This document shows, piece after piece, positions 1 to 64,000 of a DNA stretch of 64,000 bases. Origin of the DNA: Candidatus Oxydemutatoraceae bacterium (GTDB lineage Bacteria > Pseudomonadota > Gammaproteobacteria > Poriferisulfidales > Oxydemutatoraceae); NCBI GenBank assembly GCA_965220085.1, contig CBDCOZ010000003.1:1824001-1888000 (forward strand), given 5' to 3'. Each line of letters starts with the position of its first letter. The stretch's first letter is position 1. Position numbers and translations under genes: made by a program. Under the pieces are notes generated by a model that made no database searches, was not told where the DNA came from, and was given only the letters and a program-made list of their open reading frames with translations.

Positions 1-1
1 T

Positions 2-1873
2 GTTGTCCGCAATCAAAGTGATGACACCGCTGGCGCTGCTTATTTCGAACAAGTCTTCCGCATCGATCAGGCCCCATGTCACATCGCTTACGACATTGCC
101 ATCGGGGTCTCGCACCTCCGGCATCACACCCGTTGCCGCAACGCCCGCCGTTGCGTTCTCGGCTATCGTCGCCGTATTGACATCGCCCGTCGCATCGGTA
201 TCGGTTATCCTCAACACATCGACGCTAATCGTTGCGGAACGGGCTGCCTCGCCGCCGTGAATGACCGCCGCGACATGATAGGCGTATCTGGCGCCCGCGG
301 TGATGCTGTCGTCAACATAGATTGTGTTCGTTGACGGTGTTCCGGCAGTGTCATTCGCCAGCGCCGCCTCGTCGCGGTAGATGTGGTATGTAATAATCGG
401 GGGCGGGTCCCATTCCGGCGGTATCGGCGGCGCGGTCCAAGCCAATGCCGCATGCCCGCCGATCCCAAATGCAATCAGGTCTCGCGGGCCTTCGCGCAGT
501 TGGAAACCGAACTCTTGCCAGGTCGGCTCGCCGTCGCCGTTAAAGTCAACCTTCAGCGCCGGGTATTGCGAGGCGGCGCCGAAATCCCAGCGTTCGTTGG
601 CGGTCGGGTTCCAGTTCGCATAGATATCGGCGCGCGTCGTCGGCGCCTGTAACTCGGCGGTCGCATGACCGCTGATGCCGGCGATGGCGATGCCGTTGCC
701 GGCGGCATTGTCCTTGCGCGATGTCTCGGTATCCCAGACGACGGCGGTTGCGTCAATGCCGACATAAGCGCCGATGACGCCGCCGCCGTTCTCGTCGGCG
801 GGCGCGATCCGGGCGGTGGAATAACTGCGGCGTATCGGGACAGATGTCCGACTGTTTGTGCCAAGCAAGCCGCCGGAGGCGGGCATCGCGCCATCCGATG
901 CATCGACATAACCGGTGGCGTAAGAATCTTCCAGAAAGGAACCACCCCTTCCGTCCAGATTGCCAATCAGACCGCCGGCCCAATTGGTAGTGACCTGTGC
1001 TGCGGCGCCGTCGCCATACACACGCGCTCTGCCGGTGGCATAACTCGCGACCACTTCAAGACCGCGCCCGAAGCCGACCAGAGAACCGACTTCGTTGCCG
1101 CCCTCTATCCTGACCGCCGACCAACTGTTCTCAATCCGCGCGCGAAGACCGCCTTGTCCGTTCATCAAACCCGCTATGCCGCCAATCCGGTTCGCATTGG
1201 TGCCGCTGGCAGGAACCGAAGCGCCACTGCCCGAAGTTATTGAGCCGGTTACGCCGAGGTTGGAAACACATCCTTTGTCACACGCACCGGCGGCGCCGTC
1301 GGTTCCCCCTGAAATTCCGCCAAATAAGCCGGCATTACCGCGCCCGGCGATATCGTTCTGGAACAAGTTATAAATCGTGTGACCATTGCCCTCAAGCTTT
1401 CCGCCCCATCGGGCAAACGCATCGCCAATGGGCTGAAAGCCTTCTATGGGCCCGCCGCGATCCGCGTCTGTGTAGTACGGGAGGACTATGCCGCCGCCGT
1501 AACTGGCCGGATCGGTGAAATCCAAATCCTTTGTCAATTCATAGCCGAGGCATTCGCCGGCCCCGCCCGGACAACTGCTCTGGTTGTTGCCGAACTCTCT
1601 TGACCACACACGATAAGAGGAGGAATCATCTTTGCTCAGGCCCGTCCCCGCAGGGTCAAAGCGCATTACATTGAGTTGCTCCACCGTTGTGATGTCTATC
1701 AGACCGTCGTCGTCAATGTCGTAGTCTCTCGGCGCTTGCGCGACCGCGGATGTGTGAAAGAATGAGACTGCGAGCGCCAGAATCAGCGCGCCCGTTTTCG
1801 GCAACAGGCAGAGGAATCCGGAGAGGGCATGGAATATGCGCCTTGCGCGGTTGATTTTAGCCATTACTTGCAT
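2..1873 (-). CDS. Secreted GLUG/beta-helix + FN3 + cadherin adhesin; 3' end runs off the window start; paralog of 2162..14155
   Basis: Missing from the ORF track. Manual translation gives MQVMAKINRARRIFHALSGFLCLLPKTGALILALAVSFFHTSAVAQAPRDYDIDDDGLIDITTVEQLNVMRFD, a signal peptide plus the same 'DYD.D..GLI.I...EQL...RFD' opening as the repeat units of the giant adhesin. It continues through WDFG..QYPALKVDF, an FN3 segment and a cadherin start. Confidence 0.85.
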   Translation of the reverse strand, partial: MQVMAKINRARRIFHALSGFLCLLPKTGALILALAVSFFHTSAVAQAPRDYDIDDDGLIDITTVEQLNVMRFDPAGTGLSKDDSSSYRVWSREFGNNQSSCPGGAGECLGYELTKDLDFTDPASYGGGIVLPYYTDADRGGPIEGFQPIGDAFARWGGKLEGNGHTIYNLFQNDIAGRGNAGLFGGISGGTDGAAGACDKGCVSNLGVTGSITSGSGASVPASGTNANRIGGIAGLMNGQGGLRARIENSWSAVRIEGGNEVGSLVGFGRGLEVVASYATGRARVYGDGAAAQVTTNWAGGLIGNLDGRGGSFLEDSYATGYVDASDGAMPASGGLLGTNSRTSVPIRRSYSTARIAPADENGGGVIGAYVGIDATAVVWDTETSRKDNAAGNGIAIAGISGHATAELQAPTTRADIYANWNPTANERWDFGAASQYPALKVDFNGDGEPTWQEFGFQLREGPRDLIAFGIGGHAALAWTAPPIPPEWDPPPIITYHIYRDEAALANDTAGTPSTNTIYVDDSITAGARYAYHVAAVIHGGEAARSATISVDVLRITDTDATGDVNTATIAENATAGVAATGVMPEVRDPDGNVVSDVTWGLIDAEDLFEISSASGVITLIADN

Positions 1874-1887
1874 GAAATTTCCGGACA

Positions 1888-2066
1888 CTTTCTCCCTGCC
1901 CCTCGGGGGGCGAACGGCTATGCTGATGATGATGGTGATGATGACGATTTTCTCCCCGCCCCTTCGGGGGGCGAACACTGCGACGATGCAATGGGAGTCA
2001 TTGTACCTTGATTTGTGGCGGAAGGCGCATGGAGCATTGAGCGAACACTGCAACGACGCAATGGAA
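1888..2066. repeat. Intergenic duplicated motifs: two TTCTCCC.GCCCCT.CGGGGGGCGAAC hairpin units and two GCGAACACTGC.ACGA.GCAATGG units
   Basis: Direct repeats visible at about 1889-1915 and 1949-1976, and at about 1971-1995 and 2041-2064. Confidence 0.7.
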
Positions 2067-2161
2067 TCCGTTGTGCTTCAGAGCGAGGAAAGCGGCTCAC
2101 ATCGGCATATTCCGTATGGCTATCCGACTGACTCCACAGCCCTTCTCCCTGCGGGAGAGTA

Positions 2162-5100
2162 TTATCGCAGGGGGCCTTCCAGGAAGAGGCGCAGACGCAA
2201 CCTCAGCACGCTGGCTGCCTCTTGCACAGTTATTGTCAGCGACAATTCGTTTGAGTCTATGCCGTCCTTGCTCGCCTGCGCCCTGACCGTGTGTTGCGTT
2301 GCCGCCGCGTAGTCCAATGCGCCCTCTGCGGTTATCACGCCGCTGTTACTCGTGATGGCAAACAAGCTGCCTGCGTCATCGGTCAGCATCCATTCCGCTC
2401 CGGTTATCACCTCGTCATTCTCGGTCGCTACCAGATTGATGCCCGGCACTACGGTGCCGGCGGGCGCATTCTCGGCCAGTTCTATCGCACCGCTGCCGCC
2501 GTTTGCTATCGTCAATGTCTCCAGCACATTCAATACATTGATTGTCAGTTCCAGCGTCGCTGTCATAAAACCGGCGGCGGCGGCGGTTACCGTTACGCTA
2601 TGGTTGCGCGCACCTATGTCTTCGTAGTCCAGCGTGTCGCTCGCTGCCAAAGTGATGACACCGCTGGTACTGCCTATCGCGAACAAGCTGCTCGGATCGG
2701 TCAGGCTCCAGGTCGCACTACTTACGGCAGTGCCATCGGTATCTTGTGCCGCCAATGTCACACCTGCTATCGCCGTGCCCGCCGTCGCATCCTCCGCTAT
2801 CGTCGCCGTGTTGGCAGCGCCTGTCGTATCGGTGTCCGCAATCTGCAACTGCGGCAGGGTCTCGTCAATATCTGTTACGGCGATGGTCAGGGTTAGTTGA
2901 TTCGAATCTATGCCGTCTTTGCTCGCCTGCGCCGTGACCGTGTGTTGCGTTGCCGCCGCGTAGTCCAATGCGCCCTCTGCGGTTATCACGCCGGTGTTGC
3001 TCGTGATGGCAAACAAGCTATCCGCGTCATCGGTCAGGCTCCATGTCAGGTCGGTTACCGGACGACCGCCTTCATCGCTCGCCGTCAGAGCAATGCCCGG
3101 CACCACGGTGCCGACGGGCGCATTCTCGGCCAGTTCTATCGCACCGCTGCCGCCGTTTGCTATCGTCAATGTCTCCAGCACATTCTCCACAGTTACCGTT
3201 ATTGAGAATGCGACCGAAGTCACTCCGTCTTTCGCGGCTTGCGCCATTAATGTGTGGCTCTCCCCGCCAGCCGCTTCAAAATTCAATGCGCCAGCCACCG
3301 TCACTTCGCCGCCGGTGCTAATCGCAAACAGGCCGCCCGCGTTATCAGGCAGACTCCATGTCAGGTCGGTTACCGGACGACCGCCTTCGTCGCTCACTGT
3401 CAGAGCAATGCCCGGCACCACGGTGCCGACGGGCGCATTCTCGGCCAGTTCTATCGCACCGCTGCCGCCGTTTGCTATCGTCAATGTCTCCAGCACATTC
3501 TCCACAGTTACCGTTATTGAGAATGCGACCGAAGTCACTCCGTCTTTCGCGGCTTGCGCCATTAATGTGTGGCTCTCCCCGCCAGCCGCTTCAAAATTCA
3601 ATGCGCCAGCCACCGTCACTTCGCCGCCGGTGCTAATCGCAAACAGGCCGCCAGCGTTATCAGGCAGACTCCATGTCAGGTCGGTTACCGGACGACCGCC
3701 TTCGTCGCTCACTGTCAGAGCAATGCCCGGCACCACGGTGCCGGCGGGCGCATTCTCGGCCAGTTCTATCGCACCGCTGCCGCCGTTTGCTATCGTCAAT
3801 GTCTCCAGCACATTCTCCACAGTTACCGTTATTGAGAATGCGACCGAAGTCACGCCGTCTTTCGTGGCTTGCGCCATTAATGTGTGGCTCTCCCCGCCAG
3901 CCGCTTCAAAATTCAATGCGCCAGCCACCGTCACTTCGCCGCCGGTGCTAATCGCAAACAGGCCGCCCGCGTTATCAGGCAGACTCCATGTCAGGTCGGT
4001 TACCGGACGACCGCCTTCGTCGCTCACTGTCAGAGCAATGCCCGGCACCACGGTGCCGGCGGGCGCATTCTCGGCCAGTTCTATCGCACCGCTGCCGCCG
4101 TTTGCTATCGTCAATGTCTCCAGCACATTCTCCACAGTTACCGTTATTGAGAATGCGACCGAAGTCACTCCGTCTTTCGCGGCTTGCGCCATTAATGTGT
4201 GGCTCTCCCCGCCAGCCGCTTCAAAATTCAATGCGCCAGCCACCGTCACTTCGCCGCCGGTGCTAATCGCAAACAGGCCGCCCGCGTTATCAGGCAGACT
4301 CCATGTCAGGTCGGTTACCGGACGACCGCCTTCGTCGCTCGCCGTCAGAGCAATGCCCGGCACCACGGTGCCGGCGGGCGCATTCTCGGCCAGTTCTATC
4401 GCACCGCTGCCGCCGTTTGCTATCGTCAATGTCTCCAGCACATTCTCCACAGTTACCGTTATTGAGAATGCGACCGAAGTCACTCCGTCTTTCGCGGCTT
4501 GCGCCATTAATGTGTGGCTCTCCCCGCCAGCCGCTTCAAAATTCAATGCGCCAGCCACCGTCACTTCGCCGCCAGTGCTAATCGCAAACAGGCCGCCAGC
4601 GTTATCAGGCAGACTCCATGTCAGGTCGGTTACCGGACGACCGCCTTCGTCGCTCACTGTCAGAGCAATGCCCGGCACCACGGTGCCGGCGGGCGCATTC
4701 TCGGCCAGTTCTATCGCACCGCTGCCGCCGTTTGCTATCGTCAATGTCTCCAGCACATTCTCCACAGTTACCGTTATTGAGAATGCGACCGAAGTCACTC
4801 CGTCTTTCGCGGCTTGCGCCATTAATGTGTGGCTCTCGCCGCCAACCGCTTCAAAATTCAATGCGCCAGCCACCGTCACTTCGCCGCCAGTGCTAATCGC
4901 AAACAGGCCGCCAGCGTTATCAGGCAGACTCCATGTCAGGTCGGTTACCGGACGACCGCCTTCGTCGCTCACTGTCAGAGCAATGCCCGGCACCACGGTG
5001 CCGACGGGCGCATTCTCGGCCAGTTCTATCGCACCGCTGCCGCCGTTTGCTATCGTCAATGTCTCCAGCACATTCTCCACAGTTATCGTTATTGAGAATG

Positions 5101-8100
5101 CGGCCGAAGTCACTCCGTCTTTCGCGGCTTGCGCCATTAATGTGTGACTCTCGCCGCCAACCGCTTCAAAATCCAAATCGCCGGCCACACTGATTACGCC
5201 TGTGTTAGTCGCAATCGCAAACAGGCCGCTTGCATCATCAGGCAGACTCCATGTCAGGTCGGTTACCGCATTGCTGCCTTCGTCACTCGCCGTCAGAGTG
5301 ACACCGCTCACTTCGGCGCCGATCGTTGCATTCTCCGCAATGGTATTGGCGTCGGCGTCGCTATCCGCTACCGTCAGCGTCTCCAGCACATTCGTTACGT
5401 TTATTGTCAGTGTCACTATGGCAGGCTGATAACCGTCGGCTTCGGCGGTTACCGTTACGCTATGGCTACGCGCGGTTTCGTAGTCCAGCGTGTTGCTCGC
5501 AACCAAAGTAATCTCGCCGTTGGCACTGTCTATTGCAAACAAGCCGCTCGGATCGGTCAGGCTCCAGACCGCTCCGCTCACAACATTGCTATCAGCGTCT
5601 TGTGCCGCCAGTGTCACATCCGCTATCGCAGCGTCTGCCGACGCATCCTCCGCTATCGTCGCAGTGTTGGCATCGCCTGTCGCATCGGTGTCCGCAATCT
5701 GCAACTGCGGCAGGCTCTCGTCAATATCCGTTACGGCGATGGTCAGAGATAGCTCATTGGAATCTATGCCGTCCTTTGTCGCTTGTACCATAACCGTGTG
5801 GTGCGTTGATGTCTCGTAATCCAGTTCGCCTGTCACTGTGATGACACCGCCGGTATCAATCCCGAACAAACCGGTCGGGGCGCTCGCCAAGCTCCAAATC
5901 AGCCCTTCTGTCAGCGGCCTGCCGCCTTCGTCGGTCACTGTCAGAGCAATGCCCGGCACCACGGTGCCGGCGGGCGCATTCTCAGCCAGTTCTATCGCAC
6001 CGCTGCCGCCGTTTGCTATCGTCAATGTCTCCAGCACATTCTCCACAGTTACCGTTATTGAGAATGCGACCGAAGTCACTCCGTCTTTCGCGGCTTGCGC
6101 CATTAATGTGTGGCTCTCCCCGCCAGCCGCTTCAAAATTCAATGCGCCAGCCACCGTGACCTCGCCGCCAGTGCTAATCGCAAACAGGCCGCCAGCGTTA
6201 TCAGGCAGACTCCATGTCAGGTCGGTTACCGGACGACCGCCTTCGTCGGTCACTGTCAGAGCAATGCCCGGCACCACGGTGCCGACGGGCGCATTCTCAG
6301 CCAGTTCTATCGCACCGCTGCCGCCGTTTGCTATCGTCAATGTCTCCAGCACATTCTCCACAGTTACCGTTATTGAGAATGCGACCGAAGTCACTCCGTC
6401 TTTCGCGGCTTGCGCCATTAATGTGTGGCTCTCCCCGCCAGCCGCTTCAAAATTCAATGCGCCAGCCACCGTCACTTCGCCGCCAGTGCTAATCGCAAAC
6501 AGGCCGCCAGCGTTATCAGGCAGACTCCATGTCAGGTCGGTTACCGGACGACCGCCTTCGTCGCTCACTGTCAGAGCAATGCCCGGCACCACGGTGCCGG
6601 CGGGCGCATTCTCCGCAATGGCATTGGCGCCAGTGTCGCTATCCGCTATCGTCAATGTCTCCAGCACATTCTCCACAGTTATCGTTATTGAGAATGCGAC
6701 CGAAGTCACTCCGTCTTTCGCGGCTTGCGCCATTAATGTGTGGCTCTCGCCGCCAGCCGCTTCAAAATCCAAATCGCCGGCCACACTGATTACGCCTGTG
6801 TCAGTCGCAATCGCAAACAGGCCGCTTGCATCATCAGGCAGACCCCATGTCAGGTCGGTTACCGCATTGCTGCCTTCGTCACTCGCCGTCAGAGTGATGC
6901 CGCTCACTTCAGTGCCGATCGTTGCATTCTCCGCAATGGCATTGTCGCCAGTATCGCTATCCGCTACCGTCAGTGTCTCCAGTACATTCAATACATTTAT
7001 TGTCAGTGCCAGTGTCGCAGACTGATAACCGCTGGCTTCGGCTGTTACCGTTACGCTATGGCTGCGCGCGGTTTCGTAGTCCAGTGTCTTGCCCGCAATC
7101 AATGTAATCTCTCCGTTAGCGCTGTCTATTGCAAATGAGCCGCTCGGATCGGTCAGGCTCCAAGTCACTCCGCTTACAACATTGCTATCAGCGTCTTGTG
7201 CCGCCAGCGTTACATCCGCTATCGCAGTGCCTCCCGTTGCCGACTCCGCTATCGTCGCTGTGTTGGCATCGCCCGCCGCATCGGTGTCCGCAATCTGCAA
7301 CTGCGGCAAGGTCTCGTCAATATCTGTTACGGCGATGGTCAGAGATAGCTCATTGGAATCTATGCCGTCCTTGCTCGCCTGCGCCCTGACCGTGTGTTGC
7401 GTTGCCGCCGCGTAGTCCAATGCGCCCTCTGCGGTTATCACGCCGGTGTTACTCGTGATGGCAAACAAGCTGCCTGCGTCATCGGTCAGGCTCCAGACCA
7501 CTCCGCTTACCATATTGCTACCTTCGTCGCTCACTGTCAGAGCAATGCCCGGCACCACGGTGCCGACGGGCGCATTCTCAGCCAGTTCTATCGCACCGCT
7601 GCCGCCGTTTGCTATCGTCAATGTCTCCAGCACATTCTCCACAGTTATCGTTATTGAGAATGCGACCGAAGTCACTCCGTCTTTCGCGGCTTGCGCCATT
7701 AATGTGTGGCTCTCCCCGCCAGCCGCTTCAAAATTCAATGCGCCAGCCACCGTCACTTCGCCGCCGGCGCTAATCGCAAACAGGCCGCCAGCGTTATCAG
7801 GCAGACTCCATGTCAGGTCGGTTACCGCGTTGTTGCCTTCGTCACTCGCCGTCAGAGCAATGCCCGGCACCACGGCGCCGGCGGTCGCATTCTCGGCAAG
7901 CTCTATCGCACCGCTGCCGCTGTTTGCTACTGTCAGCGTCTCCAATACATTCAATACATTTATTGTCAGGGTCAGCGTGGCAGACCGATAACTGCCGGCT
8001 TCGGCTGTTACCGTTACGCTATGGCTACGCGCACCGGTGTCTTCGTAGTCCAGCGTGTCGCTCGCAATCAAAGTGATTGCGCCACTGGTACTGTTTATTG

Positions 8101-11100
8101 TAAATAGGTCGGGGTCAGCCGGATCGCTCAGGCTCCAGGTCACTCCGCTTACAACATTGCCATCGGGGCCTTGTGCCGCCAGCATCACATCCGCTATCGC
8201 AGTGCCTCCCGTTGCCGACTCCGCTATCGTCGCTGTGTTGGCATCGCCCGTCGTATCGGTATCGACCACCTTCAGCGCCTCGACGCTAACCGTTGCGGAA
8301 CGGGTTATCTCGCCGCCGCGAATGACCGCCGCGACATGATAGGTTTGACCGACGCTCGCGGTGATGCTGTCGTCAATATAGCTTGTGTTCGTTGACGGCA
8401 TCCCGGCAGTGCCATTCGCCAGCGCCGCCCCGTCGCGGTAGATGTGGTACGTAATCGTCGGCGGCGGGTTCCATTCCGGCGGTATCGTCGGTGCGGTCCA
8501 ATCCACTGTCACCCGCCCGCTGCTCTCAAGCGCGACCAGGTCTTGCGGGCCTTCGCGCAACTGGTAGCCGAACTCTTGCCAACTCACCATGCCGTCGTTG
8601 TCAAAGTCAACCTTCAGCGCCGGGTATTGGCTCGCGCTGCCGAAGTCCCAGTAATCGCTGTTCCCGCCGTCGTTCCAACCGACGTAAATGCCGTCATAGC
8701 CGGTCGGTGTTTGCAACTCGGCGGACGTCTTGCCCTCAATTCCGGATGCAGAGCCAAGCAATATCTCACCAATCGCAACCGTCTTGCCCGATGTTTCGGT
8801 ATCCCAATATATCGCCGTCGTTACAAAGTTACTGCTGATACTCGTTCCGCCCAAACCGCCACCCTCCGTTGTGTCAGAGACAACCAATCCAGTGGCATAA
8901 GCGTACTTCAGTTGCAACTGCCCTATACTGCCTAACAGACCACCAGCCACACTCAAAGTATCCGGCGCACTGACAAAACCAGTCGCGTAGACATGCTCTA
9001 CTTGAGCACTGGACAAACGACCTTGAGCATTACCTATCAGGCCACCCATATTGTCGATGCCACTTACAATACCGCTTGCATAACTCAAACGCACTGTGCC
9101 ACCATCGTTAAGACCCAGCAGCGAACCAGCATTTGTGCCGCTTACCGACACCGTTGAGTACGATTGCTCTATCGTGCCTGCGCCCAACTCTCCGACCAAG
9201 CCACCGACACTGTCGCCATCGCCCAAGACCGAACCGGTCACGCCGATATTTGACACCGTACTGTTACGGCCAATAGAATCAAATAAACTCAGATTTCTTC
9301 CGGGGCCGCGGTTAATATAGAGGCTATATATGGTGTGACCGTTGCCGTTGAATGTTGCCATAAAGTTATCAGAGTCATCCCCTATCGGTATCCAGCCCGG
9401 GTCACTCGTCCAGCCGCTCTTGTTCTCGGCGGCATCGCTGTAGCTGGCATCGTCGTCAAAGTCCAAATCATTCAGCAACTCGTAGCCGAGGCAGACATCG
9501 GGGCAGCCCATGTTGGCTCTGGCATCAGGGAATGCCTTCGTATATGTCGATGTGCTCTCGCTAGGTACTCCGTTACCGTCAAGGTCAAACCGGATTGCAT
9601 CAAGTTGCTCTAAAGTTGTCACTTCAATCAAGCCATTTTGGTCTTGATCATAGACTATCGTAATCGGCACGGCAAATTGAACCGCAGTGCGAACCGCCTC
9701 GCCGCCGTTGACAACAGCGGCAACGCTGTAGCTGATGTCAGAACCTTCGGCCACTTCGGTATCATCGGCATAACTCAATGTCGTAATGCCAATGGCGGTA
9801 GTGGCAACACCGTTGCGATACACGTTATAAGTAATCTCCGGCGCGGGCGACCAGTGGCTTGTGTCGGGCGCCGTCCAACTCAATGTTCTGGATGCGGCGC
9901 TGCCGATTGTCGTCACCGTCGGGCCTTCGCGTAACTGATAACCGAATCTCTGCCAACTCGGATCCGTATTGGGGTCGCCATCAAAGTCAACCTTCAATGC
10001 CGGGTATTGATTGGCATCGCCGAAGTCCCAGTAGTCGGTGGGATTGCCATGAGAGTCATTCGCATTCCAGTCGGCGTAGATGCCGCTGTAGCCGGTCGGC
10101 GCTCGTAACTCGGCACTCGTCGCACCGATGATTCCGGCCGCGGTTGAGGCATCCGTCCCAATCGCCTGCGCTTGCCCGGATGTGTCCGTATCCCAATAAA
10201 CCGAAGTGAAGGCCACATCAAAGTCAAAATTATTAGGAGCCAGTGCCAAAGAACTGACCAGTCCGATAACACCGCCACTTACCGCTTCGGCGTGAACCAG
10301 AGCAGTGGAATAACTGTGCCTGATATCTATATTCCCCGCATAAGATAACAAGCCGCCCGATTCGACACCGCCATGAACATGCCCGGTCGCATAGACATGC
10401 TCTACGCTGTCTCCGCCATAGCTAAACGCAATCAAACCGCTTTGATATGCGGCATCGTATACGCTGCCGCTCGCATAACTCGTACGCACCGTGCTATCCA
10501 AGCTGAAACCGACCAGCGAACCGATATAAGCTCCCTCGCTTTGGGCGGGACGCAACGATACCGTTGAATAACTGTTCTCAATAACCGTATCAGAAACAGT
10601 GCCCGCTAAGCCACCGCCGCCCCAAAAGTTACTGTTCTCACTGGTGACTTCTCCGCTTATACCGATGTTACTAATCGTCGTATCACCGATGCCGCCAAAC
10701 AAGCCGAGGGAGGCGGTGACTCTGACATTCCTCTTGATGTAAAGGTTGTGGATTGTGTGACCGTTGCCGTTGAATACCCCCGTAAAACGATCCTTTATAT
10801 CATCTCTGGTATATGTGCTGATTGGGTACCAGCCGCTCCCGCCTTCGCCCTTGCTCCAACCTTTGTCAACAGCGCCCGATGCGTAGTCAGTCGCATCGTC
10901 AAAATCCAGATCGTTCATCAACTCGTAGCCGATACAAGTGTCAGGGCAGCCCATGTTGTCGGCGGCATCGGGGAATGCCGCTACATATGTCGGCGTACTC
11001 TCGCTAGGTATCCCGTTACCGTCCAAATCAAACCGGATTGCAGCAAGTTGCTCTAAAGTTGTCACTTCAATCAAGCCATTTTGGTCTTGATCATAGACTA

Positions 11101-14100
11101 TCGTAATCGGCACGGCAAATTGAACCGCACTGCGAACCGCCTCGCCGCCGTTGACAACAGCGGCAACGCTGTAGCTGATGTCAGAACCTTCGGCAACTTC
11201 GGTATCATCGGTATAGCCCAATGTTGTGATAGCAATAGCGGTAGTAGCAACACCGTTGCGATACACGTTATAAGCAATCTCCGGCGGGGGCGTCCAGTGG
11301 CTTGTGTCGGGTGCCGTCCAACTCAATGTTCTGGATACGCTGGTACCGGTCGTTGCGACCGTCGGGCCTTCGCGTAACTGATAACCGAATCTCTGCCAAC
11401 TCGGATCCGTATTGGGGTCGCCATCAAAGTCAACCTTCAATGCCGGGTATTGATTGGCATCGCCGAAGTCCCAGTAGTCGGTGGGATTGCCATGAGAGTC
11501 ATTCGCATTCCAGTCGGCGTAGATGCCGCTGTAGCCGGTCGGCGCTCGTAACTCGGCACTCGTCGCACCGATGATTCCGGCCGCGGTTGAGGCATCCGTC
11601 CCAATCGCCTGCGCTTGCCCGGATGTGTCCGTATCCCAATAAACCGAAGTGAAGGCCACATCAAAGTCAAAGTTATTGGGAGGCCCCAGTGCCAAAGCAC
11701 TCACCAGTCCGATAACGCCTCCGCTTGGCATTTCGGCGCGAATCAGGGCGGTGGAATAACTGTGCCTGATATCCAGATTCCCCGCATAAGCTAACAAGCC
11801 GCCCGATTCGAGCCCGCCATGGACATGCCCGGTCGCATAGACATGCTCTACGCTGTCTTCGCCATAGCTAAACGCAATCAAACCGCTTTGATATGCGGCA
11901 TCGTATACGCTGCCGCTCGCATAACTCGTACGCACCGTGCTATCCAAGCTGAAACCGACCAGCGAACCGATATAAGCTCCCTCGCTTTGGGCGGGACGCA
12001 ACGATACCGTTGAATAACTGTTCTCAATAACCGTATCAGAAACAGTGCCCGCTAAGCCACCGCCGCCCCAAAAGTTACTGTTCTCACTGGTGACTTCTCC
12101 GCTTATACCGATGTTACTAATCGTCGTATCACCGATGCCGCCAAACAAGCCGAGGGAGTTGATGCTTGTGACATCCCGCTTGGTGTATAGGTTGTGGATT
12201 GTGTGACCGTTACCATTGAATACCCCACTAAAAACACCGCTTAGATTACCTCCGGAGGAATATGCGCTAATCGGGTGCCAGCCGCTCCCGCCTTCGCCCT
12301 TGCTCCAACCTTTGTCAACAGCGCCCGATGCGTAGTCAGTCGCATCGTCAAAATCCAGATCGTTCATCAACTCGTAGCCGATACAAGTGTCAGGGCAGCC
12401 CATGTTGTCGGCGGCATCGGGGAATGCCGCTACATATGTCGGCGTACTCTCGCTAGGTATCCCGTTACCGTCCAAATCAAACCGGATTGCAGCAAGTTGC
12501 TCTAAAGTTGTCACTTCAATCAAGCCATTTTGGTCTTGATCATAGACTATCGTAATCGGCACGGCAAATTGAACCGCACTGCGAACCGCCTCGCCGCCGT
12601 TGACAACAGCGGCAACGCTGTAGCTGATGTCAGAACCTTCGGCAACTTCGGTATCATCGTCATAGGTCAATCTTGTAATGTCAATGGCGGCAGTGGCAAC
12701 ACCGTTGCGATACACGTTATACGTAATCTCCGGCGGCGACTTCCAGTGGCTTGTGTCGGGCGCTGTCCAGCTCAAGGTTCTGGATGCGGTGCTGCCGGTT
12801 ATCGTCACCGCCGGGCCTTCGCGCAACTGATAACCGAATTCCTCCCAACTCGCCGTGCCGCTGTTGTCAAAGTCAACCTTCAATGCCGGGTATTGATTGG
12901 CGCTGCCGAAGTCCCAGTAATCGCTGCGATTGTCGTTCCATTCGTCGTAAATGCCGTTATAGTCCGTCGGCGCTTGCAACTCGGCGGTCGTCGCGCCGAT
13001 GATGCCGGTCGCGGTCGAGGCATCCGTCCCAATCGCCCGCGCCTGCCCGGATGTGTCCGTGTCCCAATAAACCGAAGCAAAGTCCAAATCAAAGTCAAAG
13101 TTATTCAACGCAAAAGAACTGACCAGTCCGATAACGCCTCCGCTTACTGTTTCTTCGGCGCGGATCAGGGCGGTGGAATAACTGTGCCTGATATCCAGAT
13201 TCCCCGCATAAGCTAACAAGCCGCCCGATTCGATCCCGCCATGGACATGCCCGGTCGCATAGACATGCTCTGCGCTGTCTCCGCCATAGCTAAACGCAAT
13301 CAAACCGCTTTGATATGCGGCATCGTATACGCTGCCGGTCGCATAACTCGCAAGCACCGCGCTATCCAAGCTGAAACCAACCAGCGAACCGATATAAGAG
13401 TTCGCGCTTTGGGCCGTGCGCAACGATACCGCTGAATAACTGTTCTCAATCCTCGTGCCGACAACATCGCCGGCTAAGCCGCCTCCGCCCCAAGGAGAGC
13501 TGTTCTCGCTATTGACTTCTCCGCTTATGCCGATGTTGCGAATCGTCGCATTGTCGGTGCCGCCAAACAAGCCGAGGGAGGAGATGCTTGTGACATCCCT
13601 CTTGATGTAAAGGTTGCGGATTGTGTGACCGTTGCCGTTGAATACCCCGGTAAAACGAGCGCTTATATCGCCTGCGGAATATGCGCTGATCGGGTGCCAG
13701 CCGCTCCTGTCTTCGCCCTTGCTCCAACCTTGGTCAACAGCGCCCGAGGCGTAGTTGGCGGCATCGTCAAAGTCCAAATCGTTCATCAACTCGTAGCCGA
13801 TACAGGTGCCGGGGCAACCCATGTTGTCGGCGGCATCGGGGAATGCCGCTACATATGTCGGTGTGCTCTCGCCGGGCACTCCGTCACCGTCAAGGTCAAA
13901 CCGGATTGCGGCAAGTTGCTCCAAAGCGCTGATCTCTATCAGACCGTTGTTGTCGCTATCATAATCAATGAACTGCTGCGCTTGCACTATGTTGCACAGT
14001 GTGAAACCTAAAATAGGTGCGACAAAAGACAGTCTGCCGATTCGCTTATACTGTGATGTCGCCGTCTTTGAAAAAGTCGGCAACTGAGTCCCGACAAATT

Positions 14101-14155
14101 TAAGTAGGGTTATCAGCCCTCCTATCTTTGCCCTCTTAATGCTTTTACCTCTCAT
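2162..14155 (-). CDS. Giant 3997-aa secreted adhesin: signal peptide, four GLUG/beta-helix+FN3 units, about 19 cadherin-like repeats, C-terminal LRLRLRLFLEGPLR
   Basis: Signal peptide ends IVQA-Q. GLUG-like GGLAG/GGLVG motifs, FN3-like 'LSWTAP...YNVYRNG' segments, and cadherin hallmarks 'IAENA..GT', 'LDYE/LNFE' and 'ITVENVLE'. Confidence 0.92.
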   Translation of the reverse strand: MRGKSIKRAKIGGLITLLKFVGTQLPTFSKTATSQYKRIGRLSFVAPILGFTLCNIVQAQQFIDYDSDNNGLIEISALEQLAAIRFDLDGDGVPGESTPTYVAAFPDAADNMGCPGTCIGYELMNDLDFDDAANYASGAVDQGWSKGEDRSGWHPISAYSAGDISARFTGVFNGNGHTIRNLYIKRDVTSISSLGLFGGTDNATIRNIGISGEVNSENSSPWGGGGLAGDVVGTRIENSYSAVSLRTAQSANSYIGSLVGFSLDSAVLASYATGSVYDAAYQSGLIAFSYGGDSAEHVYATGHVHGGIESGGLLAYAGNLDIRHSYSTALIRAEETVSGGVIGLVSSFALNNFDFDLDFASVYWDTDTSGQARAIGTDASTATGIIGATTAELQAPTDYNGIYDEWNDNRSDYWDFGSANQYPALKVDFDNSGTASWEEFGYQLREGPAVTITGSTASRTLSWTAPDTSHWKSPPEITYNVYRNGVATAAIDITRLTYDDDTEVAEGSDISYSVAAVVNGGEAVRSAVQFAVPITIVYDQDQNGLIEVTTLEQLAAIRFDLDGNGIPSESTPTYVAAFPDAADNMGCPDTCIGYELMNDLDFDDATDYASGAVDKGWSKGEGGSGWHPISAYSSGGNLSGVFSGVFNGNGHTIHNLYTKRDVTSINSLGLFGGIGDTTISNIGISGEVTSENSNFWGGGGLAGTVSDTVIENSYSTVSLRPAQSEGAYIGSLVGFSLDSTVRTSYASGSVYDAAYQSGLIAFSYGEDSVEHVYATGHVHGGLESGGLLAYAGNLDIRHSYSTALIRAEMPSGGVIGLVSALALGPPNNFDFDVAFTSVYWDTDTSGQAQAIGTDASTAAGIIGATSAELRAPTGYSGIYADWNANDSHGNPTDYWDFGDANQYPALKVDFDGDPNTDPSWQRFGYQLREGPTVATTGTSVSRTLSWTAPDTSHWTPPPEIAYNVYRNGVATTAIAITTLGYTDDTEVAEGSDISYSVAAVVNGGEAVRSAVQFAVPITIVYDQDQNGLIEVTTLEQLAAIRFDLDGNGIPSESTPTYVAAFPDAADNMGCPDTCIGYELMNDLDFDDATDYASGAVDKGWSKGEGGSGWYPISTYTRDDIKDRFTGVFNGNGHTIHNLYIKRNVRVTASLGLFGGIGDTTISNIGISGEVTSENSNFWGGGGLAGTVSDTVIENSYSTVSLRPAQSEGAYIGSLVGFSLDSTVRTSYASGSVYDAAYQSGLIAFSYGGDSVEHVYATGHVHGGVESGGLLSYAGNIDIRHSYSTALVHAEAVSGGVIGLVSSLALAPNNFDFDVAFTSVYWDTDTSGQAQAIGTDASTAAGIIGATSAELRAPTGYSGIYADWNANDSHGNPTDYWDFGDANQYPALKVDFDGDPNTDPSWQRFGYQLREGPTVTTIGSAASRTLSWTAPDTSHWSPAPEITYNVYRNGVATTAIGITTLSYADDTEVAEGSDISYSVAAVVNGGEAVRTAVQFAVPITIVYDQDQNGLIEVTTLEQLDAIRFDLDGNGVPSESTSTYTKAFPDARANMGCPDVCLGYELLNDLDFDDDASYSDAAENKSGWTSDPGWIPIGDDSDNFMATFNGNGHTIYSLYINRGPGRNLSLFDSIGRNSTVSNIGVTGSVLGDGDSVGGLVGELGAGTIEQSYSTVSVSGTNAGSLLGLNDGGTVRLSYASGIVSGIDNMGGLIGNAQGRLSSAQVEHVYATGFVSAPDTLSVAGGLLGSIGQLQLKYAYATGLVVSDTTEGGGLGGTSISSNFVTTAIYWDTETSGKTVAIGEILLGSASGIEGKTSAELQTPTGYDGIYVGWNDGGNSDYWDFGSASQYPALKVDFDNDGMVSWQEFGYQLREGPQDLVALESSGRVTVDWTAPTIPPEWNPPPTITYHIYRDGAALANGTAGMPSTNTSYIDDSITASVGQTYHVAAVIRGGEITRSATVSVEALKVVDTDTTGDANTATIAESATGGTAIADVMLAAQGPDGNVVSGVTWSLSDPADPDLFTINSTSGAITLIASDTLDYEDTGARSHSVTVTAEAGSYRSATLTLTINVLNVLETLTVANSGSGAIELAENATAGAVVPGIALTASDEGNNAVTDLTWSLPDNAGGLFAISAGGEVTVAGALNFEAAGGESHTLMAQAAKDGVTSVAFSITITVENVLETLTIANGGSGAIELAENAPVGTVVPGIALTVSDEGSNMVSGVVWSLTDDAGSLFAITSNTGVITAEGALDYAAATQHTVRAQASKDGIDSNELSLTIAVTDIDETLPQLQIADTDAAGDANTATIAESATGGTAIADVTLAAQDADSNVVSGVTWSLTDPSGSFAIDSANGEITLIAGKTLDYETARSHSVTVTAEASGYQSATLALTINVLNVLETLTVADSDTGDNAIAENATIGTEVSGITLTASDEGSNAVTDLTWGLPDDASGLFAIATDTGVISVAGDLDFEAAGGESHTLMAQAAKDGVTSVAFSITITVENVLETLTIADSDTGANAIAENAPAGTVVPGIALTVSDEGGRPVTDLTWSLPDNAGGLFAISTGGEVTVAGALNFEAAGGESHTLMAQAAKDGVTSVAFSITVTVENVLETLTIANGGSGAIELAENAPVGTVVPGIALTVTDEGGRPVTDLTWSLPDNAGGLFAISTGGEVTVAGALNFEAAGGESHTLMAQAAKDGVTSVAFSITVTVENVLETLTIANGGSGAIELAENAPAGTVVPGIALTVTDEGGRPLTEGLIWSLASAPTGLFGIDTGGVITVTGELDYETSTHHTVMVQATKDGIDSNELSLTIAVTDIDESLPQLQIADTDATGDANTATIAEDASADAAIADVTLAAQDADSNVVSGAVWSLTDPSGLFAIDSANGEITLVASNTLDYETARSHSVTVTAEADGYQPAIVTLTINVTNVLETLTVADSDADANTIAENATIGAEVSGVTLTASDEGSNAVTDLTWSLPDDASGLFAIATNTGVISVAGDLDFEAVGGESHTLMAQAAKDGVTSAAFSITITVENVLETLTIANGGSGAIELAENAPVGTVVPGIALTVSDEGGRPVTDLTWSLPDNAGGLFAISTGGEVTVAGALNFEAVGGESHTLMAQAAKDGVTSVAFSITVTVENVLETLTIANGGSGAIELAENAPAGTVVPGIALTVSDEGGRPVTDLTWSLPDNAGGLFAISTGGEVTVAGALNFEAAGGESHTLMAQAAKDGVTSVAFSITVTVENVLETLTIANGGSGAIELAENAPAGTVVPGIALTASDEGGRPVTDLTWSLPDNAGGLFAISTGGEVTVAGALNFEAAGGESHTLMAQAAKDGVTSVAFSITVTVENVLETLTIANGGSGAIELAENAPAGTVVPGIALTVSDEGGRPVTDLTWSLPDNAGGLFAISTGGEVTVAGALNFEAAGGESHTLMAQATKDGVTSVAFSITVTVENVLETLTIANGGSGAIELAENAPAGTVVPGIALTVSDEGGRPVTDLTWSLPDNAGGLFAISTGGEVTVAGALNFEAAGGESHTLMAQAAKDGVTSVAFSITVTVENVLETLTIANGGSGAIELAENAPVGTVVPGIALTVSDEGGRPVTDLTWSLPDNAGGLFAISTGGEVTVAGALNFEAAGGESHTLMAQAAKDGVTSVAFSITVTVENVLETLTIANGGSGAIELAENAPVGTVVPGIALTASDEGGRPVTDLTWSLTDDADSLFAITSNTGVITAEGALDYAAATQHTVTAQASKDGIDSNQLTLTIAVTDIDETLPQLQIADTDTTGAANTATIAEDATAGTAIAGVTLAAQDTDGTAVSSATWSLTDPSSLFAIGSTSGVITLAASDTLDYEDIGARNHSVTVTAAAAGFMTATLELTINVLNVLETLTIANGGSGAIELAENAPAGTVVPGINLVATENDEVITGAEWMLTDDAGSLFAITSNSGVITAEGALDYAAATQHTVRAQASKDGIDSNELSLTITVQEAASVLRLRLRLFLEGPLR
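3040..5150 (-). repeat. Near-identical 315-bp tandem repeats (105-aa cadherin domains), about 7 copies; more copies at about 5920-7900
   Basis: Antisense ORFs recur at 315-nt intervals (3043, 3358, 3673, 3988, 4303, 4618, 4933). Confidence 0.95.
9630..13970 (-). repeat. Three ~1.45-kb tandem GLUG+FN3 units; a divergent fourth unit lies at about 8280-9630
   Basis: Unit boundaries 'PITIVYDQDQNGLIEV' recur near 9640, 11085 and 12535. Confidence 0.9.
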
Positions 14156-14476
14156 GAAAAATGCCTCCTTGGCATAGCAACTTGAAGTTAATCAAGTTGT
14201 CTAAAATTATTTATTCTTACTAAATGTTTTTCTTAAGTTAGTTATGTATCCCTAAACAAAGAGGAAACATACTACCATATTATTAACATATTATGCACAC
14301 ATTATTAACATCTTACTAATAAGTTACTTATCTGCTTGTTTTTACTATGTTTTTTCCCTGATTAGCCATGTTCCAAGGCTAAATCCGGCCAGTAGCAAGG
14401 CAGTGCCTCATATTTCGGTCATATGCTATATTGAGGCGGTTTCAAACCACAATAAATACCTCAGATACGCTTGACC

Positions 14477-15244
14477 ATGACCGCAACACAGATGCTTGCC
14501 AGCGTGCGCAACGCACAAGAAGCTCAGACCGTGCTTGATGCAGCTGATATCGGCGTGCTTGATATGAAAGAGCCGGATGCGGGCGCCCTCGGCGCCTTAG
14601 CCGCCGAGGACATCACAGAGATCAATGCCATCGCCAACGGGCGGTGCGCGACCAGCGCCACCGTCGGGGATTTGCCGCCGCAACCGGAGTTGATGTTTGA
14701 TGCGGTACAAAAAACTATCGCGCTAAATGTTACTTATGTCAAAGTCGGATTGTTTGGCAGCGATTACTTGTCCGAATGCCTTGCCGCTTTGCGGCAACTG
14801 GCAACGCAGACAAAACTGATTGGCGTGTTGTTTGCCGGGCACTTCGAGCAGTTTGACGGGCCTTGCCGGCTGTTAAAAGCCGCCGGCTTCCACGGTGCGA
14901 TGATTGACACCGCGGATAAACAAGCGGGCAGCCTGCTTGAAATCATTGGCCGTTCGGTACTGTCTGACTTTGTGGCACAAGCGCGTCGGCTTGACCTGCT
15001 GTGCGGCCTCGCCGGTTCCTTGCGGGCCGACGACATAGATGCGTTGATGCCTTTGAGGCCCGATTATCTGGGGTTTAGAAGCGCTTTATGCGAGCAGGGC
15101 GCGCGGTCGGCGCCTGTCAGCGCCGCTGCCGTCGGCGAGATTGCGACGCGGATTGCCGCTTTCAAACAAACGCCGCAGTCGCTTCGTAGTCCGCAAAATC
15201 ATTCGCTGAGCGCAGGTCAAGCCATTCCTGCGGAGTCACAATAA
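14477..15244 (+). CDS. mfnB: (5-formylfuran-3-yl)methyl phosphate synthase-like protein (DUF556, Orf22)
   Basis: Motifs 'MLASVRN..EA', 'DMKEPDAGALGA', 'SATVGD', 'YVKVG', 'MIDTADK', 'GLAGSL' and 'PDYLGFR'; lies in a C1-cofactor cluster. Confidence 0.85.
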   Translation: MTATQMLASVRNAQEAQTVLDAADIGVLDMKEPDAGALGALAAEDITEINAIANGRCATSATVGDLPPQPELMFDAVQKTIALNVTYVKVGLFGSDYLSECLAALRQLATQTKLIGVLFAGHFEQFDGPCRLLKAAGFHGAMIDTADKQAGSLLEIIGRSVLSDFVAQARRLDLLCGLAGSLRADDIDALMPLRPDYLGFRSALCEQGARSAPVSAAAVGEIATRIAAFKQTPQSLRSPQNHSLSAGQAIPAESQ

Positions 15245-15770
15245 CAACGCGCGAACCAAACCGCGCGCACAACGCAGGGAAGCGCTCATCAACCAGATCA
15301 CGCGCGCAAGAAACCCGCCGCGCTGATACGGGCTTTATCAAAACAAGCCACTGTGCCCGCACACGGGCGGCGATGCACAAAGCGATAGAATCCGACGTGA
15401 GTTGCCAGTCCATCCGCATATCCGCTGCGTCGTCCGGCTGCCAGATACCCTGGTTTTCAGACGGGAGCCAGATAGCGCAGGTGTCGGTCGCAAGGCGCTC
15501 TGTGGTCGGCAGGTTTGATTTGGCGGACAAAAGGTAGCCATATTGGCGCATCGCAAGCAACGCCATATTGTGCGCGGTCGCATCGTCAAATCCCCAGCGC
15601 TTTTGCGCACTGCGTACCTGATCGGCGAACACCGCGCCGCCCGGGACGACCAATGCCTTACGCTCAGCAAACAGATGTGCAAGATGCGTCATCACGTGCG
15701 CAAGCGATGGCTGGCGATAGATACTGCCGCCAACTTTAATGACTGTGATTGCGTCATTGCCCGCCGCCAC
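15162..15770 (-). CDS. Amino-acid-kinase-family protein of H4MPT/methylofuran clusters (Orf21/MfnE-like)
   Basis: Motifs 'VIKVGGS', 'VVPGGAVFADQVR', 'AHNMALLAM.QYG' and 'W.LTSDSIA'. Confidence 0.8.
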   Translation of the reverse strand: MAAGNDAITVIKVGGSIYRQPSLAHVMTHLAHLFAERKALVVPGGAVFADQVRSAQKRWGFDDATAHNMALLAMRQYGYLLSAKSNLPTTERLATDTCAIWLPSENQGIWQPDDAADMRMDWQLTSDSIALCIAARVRAQWLVLIKPVSARRVSCARDLVDERFPALCARFGSRVVIVTPQEWLDLRSANDFADYEATAAFV

Positions 15771-15776
15771 TGCAAC

Positions 15777-17165
15777 TTATCCTTCGGCTTTGGCCAGTTG
15801 GCGGAAAAGCTTAACGATAGAAGACACTTTATCCAGCGTCTCCTGATACTCGGAGTCGGCTTCGGAGTCGGCAACGATACCGCCGCCGCCGAAGAATACG
15901 AACTTGCCATCACGGTAGACCGCCGTGCGGATGGCAATGTTCAGATCCATCTCGTTGCCACCGCCGATGTAACCGATTGCACCGCAATATACGCCGCGGC
16001 GGTCGGGTTCCAACTCTTCAATCACTTCCATTGCCCGCAGTTTCGGCGCGCCGGTGATGGAGCCGCCGGGGAAACACGCCTGCAAAAGGTCAATCGCGTC
16101 CTTATCCGCGGCGAGCTCGCCCTCAATCGTGCTGACCATGTGGTGGACATTGGCAAAACTTTCCACTTCAAACAGGCGGCTGGCTACAACCGAGCCAATC
16201 TTGCAGACCTTGCCGATGTCATTGCGCAAGAGATCCACAATCATCAGATTTTCAGCGCGGTCTTTGTCGCTTGTCCGCAAGGCTGTCTTCTCGCGCTCGT
16301 CCTCCGATGCATTCTCGCAACGCGGACGTGTGCCCTTGATCGGTCGGGTCTGTACTGTGCGGTCTTGCAGGTAGAGAAACCGCTCGGGTGACACACTCAG
16401 CACTTGCAATTCATCAAAGCCGAGGTAGGCGGAGAACGGTGCCGGATTTAACGTGCGTAATTCTTTGTACACTTCGCGCGGGTCGCACGCTACTTCCACA
16501 GAGAACTTCTGTGCCAGGTTGACCTGATAACAATCACCCTCCTTTATATAGTGCTTTATCTTGTTGAAACATCTGACGTATTCGTCCTTGTCTATATTTG
16601 ATACCAACTCGCCCAGCACGCGACACGGAGCGGGGGCGACAGCGGCGGGGGGCGGTGCCGACAGCATCTTGTGCACAGCATCAAACTCCTTTTGCCCGAA
16701 GTCATCATCCGCATATCCTGTCAGCAGTGTCTCGCTACGGCGATGATCGACAACGATTGCCCAGTTATAAATGCCAAGTAATATCTCCGGTATGTTTTCC
16801 TTATCGGATGTCAGTTCGGGCAGATGTTCTATGCGCCGCCCGAGGTCATAAGAGAAATAGCCGATCGCACCACCACTGAAAAGTGTATGCGGTTTATCTT
16901 TGATTTGCGGCAGGTGCGCGCGCACGACATCAAGCGGATTGTCTTTATATATCGCCCGCCTGCCATCGGCTTCGGTGACCACAGTCTCGCCGTCACGGCT
17001 GCGTATCAGCCGGCGGGGGTTAGCCGCCAGAATGTCACAACACTCCCCGGTGCTATCCAACCCGCCGTGGTCCAGAAAGACAATGTTGCGCTCCCCTGCC
17101 AGCCGGTCAAACAGACCGGTGCTGTCTCTTTCATACGGCAATGCTTGCGGTTGGAAAGCTTTCAT
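15777..17165 (-). CDS. pabB: Aminodeoxychorismate synthase component I
   Basis: Motifs 'GDCYQVNL', 'SPERFL', 'PIKGTRPR', 'KDRAENLMIVDLLRND' and 'FPGGSITGAPK'. ATG at 17165 preferred over the upstream start. Confidence 0.92.
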   Translation of the reverse strand: MKAFQPQALPYERDSTGLFDRLAGERNIVFLDHGGLDSTGECCDILAANPRRLIRSRDGETVVTEADGRRAIYKDNPLDVVRAHLPQIKDKPHTLFSGGAIGYFSYDLGRRIEHLPELTSDKENIPEILLGIYNWAIVVDHRRSETLLTGYADDDFGQKEFDAVHKMLSAPPPAAVAPAPCRVLGELVSNIDKDEYVRCFNKIKHYIKEGDCYQVNLAQKFSVEVACDPREVYKELRTLNPAPFSAYLGFDELQVLSVSPERFLYLQDRTVQTRPIKGTRPRCENASEDEREKTALRTSDKDRAENLMIVDLLRNDIGKVCKIGSVVASRLFEVESFANVHHMVSTIEGELAADKDAIDLLQACFPGGSITGAPKLRAMEVIEELEPDRRGVYCGAIGYIGGGNEMDLNIAIRTAVYRDGKFVFFGGGGIVADSEADSEYQETLDKVSSIVKLFRQLAKAEG

Positions 17166-18214
17166 TGCACACAACCTTGCGCGCGGGCGAGTTGCGCCAG
17201 GCTGAACGCCGTAGCACACTCTGCGAGTTGCGCACTATCCGTTCCTGTGTGCGCAGGCAGTAATTCATCAAAGCGGATGAACGGGCGCGCCAGTTTTTTT
17301 GCAATGGCCTTGACCACAAAGCTGCCGACGCCGGCACCGACCAGCGGTGCATCGCTGCCGATCATTGATGACGCGCTGACTTTCTCAAGGCCTTCAGCAA
17401 TCTTTTGTTGCTGGGCATCGGCAATCGCAGCCGCCGCCCGACGATACAGATCAAACTCCCCGGCATAGTCGTGCCCGAACATGCGAGCGAGCCGTCTGGC
17501 ACTTGCGTGTTCGTCTTTGTCGGCACCATCACAAGTTGGATACATATCCGCGTGCGGGGGCAGCTGCTTCAGCACCCGATAAACATCGGCCGCGGTGGCA
17601 AACATCTCAGCCATGACCGCTTGTTCCCGCCCATCCACATTGAAGCGGTCGCCGAGTGCCATCACCGGCGTCCTTACCACACCGGTATAAACGAGCTCAC
17701 CGGCGAGCAGGCGATCGGCATCGGTCAGTGCGGATGTTTTAACCCGCCCCGATTGAAACGGAATCAAATCGCAAGTCGTACTGCCGATATCAACCACGAC
17801 ACCCTCGGCAAGACGACCGGCGGCAAAGGATGCGGTCGCATACCAGTTCGCCGATGCGATATCCGGTGCATATTGCGCTACCACCGTGCGCTTAACGAAG
17901 CCTGCGGCACCGGCATAGATGGCAAAATCCTGTTGCAACCGTCTTGCCATTGCGGCGACAATCTCTGCGACACCGGTGTTGCGATCGACAAATGCATCGG
18001 TCAGCTCGCCGGTCATCGTCACGGCGTGCCGACTCGCGCTGAGATCGCGCGCATCCGCAATAGCACCCAATACGCCATCAAGCCGATCCATACCTTCCCA
18101 CAACGGGCATGCTTCCTGCGCTACCCACTCGAGCGCGCCATCGTGCGCCACACACACCGCTTTGATATGCGCGCCGCCGACATCCCAGCCGATATGTGTC
18201 GTCTTATCTGTCAT
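17162..18214 (-). CDS. Hydantoinase/oxoprolinase-family H4MPT-linked C1 pathway protein (Orf9/MfnF-like)
   Basis: Motifs 'IGWDVGGAHIK', 'AVTMTGEL.DAF', 'ASANW', 'DIGSTTCD' and 'GELVYTGVVRTP'. Confidence 0.85.
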   Translation of the reverse strand: MTDKTTHIGWDVGGAHIKAVCVAHDGALEWVAQEACPLWEGMDRLDGVLGAIADARDLSASRHAVTMTGELTDAFVDRNTGVAEIVAAMARRLQQDFAIYAGAAGFVKRTVVAQYAPDIASANWYATASFAAGRLAEGVVVDIGSTTCDLIPFQSGRVKTSALTDADRLLAGELVYTGVVRTPVMALGDRFNVDGREQAVMAEMFATAADVYRVLKQLPPHADMYPTCDGADKDEHASARRLARMFGHDYAGEFDLYRRAAAAIADAQQQKIAEGLEKVSASSMIGSDAPLVGAGVGSFVVKAIAKKLARPFIRFDELLPAHTGTDSAQLAECATAFSLAQLARAQGCVQ

Positions 18215-19187
18215 CGTCAAATACAAGCTCAACCACGCGCTTGCCCTCGGGGCATTTTAATTCTTTATCGCACACCGCATCAAAAATCAGTTCGCAGGGG
18301 TTGCTGCCGACCGATTGTTCAATGCCGGCCAGCGAGGTCGTCACGCGCGGGTTGATCTCCAGCACGAGCAAGCCGTCATCGGTTGCGATGAAATCAATGC
18401 CGACATACGCCATCAGGTCGGGCATGGCGCGGTGGATGTCGGCAGCCAGCGCCTTTGCCTGCGGCATCATATCCGACAATGCATTGACCTCGCAAGAACG
18501 CAACTCAAACCGCCCGGCGCTGTCGATGACGACGCGTTGACGATTGACCGACAGTACGCACATCGCCTCGCGTGCGTACACGACACTGATGCTGCCCGGC
18601 ACCCCTTTGGCCAGCGGCTGACATACGCTCTGCGCGGCGGCATCGTGCGCCGGCATCTCACCGGCCGGCACGAGAAATGTTTGCGTGCAGCCGACACCGT
18701 CATCGGGCTTGACGACCATATCGCTTGCGCACGGGAAGCGGTGCGCATCAAACGGCGATGTTTCAACGGCGGCGATGGCGTGATCCGACAAGTGCCGATA
18801 TGTCGCCAGCTTGCTCGCCGCTTGCTCAACGATTGTCGCAGGGGCATTCAGCAACAGGCATCCTTTGCTCTCGGCAAGACGGCATAATGTTGCGAGCGTA
18901 CCGGCGGTCTCCGGTGCGACCGGCCAAAACGCGTCGGCATCATCCAGCGCGTCAAAGAGAAATAAAGAGAAATCGTCGTTCTGCCCGATCCACACCACCT
19001 CGGTATCAAAATCGGGCGGCGGTAATCGCGCATCGCGCAAAGTCAACAACGATACGCCGTCAATACGGGCTAAGCCCTGCCCCATCGTCTCCAACATCAG
19101 CTCGCCTTCTCTGGCCAACGACGGCATCGGTTGCTGACAAAGCCCGCCGCTGGTCATATACTCAAATAAAATAATCTTTGTTGCCAT
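18204..19187 (-). CDS. ATP-grasp ligase (MfnD/Orf1-like)
   Basis: Motifs 'FEYMTSGG', 'EGELML', 'VAPET.G.L', 'VKPDDGVG' and 'YVGIDF...LEINPRVTTS'. Confidence 0.85.
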   Translation of the reverse strand: MATKIILFEYMTSGGLCQQPMPSLAREGELMLETMGQGLARIDGVSLLTLRDARLPPPDFDTEVVWIGQNDDFSLFLFDALDDADAFWPVAPETAGTLATLCRLAESKGCLLLNAPATIVEQAASKLATYRHLSDHAIAAVETSPFDAHRFPCASDMVVKPDDGVGCTQTFLVPAGEMPAHDAAAQSVCQPLAKGVPGSISVVYAREAMCVLSVNRQRVVIDSAGRFELRSCEVNALSDMMPQAKALAADIHRAMPDLMAYVGIDFIATDDGLLVLEINPRVTTSLAGIEQSVGSNPCELIFDAVCDKELKCPEGKRVVELVFDDDR

Positions 19188-19208
19188 GCTTTTTTTTAAG
19201 ACACCTCA

Positions 19209-30300: not shown

Positions 30301-32328
30301 CTATCGCAGCGGGCCTTCAAGGAAGATGCGCAACCGCAGACGCAGGTCCCGTTGGCGAATGCATTCCGGGGGTTCCGGGACTTCCGAGGGGTCCGCCAAG
30401 TCTACCGTGATGACACCTCTGTTGGCGCTGGTCGCTCTGGCGCTGCCATCGGCGGCGGCGGTAGTCACGCGAAATTCAAAACTGTTGTAGCCCATGGTCG
30501 GCACGGCGTTGGCATTGGGGGCGAAGCAGATGCCGCCTGCGCCTGCGAAGTCTCCTGTGGCGTCTAGGGGTACGGGGGTCCCCGAACCTGAGAGGCTTCG
30601 TGCCAAGCCGTCTTCTCCCAGCGGGACCCCAAATCCTTCGGTGCCGATCTCAGGATACACGGTCAATTCCACAAGGTTGTCGCCGTCCTCATCGCTAAAG
30701 GTGAAGTCGCACGGGCTGAAGCAGTGGGGGTTAGAGTTGTCTGCGGACGAAGGCACAAAAACTCTGTTGTTCAGAGCCATCGGCGCATCGTTGACATTGC
30801 GCACCCGGGCGACGGCGGAACACAGCGGCCCCTCTTCGGCGGGGGTTGCGTGCTCGTCCATAAAAGAGACGCAGACGCGGATGTACAACCCCACATGGGC
30901 CTGCAATGGAGTAAATGTGCGGCTGGTGGCGCCGGCTATGGCGGCGTAGGCATCGGCGGCCGGAGCGCCGCTGGCCGGGGCCGGGGCGGACTGCCACTGC
31001 CATTGCAGCGTACTCTGATTTATGACATTGGGTTCCACTATGCTGGCGGTGTTGGCAGTCAATTCGGTGTCTTCGGCGTGGGTGGGGTTCTGAGCGCTGG
31101 TGGCCGGGGTGATGCCGGACGCGCCGGTAGCTTTAATCTGTTGGTCGGTGAACAGATTGATGGTGAGGGTGTAGGCATCCACAGATCTTCTGTCGGAGCC
31201 CGTGCCGGTGTCCTCTATCCTATAGTCGAAGCTGTCGTAGTTATTCCGTGCCGAGGCGCCGGGATTCGGATAGTATGCCAGGGCGTTGAGTTCGGTCAGG
31301 GTCAGTTGGCTGCTGGCGGTCAGGGTCCGGGTCTCGCCCGCCACCACCAGAGTGCCCGCCGTCGGCAGACTGGCCAAGCGTATGCCCTTGAGGGTGTCGC
31401 CATCTTCGTCGGTGATGGGAAAGTCGTTTATGTCAAAGTCGTGCGGATTAGCGGCGTTGGCGGTGATGGGCACATCCACGGCGGTGTCGCGGCCCTCCGG
31501 CGCATCGCTGACATTGGCTATGATGTTGCCGTCGGTGCATCGCATCTCGCTGGCCGGGGTGGGATGCAGATCCCTGAAAGAGGCGCAGACGCGAATGTAT
31601 GTCCCCACATCTGCCTGCCGGGGAGTGAATCTGGCAGAGGTAGCGCCGCTGATGGCGGCGTAGGCATTGGCGGCCGGGGCGCCGCTGGCCGGGGCCGGGG
31701 CCGATTGCCATTGCCAGCGCAGGGTGCCGGTGTTTATGACATTGTTGTCGGCTATGGCGCCGATGGCGGCGGTGATGGTCACATCCTCGTTCCAGACTGT
31801 GGTGCCGGCGGCGGCGGACACTGCGGGCTTGCCGGTGGCGGCCTCCTGAGTGGGATTGAACAGATGGATGGTCATGGTGCCCCGCGCGATGTTGGCGGGA
31901 GTTCCTGCGGCGGTGACATAGAAGAAGAATGTGTCGTAGTTGCGCGTCTGCGCCTGGCCCGTGGGCGGATAGTAGCTGATGGTGGATATGGCATTTGCGG
32001 CCACAATACTTCTGGTTATTGCGGTGGTGCCGACGACGACGGTGTTGCCTACCCGCAGAGTGCCATTTGCAGGCGCCCGCAATCCCACCTCGGTGAGGGC
32101 ATCACCTTCCATGTCAGCAAAGCGGAAGTCGGATAGCTTGAAGTAGTACGGGGATGCGGCGGTGGCGTCTGTGGACACATCAACGCTGGATGGCTGCGCA
32201 GTGGGACTAGTATTTTGCGCTTGCGCCTGAGTGCAGACGGCAACCAGAGCGAGCAGGACGAGCGAGCAGAGGCTAAGCCGGGTTAGTGTTGTCCGCCAAT
32301 GCGGGGAAGAACGGAGTACTTGCATCAT
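30301..32328 (-). CDS. Secreted multi-Ig/cadherin-like protein with C-terminal LRLRLRIFLEGPLR
   Basis: Signal peptide (AQAQ). Two copies of the 'L.WQWQSAPAPASG...Y.RVC.SF.D.....E..C' module alternate with 'F.F.D.DGD.L' domains. Confidence 0.85.
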   Translation of the reverse strand: MMQVLRSSPHWRTTLTRLSLCSLVLLALVAVCTQAQAQNTSPTAQPSSVDVSTDATAASPYYFKLSDFRFADMEGDALTEVGLRAPANGTLRVGNTVVVGTTAITRSIVAANAISTISYYPPTGQAQTRNYDTFFFYVTAAGTPANIARGTMTIHLFNPTQEAATGKPAVSAAAGTTVWNEDVTITAAIGAIADNNVINTGTLRWQWQSAPAPASGAPAANAYAAISGATSARFTPRQADVGTYIRVCASFRDLHPTPASEMRCTDGNIIANVSDAPEGRDTAVDVPITANAANPHDFDINDFPITDEDGDTLKGIRLASLPTAGTLVVAGETRTLTASSQLTLTELNALAYYPNPGASARNNYDSFDYRIEDTGTGSDRRSVDAYTLTINLFTDQQIKATGASGITPATSAQNPTHAEDTELTANTASIVEPNVINQSTLQWQWQSAPAPASGAPAADAYAAIAGATSRTFTPLQAHVGLYIRVCVSFMDEHATPAEEGPLCSAVARVRNVNDAPMALNNRVFVPSSADNSNPHCFSPCDFTFSDEDGDNLVELTVYPEIGTEGFGVPLGEDGLARSLSGSGTPVPLDATGDFAGAGGICFAPNANAVPTMGYNSFEFRVTTAAADGSARATSANRGVITVDLADPSEVPEPPECIRQRDLRLRLRIFLEGPLR

Positions 32329-33200
32329 CGCAGGGGGCCCTCAAGAAAGATGCGCAGGAGCAGGTGCGTCGGCAGATTGTCCTCTGTCACCCGATGACTG
32401 TCTGTGCTGCACAGCGGCCCTGACGATGCGGGCGGGGAAAATTGATCCTTGAAAGAAACGCAGGCGCGGACGAACTTGCCCACATGGGCGGCAAGCGGGG
32501 CGAAGTTCGGGGAGATAACGCCCGTTGCAGTGGCGCCCGGTATGTTGCTATAGGCGCTGCCCATGGGAGTGCCGGTGCCACTGGCGGGTGCGGCGGCCTG
32601 TTGCCACTGCCAGATCAGAGTGCCGACATCAATGCTGTTGGGCTCCGTCACACCGGCGATGGAAGCGCTGATCCGGCCCGTGTCCATGGCGGTGATTGTG
32701 GGCGCGCCGGTGGCGGCCATCTGCGCGGATGCTCCCACCAGATTGATGGTCATGGTGGCCATGTGGATATCGTCACCTACGATATTGGCGAATCTGAAAC
32801 TGGTGAAGCCGGGGGTGGCGACAGAGATGGCATCATCCGGCAGGACATATTTGAAACGATCGTCCGACCCGGCAGCGGCTGAAAAATCACCTACGAAGTA
32901 GAACTGACCCTGCGGGTGTTGATTGCCAATGCGGGTTATTGCCACACCATTCCCCTTGCGAAGGGTTCCGCGATCGGGCAAACTTTCAAAGTTCAGGCTG
33001 CTTCTTGTGAAGCCGGGGAAGTCGGCCAATACGAAGGTATGGCTGCCGCTGCCGATGACAACATCAACACTGGTGTCCCGGATTTGAGCGTCGGCACGGG
33101 TTGCGCCCAATGCCAAGCACAGGGCCAGCATGGTCAGCGAGCAGAGGCTGCGCCGAGTCATTGCTGACCGCCGATGCGGGGAGCGGAGTATGTGCATCAT
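32325..33200 (-). CDS. Secreted two-domain Ig-like protein with C-terminal LLLRIFLEGPLR
   Basis: Signal peptide ...GATRADA-Q; paralog of its neighbours; ATGA overlaps on both sides. Confidence 0.85.
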   Translation of the reverse strand: MMHILRSPHRRSAMTRRSLCSLTMLALCLALGATRADAQIRDTSVDVVIGSGSHTFVLADFPGFTRSSLNFESLPDRGTLRKGNGVAITRIGNQHPQGQFYFVGDFSAAAGSDDRFKYVLPDDAISVATPGFTSFRFANIVGDDIHMATMTINLVGASAQMAATGAPTITAMDTGRISASIAGVTEPNSIDVGTLIWQWQQAAAPASGTGTPMGSAYSNIPGATATGVISPNFAPLAAHVGKFVRACVSFKDQFSPPASSGPLCSTDSHRVTEDNLPTHLLLRIFLEGPLR

Positions 33201-34063
33201 CGCAGGGGGCCCTCAAGAAAGAGGCGCAGGCGCAAGCGTATATCAGGCGGCGGCAACTGTGTCACCTGATGAGCGTCTGCGCTACACAGCGGCCCTTCCG
33301 ATGCGGGCATGGAAAACTGATCCTTGAAAGAAACGCAGGCGCGTACGTACCTGCTCAGTTGGGCGGCAGTCGGTGCGAAGAGGGAGGAAGAAGTGGCGCC
33401 CGGTATGTCAATGTAAGCGCTGGTTGCGGGAACACCGCTGGCGGGTGCGTCGGCTTGTTGCCACTGCCAGCTCAGGGTGCCGACATCAACGCCGTTGGGG
33501 TCCGTCACACCGGCAATGGAAGCGCTGATTCGGTGCGTGTCCGTGGCGGCGATTGTGGGTGCGCCAGTGGCGGCCGTCTGCGTGGATGCGCCCACCAGAT
33601 TGATGGTCATGATGGCCATTGTGGTAACCGCTACTTCATTCACAGACTCTCTAAAATTGAAGATGAAACTGGTATAGCCAGTGGCGATGGAAATGGCATC
33701 GGCGGGTGGCGTGTATCGGGGACCCTCGTCATCTACAAGATCACCAAAGAAGAAGACTTTGCCTTGTGGGTTAGTAGCGCCAAGCTCGTCGGTTTCTATA
33801 AGCCTGCCACGGTGGTCGGTGACGGTGCCACGGGGCAAACTTTCAAGGGACAGCGTAATTAACTCACGCAAGCCGGTGAAATCGGATGCCCGAAAGTGAT
33901 AAGTCTTGCCGATTTCAACATCAACACTGCTGTCTTGAGCCGGGGTTTGAGCGTCGGCCCGGGTTGCGCCCAATGTCAGGCACAGGACGAGCAGGGCCAG
34001 CGGGCAGAGGCTGCGCCGGGTCATTGCTGACCGCCGATGCGGAGAGCGAAGTATTTGCATCAT
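33197..34063 (-). CDS. Secreted two-domain Ig-like protein with C-terminal IRLRLRLFLEGPLR
   Basis: Same architecture and ATGA coupling as its neighbours. Confidence 0.85.
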   Translation of the reverse strand: MMQILRSPHRRSAMTRRSLCPLALLVLCLTLGATRADAQTPAQDSSVDVEIGKTYHFRASDFTGLRELITLSLESLPRGTVTDHRGRLIETDELGATNPQGKVFFFGDLVDDEGPRYTPPADAISIATGYTSFIFNFRESVNEVAVTTMAIMTINLVGASTQTAATGAPTIAATDTHRISASIAGVTDPNGVDVGTLSWQWQQADAPASGVPATSAYIDIPGATSSSLFAPTAAQLSRYVRACVSFKDQFSMPASEGPLCSADAHQVTQLPPPDIRLRLRLFLEGPLR

Positions 34064-35078
34064 CGCAGGGGGCCCTCAAGGAAGATGCGCAGGCGCAAGC
34101 GTATATCAGGCGGCAACTGTGTCACCCGACGGCCGTCGCTACACAGCGGCCCTTCCGATGCGGGCATGGAAAACTGATCCATAAAAGAAACACAGGCGCA
34201 CACATACCTGCCCAGTTGGGCGGCAGTCGGTGCGAAGAGGGAAGAAGTGGCATCCTCTATGTCAACAATGTAGGCGCTGGGTGCGGGAACACCGCTGGCG
34301 GGTGCGGCGGCCTGTTGCCACTGCCAGCTCAGGGTGCCGACATTAACGCCGTTGGGCTCCGTCACACCGGCGATGGAAGCGCTGATTTGGTGCGTGTCTG
34401 TGGCGGCGATTCTGGGCGCGCCGCTGGCGGCCGTCTGCGTGGATGCCCCCACCAGGTTGATGGTCATGGTGGCCATGGTGACATTGGTGATTATGAGATT
34501 GGAGAATCTGAAACTGGCGAAGCCAGCGGCGACAGAGATGGCATCATCCGGCGGGATATATTCGAAGCGATCGCGCCCGAGAGTGGATGCAAAATTATCT
34601 ACGAAGAATTGCTGACCCTGCGGGTTGCTATGGCCAAGCCGGCCGACAAAACTACGGCCATCCCCCCTGAGAAGGGTTCCACGATCGGGCAAACTTTCAA
34701 AACTCAGGGCGCCGCCGTCTGTGAAGCCGGGGAAGTCGGCCAATACAAAGGTATAACTGCCGCTACCGAGGACAATATCAACACTGGTGTCCCGGATTTG
34801 AGCGTCGGCACGGGTTGCGCCCAATGCCAAGCACAGGGCGAGCAGGCAATGCACCGCCGCCCGTGCGGGTGCGAATAGCGCCACAAGCCGCAACCACAGC
34901 GAAAGCCCGGGCGAAATCGGGTAGCGCAACTGCGCTGCGGCGTATGGCGAGTCTATATGGGATGGCGGCAGAAAGCGGGCGGCGAGGCCGTAGAGCCAAG
35001 CAACCGCAATCCCCCTATTTACATGGCGCGGGGGGGGGGGAGGGGGGTAGAGTTAAACATTTGTCGTTTCATATCCAT
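34060..35078 (-). CDS. Secreted two-domain Ig-like protein with C-terminal IRLRLRIFLEGPLR; probable true start lies upstream of a frameshifting poly-C tract (in-frame TTG at 34929 as assembled)
   Basis: The body is paralogous to the downstream genes. ATGs at 35078, 35072 and 35060 run into C6-T-C11 and stop unless the tract changes by +1 or -2. Confidence 0.7.
35030..35047 (+). repeat. Homopolymer G11-A-G6 (poly-C on the coding strand)
   Basis: Directly visible. Confidence 0.9.
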
Positions 35079-35131
35079 TGTTTCTATGACAGTTTGTATC
35101 TCATGAATGCGGTTGTACGGTTAGTGTTGCA

Positions 35132-35264
35132 CTATAAACAATCCACAAGCAATTTATGGAGCACGAACAACTAAGAAACCACAAGCAATTAAATATTGTT
35201 TGTGATCCATGAAAAAGCCACAAACAACTGAGTGTTGTTTGTGCCTCATTAAACGTTGTTTGTG
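35132..35264. promoter_or_regulatory. Array of CACAA(A/G)CAA(C/T) boxes in direct and inverted orientation
   Basis: Forward boxes at about 35144, 35162, 35180 and 35219; reverse boxes at 35195, 35234 and 35255. Two pairs form palindromes with 5-nt spacers. Confidence 0.6.
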
Positions 35265-35540
35265 TATATAACCGTATCACAAAGCGCAAGTCATCTACAA
35301 GTGTTTATATCTCCTGTTTCTAACAAATGTAATTATATAATGAGTGCCTGACACCCTTACGTGTCGCACTATACCACAGTGCGAGTCATTTGCAAGTGCC
35401 TGTTTTGTGCCGTAGCCAATGTGCTGATACCGCCTGTCGCGCGGATACAAGAAATCCATAATATTTCTGGCATTATGCGCCTGCCTTCACCCCCTTCGTG
35501 CGCCCATAATACCCCCCTTCTCCGCCGCAGGCCACTCGCA

Positions 35541-35586
35541 CCACCGTAGCGGGCCTTCAAGGAAAAGCCGTAGCCGCACAGGCAGG
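35541..35586 (-). pseudogene. 3'-end remnant of a further FLEGPLR-family gene
   Basis: Reads LPVRLRLFLEGPLR, then TGG where paralogs have a stop. The downstream ~60 nt resemble those after the 30301 gene. Confidence 0.7.
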
Positions 35587-35588
35587 AA

Positions 35589-35692
35589 GCGTCTGCGGAA
35601 CTTGAAGGGGGTTCTTTGCGGGCCGAAGCTCCAAGCGCCCATGACACGCACCATATCCGCCCCATGTGTCCAATATGTCATGGCATCCAACA
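35589..35692 (+). mobile_element. Second, internally deleted copy of the IS-like remnant, inverted relative to 30019-30240
   Basis: GTCTGCGGAACTTGAAG...CAAGCGCCCATGACACGCA...TGTCCAATATGTCATGGCATCCAACA matches the reverse complement of parts of 30019-30195. Confidence 0.5.
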
Positions 35693-35919
35693 CCGGCGCT
35701 AAGGAAGCTTGGCGATAATGCGCCACTACCGCCCGCGCATACCTTCAACTCTCTCTGAAATAGCAATGGCCGTGCCAGAACCGATTAGCCGATTCAACGG
35801 TAACAGTGCCCGCTCAGAACTGTGACACCTTTTAACAAATCGCACTAAGGCACCCGCATACGCACCACAGCGCTTGTTGCCCCTGCGAAACAGGGGCAAC
35901 AACTAATAAGTATGCAGGC

Positions 35920-36078
35920 TTACTTGTCTTTCTTAGAAAGCTTTGCGGCGGCTTCAATAACTTTATTTTGCTCTCTGATGGACCTTTCAATAATCCTTTT
36001 GAATGCCTTATTTTGCTCTCCGGCGCTTGCCCGCATAAATCTGGAAAAAGAGTTCCCACCTTTGTCTTTTTTCGCCAT
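35920..36078 (-). CDS. 52-aa basic protein, copy 2, directly downstream of the zeta toxin (putative antitoxin or partner)
   Basis: AGGAG RBS; MAKKDKGGNSFSRFMRASAGEQNKAFKRIIERSIREQNKVIEAAAKLSKKDK. Confidence 0.7.
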   Translation of the reverse strand: MAKKDKGGNSFSRFMRASAGEQNKAFKRIIERSIREQNKVIEAAAKLSKKDK

Positions 36079-36162
36079 TTTAATCTCCTATAAATTTAAC
36101 AATCGAAACTGTCGCCGTATTTTAGCCAAAATCTGCCCGTTGGCAATTAGTCATTTTACAGG

Positions 36163-36879
36163 CTAAATAACAGCCATAACTTCCTCTACTGTGTTGTGTT
36201 TCCTTGATAGGTAGCTTTCTATACGCTCAACCCCCCTGAAGAAACGCTTGTTTCCTCCCTCTATATTCTTGACAACCAGCCACAAAGAAATATCAGATTT
36301 AAACTCCTCTTTCATTTTATTAACTACTTGCCAAGAATTGATATAGCTTTCAGCGAATGTCTTTGACGATACATGTCGCCCTTCTGCCTTCTCTCTCGCA
36401 CATACAAACTCCCAAGCCTTCAATGGCTCTTGATACACAAATACTATTTTTGCTTCGCGCTTATGCTTACGCTTGGGCGACAATGATCTTTCTATATTTT
36501 TCCTTGCCCTTTCCTCATTAGAAAGGGTACTATCCATAATGAAGTTGATACTCTTCTTGAGTGCCCGGTCATGCACCGCATCTACGAGGATAGAAGTCGC
36601 GTGTTGAAACAAGTAAGAGTTAGAGCCGTCATATTCTTCAAACTCTTTGCGATACTCATCCGCATCAATAACTAAAACTTCCTCCTTTCTCTCAACTTCC
36701 TCTGCAATAATACTTTTAACTGTCTCTGTCTTTCCAGCCCCGGGAGAGCCTGCCATAAATGTAGAAATAGGGCTGGAATCTTCTTCAATTCCATCTACCT
36801 GCTTCTTGGCAAAGCTCCCCTTTATCTTTTTAGCATGCTTAATGGCACGCTCATAGATAGCCTTTTCCTCTGCTGTCAT
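36163..36879 (-). CDS. Zeta-toxin-family P-loop kinase
   Basis: Walker A 'FMAGSPGAGKT', plus 'IDADEYR', 'FIMDSTLS' and 'RE..EGRHV'. Confidence 0.85.
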   Translation of the reverse strand: MTAEEKAIYERAIKHAKKIKGSFAKKQVDGIEEDSSPISTFMAGSPGAGKTETVKSIIAEEVERKEEVLVIDADEYRKEFEEYDGSNSYLFQHATSILVDAVHDRALKKSINFIMDSTLSNEERARKNIERSLSPKRKHKREAKIVFVYQEPLKAWEFVCAREKAEGRHVSSKTFAESYINSWQVVNKMKEEFKSDISLWLVVKNIEGGNKRFFRGVERIESYLSRKHNTVEEVMAVI

Positions 36880-36899
36880 TTCTGCTGGCGCAGACAATG

Positions 36900-37667
36900 T
36901 CAAGGAAGCTTGGCGATGATGCGCAGGGGCGCGCCGCTGCCGCCTTTGATCTTCATCGGCAACGCATAGATGACGAACCCTTTGGGCGGCAACTTGTCCA
37001 TGTTGGCGACATTCTCAAAGGCCGGAATCTGTTTGTCAAAAAGTATCTGGTGAGTCATGAACAGTTTGGACTGCCCGTAGTCTATGCTCGGGGTGTCCAG
37101 CCCGATGGATGCGATGTTCCTGTTCTCAACAAGCCACTTGGCGGCGTCGGGGTGCAGGCCGGGGAAATGCAACAGCGGCACGGCATCTTTGCCGCGCCGG
37201 GCGGTGCCCATGTACTTCTCCTTGTCCCCCCAGTATCGGGAGTAGCCGGTGTACAGGAGCAGGATGATGTTGTCGGCTAACTCGCCGTGTTGCTTCTCCC
37301 ACCCGCGTATGTCTTCGACGCTGACCTGATAGTCGGGGTTCTTTAGCGCTCTTTCCGAAACATCGATGACCGCGCCGGGGCCAATCAGCCGATCCAGCGG
37401 CACCTGCTCGGTAGTGTGGCGCCCTTTGGCGAAGTGCGACGGCGCATCCATGTGGGTGCCGCCGTGCTCCGCCGCGCTGAATTGATTGGCGGCGTAGTAA
37501 AAGCCCGCCTCGGTGACGCCGTCATGAACCGATTCCAGGTGAAAGCTTTCCGCGGTGGGCCAATAAATGGACTCCATGGAAAACTCGTGCGTCAAATCCA
37601 GCCACTGCCCGGCTTGAGAGGCGACGGGGAATGTAGCGCAAAGCAAAAGTAAAAGTCTGATTTTCAT
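36900..37667 (-). CDS. Secreted cyclase-family (kynurenine-formamidase-like) metal hydrolase
   Basis: Motifs 'EHGGTHMDAP.HF', 'HFPG', 'GLDTPSID', 'FENVAN' and 'GGSGAPLR'; signal peptide present. Confidence 0.9.
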   Translation of the reverse strand: MKIRLLLLLCATFPVASQAGQWLDLTHEFSMESIYWPTAESFHLESVHDGVTEAGFYYAANQFSAAEHGGTHMDAPSHFAKGRHTTEQVPLDRLIGPGAVIDVSERALKNPDYQVSVEDIRGWEKQHGELADNIILLLYTGYSRYWGDKEKYMGTARRGKDAVPLLHFPGLHPDAAKWLVENRNIASIGLDTPSIDYGQSKLFMTHQILFDKQIPAFENVANMDKLPPKGFVIYALPMKIKGGSGAPLRIIAKLP

Positions 37668-37790
37668 TGGTGTGTTTTCTCCGATTATCGTATGAGCAAG
37701 GGAAAATATATTAGCACAGGTCGGAACTGCGGGCACGGGAGCGATTGCCGCTATAATAGCGCACATTATTTTCAAGCAAAACTATTCCCA

Positions 37791-38366
37791 ATGGACAAAA
37801 GAAACTACATCATTGTGGCCGCTCTTGAACTTGAACTGCGAGGGCTGGAGAGCTACGCACCGCTGGTTTACACCGGCGTTGGCAAAATCAATGCCGCGAT
37901 TCGTTTGTATAAGGCGATTCTGCGGTATCGCCCCGATTTGGTCATTAACTATGGAACCGCCGGCGCGCTGAAAGGGCACAGCGGTCTTCTGAAAGTCTCA
38001 ACCATCGTCCAGCGCGACATGGATGCCAGACCGCTCGGGTTTGCGCGCGGGGTCACGCCCTTCTCCGACGAGGAGTTGCCCGTGGCCGATGGCATCGTAT
38101 TGGGCAGCGGCGATTGCTTCATGTCCAACCCCGAAAAAGAATTGGACGGGCTGGACATTGCGATTGACCTCGTTGACATGGAGGGCTTCGCGCTGCAGGA
38201 AGTCTGTCGCGAGCTCGGCGTTGGGTTTGACTGCTACAAGTATGTGACCGACAGCGGCGATGACGATGCGGGCGGCGACTGGCAGGAAAATGTGGCCAAA
38301 GGCGCCGGCATATTCAAGGAATTGCTGCAAGCGGACTATGGGCAATCGGCCCTTGCCGCAACCTGA
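37791..38366 (+). CDS. MTA/SAH nucleosidase-like (PNP_UDP_1) protein
   Basis: Motifs 'TGVGKINAA', 'INYGTAG', 'SGD.F', 'VDMEG' and 'KYVTD'. Confidence 0.85.
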   Translation: MDKRNYIIVAALELELRGLESYAPLVYTGVGKINAAIRLYKAILRYRPDLVINYGTAGALKGHSGLLKVSTIVQRDMDARPLGFARGVTPFSDEELPVADGIVLGSGDCFMSNPEKELDGLDIAIDLVDMEGFALQEVCRELGVGFDCYKYVTDSGDDDAGGDWQENVAKGAGIFKELLQADYGQSALAAT

Positions 38367-38503
38367 TTCCCGATATTGTTATAATGGCGCGACCCTAATT
38401 GAGAGAGGAATTCATTGACTCTTTGCGGATTAGACTTACAAAATGTCATTACGGGCTTTTCCGAAAAACATAATGACACAACCGACGGAGGACTGATGAA
38501 CTT

Positions 38504-38668
38504 ATGTCAAAAGAAACGAAAAAACATAACTCAGAAACAGATAAGAAAAAATCAAAACAACCAAACCGGAAGCTTACCTTGGAAGAAGTGCTAAGTCGAC
38601 CAGGGACGCAAGAGGTCATGGATGTTTACGGGTGGACAATAGCGCCCAAAAACTATCCTGCGGAATAA
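38504..38668 (+). CDS. 54-aa small protein, paralog of the next ORF
   Basis: Manual translation MSKETKKHNSETDKKKSKQPNRKLTLEEVLSRPGTQEVMDVYGWTIAPKNYPAE; upstream GGAGG. Confidence 0.55.
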   Translation: MSKETKKHNSETDKKKSKQPNRKLTLEEVLSRPGTQEVMDVYGWTIAPKNYPAE

Positions 38669-38707
38669 CATAGGAAAGAATCAGACAAACTAGGAGGGAC
38701 AAATCAT

Positions 38708-38920
38708 ATGCATAATAAATCCAAACACCAACGAACGCGTTCCAAACAAAAATCAGAACGGCAATCAAATCAAGAAAAGATGCTGAAAAAAGCCTTGCAA
38801 CAGCCCGGGATGCGCGAGGTTATGAAAATTTATGAACACTGGCAATCAGCAAATCGCGGACTGGACCCGTACTATAGAATGGCGGGAAACTCTTCTACCA
38901 CAACAACAAATCATACCTAA
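38708..38920 (+). CDS. 70-aa small basic protein
   Basis: GGAGG RBS; shares 'L..PG..EVM..Y..W' with the preceding ORF. Confidence 0.65.
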   Translation: MHNKSKHQRTRSKQKSERQSNQEKMLKKALQQPGMREVMKIYEHWQSANRGLDPYYRMAGNSSTTTTNHT

Positions 38921-39002
38921 CCTTGTGACTGTGCTTCGGCCTGCGAGATAAAATATGCCTACTCCGCCCTTGCCGGAAAAGGCTGAGTTGCGTAGCTAGC
39001 CG

Positions 39003-39776
39003 CTAGGCTCGGAGCCAGGATTCAAAGATCTTATCTCGATGATGCGCAAGGAACTCTGGATCTGGCGGATGTCTTGAGGGCGGCGTTATCTTCTTCCCTT
39101 CATAAGATTTAATAGAACTTCTCGCGTACATATCGTCTGACATATGCTCTGACACAACAATAGAGAGGTCTTCTTCGATCGTGATGAGGCCTCTGTCAAA
39201 TGCCTTGTCGTGCAGGGCAGAGAGTAATAACCCATTCGTCGGATTCAATCTGTTTCTCAAATCTTTATGCCAAGGCTTTATGTGACTGGCAACCAACAGT
39301 TTGGGTTCCGAAAGTCCTGTGATGCAGCATTTGCCACTATACATATTAATCATTGCCTCACGAAAGAGCCCTTGATTCTTACGTACATTCACTTCTGCTA
39401 CTGTGCTGGTTGACAAATCCCGGACTGACCTTTGTGGACGCTGACTACTGTCCTCCGGAATCAGCTTCAGGTATTCTTCGGCTTCGTTGCAATTCTTAAG
39501 AAACCCTATCCAATCTTCTTTCATTTCTTGCCAAACCTCCCGATCTTGTCTGGAAGCGTGAGAAAGCCCGCTCTTCCCTGCGGAAGTGACATCCGGATCA
39601 ATGCTTGAGAAATTGGCAAGCTTCATTGACAGAGAAGACGGCGTCCTCTCTAAAAGAGTTGCGAGTTTTATTATCTTGGGGTTGCGGCGATGGATTTTTC
39701 CAAACGGTATTACACGATAAAGGTAAAGCGCAACGCACAACTCTTCCCTGCTCCATTGCTTTCCTCTTCTCGCCAT
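39003..39776 (-). CDS. HNH endonuclease (putative restriction endonuclease)
   Basis: 'FR...Y..KCCITGL....LVASHIKPW......LNPTNGLLLSALHDKAFDRG'; N-terminal 'W.REEL..AL.LY..IPFGK'. Confidence 0.88.
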   Translation of the reverse strand: MARRGKQWSREELCVALYLYRVIPFGKIHRRNPKIIKLATLLERTPSSLSMKLANFSSIDPDVTSAGKSGLSHASRQDREVWQEMKEDWIGFLKNCNEAEEYLKLIPEDSSQRPQRSVRDLSTSTVAEVNVRKNQGLFREAMINMYSGKCCITGLSEPKLLVASHIKPWHKDLRNRLNPTNGLLLSALHDKAFDRGLITIEEDLSIVVSEHMSDDMYARSSIKSYEGKKITPPSRHPPDPEFLAHHRDKIFESWLRA

Positions 39777-39853
39777 CCGCGCCTACAACCCTCATGTAAT
39801 AAATCTCCTAAATAGGGTATTACAGAAAATTACCCCGAGCAATACAAATGTAG

Positions 39854-40384
39854 CTAGTCACCGGCGAATTCCATCAATGCGTGATACGCAAGGTCTTGCC
39901 CGGCAAGCTTCTCCCCGCCTTTGAGGTCGGGCAGGTCAATCAAGAACATGCACAATGCGACTTCGACATCCATTCTGCGCAAGAGCTTGGAAGTTGCGAC
40001 AACCGTGCCGCCGGTCGCGAGCAAATCGTCGACCACCAATGCGCGAGCGCCTTTTTTCAGCGCATCGGAGTGAATCTCCAGCGTGTTGGCGCTGTATTCG
40101 CATTCGTACTTCTCGGAGATCGTAGCGGCCGGCAGCTTGTTGGGCTTGCGCACCAATGCGAGCGGCTTGTCCAAGTGGTAGGCGAGCGTTGATGCAAAGA
40201 TAAAACCGCGCGACTCAATGGCAACGAATGCGTCAAACTCCACTTGCTCGCAACGCGCCCGCATCTCATCGATGGCCATCTTGAACGCTGCCGGTTCAAG
40301 CAGCAATGTTGTGATGTCACGAAAATGCACGCCCTTGACGGGGAAATCAATGACGGTGCGGATATGTTCTTTGAGTTTGGACAT
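39854..40384 (-). CDS. apt: Adenine phosphoribosyltransferase
   Basis: Motifs 'DFP..GV.FRDITTLL', 'ESRGF', 'RKPNKLP' and 'VVDDLLATGGT'. Confidence 0.97.
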   Translation of the reverse strand: MSKLKEHIRTVIDFPVKGVHFRDITTLLLEPAAFKMAIDEMRARCEQVEFDAFVAIESRGFIFASTLAYHLDKPLALVRKPNKLPAATISEKYECEYSANTLEIHSDALKKGARALVVDDLLATGGTVVATSKLLRRMDVEVALCMFLIDLPDLKGGEKLAGQDLAYHALMEFAGD

Positions 40385-40553
40385 AGGCTCATTTTACCCG
40401 CAAGTTCATTTTAGGAAATAATCACGAATGTCTTTTAAGCGATACTTGCAAAACATCAACTTGCCGCAAACAAATAGTTTAGAATAGATAGCCTTGCCTC
40501 TCTATGTTATGGGGCGGCAAAGCAAATGGCAAACGCATCAAGAGCGATACGAT

Positions 40554-41381
40554 ATGGGAACTTGTATTTATTGCAAACAACCGGCCGGCTTTCTGCGGCG
40601 ACGGCATAAGGAATGCCATCAACGCTACCTGCAAGGGAAGTCCGAGATTATTAGCCTCATCAGCCAAGTCGGCACAGCGGACGCTAATCCGGAGCAACTG
40701 ACCGACGCGATTAAGGACATTGCGTCATCCAGCCGTATCACCGACAAGGCAAAGAGGGAAATTCTGGCGGCGGGCTGGAAGAAAGCGGTTGACACGGCTC
40801 TGGCCGATGATGTGTTAAGCCCTGAGGAGGAACATGCGCTGATGGTTCTGCAACAGAACTTCTCTTTGACTCAACAAGAGCTCAATGATAACGGAGCTTA
40901 CACCAGAGTCGCGCAAGGCGCGGTAATCCGAGAAGTGCTCGAAGGCAAAATACCTCAGGCGATACAAACCGATTTTCATCCTTTTAACCTGCAGAAAACA
41001 GAGCAGTTAGTGTGGCTGCTCTCGGGGGTTGATTACTATGAAGAGAGAACTCGCACTCACTATAGAGGAGGTTCTCAGGGCGCGAGTATTCGCATCGCAA
41101 AAGGCGTATATTATCGCTTCGGCGGATTCAAGGCCGAGCCGGTACACACATCGGAGAACATGTATCTGGACACAGGCGCGATGGGGATTACCAACAAGCA
41201 CATCTATTTTGCGGGAGAATCCAAACGCTTCCGAATCAAATACGAGAAAATCATGGCATTTGAACCATTTTCAGATGGCATCGGCATACAAAGAGATGCG
41301 ATGACCGCAAAGCCACAAACTTTTATAACAGAAGATAGCTGGTTCATCTACAATCTGATTACGAATTTGGCGCGGATGTAA
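40554..41381 (+). CDS. Conserved hypothetical protein (N-terminal CxxC; C-terminal PH-like domain)
   Basis: 'MGTCIYCKQPAGFL'; 'GGSQGASIRIAKGVYYR...DTG...ITNKHIYF.G'. Confidence 0.65.
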   Translation: MGTCIYCKQPAGFLRRRHKECHQRYLQGKSEIISLISQVGTADANPEQLTDAIKDIASSSRITDKAKREILAAGWKKAVDTALADDVLSPEEEHALMVLQQNFSLTQQELNDNGAYTRVAQGAVIREVLEGKIPQAIQTDFHPFNLQKTEQLVWLLSGVDYYEERTRTHYRGGSQGASIRIAKGVYYRFGGFKAEPVHTSENMYLDTGAMGITNKHIYFAGESKRFRIKYEKIMAFEPFSDGIGIQRDAMTAKPQTFITEDSWFIYNLITNLARM

Positions 41382-41545
41382 GTCTTCATGAGCGGCTACC
41401 GCCAGCGGCGGGAAAGGCAATGGCGGCGCGGGTATGGCCTTTGGGACCTCGGCTACGGCGGCCTGCGCCCCAAAGCCGGACAGCGCCCCTGCTAGCGCGC
41501 GGGTGTATAATGGAACCGACGCTCAAACTGTAAGGGAGGTCGTTT

Positions 41546-42067
41546 ATGTATCAAGAAGTCTCATGGACAATAAGCTTGGTGTTGGTAGTCTTGGTGGCAA
41601 TCATCTTTGCCACATTCGCTCTCAAAAGCGCCGGCTCCGCAGAGTACGCGGGTGTTCAGCAAAAGGCGATGGGCGTTCGCAAGACGCTGTTCTTTCTCAT
41701 CCTTCTGATTATCGTCCCGATTATCGGCTACACCCTGACCAAGACGCCCTACCCGACTCCCGAGTCGGTAGCCAACGTCAGCAAGACGGTCAATGTCACG
41801 GCTCAGCAGTGGGCGTGGATTATTGATGATACGACCGCCAAGGTCGGTGAGCCGGTACTTTATAAGGTGACATCCACGGATGTGAACCACGGCTTTGCCG
41901 TTTACGATCCCGATTTCAACATCGTCAGCCAGACGCAAGCGATGCCAGGCTACACCAATGCGCTGAAGATTAACTTTCAGACCCCCGGCACCTACAAGAT
42001 TTTATGCCTTGAATATTGCGGTTTGGCGCACCATGCGATGGTCGCTGAGATTACCGTAACCGAATAG
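41546..42067 (+). CDS. norS: Heme-copper oxidase subunit II with CuA site (sNOR-type)
   Basis: Two TM helices; 'DVNHGF' and 'CLEYCGLAHHAM' CuA ligands; GGAGG RBS. Confidence 0.8.
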   Translation: MYQEVSWTISLVLVVLVAIIFATFALKSAGSAEYAGVQQKAMGVRKTLFFLILLIIVPIIGYTLTKTPYPTPESVANVSKTVNVTAQQWAWIIDDTTAKVGEPVLYKVTSTDVNHGFAVYDPDFNIVSQTQAMPGYTNALKINFQTPGTYKILCLEYCGLAHHAMVAEITVTE

Positions 42068-42076
42068 GAGATTGCC

Positions 42077-43513
42077 ATGAGTACATTAACGATTCCTGAA
42101 ACTGCTAAAAAGATGATCTTCACCTATGTGGGGCTGTTTGGCATAGTCGTCGTGCTGATGATGGCACTCGGCGTGTTGATGCGCGCAACCCAAGGCGGCA
42201 TGGTCGCACTCGGTGAAGACCTGTTCTACCAGGTGATGACAGCACACGGTGTCGGCATGGTCGGCATTGCGGGGCTTGGCGGGGCTGCGGTTATGTGGTA
42301 CTTCCTGCGCCGGCATGTTGAACTGCACACCGGCATGCTGGTCGTGAACCTGTTGTTGTTCTTAACCGGCGTGGTTTTGATTCTGGGGTCTATCTTTGTG
42401 GGCGGGTTTGCCGCCGGCTGGACTTTCCTCTTCCCGCTGCCCGGGCAATCGGCCGGAGTATGGTCTGCCGGAGCAGCCGTTACCTTTCTGGCGGGCTTAT
42501 TGATCATCGGCGTCGGCTTTCTGCTCCTGTTTCTGGATACCGGCTACGGCATCCTCAAACGCTACGGCAGTTTCGCCAAGTCACTCGGCTGGCCGCAACT
42601 GTTCGGCCACGATGACGGCAATGCGCCGCCGCCGGCAGTCGTCGCAGGCACACTGGTCACCATTATCAATACGCTGGCGCTCATCGCAGGCGCTGCGATT
42701 CTGGTGATGATGATTATCAACATTCTGGTTCCCGCATTCCAGATTGACGCGCTGTTTGCCAAGAACCTGATTTTCTTCTTCGGGCACACTTTCATCAACG
42801 CCACCATTTATATGGCAGTGATTGCGGTATACGAAGTGATGTCGGAATACACCAACCGCCAGTGGAAGGTCAACAAAGTTTTCTTAGCCGCCTGGACCGC
42901 GTCTTTGCTCATGGTGCTGGTCGTCTACCCGCACCACCTGTTGATGGACTTTGCGATGCCGACCTGGATGCTGGTCATGGGGCAAGTCATCTCCTATACC
43001 AGTGCCCTGCCGGTGATTCTGGTCACCGCCATCGGCACACTGGCAATCGTGTATCGCTCGGGCATCCGCTGGGATATGGCACCGTCTCTGCTGTTCTTAT
43101 CGGTCTTTGGCTGGGCTGCGGGAGTGGTGCCGGCGGTGATTGACGGGACAATCTCAATCAATCAGGTGATGCACAACACGATGTGGGTGCCGGGTCACTT
43201 CCACTTCTACTTGATCTTGGGTGTTGCGGCGATGGTCTTCGGGTTTATGTATTACCTTGCAAAGACCGAACGCACAAGTAATGACTGCATCATCGATCGC
43301 GCAAGCTTCTGGCTATATACAGTCGGCGGCACGATCTTTGTGATGACTTTCCTCTTCTCCGGCAAGGAAGGAGTTGCGCGACGCTTTGCCGTGCACTTCA
43401 CAGAGTGGCAAGGCTATGCAACGGTTGCGACATGGTTTGCGCTGCTCATCGTCATCGCAGCTGCGGCCTTTACAGTGCACTTCCTTATCAGTTTGCGACC
43501 GAAAAAGACATAA
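42077..43513 (+). CDS. norY: Heme-copper oxidase subunit I, sNOR-type nitric oxide reductase
   Basis: His ligands in 'MTAHG', 'FFGHTFIN', 'PHHL' and 'GHFH'. Helix VI has H-x3-N in place of the cross-linked H-x3-Y. Confidence 0.8.
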   Translation: MSTLTIPETAKKMIFTYVGLFGIVVVLMMALGVLMRATQGGMVALGEDLFYQVMTAHGVGMVGIAGLGGAAVMWYFLRRHVELHTGMLVVNLLLFLTGVVLILGSIFVGGFAAGWTFLFPLPGQSAGVWSAGAAVTFLAGLLIIGVGFLLLFLDTGYGILKRYGSFAKSLGWPQLFGHDDGNAPPPAVVAGTLVTIINTLALIAGAAILVMMIINILVPAFQIDALFAKNLIFFFGHTFINATIYMAVIAVYEVMSEYTNRQWKVNKVFLAAWTASLLMVLVVYPHHLLMDFAMPTWMLVMGQVISYTSALPVILVTAIGTLAIVYRSGIRWDMAPSLLFLSVFGWAAGVVPAVIDGTISINQVMHNTMWVPGHFHFYLILGVAAMVFGFMYYLAKTERTSNDCIIDRASFWLYTVGGTIFVMTFLFSGKEGVARRFAVHFTEWQGYATVATWFALLIVIAAAAFTVHFLISLRPKKT

Positions 43514-43530
43514 GCATCTTTGAACCCGGC

Positions 43531-44154
43531 ATGAAGGCTTTTGTGAATGCGGTGGTGGCACTGGTGTTCGCCGCACTCGTCTTATTCGCAGCAACCGACA
43601 GCCTGCAAACTTTCACCTCCGAAGGTGCGAGACGACTTGCGATCGAACAAAACCCGGTCGCACTGCCCGCTGTACAACTGACCGACTCCAAACACCGCCC
43701 GTTCGCACTCAGCGACTACAAAGGCAAGGTCGTGCTGGTCGATTTCATCTTCACTTCATGCACCAGTATCTGCCATGCGATAACCGCGAGCATGCGCGCG
43801 TTGCACGAGGCTTTGCGCGCCGATGCTTTGCGCGATGATGTGGCGCTACTGACGATCAGCTTTGATTCAAAACGCGATACGCCCGAAGCGCTGGCGCGCT
43901 ATGCCCGCTCCGCCAAGGCCGATACCAAGTCATGGCGCTTTGCCACCGTGCGCGATGATGCGCAACTGCAAACATTGCTGGATGCCTTCGGTGTCGTCGT
44001 CATCCCCGCACCCGATGGCCAGTTTGAACACAACGGGGCGATTCACTGGATCAACCCCGAAGGCAAGCTCGCAAAAGTGTATGACTATCAAGCGAGTGCG
44101 GGCATCCTCAAAGACCTGCAAGCCATGCAACGAAACATTGCCGATGCCGTTTAA
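43531..44154 (+). CDS. senC: SCO1/SenC copper chaperone
   Basis: 'DFIFTSCTSIC' (CxxxC), 'ISFD..RDTPE.L..Y' and a distal His in 'FEHN'. Confidence 0.88.
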   Translation: MKAFVNAVVALVFAALVLFAATDSLQTFTSEGARRLAIEQNPVALPAVQLTDSKHRPFALSDYKGKVVLVDFIFTSCTSICHAITASMRALHEALRADALRDDVALLTISFDSKRDTPEALARYARSAKADTKSWRFATVRDDAQLQTLLDAFGVVVIPAPDGQFEHNGAIHWINPEGKLAKVYDYQASAGILKDLQAMQRNIADAV

Positions 44155-44716
44155 GCCGGGTGCGAAGCATTTGTGGCTTGCGCTACCCGCCGCCCTGCTC
44201 GCACTCGCCACACCAACGGCAAGGGGCCTGCTTGAGCAGTCAATGCTCAGTCACATCCTCATCCAGTTGCCGCTGCTCGCCCTGCTCGGCGGATGGGCGG
44301 CACTGCGCATTGCCGATGCATATCGCATACAGCTTGCCTATCACCACGCATTGCCGCTGGTTATCCTCGCACTGACCACCGCCATGTTCTGGATGATTCC
44401 AAAGTCCATTGACGCAGCGCTTGAGAGCGAGGCGTATGCCGCAGGCAAGTTCATATCGCTACCGCTATTGCTTGGCGCACCACTGGCACTTGGCTGGCGC
44501 CATGTCGGGGCGATTACCCGCGCATTCGTCATCGCCAACCTGCTGAGCATGCTCATCGTGCTCGGCTGGCTCTACATTGAAGCGCCGGTGCGCCTTTGCA
44601 ACTACTACCTGATTAACGAACAGCAACTGCTGGGGCAAGCGATGTTATATATAGGTGCGAGCATTGCTCTGCTGTATACCGTGCGCGTGTTCGCGGGGAG
44701 TCGCGGCGACACTTAA
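44144..44716 (+). CDS. Membrane protein typical of norSY-senC clusters (orf1; CtaG-like)
   Basis: Multiple TM segments; 'LEQSM..H...QLPLL', 'FWMIP...D' and 'P.RLCNYY'. Confidence 0.7.
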   Translation: MPFKPGAKHLWLALPAALLALATPTARGLLEQSMLSHILIQLPLLALLGGWAALRIADAYRIQLAYHHALPLVILALTTAMFWMIPKSIDAALESEAYAAGKFISLPLLLGAPLALGWRHVGAITRAFVIANLLSMLIVLGWLYIEAPVRLCNYYLINEQQLLGQAMLYIGASIALLYTVRVFAGSRGDT

Positions 44717-44724
44717 ATATCGGA

Positions 44725-44946
44725 TTATCGCACCCGACTGACATTGCTGAGGACAAATCTGCGCACTCGCATCGGTTCGCAAGAACTAAGCCGCTCAGTC
44801 TTGTATTCGCGAAAGGCGCTCAGGGGCAACGATTTGTCAGAACTTATATCCGGTTCCTCGTCGGTCGCGGACAAGGTTCGGCGAATGGTCGGATAACAAT
44901 CGCGTATTAAGACAAAAAAGCCAGTGTCGAGAATATATTGTGTCAT
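44725..44946 (-). pseudogene. Truncated PIN/DUF4411-like gene
   Basis: Begins 'MTQYILDTGFF...YP', coupled by ATGA to the XRE-IrrE gene, then loses resemblance and stops at 73 aa. Confidence 0.5.
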
Positions 44947-46085
44947 ATCGGATAATAGCGGTGGAACACATCTTCAAGGCCTGCTATGGATTTGGCTTTG
45001 ATGTCAAGATAATCTGCTAACTGTCGTTGGGTGATACGGTTCTGATAATATTGCTCAAAGACAAGCCCCATATACTTGTGGCCTAGGTACGCTTGCTGGG
45101 TGTTGTAATAATCTCCCCCGCTGCCTCCTCCTCGGAAAAACTTTCTCCCCCTAATGCTGCGTTTATAATTTTCGTCAGAAATAAGTTTCTTATCAAGAAA
45201 TTTTCGTAAGATAACTTCAAAACTTACATTATAGGTTTTCGCTAAATTTTCTATATCTGCATCATCGGGCAAATGTGCATAGTCTTTTAATTCATCATCC
45301 GGCACTAAAAAATTTCCTGCAAAGGAATTGCAGAACACTTCTTCGGCCTGATAGCTGCCGCTCCAATCAGTCGTATTGCGAAAATCAACGCCCGCTTTGC
45401 CGGTCAATAAGTGCCCCAACTCATGAAACAAAGTGAATATTTGACGTTGATCGGGCTGACTATTATTAACGTAGATAACCGGAAATGCTTCGTCATACAC
45501 ACAAAATCCACAATATGCATCATCATTAAAAGCCTCTTTGAATACCCATACCCCCAAGCCTTCCAGCGCGGCCCTCCATCTTTTGAAGGCGGTTGCCGCA
45601 TCCCCCCATTTGCGTTGCTCGTCTATTGAGATGCCAACCCGTTTGCGAATGCGAGCAGCCAAACTTTTAGGGGATTCGGATGCCGTTGCATGCGATGCTG
45701 TGATCGGTGTTTGAATCGGATTCCCGCTATGAAGCTCAGATAACCCTATCTGCCTTGCTTTTGCTTTTCTCACAAGATAGCGAATATGAGGAGGGGTATC
45801 TTGGGCAATGTGTTGTGGCAACGCGCGAAGATCATTTTCAATAGGCTCTTCTTCCGGCGGGGCCGGAAAAAAGAACAAAGCAATTGGCCGCTTGTATAGA
45901 TTGGCCAGTTTCTCAAGTTGGGAATAAGTTGGTTGCGACTCGCCGGACTCCCATTGGCGAATAGTATTTGGCGTTACTTTTTTCGCTGAAAATTTATCAG
46001 CAACAATGGCCTCTTCATAACCGCTGGTTTCCCTTGCCCATGCCAGCACAGACGGTGTCACAGGGCATTGATTTTGCGAGCTCAT
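44943..46085 (-). CDS. XRE HTH + ImmA/IrrE metallopeptidase
   Basis: HTH 'L.WARE..G...WESGE..PT..QLEKLA..YKRP...FF'; 'FTLFHELGH'; 'E.FCN.FAG.FLVP'. Confidence 0.9.
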   Translation of the reverse strand: MSSQNQCPVTPSVLAWARETSGYEEAIVADKFSAKKVTPNTIRQWESGESQPTYSQLEKLANLYKRPIALFFFPAPPEEEPIENDLRALPQHIAQDTPPHIRYLVRKAKARQIGLSELHSGNPIQTPITASHATASESPKSLAARIRKRVGISIDEQRKWGDAATAFKRWRAALEGLGVWVFKEAFNDDAYCGFCVYDEAFPVIYVNNSQPDQRQIFTLFHELGHLLTGKAGVDFRNTTDWSGSYQAEEVFCNSFAGNFLVPDDELKDYAHLPDDADIENLAKTYNVSFEVILRKFLDKKLISDENYKRSIRGRKFFRGGGSGGDYYNTQQAYLGHKYMGLVFEQYYQNRITQRQLADYLDIKAKSIAGLEDVFHRYYPI

Positions 46086-46311
46086 GTGTTGGCTTCCGAT
46101 AAGATGTCTAATATTCTACAAGAAGAAAGAGGTCTGGCAGACAAATCAGGCTTAATATTTCGTATCATCAATCTTGGAACATGAGAGCAATCAATATTCC
46201 GCTGCTTTGTTGGGCGCATCCTTTTCTTCTAAGGACTGTCTCCGCTTGCTTGGCAGTTCTGACAGGGGCAATGGCATCGTGTTGCTTTCTTATGGGAATT
46301 GCGCTCCGCTC

Positions 46312-46659
46312 TTACTCCGTTTCCTCCCGCAACACCCGCTTAAACCTCTCCGGGTCTCTAAAATAAACTTTGGCATTTTCTACAACGCGTCTTAGCAACT
46401 CCCTGTCCTCCGGGGACATCTCTTGCACTTCGAGCAACTCCTTTATCTTGTTCTCGTCAAACTCGCCGTACAACCGACCGATAGCGGCATTCAAGAATGC
46501 GGGAGTTAAAACAGAAACATTCCGGAACGATAAGACCGTCTTCTTCTCCGCGCCTATCGCCGCTTGCAGACGGTCATAAACTTTTTGCCCGTCATCAGAC
46601 GCAACACATAAGTCGCCGCCCACTGCTTCATACACGGATATTTCAAGTTCATTTTCCAT
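46312..46659 (-). CDS. STAS-like (DUF4325-type) protein
   Basis: 'CVASDDGQKVY...LSF.NV..LT.AFLNAAIG.LYG'. Only a short C-terminal remnant (..SYKLSSKPNPQDIF*) of an upstream gene precedes it. Confidence 0.75.
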   Translation of the reverse strand: MENELEISVYEAVGGDLCVASDDGQKVYDRLQAAIGAEKKTVLSFRNVSVLTPAFLNAAIGRLYGEFDENKIKELLEVQEMSPEDRELLRRVVENAKVYFRDPERFKRVLREETE

Positions 46660-46887
46660 AACGTTACCTCAGAAAATATCTTGGGGATTTGGTTTAGAAC
46701 TAAGTTTATACGATATCAATGTCTTCAAAGAGGAAGCGCTCAGTTTGTGCATGTAACTGCGCCAATGTCTGAAAACCTTGCACATCATGCCGAATACTCT
46801 GCAGAGTTATTTTCATAGCGCGACCTCTAACAGACCCATAGTGCTGTCGCTGAAATATTTGTTCTCTTATGCAAGAAGAGCAGAAAA

Positions 46888-47622
46888 TCAGGATCCCGTG
46901 CCATTGATATCCGCCTCCTCTTTTTTCCGCTTTTTACCTTTACCTAATTTGGTGACTTTAGCTAATTGTTGACTGCGTTTCTCTCTGTCAATGTACCACA
47001 TCTCAACAAGCAGATGAAGCAGGCTAACAAGGGCTTGAGCATCATCCGCCGTGACATCTACAATCGTTTCGGGATGGGCGCCAACAAGGGCTTGAGCATC
47101 ATCCGCCGTAACATCTGCAATCGTTTCGGGATGAGCACCTATATTTCCGATATTTTTCAGGCCTAGCAAGGCTTGATATACTTCATTTCCTACATCGCTC
47201 TGGATAGCTTCAATCTCTTTATACAGGTTATTTTTGTTTATGTCCCAAAAATCACGAATCATTCCTTGCAAGCAACGGCGTGCCAGAGCAGCCGACGCCT
47301 TAGGGCTGTCCTCTAAAATAAGGCAAGCCTCTTCATAATCGTCACGGATCTTCTTGGGAATATAATCTGGCCAAGGCTTTGCCGAACTCCTAGGAACCAA
47401 TCGCTTGCGCACTAGTTTACCACCTTCCTCAGGGGAGTACGTGAACCATAGGCTTTCTTTGTTGCAGACAGCATTCGCACACCGAAGAACTACACAGGAT
47501 ACATTTTCTCCGTGAAAGAAGATATTCTGATGACCATAGGTGTAAAAAGATCGGTTCCGCAACGTGCTAACAGCAACTTTAAATCCACAGTGAGGACACT
47601 CTATATTGTCTATTGTGTTCAT
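46888..47622 (-). CDS. DUF4145 (HEPN-like) protein with an N-terminal Zn ribbon and an internal 19-aa duplication
   Basis: 'CPHC..C...C'; 'IP..IRDDYEEAC.I...SPKASA.LARRCLQGMIRDFW'; 'IGNIGAH'. Confidence 0.85.
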   Translation of the reverse strand: MNTIDNIECPHCGFKVAVSTLRNRSFYTYGHQNIFFHGENVSCVVLRCANAVCNKESLWFTYSPEEGGKLVRKRLVPRSSAKPWPDYIPKKIRDDYEEACLILEDSPKASAALARRCLQGMIRDFWDINKNNLYKEIEAIQSDVGNEVYQALLGLKNIGNIGAHPETIADVTADDAQALVGAHPETIVDVTADDAQALVSLLHLLVEMWYIDREKRSQQLAKVTKLGKGKKRKKEEADINGTGS

Positions 47623-47730
47623 AGTGTTATCTCCTTAATAGTCATGGCGGCGTTGCAAAGATGTCAACTTATTCACATTGCGGATTTCGGCATCTGTTGC
47701 TGAAGGACTGATATATTAACTAACTATATA

Positions 47731-49089
47731 CTAAAACTCAACTAACCTTAATTCCTCAAGCCTAATTGCCATAGCTTCAACTGACACATTAAAGAAATCT
47801 GCCAATGAGAATTCATAATGCCGATAGTTATAGCTCTTGCACCCAGCCAAGAGCTTAGTTAACCCTCTCAGGTTTCGAACTTTCCTCCTCAAACCCTCAG
47901 AACTTTCTCCAGAAGACAATGCAAAAGTAGTTGCCTCATTAATAACGAACTTGTCTGTCAAAAATATAGCCTTAAAAGATCTTCGCACTCTTTCTGGCGA
48001 CATGAGAAAGCATGCCGCAAATTTATCTGCTTCCTGCTCAATATGATTTCGCCTTTTTTGAGTACGTGAACCATCAAGTGGGCGATCACGATGCAAGCCG
48101 CTAATGTTGTGTAACAGTGCATGCCCCAATTCATGAGCAGCAGTAAAGTTTCTAATCGGACTAGAAAATTGTGACGATATGTAAACACGATATTCCTTTT
48201 TATCAATCAGACCAGCCACTTCTTGTTGGTTATGCTCTCCTAATGGTTCTTTGTCGTGTACCTCGTATTTAAAAAGCCTAAATGCATCCAAAGCAGGCAT
48301 CATTCTTCGTTCATTAGTACTTTGATTTAGGTTATCGATTACATCTTGTAGACTAATAGCAATATCTTCTATTTGCTTATCAGAGAATCGTGCGCTAGGC
48401 TTATAGTCATATTTCATTGAGCGAAGAGACTTCTCCTCTTGAAGCTTTCTGAGAACATCGCCTGCCCTGCTCTGCGCTTTGTTTAAGCGTCGTTTCAGAA
48501 AATCAGCCTTTTGCATCACCCCTGCCAACCAGTCTCCATCCTCCCACCACAGCACATCTCTATAGCATCCCAGATTCAGATTGACAACTGCCAACGCACT
48601 TAAAGCTCCTGACGTTGCAGAATTATTTGCCACACTTGCATCCCCGCGTACTGCTCTATATCCTTTCTCAAATATACCTTCTCCATACTCTGCTAGCTCT
48701 ACACACAAGTTTGCAATCTCAAGAACTGTTTCCGTTGCACCTTTAAGTGCTTCTAGATTCATTCTTTGCAAACAACATCCCAAGTCCTGATTCTTTACTC
48801 TATCTCGCATTGATCGTGCCTGAAAAACACGGTCAAACTGGTCGGCATCCCTCTGAAAAGCCTCCTCTAGTGATGGTTTAATCTTGTCGATTTCAGTCTC
48901 AATTTCCTGTAATTTAGGGTCTATTTCCTGATTTTTTCTTTCCTTATGTTCTCGTGTAATTTTTATTACTGTTTGAATTAAAGCACAAGATAGTAGCCCA
49001 CTCAATGCAACAGCTGATCCAGCCCCTGGTATATGTTTGCCTGCTGCAAACTCTTCAAGCAACTGGTTAGTAGGAAGATTTATCATCAT
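47731..49089 (-). CDS. Cyclodeaminase/cyclohydrolase (FTCD_C)-like domain fused to an ImmA/IrrE peptidase
   Basis: N-terminal 'LLEEFAAGKHIPGAGSAVAL...D...F....A...GDA...VNLNL'; C-terminal 'NFTAAHELGH.LLH...EQEADKFAACFLM'. Confidence 0.8.
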   Translation of the reverse strand: MMINLPTNQLLEEFAAGKHIPGAGSAVALSGLLSCALIQTVIKITREHKERKNQEIDPKLQEIETEIDKIKPSLEEAFQRDADQFDRVFQARSMRDRVKNQDLGCCLQRMNLEALKGATETVLEIANLCVELAEYGEGIFEKGYRAVRGDASVANNSATSGALSALAVVNLNLGCYRDVLWWEDGDWLAGVMQKADFLKRRLNKAQSRAGDVLRKLQEEKSLRSMKYDYKPSARFSDKQIEDIAISLQDVIDNLNQSTNERRMMPALDAFRLFKYEVHDKEPLGEHNQQEVAGLIDKKEYRVYISSQFSSPIRNFTAAHELGHALLHNISGLHRDRPLDGSRTQKRRNHIEQEADKFAACFLMSPERVRRSFKAIFLTDKFVINEATTFALSSGESSEGLRRKVRNLRGLTKLLAGCKSYNYRHYEFSLADFFNVSVEAMAIRLEELRLVEF

Positions 49090-49577
49090 TCACGAGCCTC
49101 CTCAACCATTGCATCAATGATAGTCTGCAACAGCAACAATATAAAAAGAATATTTACCGCAGAAACCCCAAACAGTGCTGATATTAGGAGTTGGTCTAAA
49201 CTAATTCCAGCAAAGTCGCGAAGGGTTGTGACGAGAACGCCGACTTTAGACGTGAAAGCTATTGTCGTATAAAAAATAACAAAAGAAATAGAGAATATTA
49301 ACCAATAGCTACTTATTAGTAAGTAAGATTTTAAAATATGTGTGCCTCTTTTTTTTGCTTCTTCATCAATGCGCTTGTGCAGGTACTTTGTGTAAGAAGA
49401 GCCATACAAAACGGTAATAGATGTCATGTAGAACCCAAACACAATTGAAAAAAACACCACAAGACTCTGCGCTGTTATATCAGTTATGCGAGCATCGAAA
49501 AAGAAAGCCAGTACCGCCACAAGCAAGAAAATACCACAAGCTATATTTTTGTGCACCTTTCGCATCCTACTCCTCAA
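49086..49577 (-). CDS. Hypothetical 4-TM membrane protein
   Basis: Four hydrophobic segments; overlaps both neighbours. Confidence 0.7.
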   Translation of the reverse strand: MRSRMRKVHKNIACGIFLLVAVLAFFFDARITDITAQSLVVFFSIVFGFYMTSITVLYGSSYTKYLHKRIDEEAKKRGTHILKSYLLISSYWLIFSISFVIFYTTIAFTSKVGVLVTTLRDFAGISLDQLLISALFGVSAVNILFILLLLQTIIDAMVEEARE

Positions 49578-50364
49578 TCCTTTCGATTAGCTTCTGTTTG
49601 ACCTCATTAGGATCGTGGAACCCATCTTCATCCTTAGCAACCTCCACTATTACTTTTTGTGTAAATGTGTCAACGTTAAATACTGATTCAAAATTCTGGT
49701 CATCTTCTCCGATACAAGTCAGAGATTTAACTTCTGATTCCTGCTTCCATCTCACCATCTGCATAAAACATGCAACAAACTTGTCCGTTAGCCTTGCATT
49801 CTTAAAGTTTGCTTCAAGCGTAAAATCTTCGGGTTCTCCAAGACCATACATATCTTTGTGATTTGGGAAAATCTCCATGATTTTAGCTTGCTGGCTAAGC
49901 AAATCTCTCGTAACTATAAGCTTTACTTTATTAACCTTAGCCAGATGCCTTACAAAGTCTTCAGGATCTTTAAAAATATTCTTTATCACAACTCCCTGTT
50001 TCAATTTTCTATTTAAATACTTTTCAAACCACGATTTTTGCCTCGTATTAGAAAGGTAAAGAACACAAGCCTCAGCATGATAAAGACCAAACAACTCTTT
50101 GTCAGGCTCAATCTGATAAGCATCCCGAGGGTTACTCTCTTCTGTCTCGGTTTTAGTGTTGATAACAATTTTACTACGCGGTAAGGGCCTACCGTAGCGA
50201 GCATGCAACCAAAAATACTTATTTTCAACAATCTCTGTATAAATCTGGTAAGCAACACTATCACTTAAATCGTGAACGTGACCCTCATCGATATCTTCTA
50301 AGTCCTCAATGGAGGGGACTTTCCCACCGATAGTAATATATAAAGAAGACAACTCCAGACTCAT
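49567..50364 (-). CDS. Hypothetical soluble protein, first gene of a low-GC three-gene operon
   Basis: Long AT-rich ORF overlapping the next gene; no motif recognised. Confidence 0.7.
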   Translation of the reverse strand: MSLELSSLYITIGGKVPSIEDLEDIDEGHVHDLSDSVAYQIYTEIVENKYFWLHARYGRPLPRSKIVINTKTETEESNPRDAYQIEPDKELFGLYHAEACVLYLSNTRQKSWFEKYLNRKLKQGVVIKNIFKDPEDFVRHLAKVNKVKLIVTRDLLSQQAKIMEIFPNHKDMYGLGEPEDFTLEANFKNARLTDKFVACFMQMVRWKQESEVKSLTCIGEDDQNFESVFNVDTFTQKVIVEVAKDEDGFHDPNEVKQKLIERIEE

Positions 50365-50551
50365 CGATTATTCCCCATATCGCTCACACGACTCAAACAT
50401 TTCATTTCCATACTAGAATCTGCATGCTACTTTTCTTCATAATAAAAAACGCTTTCTTTTTAGGAGATAAAAAGCTGAGAAAGCAGATTGCAGAAACTCT
50501 TAAAATCTATCTAAGCCATAAAAAACAAAACCACTCGCCCAGTATATCACT

Positions 50552-50900
50552 TCAGCCAGTAGTTAAAAATATTTCGTAGCGTTGTTTCAGGCGGTCGCAA
50601 TCCGGACGATTCTCCAATTGCCGTAGCAGGTGAATGCGCCGTTCGTTCATCTCTTGAAAGCCGTGTTTCAGCATCGGCCCATCGTGCTCTTCCAGCATGT
50701 CGCGGTTGATATGAATCCGGTAGTCCGGGTCAATGCCGAGGATGTTCTGGTCGTAGGCACTGTGATGAATGCAGCACAACGATAGTCCGTTCGGCACTTC
50801 GGTTCTGCCGTCGCGCACGCCGGGAATGATGTGCGCAACATCCGGCAGGCTCTCGCGCTTCAAGCGGCATATGGCGCACTGACTGCCGTAACAACCTTCA
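50552..50900 (-). pseudogene. 5'-truncated HNH restriction-endonuclease fragment
   Basis: 'YGSQCAICRL....DVAHII....VPNGLSLC..HH.AYD..ILGIDPDY...DGPML...RPD.DRL..RY'; no N-terminal domain or credible start. Confidence 0.65.
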
Positions 50901-50913
50901 TTTATGAAACTGC

Positions 50914-51333
50914 TTATCTTCTTCGTTGCTTTAATATGCGAGGTGGTGAAAACTGCGAATAGAATTGGGGCGGCTGGAAGCAAGGGTCTTTTTGACGTAT
51001 CTCAGATAATGAAAAGTCCTTAGAAAGGGGCTTAACCTTCTCCCAAAATACTAATGACACATGCTCTGAGTCTGCCACATAATCCGAGTATTCCTTTTTA
51101 GTTATAGCAATCTGAGTTCTGTAACTTTTCCAAGCCGCAACCGGAGACATGCGTAATACATTCTTAACCGTCGCAAGAGCCGCTATCGCACCAAGCGGAA
51201 GAGTTCCATACACCCACACATTTGAGTTTTCCGACAATAGATGCAACGGACGCTTTCTTAACTCTATGGTCTTCTCGCCGGAAAGCATCAAGTCAAGGTA
51301 CTCAGGCTTCAAGGAAATAATAAACTCAGTCAT
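50914..51333 (-). CDS. ASCH/PUA-like domain protein
   Basis: 'IISLKPEY...MLSGEKTIELRKR...VWVY.T.P.GAI...PPQFY'. Confidence 0.85.
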   Translation of the reverse strand: MTEFIISLKPEYLDLMLSGEKTIELRKRPLHLLSENSNVWVYGTLPLGAIAALATVKNVLRMSPVAAWKSYRTQIAITKKEYSDYVADSEHVSLVFWEKVKPLSKDFSLSEIRQKDPCFQPPQFYSQFSPPRILKQRRR

Positions 51334-51487
51334 GGAACCCCTTTGTCGGGAATGCGCCGACGATTGATGTCATGAATGATGGGGGATGGACTCAAGAGAC
51401 GACCTCCAGCAACTGGTGCACACGAACAAGCTACTTTGCCGACAAGACAGGCATAATCCGGGAATGGAAGCAACACGGTTGCAACCA

Positions 51488-54400
51488 TTAAGATTGGGGG
51501 TCTAGCCCCAACTTGGCAAGAAGCTCTTGAAGGCCTTTTTCAAGTTCCTGAGAAATGCCCGCTTGACGTAGTTTCTGAACAAGTTTCGGCAACTCGTGCC
51601 ACATGTAAGAGGGTGATTTTGACCTCCCCAACCATATTAACAATCGTGCTACCTCTTCCGGGTGATGCGCACATAGACTACCTTTGTTAAGATCGTCAAG
51701 ATTGTATATCACCTCCCTTCCGGTCTCAGAGAGTCGTATCTTAACAGCTAACCCGACGGCTTCCGGAAACACCTCTGCCAAGTTTGACAACCATCTAATC
51801 ATATGCGCTACTTCTTCAGGTTCTAGCGACTTGGGAATCCCATCCAGTCGATTTTTCCAATAGTCTTTAAGCCAATGTTGCCAGATCTTTTTCTGCTTTT
51901 CCCCATCCGAGTCTTTTAAAACAAACCACATTCGCTCTGCAAAAATACGTCTGGCATCCTCATCTCCGTGCTCAAAGAACTTTGGAATCCATTCGTCGAG
52001 TGGCTTGGGAACATAATGATTTATCATGAATAGGTAGTCGGCGATAAATCTATTTTGTCTGTCTCCCATACTCCCATCCTTAAAAATATCACCGAGATAC
52101 TCGACCGCCTTTAGAAAAGGCCCTGCCAATAAATCTGCTACTGTCGGGGTAATACGCCCCTGATACAGAAAACCGTCCCAGACAGCCTGATAGCCTTCAT
52201 CAGGATTATCTGTTTCAAATAGCGGAAGCAAGTGTTTTTTAGTCCATGCCTCATCAGCGGCTACCAAAAAGTGTAAGCCTCTGGCAAGAATAGTCCGACC
52301 AAGCCTGCCGCACAGTGTCGCATCTTCCACGATGTTTGAAAGTTCATGACGATAGTTCTCAGGAAGCTTATCGGGCGCAGAGTTCTGTTCTTTTCGCCAA
52401 CGTGAAATAGCGCTTAGCCAGAAAAGTGCGAGCGTTCCCGCAGGGTGATCAAGTGCCCAATATATCCAACCTTCAAACTGCTCACACATGTCCTCCTGCT
52501 TGAGATGACCCCAGAGCCTACTGGCAATCTCTTCAGCCTGCGGAAGTAATCTCATCGCATAATCCTTCCCCCCATCCTTCACCAGCGAATAAAGCGCATC
52601 GGCTACTTCTCGGCTATGTTCAGAATACAACTCTGGTTGCGCCAGCCATCGGAGAATTTGCTTATATTCATTTTCATCCAAATCCATCTCTGCCCACGCC
52701 CGTATCATTGCGCCCCAGAGATCGGCATCCCATTTCTCGGCAGTGCCTAATGCTTCTGCCAAACCGATGCCCCACTTAAATTTTGTTTTCGATGCTTCCG
52801 TTACTGTCTGCAAAAGGCCATGGAGCCTAGTCTCTAAAGGGTTCGTAGGTTGATAAGACAACAAATCATCAAGCCGATTAGTAGCTGGTTTGGACAGCAA
52901 TTCTTCCACACTCCACGGACCTTGCGGTCGAAGCGCACTACGACATGTTTCACTCCAAGAAGTAAAGTCAGGGTGCTTACGCATCTTAAAGTCCGTATAT
53001 TGCTTGCGGATATCATCCAATTCTCGCTTGAGCAACTCACAATCAGGATCAACCTGATTAAGCCAAGCCAACCAATTGAAATGTTCATATGCAACTTTCT
53101 TATCTTTATCAGAGTCTTCTTCTTTAGGCCATTGGAACTTTTTCACCTCTGCTATGATTCTTTCTCGGTGACTTAGGCTTGTTTCAGGGTAAACTGACTT
53201 CATTGCCTGAAAGATTTCATGGTGTATTCCGATGTCGTGAAAATTAACATGCCCTAACAACCAATCAACTTTGTCATCGGCGTTTAAATCTTCTCGCACA
53301 GACAACCCGTGCACCGCCAGACGCCGCAATAGCGGAGCGTCAGAATCAGCAAGCCGAGCACACCAGCACTCAGCCCTCTGTGTCTTATTTTTAGCCAACC
53401 ATTCAAGACAGTCACGCATTGCATCAATTAGCACATCAACGGATTCAGGATACCGATCTTGCGGATGAGGCTCAATAGCAGACCTGTCAAAAGATAAAGG
53501 TTCCCACTCTCTATGTGCCTGTCCCCAAACGCATAGGGTGGAGTGCATCTCTTCCCAACGAGGCACCAATCTCTCAAGTACATCTTCGGCTACTTCCGCC
53601 AACTCGGACTTCAAGCCCTCCCAAAGTTCGCTGAGATTATGGTAATCACCGATTGACACCATATCCGCCTTGAACTCCGGAATGTTGTCCTCCTGCACCA
53701 GAAGTGCCAATGGATCTTTGGAAATCTGTATGTGCCACATTGCCAAAGCATCAAAAACTCGTAGTAAGTCGTCTGGCAATTTATGCTTGACGCAACGCTC
53801 CCCTAACCACAATAGAACCGTTGGAACAGCATCCTTAGTAGAGATAGCATCCTTGGGAGCAGTATCTAGCAACACCGACACCCAGCGAGACAAAACATTC
53901 TCATCAGGCAAATCTTTTAGCCCAATGACTCTTCCCAGAGCAAACCAAAAAGACGGATGTAGTTGCATCTTATGCTTGCCAATCAATTGAAACACTTCAT
54001 CAGGATACTGATAGGCAAAATTTTCTGCCAGCCACCGACTGAACTCAGCATCTTGTTCATTATCTTTGTCATTGAAAGATCTATTATTGAAAAGATTGGC
54101 TAAATGACCTTCGCGATCAAGCCATTTAATCCATGCCGGATTCCGAGTGGCAGCCGTGAAAAAGCGGACATTCGCTACATCGTCTTTCAACGCGCGATTC
54201 AGAAGATCGCTATCCTCGTTGTCTGAGGGAGGAGGTTCCCTTTTAGCAATATTTTCAATTTTTTGTTTCCAATCTAGGATTCTAAAACTTGCTTGCTGAA
54301 CTAGTTTTTCAATGCCTCTATAGAGTTGGTCATAATCTTCCGGTTCTGACTTTTGAAACAGAATCGGCTTAATCCCAAGCATGTTCCATTTCTCTTCCAC

Positions 54401-55078
54401 ACCTTCTGCTTCTGCCGCAAGGGCGAAGCGTTGGGTTGTTTCTGCTTCCGATAGGGCACGGGCTAAGTAGTTCATAATTGTGTCATCGTGTTTATAGCCT
54501 ACAAAGAGAACGGTGAAGCGACGAAACAAATCGACTAAGAAACGGCTGGCCCGCCCTTCGGTCACATAACTTCTTCCAAAGTCTCCATCGGTAAGAACCA
54601 TCCCGTCAGGATGAGAAACGGAGCCGTGCACATGAACTATTCCCTTAAAATCCTGCCCCAAAGGAAGAGCAGGCGCTCGAAATACCTCTGGCACCGAATC
54701 AAAAATTTCCTTAGCAGCCTGTTCAAATAAGCAATCAAAATTGGTTGTAACTATCCGAACCGATTTAGCATTCGGATAAAGCCTTAAAAGATTTTTGTGC
54801 AATTCTGTGGGTTGCGAATCTCGCCGTGTAAGTATGTCTTTGGCCCGTTTATGAACCTCTGCCCCAGGATGCTTTAACCTGCCGAGAAAATGATCCAGAG
54901 ATTCTTCATCTCGTAAGGTCTCGCCAGACCCTTCGGCAATTTCTTTCGCCAAGTCCTTAAAGTCCGGCAAATCAGCCGGGGCTGGCTTTGACACGCCGGC
55001 ACCCGCAAAGACTACTAAGTTGCCATCGCGCAAGGCATCCAGTACTGGGTCAGGGAAATCGATTCCGGCGAGTTTCAT
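51488..55078 (-). CDS. SIR2-like NADase domain + long helical region (DUF4020/DSR-like anti-phage sirtuin)
   Basis: 'LVVFAGAGVS...LPDF', 'IVTTNFD', 'HVHGS', 'VLFVGY...D'; 1196 aa. Confidence 0.85.
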   Translation of the reverse strand: MKLAGIDFPDPVLDALRDGNLVVFAGAGVSKPAPADLPDFKDLAKEIAEGSGETLRDEESLDHFLGRLKHPGAEVHKRAKDILTRRDSQPTELHKNLLRLYPNAKSVRIVTTNFDCLFEQAAKEIFDSVPEVFRAPALPLGQDFKGIVHVHGSVSHPDGMVLTDGDFGRSYVTEGRASRFLVDLFRRFTVLFVGYKHDDTIMNYLARALSEAETTQRFALAAEAEGVEEKWNMLGIKPILFQKSEPEDYDQLYRGIEKLVQQASFRILDWKQKIENIAKREPPPSDNEDSDLLNRALKDDVANVRFFTAATRNPAWIKWLDREGHLANLFNNRSFNDKDNEQDAEFSRWLAENFAYQYPDEVFQLIGKHKMQLHPSFWFALGRVIGLKDLPDENVLSRWVSVLLDTAPKDAISTKDAVPTVLLWLGERCVKHKLPDDLLRVFDALAMWHIQISKDPLALLVQEDNIPEFKADMVSIGDYHNLSELWEGLKSELAEVAEDVLERLVPRWEEMHSTLCVWGQAHREWEPLSFDRSAIEPHPQDRYPESVDVLIDAMRDCLEWLAKNKTQRAECWCARLADSDAPLLRRLAVHGLSVREDLNADDKVDWLLGHVNFHDIGIHHEIFQAMKSVYPETSLSHRERIIAEVKKFQWPKEEDSDKDKKVAYEHFNWLAWLNQVDPDCELLKRELDDIRKQYTDFKMRKHPDFTSWSETCRSALRPQGPWSVEELLSKPATNRLDDLLSYQPTNPLETRLHGLLQTVTEASKTKFKWGIGLAEALGTAEKWDADLWGAMIRAWAEMDLDENEYKQILRWLAQPELYSEHSREVADALYSLVKDGGKDYAMRLLPQAEEIASRLWGHLKQEDMCEQFEGWIYWALDHPAGTLALFWLSAISRWRKEQNSAPDKLPENYRHELSNIVEDATLCGRLGRTILARGLHFLVAADEAWTKKHLLPLFETDNPDEGYQAVWDGFLYQGRITPTVADLLAGPFLKAVEYLGDIFKDGSMGDRQNRFIADYLFMINHYVPKPLDEWIPKFFEHGDEDARRIFAERMWFVLKDSDGEKQKKIWQHWLKDYWKNRLDGIPKSLEPEEVAHMIRWLSNLAEVFPEAVGLAVKIRLSETGREVIYNLDDLNKGSLCAHHPEEVARLLIWLGRSKSPSYMWHELPKLVQKLRQAGISQELEKGLQELLAKLGLDPQS

Positions 55079-55132
55079 TTGTCATTGGATTAAATCAATT
55101 CGCTAATTATAAACTCCTCACCAGTAGTGTGC

Positions 55133-55654
55133 TTATCGCTTGGCGGCATGGCGCTCCGCTATGAGTGCGGCCAGAGGGCTGTTCTCCGCCACATGGGGGA
55201 TTTCGGCATCCGTTGCCAGCGCCAATATCAGGCGGTTGCGTTCAAGAGCGGTAGCGCGTGTGATGCGGCGAACTTCCGGCGGGCAAGCGGTGAGAATGAG
55301 AAGGCGGCCTTCGGTCAGGGGGGCTCGTTCTTTGGGGGGGATTCGGTAGTTGGCGGCGAGGCCGCGGGCGAGGAGTTTGACGGCGCGACCTTTGCGGCGC
55401 AGGGCGGAATGCAGCACTTGTTGCTCAAGGGGGCTGTGGAAGCCGCTTAGGATAACGCGGCCTTCTTTTGTCCACTGAGGAATGCGGTCGATGGTTTTTA
55501 GAAAGACACTGCCCGGACATTGACGAGAGGCGATTAAGCCGAGCAGAGGTTCTTGTAGCAAGTCCGGATCGCCGATGGCCGTCCAATTTTGCTTGGCTTG
55601 TGCGCCGACTTTGGCGAGCAGGGCGGCGGGCAAAGGCAAAGCGGACGGCTTCAT
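55133..55654 (-). CDS. Short DprA/SLOG-fold protein
   Basis: 'GD.DLL....LGL.ASR.CPG...VILSGFHSPLE...LARG...A.ERN..I.ALA'; start overlaps the methylase stop (ATGA). Confidence 0.75.
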   Translation of the reverse strand: MKPSALPLPAALLAKVGAQAKQNWTAIGDPDLLQEPLLGLIASRQCPGSVFLKTIDRIPQWTKEGRVILSGFHSPLEQQVLHSALRRKGRAVKLLARGLAANYRIPPKERAPLTEGRLLILTACPPEVRRITRATALERNRLILALATDAEIPHVAENSPLAALIAERHAAKR

Positions 55655-58600
55655 GTTTCGTTATCTTCGCTACTCTCAATATTCGCCCTTGATGCCGTCT
55701 GCGTATAGAAAAGTTCAATATCGTCCCAGACAGCATCAAACCCTAAATGCTTTGCAATGATGGCATCAGACTTATCAGTTATATTGCGACACTTGACCAA
55801 GTTGTAATTTCCAACGCGTAAGCCAGCGTTTTGCTCAAACTGAATCTCCTTTTTAACTGCTTTTTTTAGTTCGGGTACTAAGGCAAGCAACTGCTGTCGC
55901 ACATCGGATGGCAAGTGATTAGGGTTCCAAGGAAAGGAGGAGGAAAACTGTTGCGTTACATGAAAGTCGTCGCCTATGGCAATCCAGAATGCGTAACCTA
56001 TCTTTCCATTCAGAGCAAGAAACGCTATATCTCGTGCATCCTTGCTATTAAAGTAAATTGTATTGTATCCCGTATGCGGTATCTGCCGGCCATTCGCATC
56101 AAAACAGGGGGCCTGCTGATGGGTGAAAGAGAGAAAGTACATTGCTACATTTCGGAAGTGTAGTTCATACGGCGCCCCTGATTGATTCACTGCGGCCTCC
56201 AATGTGCGCCTTGTTCCTATTAAATGCTGAAATGCGCGTATTAGTTCCTGCGTGTTGACCTTTGGTATGCGACCGTCCCAGAGCTTCCGGTTATAACTCG
56301 CATAGGATAGCGTTGTGAATAGATGGTCACGCGCTTTAATCCCCCAGCGGTGAAGCCGTGATGTATATTGAATATTGCCTTGTCCCGCAACAGACCCGAG
56401 GTGAATCGTATGTCGGATACTAACACCAGAAAAAAGAGTCGTCGGTCTTCTACTAAAGTGTGAAAACCAATTTCGGCTATATCTCTCATGTAGAGAGTCG
56501 CGCAGTTTACCAAAGCGCCTATTGAATGAAAGACTCAGCGGAACAATCATGCCGGTACGGGCGTTAGGCCCGGCTATATCAATGACTCGCTCCAAACACC
56601 AAGCATAGATATCCGGACAGAGCTTCGTTTTATAATCTTTGACAAAATAATCCACTTTGCGTGAATTCACATAAGGCGGATTCCCAATCACCACATCAAA
56701 CCCGCCCTCGCGCATCACCCCGTAGAATTCCGCAAACCAGTGAAACGGCTGATGGCTTTTGCGCCAACTGTCAAACGACGAGTCTTTGCCGTACTCCTGC
56801 GCCAGATACCGATTCAGTTTCAGACTCAGGTTGTCTAGTGTTGTTCGCAGTTCGTCCTTGTCTTCCGAAGTGACCTTGCCTCCAAGCGCCGTTTGTTGTT
56901 CTCTAAATCGATTAAAAATATCCGCTGCATCAGCGATATCAGTCTTGATCTTTTCTTTACCGCTGGGCAACAAGTCACCTGACTCATCAAACTGCTTCTC
57001 AGTGGCGAAACCCACCAGCGCATTGCCAGTGCGAATGTTGAAATCAATGTCGGGCAATGGCTCCAAATCATCGGTCGTCCGCACTTGCGATACCAACTTG
57101 AGGAACAAGCGCAGTTTGCAAATCTCCGCCGCCTCGGCCATGATATCCACGCCGTAGAGATTGTGCAGGATGATACTTTTATAGACAAAATAGGGGCGTG
57201 ATGGGTGACTGTTGACCTCTTCAAGTATCCGGACAAAATCAGCCTCCGGTTTTTTGCCCAATTTGCCGGCATCTTCAATAAAACCTTCCATGCGATCCAG
57301 ACATGTTTCATACAGCGGTTCCAATATATTCAGAGCGGCAAACAAAAAAGCGCCGGAACCGCAGGTGGGGTCCAGAATGCTGATGCCGTGACGGAAATGC
57401 TGATTGGACTTTTCCGGCACTCGCCCGACGATGGCTTGCCATATGGCGCGCAACAACTGCGGACCAGCGCTGGTGACGATGATATCCTGCATGAACTGTT
57501 GGATATCCAGGTTGTGGGTGATGAGGTCATCTGTGCTTTTAATCTCGCCGGCGGCTAATTTCTGCCGTATCTCCAGACAGCGTTTGCGCCGCGCGACATA
57601 TTCGCGCCAGGTCTCGGTGGGCAATGCGCCTGGCTCGCCATCGCCTGTTTGGAAACTCGCCTCATCCAAGTTATAGCGTTTGTCGGCCATGCGCGCATTG
57701 GCGTCATTCATGCCGGCTTGGACAAAGTCCGGCAGCGCCGATTCCGGCACGACCTCACCGGCGGCATCGATCACTCCGGTTTTCATCGCCGAGTAAATGT
57801 ATCTGACAGGATCATCTTGCAACAGGTTCCAGACAGACTCATCGCCATCAAAAGCCACCTTGCAACGTTGCCGCGCCTGCTCTAGCAGACAAGGGATGAC
57901 CGTATTCTGACCGATGTATTCGGTGATGTCCTCTTTGGTGTAGTAGGCGCCCATCTGCTTTTGGTTGATGTATTTCTCAAAGATATAGCCGAGCACATCC
58001 GGATTGATTTCGTTGTCTTTCTTCAGCGGGCGGTCGTCCAAATGCCAATCGTATTCATCAAAGAATGCAAACAGTCGCTCGAAGGCCTCGTCGGGGATGT
58101 CGATGTCTTTGTTGGATTGTTCCAGCAAATGCAGATCAAACAAGCCGCCGTTGAGGTAGGGAACCTTGCCTACCAATTGCGCAAAATCGGCGGTTCTCTC
58201 GTCCTCCGGAGTGCCGAGACCTTCGTGGAACAGCCGGCGCAAGAAGGTGCGGTAGAAAGAATGAAATTGGTCTTTGCCCTTTTGATCGCGAACCGTTTTC
58301 AGCTTGTCGGTCAGATAATTGATGTTGTCGTCAAGGAAGCCTTTGCGCTGAATGAAGTAGACGAACATCATGCGGTTGAGCATCAGAGATGCATACCATT
58401 CTCTGTGCGTTATGTCTTTCAACCCTTCGACGAATTTGGAAAAAACCTGGTGCTCGGCCTTAAAGCGGTCGTAGAATTTTTTGGAAACCTTGTCACGGTC
58501 AAAAGCGCTGCGCAGACCGGTAGTGACATCGGTCAGCATGATGTCCTCTTCTTCTTCCAACTTCCAGACGATGGCTTCCAACTTTTGCCGCAGAGATTCG

Positions 58601-58977
58601 CCGCTGGTATCTTTATGCCAAGTGTGGGTGCGGGGGGATATGGGCTTGCCCGGCGAGCGCAAAACCCACAACCAAGTGAGGGTCGTCTTGTCGGCATTGG
58701 CAAAAATCAACAGGTGTTCGTGAGCAATGCGAGTGACTTCTCTTTCAATCTTTAACTGCACTGGGTAAGCAGGGATACTGCCTTGCGCATCCGGACTGCA
58801 TAAGAAGATGAAAACGTCATGCTTCTCGGCAATAGCGGTTAGTTCAAATGTCCGGTCATCAACATTGATCCCTTGTGGCGGACGTTGAGCGCGATTCCAG
58901 CCAAGTTCTTCAATGAACAATTGTTCAAGATTAGCTTCAGAAAGCAGTCTCTCAAAGTTAGTGGCGTTGATAGTCAT
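55651..58977 (-). CDS. Large gamma-class N6-adenine DNA methyltransferase (Eco57I/DrmMI-like) with a C-terminal TRD
   Basis: 'PYLNGGLF', 'GAYYT', 'ILDPTCGSGAFL' (motif I), 'LYGVDI', 'FDVVIGNPPY' (motif IV). Confidence 0.9.
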   Translation of the reverse strand: MTINATNFERLLSEANLEQLFIEELGWNRAQRPPQGINVDDRTFELTAIAEKHDVFIFLCSPDAQGSIPAYPVQLKIEREVTRIAHEHLLIFANADKTTLTWLWVLRSPGKPISPRTHTWHKDTSGESLRQKLEAIVWKLEEEEDIMLTDVTTGLRSAFDRDKVSKKFYDRFKAEHQVFSKFVEGLKDITHREWYASLMLNRMMFVYFIQRKGFLDDNINYLTDKLKTVRDQKGKDQFHSFYRTFLRRLFHEGLGTPEDERTADFAQLVGKVPYLNGGLFDLHLLEQSNKDIDIPDEAFERLFAFFDEYDWHLDDRPLKKDNEINPDVLGYIFEKYINQKQMGAYYTKEDITEYIGQNTVIPCLLEQARQRCKVAFDGDESVWNLLQDDPVRYIYSAMKTGVIDAAGEVVPESALPDFVQAGMNDANARMADKRYNLDEASFQTGDGEPGALPTETWREYVARRKRCLEIRQKLAAGEIKSTDDLITHNLDIQQFMQDIIVTSAGPQLLRAIWQAIVGRVPEKSNQHFRHGISILDPTCGSGAFLFAALNILEPLYETCLDRMEGFIEDAGKLGKKPEADFVRILEEVNSHPSRPYFVYKSIILHNLYGVDIMAEAAEICKLRLFLKLVSQVRTTDDLEPLPDIDFNIRTGNALVGFATEKQFDESGDLLPSGKEKIKTDIADAADIFNRFREQQTALGGKVTSEDKDELRTTLDNLSLKLNRYLAQEYGKDSSFDSWRKSHQPFHWFAEFYGVMREGGFDVVIGNPPYVNSRKVDYFVKDYKTKLCPDIYAWCLERVIDIAGPNARTGMIVPLSLSFNRRFGKLRDSLHERYSRNWFSHFSRRPTTLFSGVSIRHTIHLGSVAGQGNIQYTSRLHRWGIKARDHLFTTLSYASYNRKLWDGRIPKVNTQELIRAFQHLIGTRRTLEAAVNQSGAPYELHFRNVAMYFLSFTHQQAPCFDANGRQIPHTGYNTIYFNSKDARDIAFLALNGKIGYAFWIAIGDDFHVTQQFSSSFPWNPNHLPSDVRQQLLALVPELKKAVKKEIQFEQNAGLRVGNYNLVKCRNITDKSDAIIAKHLGFDAVWDDIELFYTQTASRANIESSEDNET

Positions 58978-58996
58978 GCGGAAATTTTCTTTGTTG

Positions 58997-61900
58997 CTAC
59001 ACTAATCCCATAGAGCAAATAAGACTGGGTTCGCGTTGCTGATTAATTTCGTCGATTATGCACAAACTACCAGACTCGCGGAAACTAATAACTCGTTCCG
59101 CCAAATCTTTATCTTCAATGCCTGATTTGATTTGACGGTTCAGAGTGTCTTTGGCATCTTGATAAATAGGATGACGGTAAATTTCCTCCATTGCTGAGTC
59201 AATCTGGCGCACATAGTCGTCGGTAATAAACATATCACGATGCTTTCCCAGTTTTTCGCGGTAGCGCTTGAGTCGTTCGTAGGTCTTGAAGCGCGCACCA
59301 GAAGGACGACCCAATGCGCCGCCGGTAGTCTTTTCTTCTTCCACGATATGTTCCAGCCCCCTTTGCGTGAGGTCATGATGTTGCTCCGCCCGAGGCATTG
59401 CTTCAGTGTCTTTAGAACAAGCGGCCGCTTTCAAAATGGCAAGTTGGGATTGCGTGACGGAATTGCCGGACTCATCCATCCAAGTCAACACGTCGTTGTC
59501 CTGTCCGGTGCGCATATACACCAGCACCCCTTTGGCGATCGATTTGTTTTCGCGGGCTTTGGTGGCATACGCCACATTCGGCATGGCCTTGACCTTTGCC
59601 GCCACATCGGGATCAGCATCGATGGCATCCTTCCATATCTGATAGGCATAAGAGACAAGATCCACTTCTTCGTCGCCTTCGGCTTCGTCGTCCAGAACAT
59701 CGCTCTTTTCGTTATACAAGTTGAGAATGACCTGTTTCTCTTCTTCGTCGTCAAAGAATGACTCATCCGAGCCCACCACTTCGGCATTTTCATCAAGACG
59801 CTGTTTGACCCGCGAGCGCAAGCGAATAAGACGCTCCACGCCATCGGTTGGCAAAAAAGAATAGCAGAGAATCTTTTCGGATTGCTGACCGATGCGGTCC
59901 ACACGACCGGCGCGCTGAATCAAACGGATGATTGCCCAAGGCAGATCATAGTTGATAATGATGGCGCAGTCTTGAAGGTTTTGACCTTCGGATAACACAT
60001 CGGTAGTGATGAGCACCCGCAACTCTTCCGACTCCGGCACAGCGTCGCGCTTGTCATTGGATTGCGGAGAGAAATGCCACGCCAGTTCGCTCGGATCTTC
60101 GCTGTCCCCTGTCACCAGCGCCGTCTGTCGGATGCCCTGCGCATCCAGTCGCTCCTTCAGGTATCTGGCGGTGTCGGCAAACTGGGTAAATACCAACACC
60201 TTCTCGTTTGCATGCTTATCGTGCAAGAGCGAGATTAGCGCATCCAATTTGGTATCCTGCCCCGATTGCCAAACACCACAATCGTTGAGTACTTTGATTA
60301 ATACACTGGCATCTGCGCGCAAATCTTCAACTAACTTCTTTTCAAAGAAATTGCTTGGTAGCCATCTGAAACGTTTATGGAAATCTTCGCCACTATAAAT
60401 CTCATAAAGAGATGATGCACGGCTGCGATAATCATCTGCGTTGTACAAGCCAGACGAATTATTGATGGTTGCTACCGAAATGTCGTCCGGCCCTTCTTCG
60501 TCATCAGTCGCGTTCATCAATGAGCTACCATCTTGGTCCTTATCGGTGAAACGTTCATCAAGCAATGCGGCATCTTGCGGGCCAAGTGGAATGTTCAAGC
60601 CGTTCTCTATGGCATGAATTGCAACGAAGTTGCGCAGAAGGTGTCGTTCGAGCGAAAGCAGAAACGACGGGCCGGCGCTCTCCAGACGCTTGAACAAATT
60701 AGTGCGGCAAAATCCCATCAGGCGGGTCTGGGCACGGGATAAATCGGCGATAATATTTTTTTGCTCTGGTGACGTTTCCAAACCCTCCTTGAGATAGAGA
60801 CCCAAGCCGTAGCGCGGAAGGCTCAAAGAATTAATTGCGCTCACCACATCATCCGAATAGAAACGGGCGTAAGGATCGTCGGGGTTGTTTTCGTCAATCT
60901 CAAACTTGAGGGTTTTGGGAACGCGCTGCGGGAAATAGGATTTTTCCCCGCTGGAAAATTCAAGATACTTGCCGCGCGTATCTTGTTGCGCGTAATGCCG
61001 CTCAATAAAACCGCGCGTACGCCGCACCATATATAAGCGCATGAGATCACGCCAGTCATCCGGATGCTCGCTCTTCTCAAAAGCGGCGATGGAGCGCACG
61101 GGGCACTGATGGTTGCGAATAAATTCGGGTTCCCCGCCTATCTCCGCAATGAGCTTTTCCGGTCGGATGCCCAAGTCCTGATCTTCCCGCAGGAACAAGC
61201 CAAGTTGCGCCGCCAAGTCTAGATAGGTCTTGTTGTATGGGGTAGCAGAGAGCAGGATGCACAGGCTTTCGTTGTGCTCAATATAGTCGCGGATGGCACG
61301 CCACCGTTTTCCTTCTTTATTGCGAAGGTTGTGAGACTCGTCAATCAAGACCACTTTGTAGCGCCGAGTCTTGGGCAATTTATTTATCACCTTGGATATA
61401 GGCAACACCTTTGCGCGCAGTTGGTAATTGTGGACATAATCTTTCCACATTGATACCAGATTTTTGGGACAGAGAATGAGTGTTTCGGTGTGGAAATCCT
61501 CTTCAAACACCTTGGCAAGTGCTGTTGCCATCATGGACTTACCCAGCCCGACTACATCACCGATTAGTACCCCACCGCGCTTGTTCAGATGGTGGGCGGC
61601 AATCTTGACGGCGGCGACCTGAAAATCAAATAGGGTATCACCAAATATCTTCGGGATATTGAACTCCGCTAAGCCGGAGTGCGCATCCTGCGACAAGTGA
61701 TAAGCCATTTTGAGGTAGACATGGTACGGGGGGATGAGGCGTTCGCCGGCCCAACTCTCGTCAATGATGTCGGCCAACTCGTCTGATATATCGAGACACC
61801 ACCGATCCTGCCAGCGATCTTCAAACCATTGGACTAGTTTGTCAGTAGCGTCGGAGTCCAACACATCAATATTTAGCTCGCCTTGCTTGGACAAACCGGC

Positions 61901-62394
61901 TAGCGTGAGATTACTACTGCCGAGGTAACCTACCACGGGATTGACGGGTCTTTGCGATGTAACAAGTAGAGTTTGGCATGCAAGGAATGGCGCAGATGGA
62001 CCTTGACGAAGAGCTTTTTCTGCCGAATCTGTTGGGCAAGCTGCCGCAAAACAGATTCATCTGCGTTATTTGGTGCACCAAACGTCAGCTGGTTGCGGAA
62101 CTCCTCGGCAATCCGATTCTTTTCCTGAGTAACGGTTTTGTTGTCGAGACTAAGGCCCTGCTCGTTGCCGCGCAACGCCTGTCGCAATTCCTCGCTGGGA
62201 GTAATGTGCATGCCGATGAGTAAGCGACAACAGTTGCCCTCACCACCAGACCATCGATCCGCATACTGCGCAAGGTGTCGCCAGCCGCGCAGGTTGAAGT
62301 AGCCAACGCAGAAATCGGCGCGCTCGGCAACTTGCAATGTCTCTTGCAACGCAGGCAGCAGAGATGTTTCTATGTTGTCAAAGATGCGCGGCAT
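58997..62394 (-). pseudogene. PLD-nuclease + SNF2-type helicase, split by a 1-nt frameshift near 61945 (pseudogene or sequencing error)
   Basis: ORF 61930-62394 ends 'HAKLYLLHRKDP'. The next frame continues 'VNPVVGYLGSSNLT', then 'DVVGLGKS', 'IDESHN', 'LSATP', 'SEGQNLQ' and 'QRAGRVDRIGQ'. Confidence 0.85.
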
Positions 62395-62547
62395 GTGGTT
62401 TCTTTATTTTTAGAACTTTGGAAATCCGGCGGGTCATCTCAGCCCCTCAAGGCAAAGAACCATTTACTCAAAGCAAAAGTATATCGCAGTATGGAAAAGC
62501 ATACTAGGAAGCATTGACTTAATAGCACAGCCGTATAAGCTAGATTT

Positions 62548-64000
62548 ATGGCAAGCAATGCATTAAAAGATAATGAGGCAAAGGTAAAGAGCCTTCAGGA
62601 ATTCGTCGCTGAAGTTGAAAAGCCACAGGAAGAATCAACGACAACCTCAAAGATTGTTTACCGCGGTCAGGCTGGAAACTGGAAAGTAGAATCAAGCGCA
62701 TATCGGCGGCTTCATAGCAATGTCTCAGAACCATCCGCAGATGATTTAGTGAAATATCAGGAAGACCTTATTCACAAAGCCAGGCAATACGACATAGAGA
62801 TTAAAAACGACATGTCCGCCATCACCGTACTGTCAGAATTACAACATTATGGAGCGGCAACCAGTCTGCTTGATTTCACTAAGTCTGCTTTGATTGCCTT
62901 ATGGTTCGCCTGCCAACAGAGCAAAAGAGATAGTGAAGATCAAATGGATGAAATGGATGGAAAAGTATTTTGCCTAGATGTCTCTGACACCCGAAGGTTC
63001 CTACAGTTGAAAGGAAAAGAGCAGGAAAGCAGGCCTATCCGTGAAGTTTTAGAGTTGAAGTTCCAGAAAAAGGATGGGGATGATAATTCTATGCCTCTGG
63101 ACGGAGATTTAAATAAGGCTACGGCAATATGGGAACCCGCGATGGCAAACAACAGAATAATAAAGCAGGACAGTCTCTTTATCTTTAATAAAACAGGGAA
63201 GTTAGATACCACAATGTTTCAAAAAATACTTGTCATTCCGCCTGATTGTAAAGAGAAGATTCGCGAATCATTGAAAAATACAGCGGCCTTCTCAGAGGAA
63301 TCATTGTTTCCGGACTTTTACGGGTTTGCTCAGAATAATAGCTATGACATCCCTTACGGACCACAGACTGTGAAGGAATATATTGCATCCGGAATAGAGA
63401 GACTTCAGCAAAATGACATGAAGGAAGCCAAGAAATATTTTACGGTAGCAATCGAGCGTGAGCCACAGAATAGCTACGCATATGTCATCAGAGGAGTGGC
63501 AGAAAGGTGGCTCAAGCAATACAAGGAAGCCATCGCCGACTTTGATGAGGCAATCCGGCTTAGCCCACAGGATAGCTTGGCATACGCCCGAAGAGGAGAG
63601 ACAAAAAGATTACTCGGACAATACGAAGAAGCCATCGCCGACCACGATGAGGCAATCAGGCTTAACCCACAGGATAGCTTCGCTTATGCCGGCAGAGGAT
63701 TGGCAAAAAGATCGCTCAAGCAATACAAGGAAGCCATCGCCGACTACGATGAGGCAATCAGACTTAACCCACAGGATAGCTTCGCTTATGCCGACAGAGG
63801 ATTGGCAAAAAGATCGCTCAAGCAATACAAAGAAGCCATCGCCGACTACGATGAGGCAATCAGACTTAACCCACAGGATAGCTTCGCTTATGCCGACAGA
63901 GGATTGGCAAAAAGATCGCTCAAGCAATACAAAGAAGCCATCGCCGACTACGATGAGGCAATCAGGCTCAACCCGCAGGATAGCTTCGCTTATGCCGACA
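62548..64000 (+). CDS. FRG-domain protein with C-terminal TPR repeats (runs off the window end)
   Basis: Missing from the ORF track. Manual translation gives 'IVYRGQ..NW..ESSAYRRL', 'LQHYGAATSLLDFT.S.LIALWFAC' and 'NNRIIKQDS.F', then 34-aa repeats 'QYKEAIADYDEAIRLNPQDSFAYADRGLAKRSLK'. Confidence 0.9.
   Translation, partial: MASNALKDNEAKVKSLQEFVAEVEKPQEESTTTSKIVYRGQAGNWKVESSAYRRLHSNVSEPSADDLVKYQEDLIHKARQYDIEIKNDMSAITVLSELQHYGAATSLLDFTKSALIALWFACQQSKRDSEDQMDEMDGKVFCLDVSDTRRFLQLKGKEQESRPIREVLELKFQKKDGDDNSMPLDGDLNKATAIWEPAMANNRIIKQDSLFIFNKTGKLDTTMFQKILVIPPDCKEKIRESLKNTAAFSEESLFPDFYGFAQNNSYDIPYGPQTVKEYIASGIERLQQNDMKEAKKYFTVAIEREPQNSYAYVIRGVAERWLKQYKEAIADFDEAIRLSPQDSLAYARRGETKRLLGQYEEAIADHDEAIRLNPQDSFAYAGRGLAKRSLKQYKEAIADYDEAIRLNPQDSFAYADRGLAKRSLKQYKEAIADYDEAIRLNPQDSFAYADRGLAKRSLKQYKEAIADYDEAIRLNPQDSFAYAD
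63510..64000 (+). repeat. 102-bp near-identical coding TPR repeats
   Basis: 'AAGCCATCGCCGAC' recurs every 102 nt. Confidence 0.92.

Follow-up and report, generated by a model that had tools for sequence, protein, structure and literature searches.

A peptide of 12–14 residues, h-R-h-R-h-R-h-F-L-E-G-P-L-R-COOH, closes a large set of exported proteins in a gammaproteobacterium related to Ca. Porisulfidus and acts, with a probability that we put at about 0.55, as a lineage-specific sorting or anchoring tag after Sec export, its strand being captured at the outer membrane. Some 200 exported adhesin-like proteins of this sponge-symbiont-type bacterium share it, and it looks like an undescribed cell-surface address label.

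In the window, as we call the whole stretch of 64,000 nucleotides that was analysed, five proteins and one remnant had been predicted to end almost identically, and the ORF translations confirm this, with [LIV]RLRLR[LIV]FLEGPLR as the shared C-terminus (Table 1). Four of the five proteins, all encoded by ORFs on the minus strand, close with ...RLRLR[LI]FLEGPLR directly before the stop codon, the fifth, of 291 aa, ends in ...HLLLRIFLEGPLR followed by the stop, and the remnant runs into Trp without a stop. The Sec-type signal peptides claimed for these proteins are reflected in N-termini in which AQAQ or ADAQ comes after a hydrophobic segment (5 of 5). Pfam searches describe the 3997-aa giant as cadherin repeats (Cadherin, E 1.2e-121 in 10 stretches) and RGI-lyase-type beta-sandwich domains (RGI_lyase, E 1.6e-23) with a weak GLUG match, and assign no family to the 675-aa protein. 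When the last 300 aa of the giant were compared with the small proteins by BLAST, alignment was confined to the last 14–54 residues. The original prediction had also singled out the paralog starting at 1873 for a check of its end; this second giant is 4110 aa long at full length (G000:C3:1813745-1826077) and bears the same tag, its C-terminus reading ...ALKLRLRLFLEGPLR before the stop and, in the genome-coordinate entry, ...PEPALKLRLRLFLEGPLR before the stop.

Table 1. Tag-bearing genes and tag remnant in the window
Feature	Positions	Strand	Remarks
Second giant, N-terminal part only in window	2..1873	-	ATG at 1873; end beyond window
3997-aa giant adhesin, signal-peptide-like N-terminus	2162..14155	-	tag 2165-2206; stop TAA
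675-aa tagged exported protein	30301..32328	-	tag 30304-30345; start overlaps stop of upstream gene (ATGA)
291-aa tagged protein, tandem paralog	32325..33200	-	tag variant HLLLRIFLEGPLR
288-aa tagged protein, tandem paralog	33197..34063	-	AlphaFold: two Ig/cadherin-like beta-sandwiches and unpacked tail
289-aa tagged paralog, ORF from TTG start 34060-34929	34060..35072 including consensus start	-	ORF and start consensus
Tag remnant VRLRLFLEGPLR, Trp in place of stop	35541..35586 (about)	-	within 85-codon open frame

Across the whole genome, FLEG[PAS][LF]R followed by a stop forms the end of 215 ORFs, 186 of which are at least 150 aa and the longest 15,193 aa; together the tagged ORFs make up 19.8% of the 2.49-Mb genome. 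The reversed pattern yielded 0 matches genome-wide, which rules out a chance origin. Positions upstream of FLEG that lie outside the search pattern are also kept (R in 215, L in 213, R in 212 and L in 205 of the 215 ORFs), and among the three residues that follow FLEG in this genome L and R are invariant (215/215) and P occurs in 213/215. The Leu at position -6 is encoded by CTG (96), CTT (72), TTG (24) or CTC (16), and the stop codon is TAG in 136, TAA in 51 and TGA in 28 cases, with no conserved in-frame extension beyond the stops of tagged ORFs. Since synonymous codons vary freely, selection acts on the peptide, and the protein-level conservation first proposed for the window holds across all 215 ORFs. 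Among the tagged genes are many tandem paralogs that overlap by ATGA, intergenic repeats lie downstream of many of their stops, and tag-only remnants are dispersed between genes. These features would agree with a tag devoid of any sorting role, the 3′ end being kept for a nucleic-acid or translational reason as a cassette recombination handle, a coupling element in tandem arrays or a termination context. Such an explanation is highly improbable, as the residues stay constant despite variation at third codon positions and in the stop codons, other genera encode the same peptide with different codons, most tagged genes lack an overlapping downstream gene, and the tag is also found at the N-terminus of three proteins.

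The tag is linked to export. A signal-peptide-like N-terminus was detected in 152 of 169 tagged and 435 of 1,543 untagged ORFs (Fisher p = 4e-57) by a crude home-made heuristic that scores 28% of the untagged ORFs as positive, an enrichment on exported proteins that contradicts equal occurrence on cytoplasmic ones. The cargo is diverse: at 60% mutual coverage the 186 tagged ORFs fall into 32 sequence clusters, and giant cadherin-type adhesins, two-domain Ig-like, Cys-rich and protease-like proteins are found among them. As predicted, the motif is conserved at the protein level and forms a C-terminal tag of exported proteins that are otherwise unrelated. No conserved accessory gene was found beside tagged genes in the window, in genome G015 or in genome G003, and neither a trypsin-like domain nor a FadL-like OMP, both considered as partners of the tag, correlated with it.

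How is the tag connected to its cargo? When the 33,995 ORFs with a length of 40 aa or more were all searched with a tag profile (E ≤ 100), there were 398 matches, 210 of them C-terminal and 188 internal; about 6 internal matches have E < 0.01 and represent three N-terminal tags and remnants, the others being noise. In the three proteins concerned the tag comes right after the signal peptide and is followed by a GGSSS linker and a different cargo, PPC repeats or a protease-like domain, which argues against a strictly C-terminal translocation signal. At the C-terminus, a linker of 0–16 aa separates the last cadherin strand from the tag, which sits where the first strand of the next cadherin repeat would be. 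In both families folded, AlphaFold leaves the tag unpacked and does not build it into the preceding domain as one of its strands. The model of the last 230 aa of the 3997-aa giant has two confident domains and coil over the final 20 aa (pLDDT 58–63), and the tail of the 288-aa protein (residues 223–249) has a pLDDT below 50; one of the two models shows the tag as a low-confidence strand, the other as coil. Such low pLDDT values would fit a docking strand, but also functionless disorder. A fold search with the small proteins returned weak cadherin and pilin-type matches (TM about 0.3), the latter to the donor-strand pilins CsuE and CfaB (E 3e-4 to 1e-3). Together with the location of the tag where a further cadherin repeat would begin, these pilin matches would be in line with self-assembly, in which tags pair together or donate strands to the domains of neighbouring tagged proteins to form mixed fibres or a surface mesh. 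There is very little chance that this is the function, because a common acceptor groove is unlikely for preceding domains that belong to 32 unrelated clusters and because the all-Arg face would repel like strands.

The tag is restricted to one bacterial family. It is not limited to a few genes, as this genome alone has 215 tagged ORFs and tag variants occur in 13 of 19 genomes of its family, to which Ca. Porisulfidus belongs; it was found in 0 of 34 genomes from other families of the order and at chance level outside the family in a 401-genome sample of the class. Across the family it takes the form R-h-[RK]-h-F-L-[EG]-G-x-h-x-stop, with three residues always after Gly. F-L-[EG]-G is the most conserved block across genera, the following triplet is PLR, PFR, PLQ, ALQ, ALE, ALN, MVR or LLP depending on the lineage, and the variants are lineage-specific and uniform within a genome. 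Two relatives have short tails of 3–30 residues after the motif, so that a fixed distance to a free C-terminus is no absolute requirement. A conserved F-L-[EG]-G followed by three varying residues has the look of a processing or ligation site with a leaving group: a periplasmic or surface transpeptidase or protease could read F-L-E-G, cut after Gly, free the three-residue tail and link the protein covalently to LPS, lipid or peptidoglycan in a sortase- or PorU-like manner. At the N-terminal copies, directly behind which the GGSSS linker lies, the same cut would strip a propeptide and free the cargo. We consider such processing unlikely, given that no candidate enzyme was found and the trypsin-like domain does not co-occur with the tag, that known ligation signals hold their substrate at the membrane by a TM helix of which there is none here, and that the near-invariance of the tail residues in this genome is unexpected for a mere leaving group.

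Does the tag need a protein partner at all? Patterns in which basic and hydrophobic residues alternate are known to bind LPS. With five Leu on one face and three Arg on the other, the tag could act as a cationic amphipathic strand that attaches non-covalently, and with no dedicated partner, to sulfated host matrix or to the anionic LPS leaflet, lying on its surface or within it. The conserved L/R alternation, the occurrence of the tag at either protein end and the fact that no co-occurring gene was found are consistent with this proposal, which nevertheless appears improbable, as the invariance of FLEGPLR in 215 copies and the genome-uniform lineage variants point to a specific protein reader and as the crossing of the outer membrane would be left unexplained.

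In the favoured reading as a sorting or anchoring tag, the peptide is carried on a variable-length linker behind otherwise unrelated exported proteins. Its Leu/Arg stretch, which from the alternation of residues may be one amphipathic beta-strand, would be singly exposed with the FLEG turn as a cap, and an outer-membrane component would capture it by strand pairing and either pass the protein across the outer membrane or hold it on the cell surface. Surface localisation of the tagged proteins and the existence of a protein receptor are what we infer. The original prediction of a sorting or anchoring system thus stands as far as a portable tag on exported proteins that matches no known HMM is concerned; its machinery did not materialise, as neither receptor, translocon, split acceptor domain nor processing enzyme for the tag was found. 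The cargo repertoire has about 190 members, single genes of which could be switched by poly-C slippage just after the start codon. Of the 86 long poly-C/G tracts in the genome 81 are located at 5′ ends of tagged genes, and poly-Pro-coding tracts are also present at tagged genes of genome G003, suggesting ON/OFF switching. In the window, an interrupted poly-C tract (6+11 C; on the plus strand it reads as poly-G at 35030-35040) comes after the consensus start ATG of the 289-aa paralog (MKRQMFNST), and in the current assembly this ATG and the 289-aa ORF are in different frames.

Earlier C-terminal sorting signals each led to a machine, namely sortase, exosortase, rhombosortase and the T9SS. Far shorter than those signals and free of a membrane helix, the tag nevertheless marks one fifth of the genome, including adhesins of 10,000–15,000 aa with an otherwise unexplained outer-membrane route, on which it provides a handle as a pull-down peptide or through co-occurrence profiles. 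It also delimits the surface repertoire of a group that is uncultured and has sponge-associated sulfur oxidisers as relatives. Combined with the poly-C tracts, the tag points to variation of the surface on a large scale in a symbiont, a topic usually tied to pathogens. Tentatively, the tag may even belong to a new outer-membrane export or display pathway in Gammaproteobacteria, in which a new translocon or surface anchor would read a portable 12–14-residue terminal beta-strand on Sec-exported cargo of 200 to 15,000 residues that has no dedicated signal of the Omp85/TpsB, autotransporter, T1SS or T9SS type. If so, the tag would be a minimal transferable handle for surface display, through which a host-associated bacterium presents about 190 genes' worth of phase-variable proteins.

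No sorting model in NCBIfam or Pfam, no PDB sequence and no paper found by literature search matches the tag; for NCBIfam and Pfam this answers the concern that it belongs to an already described sorting HMM. PEP-CTERM, GlyGly-CTERM and LPXTG signals consist of a motif, a TM helix and a basic tail. Like the tag they are short, lineage-specific C-terminal motifs on many exported, paralog-rich cargo proteins; the tag, in contrast, stops three residues past FLEG and is not accompanied by a hydrophobic helix. The LPXTG/sortase signal is ruled out on these grounds and by the lack of an NCBIfam match, and PEP-CTERM/exosortase and GlyGly-CTERM/rhombosortase were rejected since the five proteins gave no NCBIfam match (E ≤ 1) and have no TM segment after the motif. 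One protein of the same genome does end in a classical Gly-rich, TM and basic tail, so that such signals would be recognisable if tagged proteins carried them. The T9SS CTD of Bacteroidota is a folded Ig-like domain of about 70–100 aa that steers outer-membrane passage and surface attachment of its cargo. It resembles the tag in being a C-terminal signal on a large family of Sec-exported, often giant adhesins with many unrelated cargoes, but the tag has just 12–14 aa after a variable linker, its host is a gammaproteobacterium, and no CTD model in NCBIfam or Pfam (Por_Secre_tail, type B) matched. The type I route of RTX adhesins was rejected, as signal-peptide-like N-termini are present and Pfam finds no RTX repeat on the 3997-aa protein; type V secretion likewise, as the window proteins match neither Autotransporter nor IAT_beta in Pfam. 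In five genomes PF03865 (ShlB, TpsB-type) was found in none and PF01103 (Omp85) in a single protein each, BamA, so that no known route is evident for the Sec-exported giant adhesins.

The beta-signal of OMPs read by BamA is similarly a C-terminal amphipathic beta-strand recognised in the periplasm by strand pairing. As a direct assignment it was rejected, since the tag closes with R (in relatives with Q, E, N or P) and not with an aromatic residue and AlphaFold predicts soluble beta-sandwiches and no barrel; OMP-like proteins of the same genome end in F. Type V pili have C-terminal donor strands and Arg-specific processing. In these and in chaperone-usher pili the incomplete Ig-like fold of one protein is completed by a terminal strand of another, in which every second residue is hydrophobic, whereas the cargo here is not pilin-like in sequence and no acceptor subunit, usher or chaperone was identified. 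For the beta-signal, one report describes species-specific variants (PMC1634882). Phase-variable surface families of the Opa, Pmp and Tpr types share with the tagged proteins a large number of paralogs, 5′ homopolymer tracts and a conserved targeting part, which in those families is a barrel or autotransporter domain and here a 14-aa tail. The family described here is unusually large, its roughly 190 genes taking up 20% of the 2.5-Mb genome.

The C-terminal peptide [LIV]RLRLR[LIV]FLEGPLR-stop (the tag) is genuine, under strong selection and portable, and within one gammaproteobacterial family it labels a repertoire of exported, adhesin-like proteins. That it serves as a sorting or anchoring signal of a new kind, acting after Sec export, is, in our estimate, somewhat better than an even bet (about 0.55), new meaning that it is absent from the model libraries and, as far as its text was available, from the literature searched. 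In the genome containing the window (G000; 2,492,841 bp in three contigs, C1 to C3) a six-frame scan finds FLEG[PAS][LF]R-stop at the end of 215 ORFs, 186 of which are at least 150 aa long, so that the motif is not confined to a few genes, and the reversed pattern used as control gives zero matches. Together the tagged ORFs cover 19.8% of the genome, the eight largest measuring, from stop to stop, 15,193, 14,215, 13,255, 9,777, 6,024, 4,989, 4,110 and 4,009 aa.

In the window, the sharing of the motif by five proteins is borne out, with RLRLR[LI]FLEGPLR in four and HLLLRIFLEGPLR in the fifth, the 291-aa protein. A proposed remnant near 35541-35586 does read VRLRLFLEGPLR, with Trp where the stop would be. 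The paralog with its ATG at 1873 encodes a giant of 4110 aa, whose C-terminus, beyond the window, is the same peptide. In line with the original prediction, the N-termini of all five resemble Sec signal peptides, with AQAQ or ADAQ after a hydrophobic stretch, and the 3997-aa giant is otherwise dissimilar to the small proteins, since BLAST of its last 300 aa aligns only the last 14-54 residues. Pfam places cadherin and RGI-lyase-type beta-sandwich domains in this giant and matches no family in the four smaller proteins. Homologs of the 288-aa protein amount to 45 matches, 42 in G000 itself and three in metagenome fragments without readable tag. The stretches separating the tagged genes encode, among others, a DNA methylase, a Fic-domain protein and an HSDR_N/RAMA protein, and on contig C1 tagged genes likewise have Fic paralogs as neighbours. 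After the stops of many tagged genes come repeated intergenic elements.

Location of tagged genes and associated features (window coordinates unless a genome is named)
Feature	Location	Strand	Remark
3997-aa giant	stop 2162	-	ORF ends in tag
675-aa protein	stop 30301	-	ORF ends in tag
291-aa protein	stop 32325	-	ORF ends in tag
288-aa protein	stop 33197	-	ORF ends in tag
289-aa protein	stop 34060	-	ORF ends in tag
Methylase, Fic and HSDR_N/RAMA genes	22160-23948; 26986-29710
Intergenic elements 3' of stops	1900-2160 and after many tagged genes		e.g. ...GTTCGCCCCCCGAAGGGGCGGGGAGAAA..., CGCGAGTGACCGGCGGCGGAG...
Giant adhesin with cofactor genes	15162-19187 and 14155; G015; G003 539629-548436
N-terminally tagged protein	G000:C1:23865-25292
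N-terminally tagged protein	G000:C1:36355-38001
N-terminally tagged protein	G000:C3:1171407-1173515
Untagged paralog of protease-like N-tagged protein	G000:C3:1160953-1162380
Short tandem units with tag	G000:C3:513720-514211, 908957-909461, 1303686-1303926 and others
Secreted protein with tag-only mini-ORF	G000:C2:92128-93068
...NLNRYCSDSN family	G000:C3:189859-220073; 330328-337645
366-aa Cys-rich PPC protein	G000:C3:1167979-1169079

That conservation acts at the protein level, as had been claimed, is evident from the residues outside the selection pattern, where the upstream positions are R in 215 of 215 ORFs, L in 213, R in 212 and L in 205, and from the codons, which differ freely: Leu at -6 is encoded by CTG (96), CTT (72), TTG (24) and CTC (16), Glu by GAA (158) and GAG (57), and the stop is TAG (136), TAA (51) or TGA (28). 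In related genera different codons encode the retained peptide. Stop read-through was rejected, as a conserved in-frame extension is absent after the tag stops. Near-invariant residues, variable codons and nothing conserved in frame past the stop indicate selection on the peptide, which is the true C-terminus. When all 33,995 ORFs of 40 aa or more were searched with a tag profile, 398 matches had E<=100, 210 of them C-terminal and 188 internal; only about six internal ones reach E<0.01, comprising the three N-terminal tags and decayed remnants, and the rest are noise. At several places on C3 a full tagged gene is followed 3' by tandem units of about 120-170 bp, each closing with a fresh tag copy and stop; the units are either reiterated 3' cassettes or duplications that have decayed.

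Across the 53 genomes of the order, searched with R-h-[RK..]-h-F-L-[EG/D]-G-x-h-x-stop (h, hydrophobic; last residue free), the window's own genus yields 213 matches. Among the other genera of the family the tag occurs in five of five g3 genomes (5-12 each), four of five g4 genomes (4-24 each, in G003, G012, G016 and G018, with 8 tagged ORFs in G003; none in their congener G008) and three of three g5 genomes (2-21 each); the pattern is absent from the four g2 genomes, the single g6 genome and the 34 genomes of the order's three other families. The family total is 13 genomes with the tag and 6 without, out of 19. The reversed pattern matches once in all 53. In a 401-genome sample of the class there were two single matches outside the family, one with an internal stop, and four in the controls, which is chance level. 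A stricter terminal-Arg pattern found, among 185,579 species genomes, only two Ca. Porisulfidus MAGs, a lineage that two papers take as outgroup to SUP05/Thioglobaceae, and three single matches, in Hymenobacter (a 51-aa ORF), Maribacter and Thermoanaerobaculia (both without a FLEGP..-stop frame), read as chance. A scan of JGI metagenomes returned five stretches, a single one with an in-frame stop, in a 33-aa ORF at 23% GC, again chance. Tag variants are uniform inside one genome and different between lineages: RIKVFLEGPLR in G011, LLRVKLFLEGPFR in three g3 genomes, RLKVFLGGMVR in g5, R[IL][RK][VI]FLEG[AS]L[QN] in G003 and RIRVFLEGALE in G016 and G018. In one g2 and one g5 genome short tails extend beyond the motif. 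In three genera the giant tagged adhesin gene adjoins AA_kinase, Hydantoinase_A-like and ATP-grasp_3 genes of cofactor biosynthesis, and these shared neighbours point to an ancestral, syntenic adhesin locus. In two g5 genomes (G009, G004) the tagged giants have 3100-3600 aa and a trypsin-like domain near the N-terminus and form long tandem arrays that exceed 10 copies.

A signal-peptide-like N-terminus was called in 152 of 169 tagged versus 435 of 1,543 untagged ORFs of G000 (Fisher p = 4e-57) by a crude home-made criterion, a hydrophobic segment plus AxA, that over-calls. A non-sorting role of the peptide is a rival to the sorting reading. The 186 longer ORFs fall into 32 clusters at 60% mutual coverage; 108 ORFs form one mosaic group and 30 a Cys-rich one, besides many small clusters. 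A 506-aa tagged protein (C1:34420) is protease-like, S8-like only by catalytic-motif look-alikes read by eye, and no Pfam family matched it. A secreted protein on C2, with repeats read by eye as RCC1-like, has a stop between these repeats and a tag-only mini-ORF, whose tag matches that of the 506-aa protein base for base (CGCCTATTCCTAGAAGGCCCCCTGCGATGA), suggesting recent movement of the tag from gene to gene. About 12 secreted proteins of 300-356 aa make up a second expanded family; they end in ...NLNRYCSDSN, lack the tag and have no tblastn match in G003.

Expression of the repertoire may be variable. G000 has 86 homopolymer tracts of C or G with a minimum length of 10 nt (11-28 nt seen), and 81 of them lie at 5' ends of tagged ORFs, directly after a conserved start MKRQxFNT, whose ATG is in frame with the tagged ORF at only 20 of the 81 tracts in this assembly. 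In the window, this start is seen at 35072 for the gene with stop 34060, and a 6+11 C tract comes after it (35024-35072, - strand); the frame of this start hits a stop after 17 codons and is one frame off the tagged ORF. Tracts that follow a conserved start and are mostly out of frame suggest slipped-strand ON/OFF switching of the roughly 190-gene repertoire. Similar poly-Pro-coding tracts occur in G003.

Is the tag simply the last strand of the domain that precedes it? AlphaFold, given 26 paralogs, builds two beta-sandwiches for the 288-aa protein, whose fold matches to cadherins and pilin-like proteins are weak and whose pLDDT falls below 50 over residues 223-249; for the last 230 aa of the giant it gives two cadherin-like domains at about 90 or above, and the last 20 residues are coil at 58-63. 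An integral strand was therefore rejected for the two families folded, the tail being unpacked and of low pLDDT. In eleven giants the linker from the last cadherin strand to the tag ranges from 0 to 16 residues and is frequently rich in Pro and acidic residues. This variable spacing and the low-pLDDT tail indicate that the tag, as modelled in these two families, is an appended module. The tag stands where the first strand of one more cadherin repeat would start; self-assembly of the proteins through it is a rival to sorting.

The tag lies close to the N-terminus in three proteins, in the order signal peptide, about 20 residues like an adhesin-domain end, tag, GGSSS linker and cargo, their first 60 residues being 83-84% identical. 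In two the cargo consists of PPC-domain repeats (Pfam E 4.6e-20 and 8.2e-35); the third shows His/Asp/Ser motifs, read by eye, that resemble a trypsin-type protease, with no Pfam family and no PDB sequence match (phmmer), and has an untagged paralog. Judged from these layouts, whatever reads the tag would not strictly require C-terminal placement. A ligation or processing site is a rival to the sorting reading.

What might read the tag as a sorting signal? Searches by neighbourhood, family and co-occurrence found no reader. G000 and G003, both tag-bearing, have 117 candidate outer-membrane and periplasmic proteins in common. Genes between the tagged genes of the window serve amino-acid and cofactor biosynthesis, restriction-modification and Fic functions, and tagged-gene neighbourhoods in G015 and G003 contain housekeeping genes, with no partner candidate in either. 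Each of five family genomes tested has one Omp85 protein, secretins occur in all five, and none has a ShlB-type transporter. Two candidate partners were rejected: G001 and G005, both tag-free, have the trypsin-like domain of the N-tagged protein, whereas it was not found in tag-bearing G002 and G003, and a FadL-like outer-membrane protein was not found in five tagged g3 genomes but occurs in three of four g2 genomes, where no tag was found. A receptor-free anchor in LPS or matrix is a further rival to a sorting signal with a dedicated reader.

As to known systems, the window proteins match no described sorting-signal, CTD, autotransporter or RTX model (NCBIfam at E<=1; Pfam), their last 30 aa match no PDB sequence (phmmer), and the tag was not described in the available text of literature on the motif strings, sponge symbiont phase variation and new C-terminal sorting signals. 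The original prediction rightly set the tag apart from transmembrane-helix signals and the BAM beta-signal, as it has neither a hydrophobic helix nor a terminal aromatic residue. A 366-aa Cys-rich PPC protein of G000, flanked by two vanadium haloperoxidase/PAP2-like proteins (weak Pfam match and motifs read by eye), has a C-terminus made up of a poly-Gly run, then a hydrophobic helix and last an Arg-rich tail. This end is a classical GlyGly- or PEP-CTERM-like signal, and a second sorting system probably coexists with the tag in this genome.
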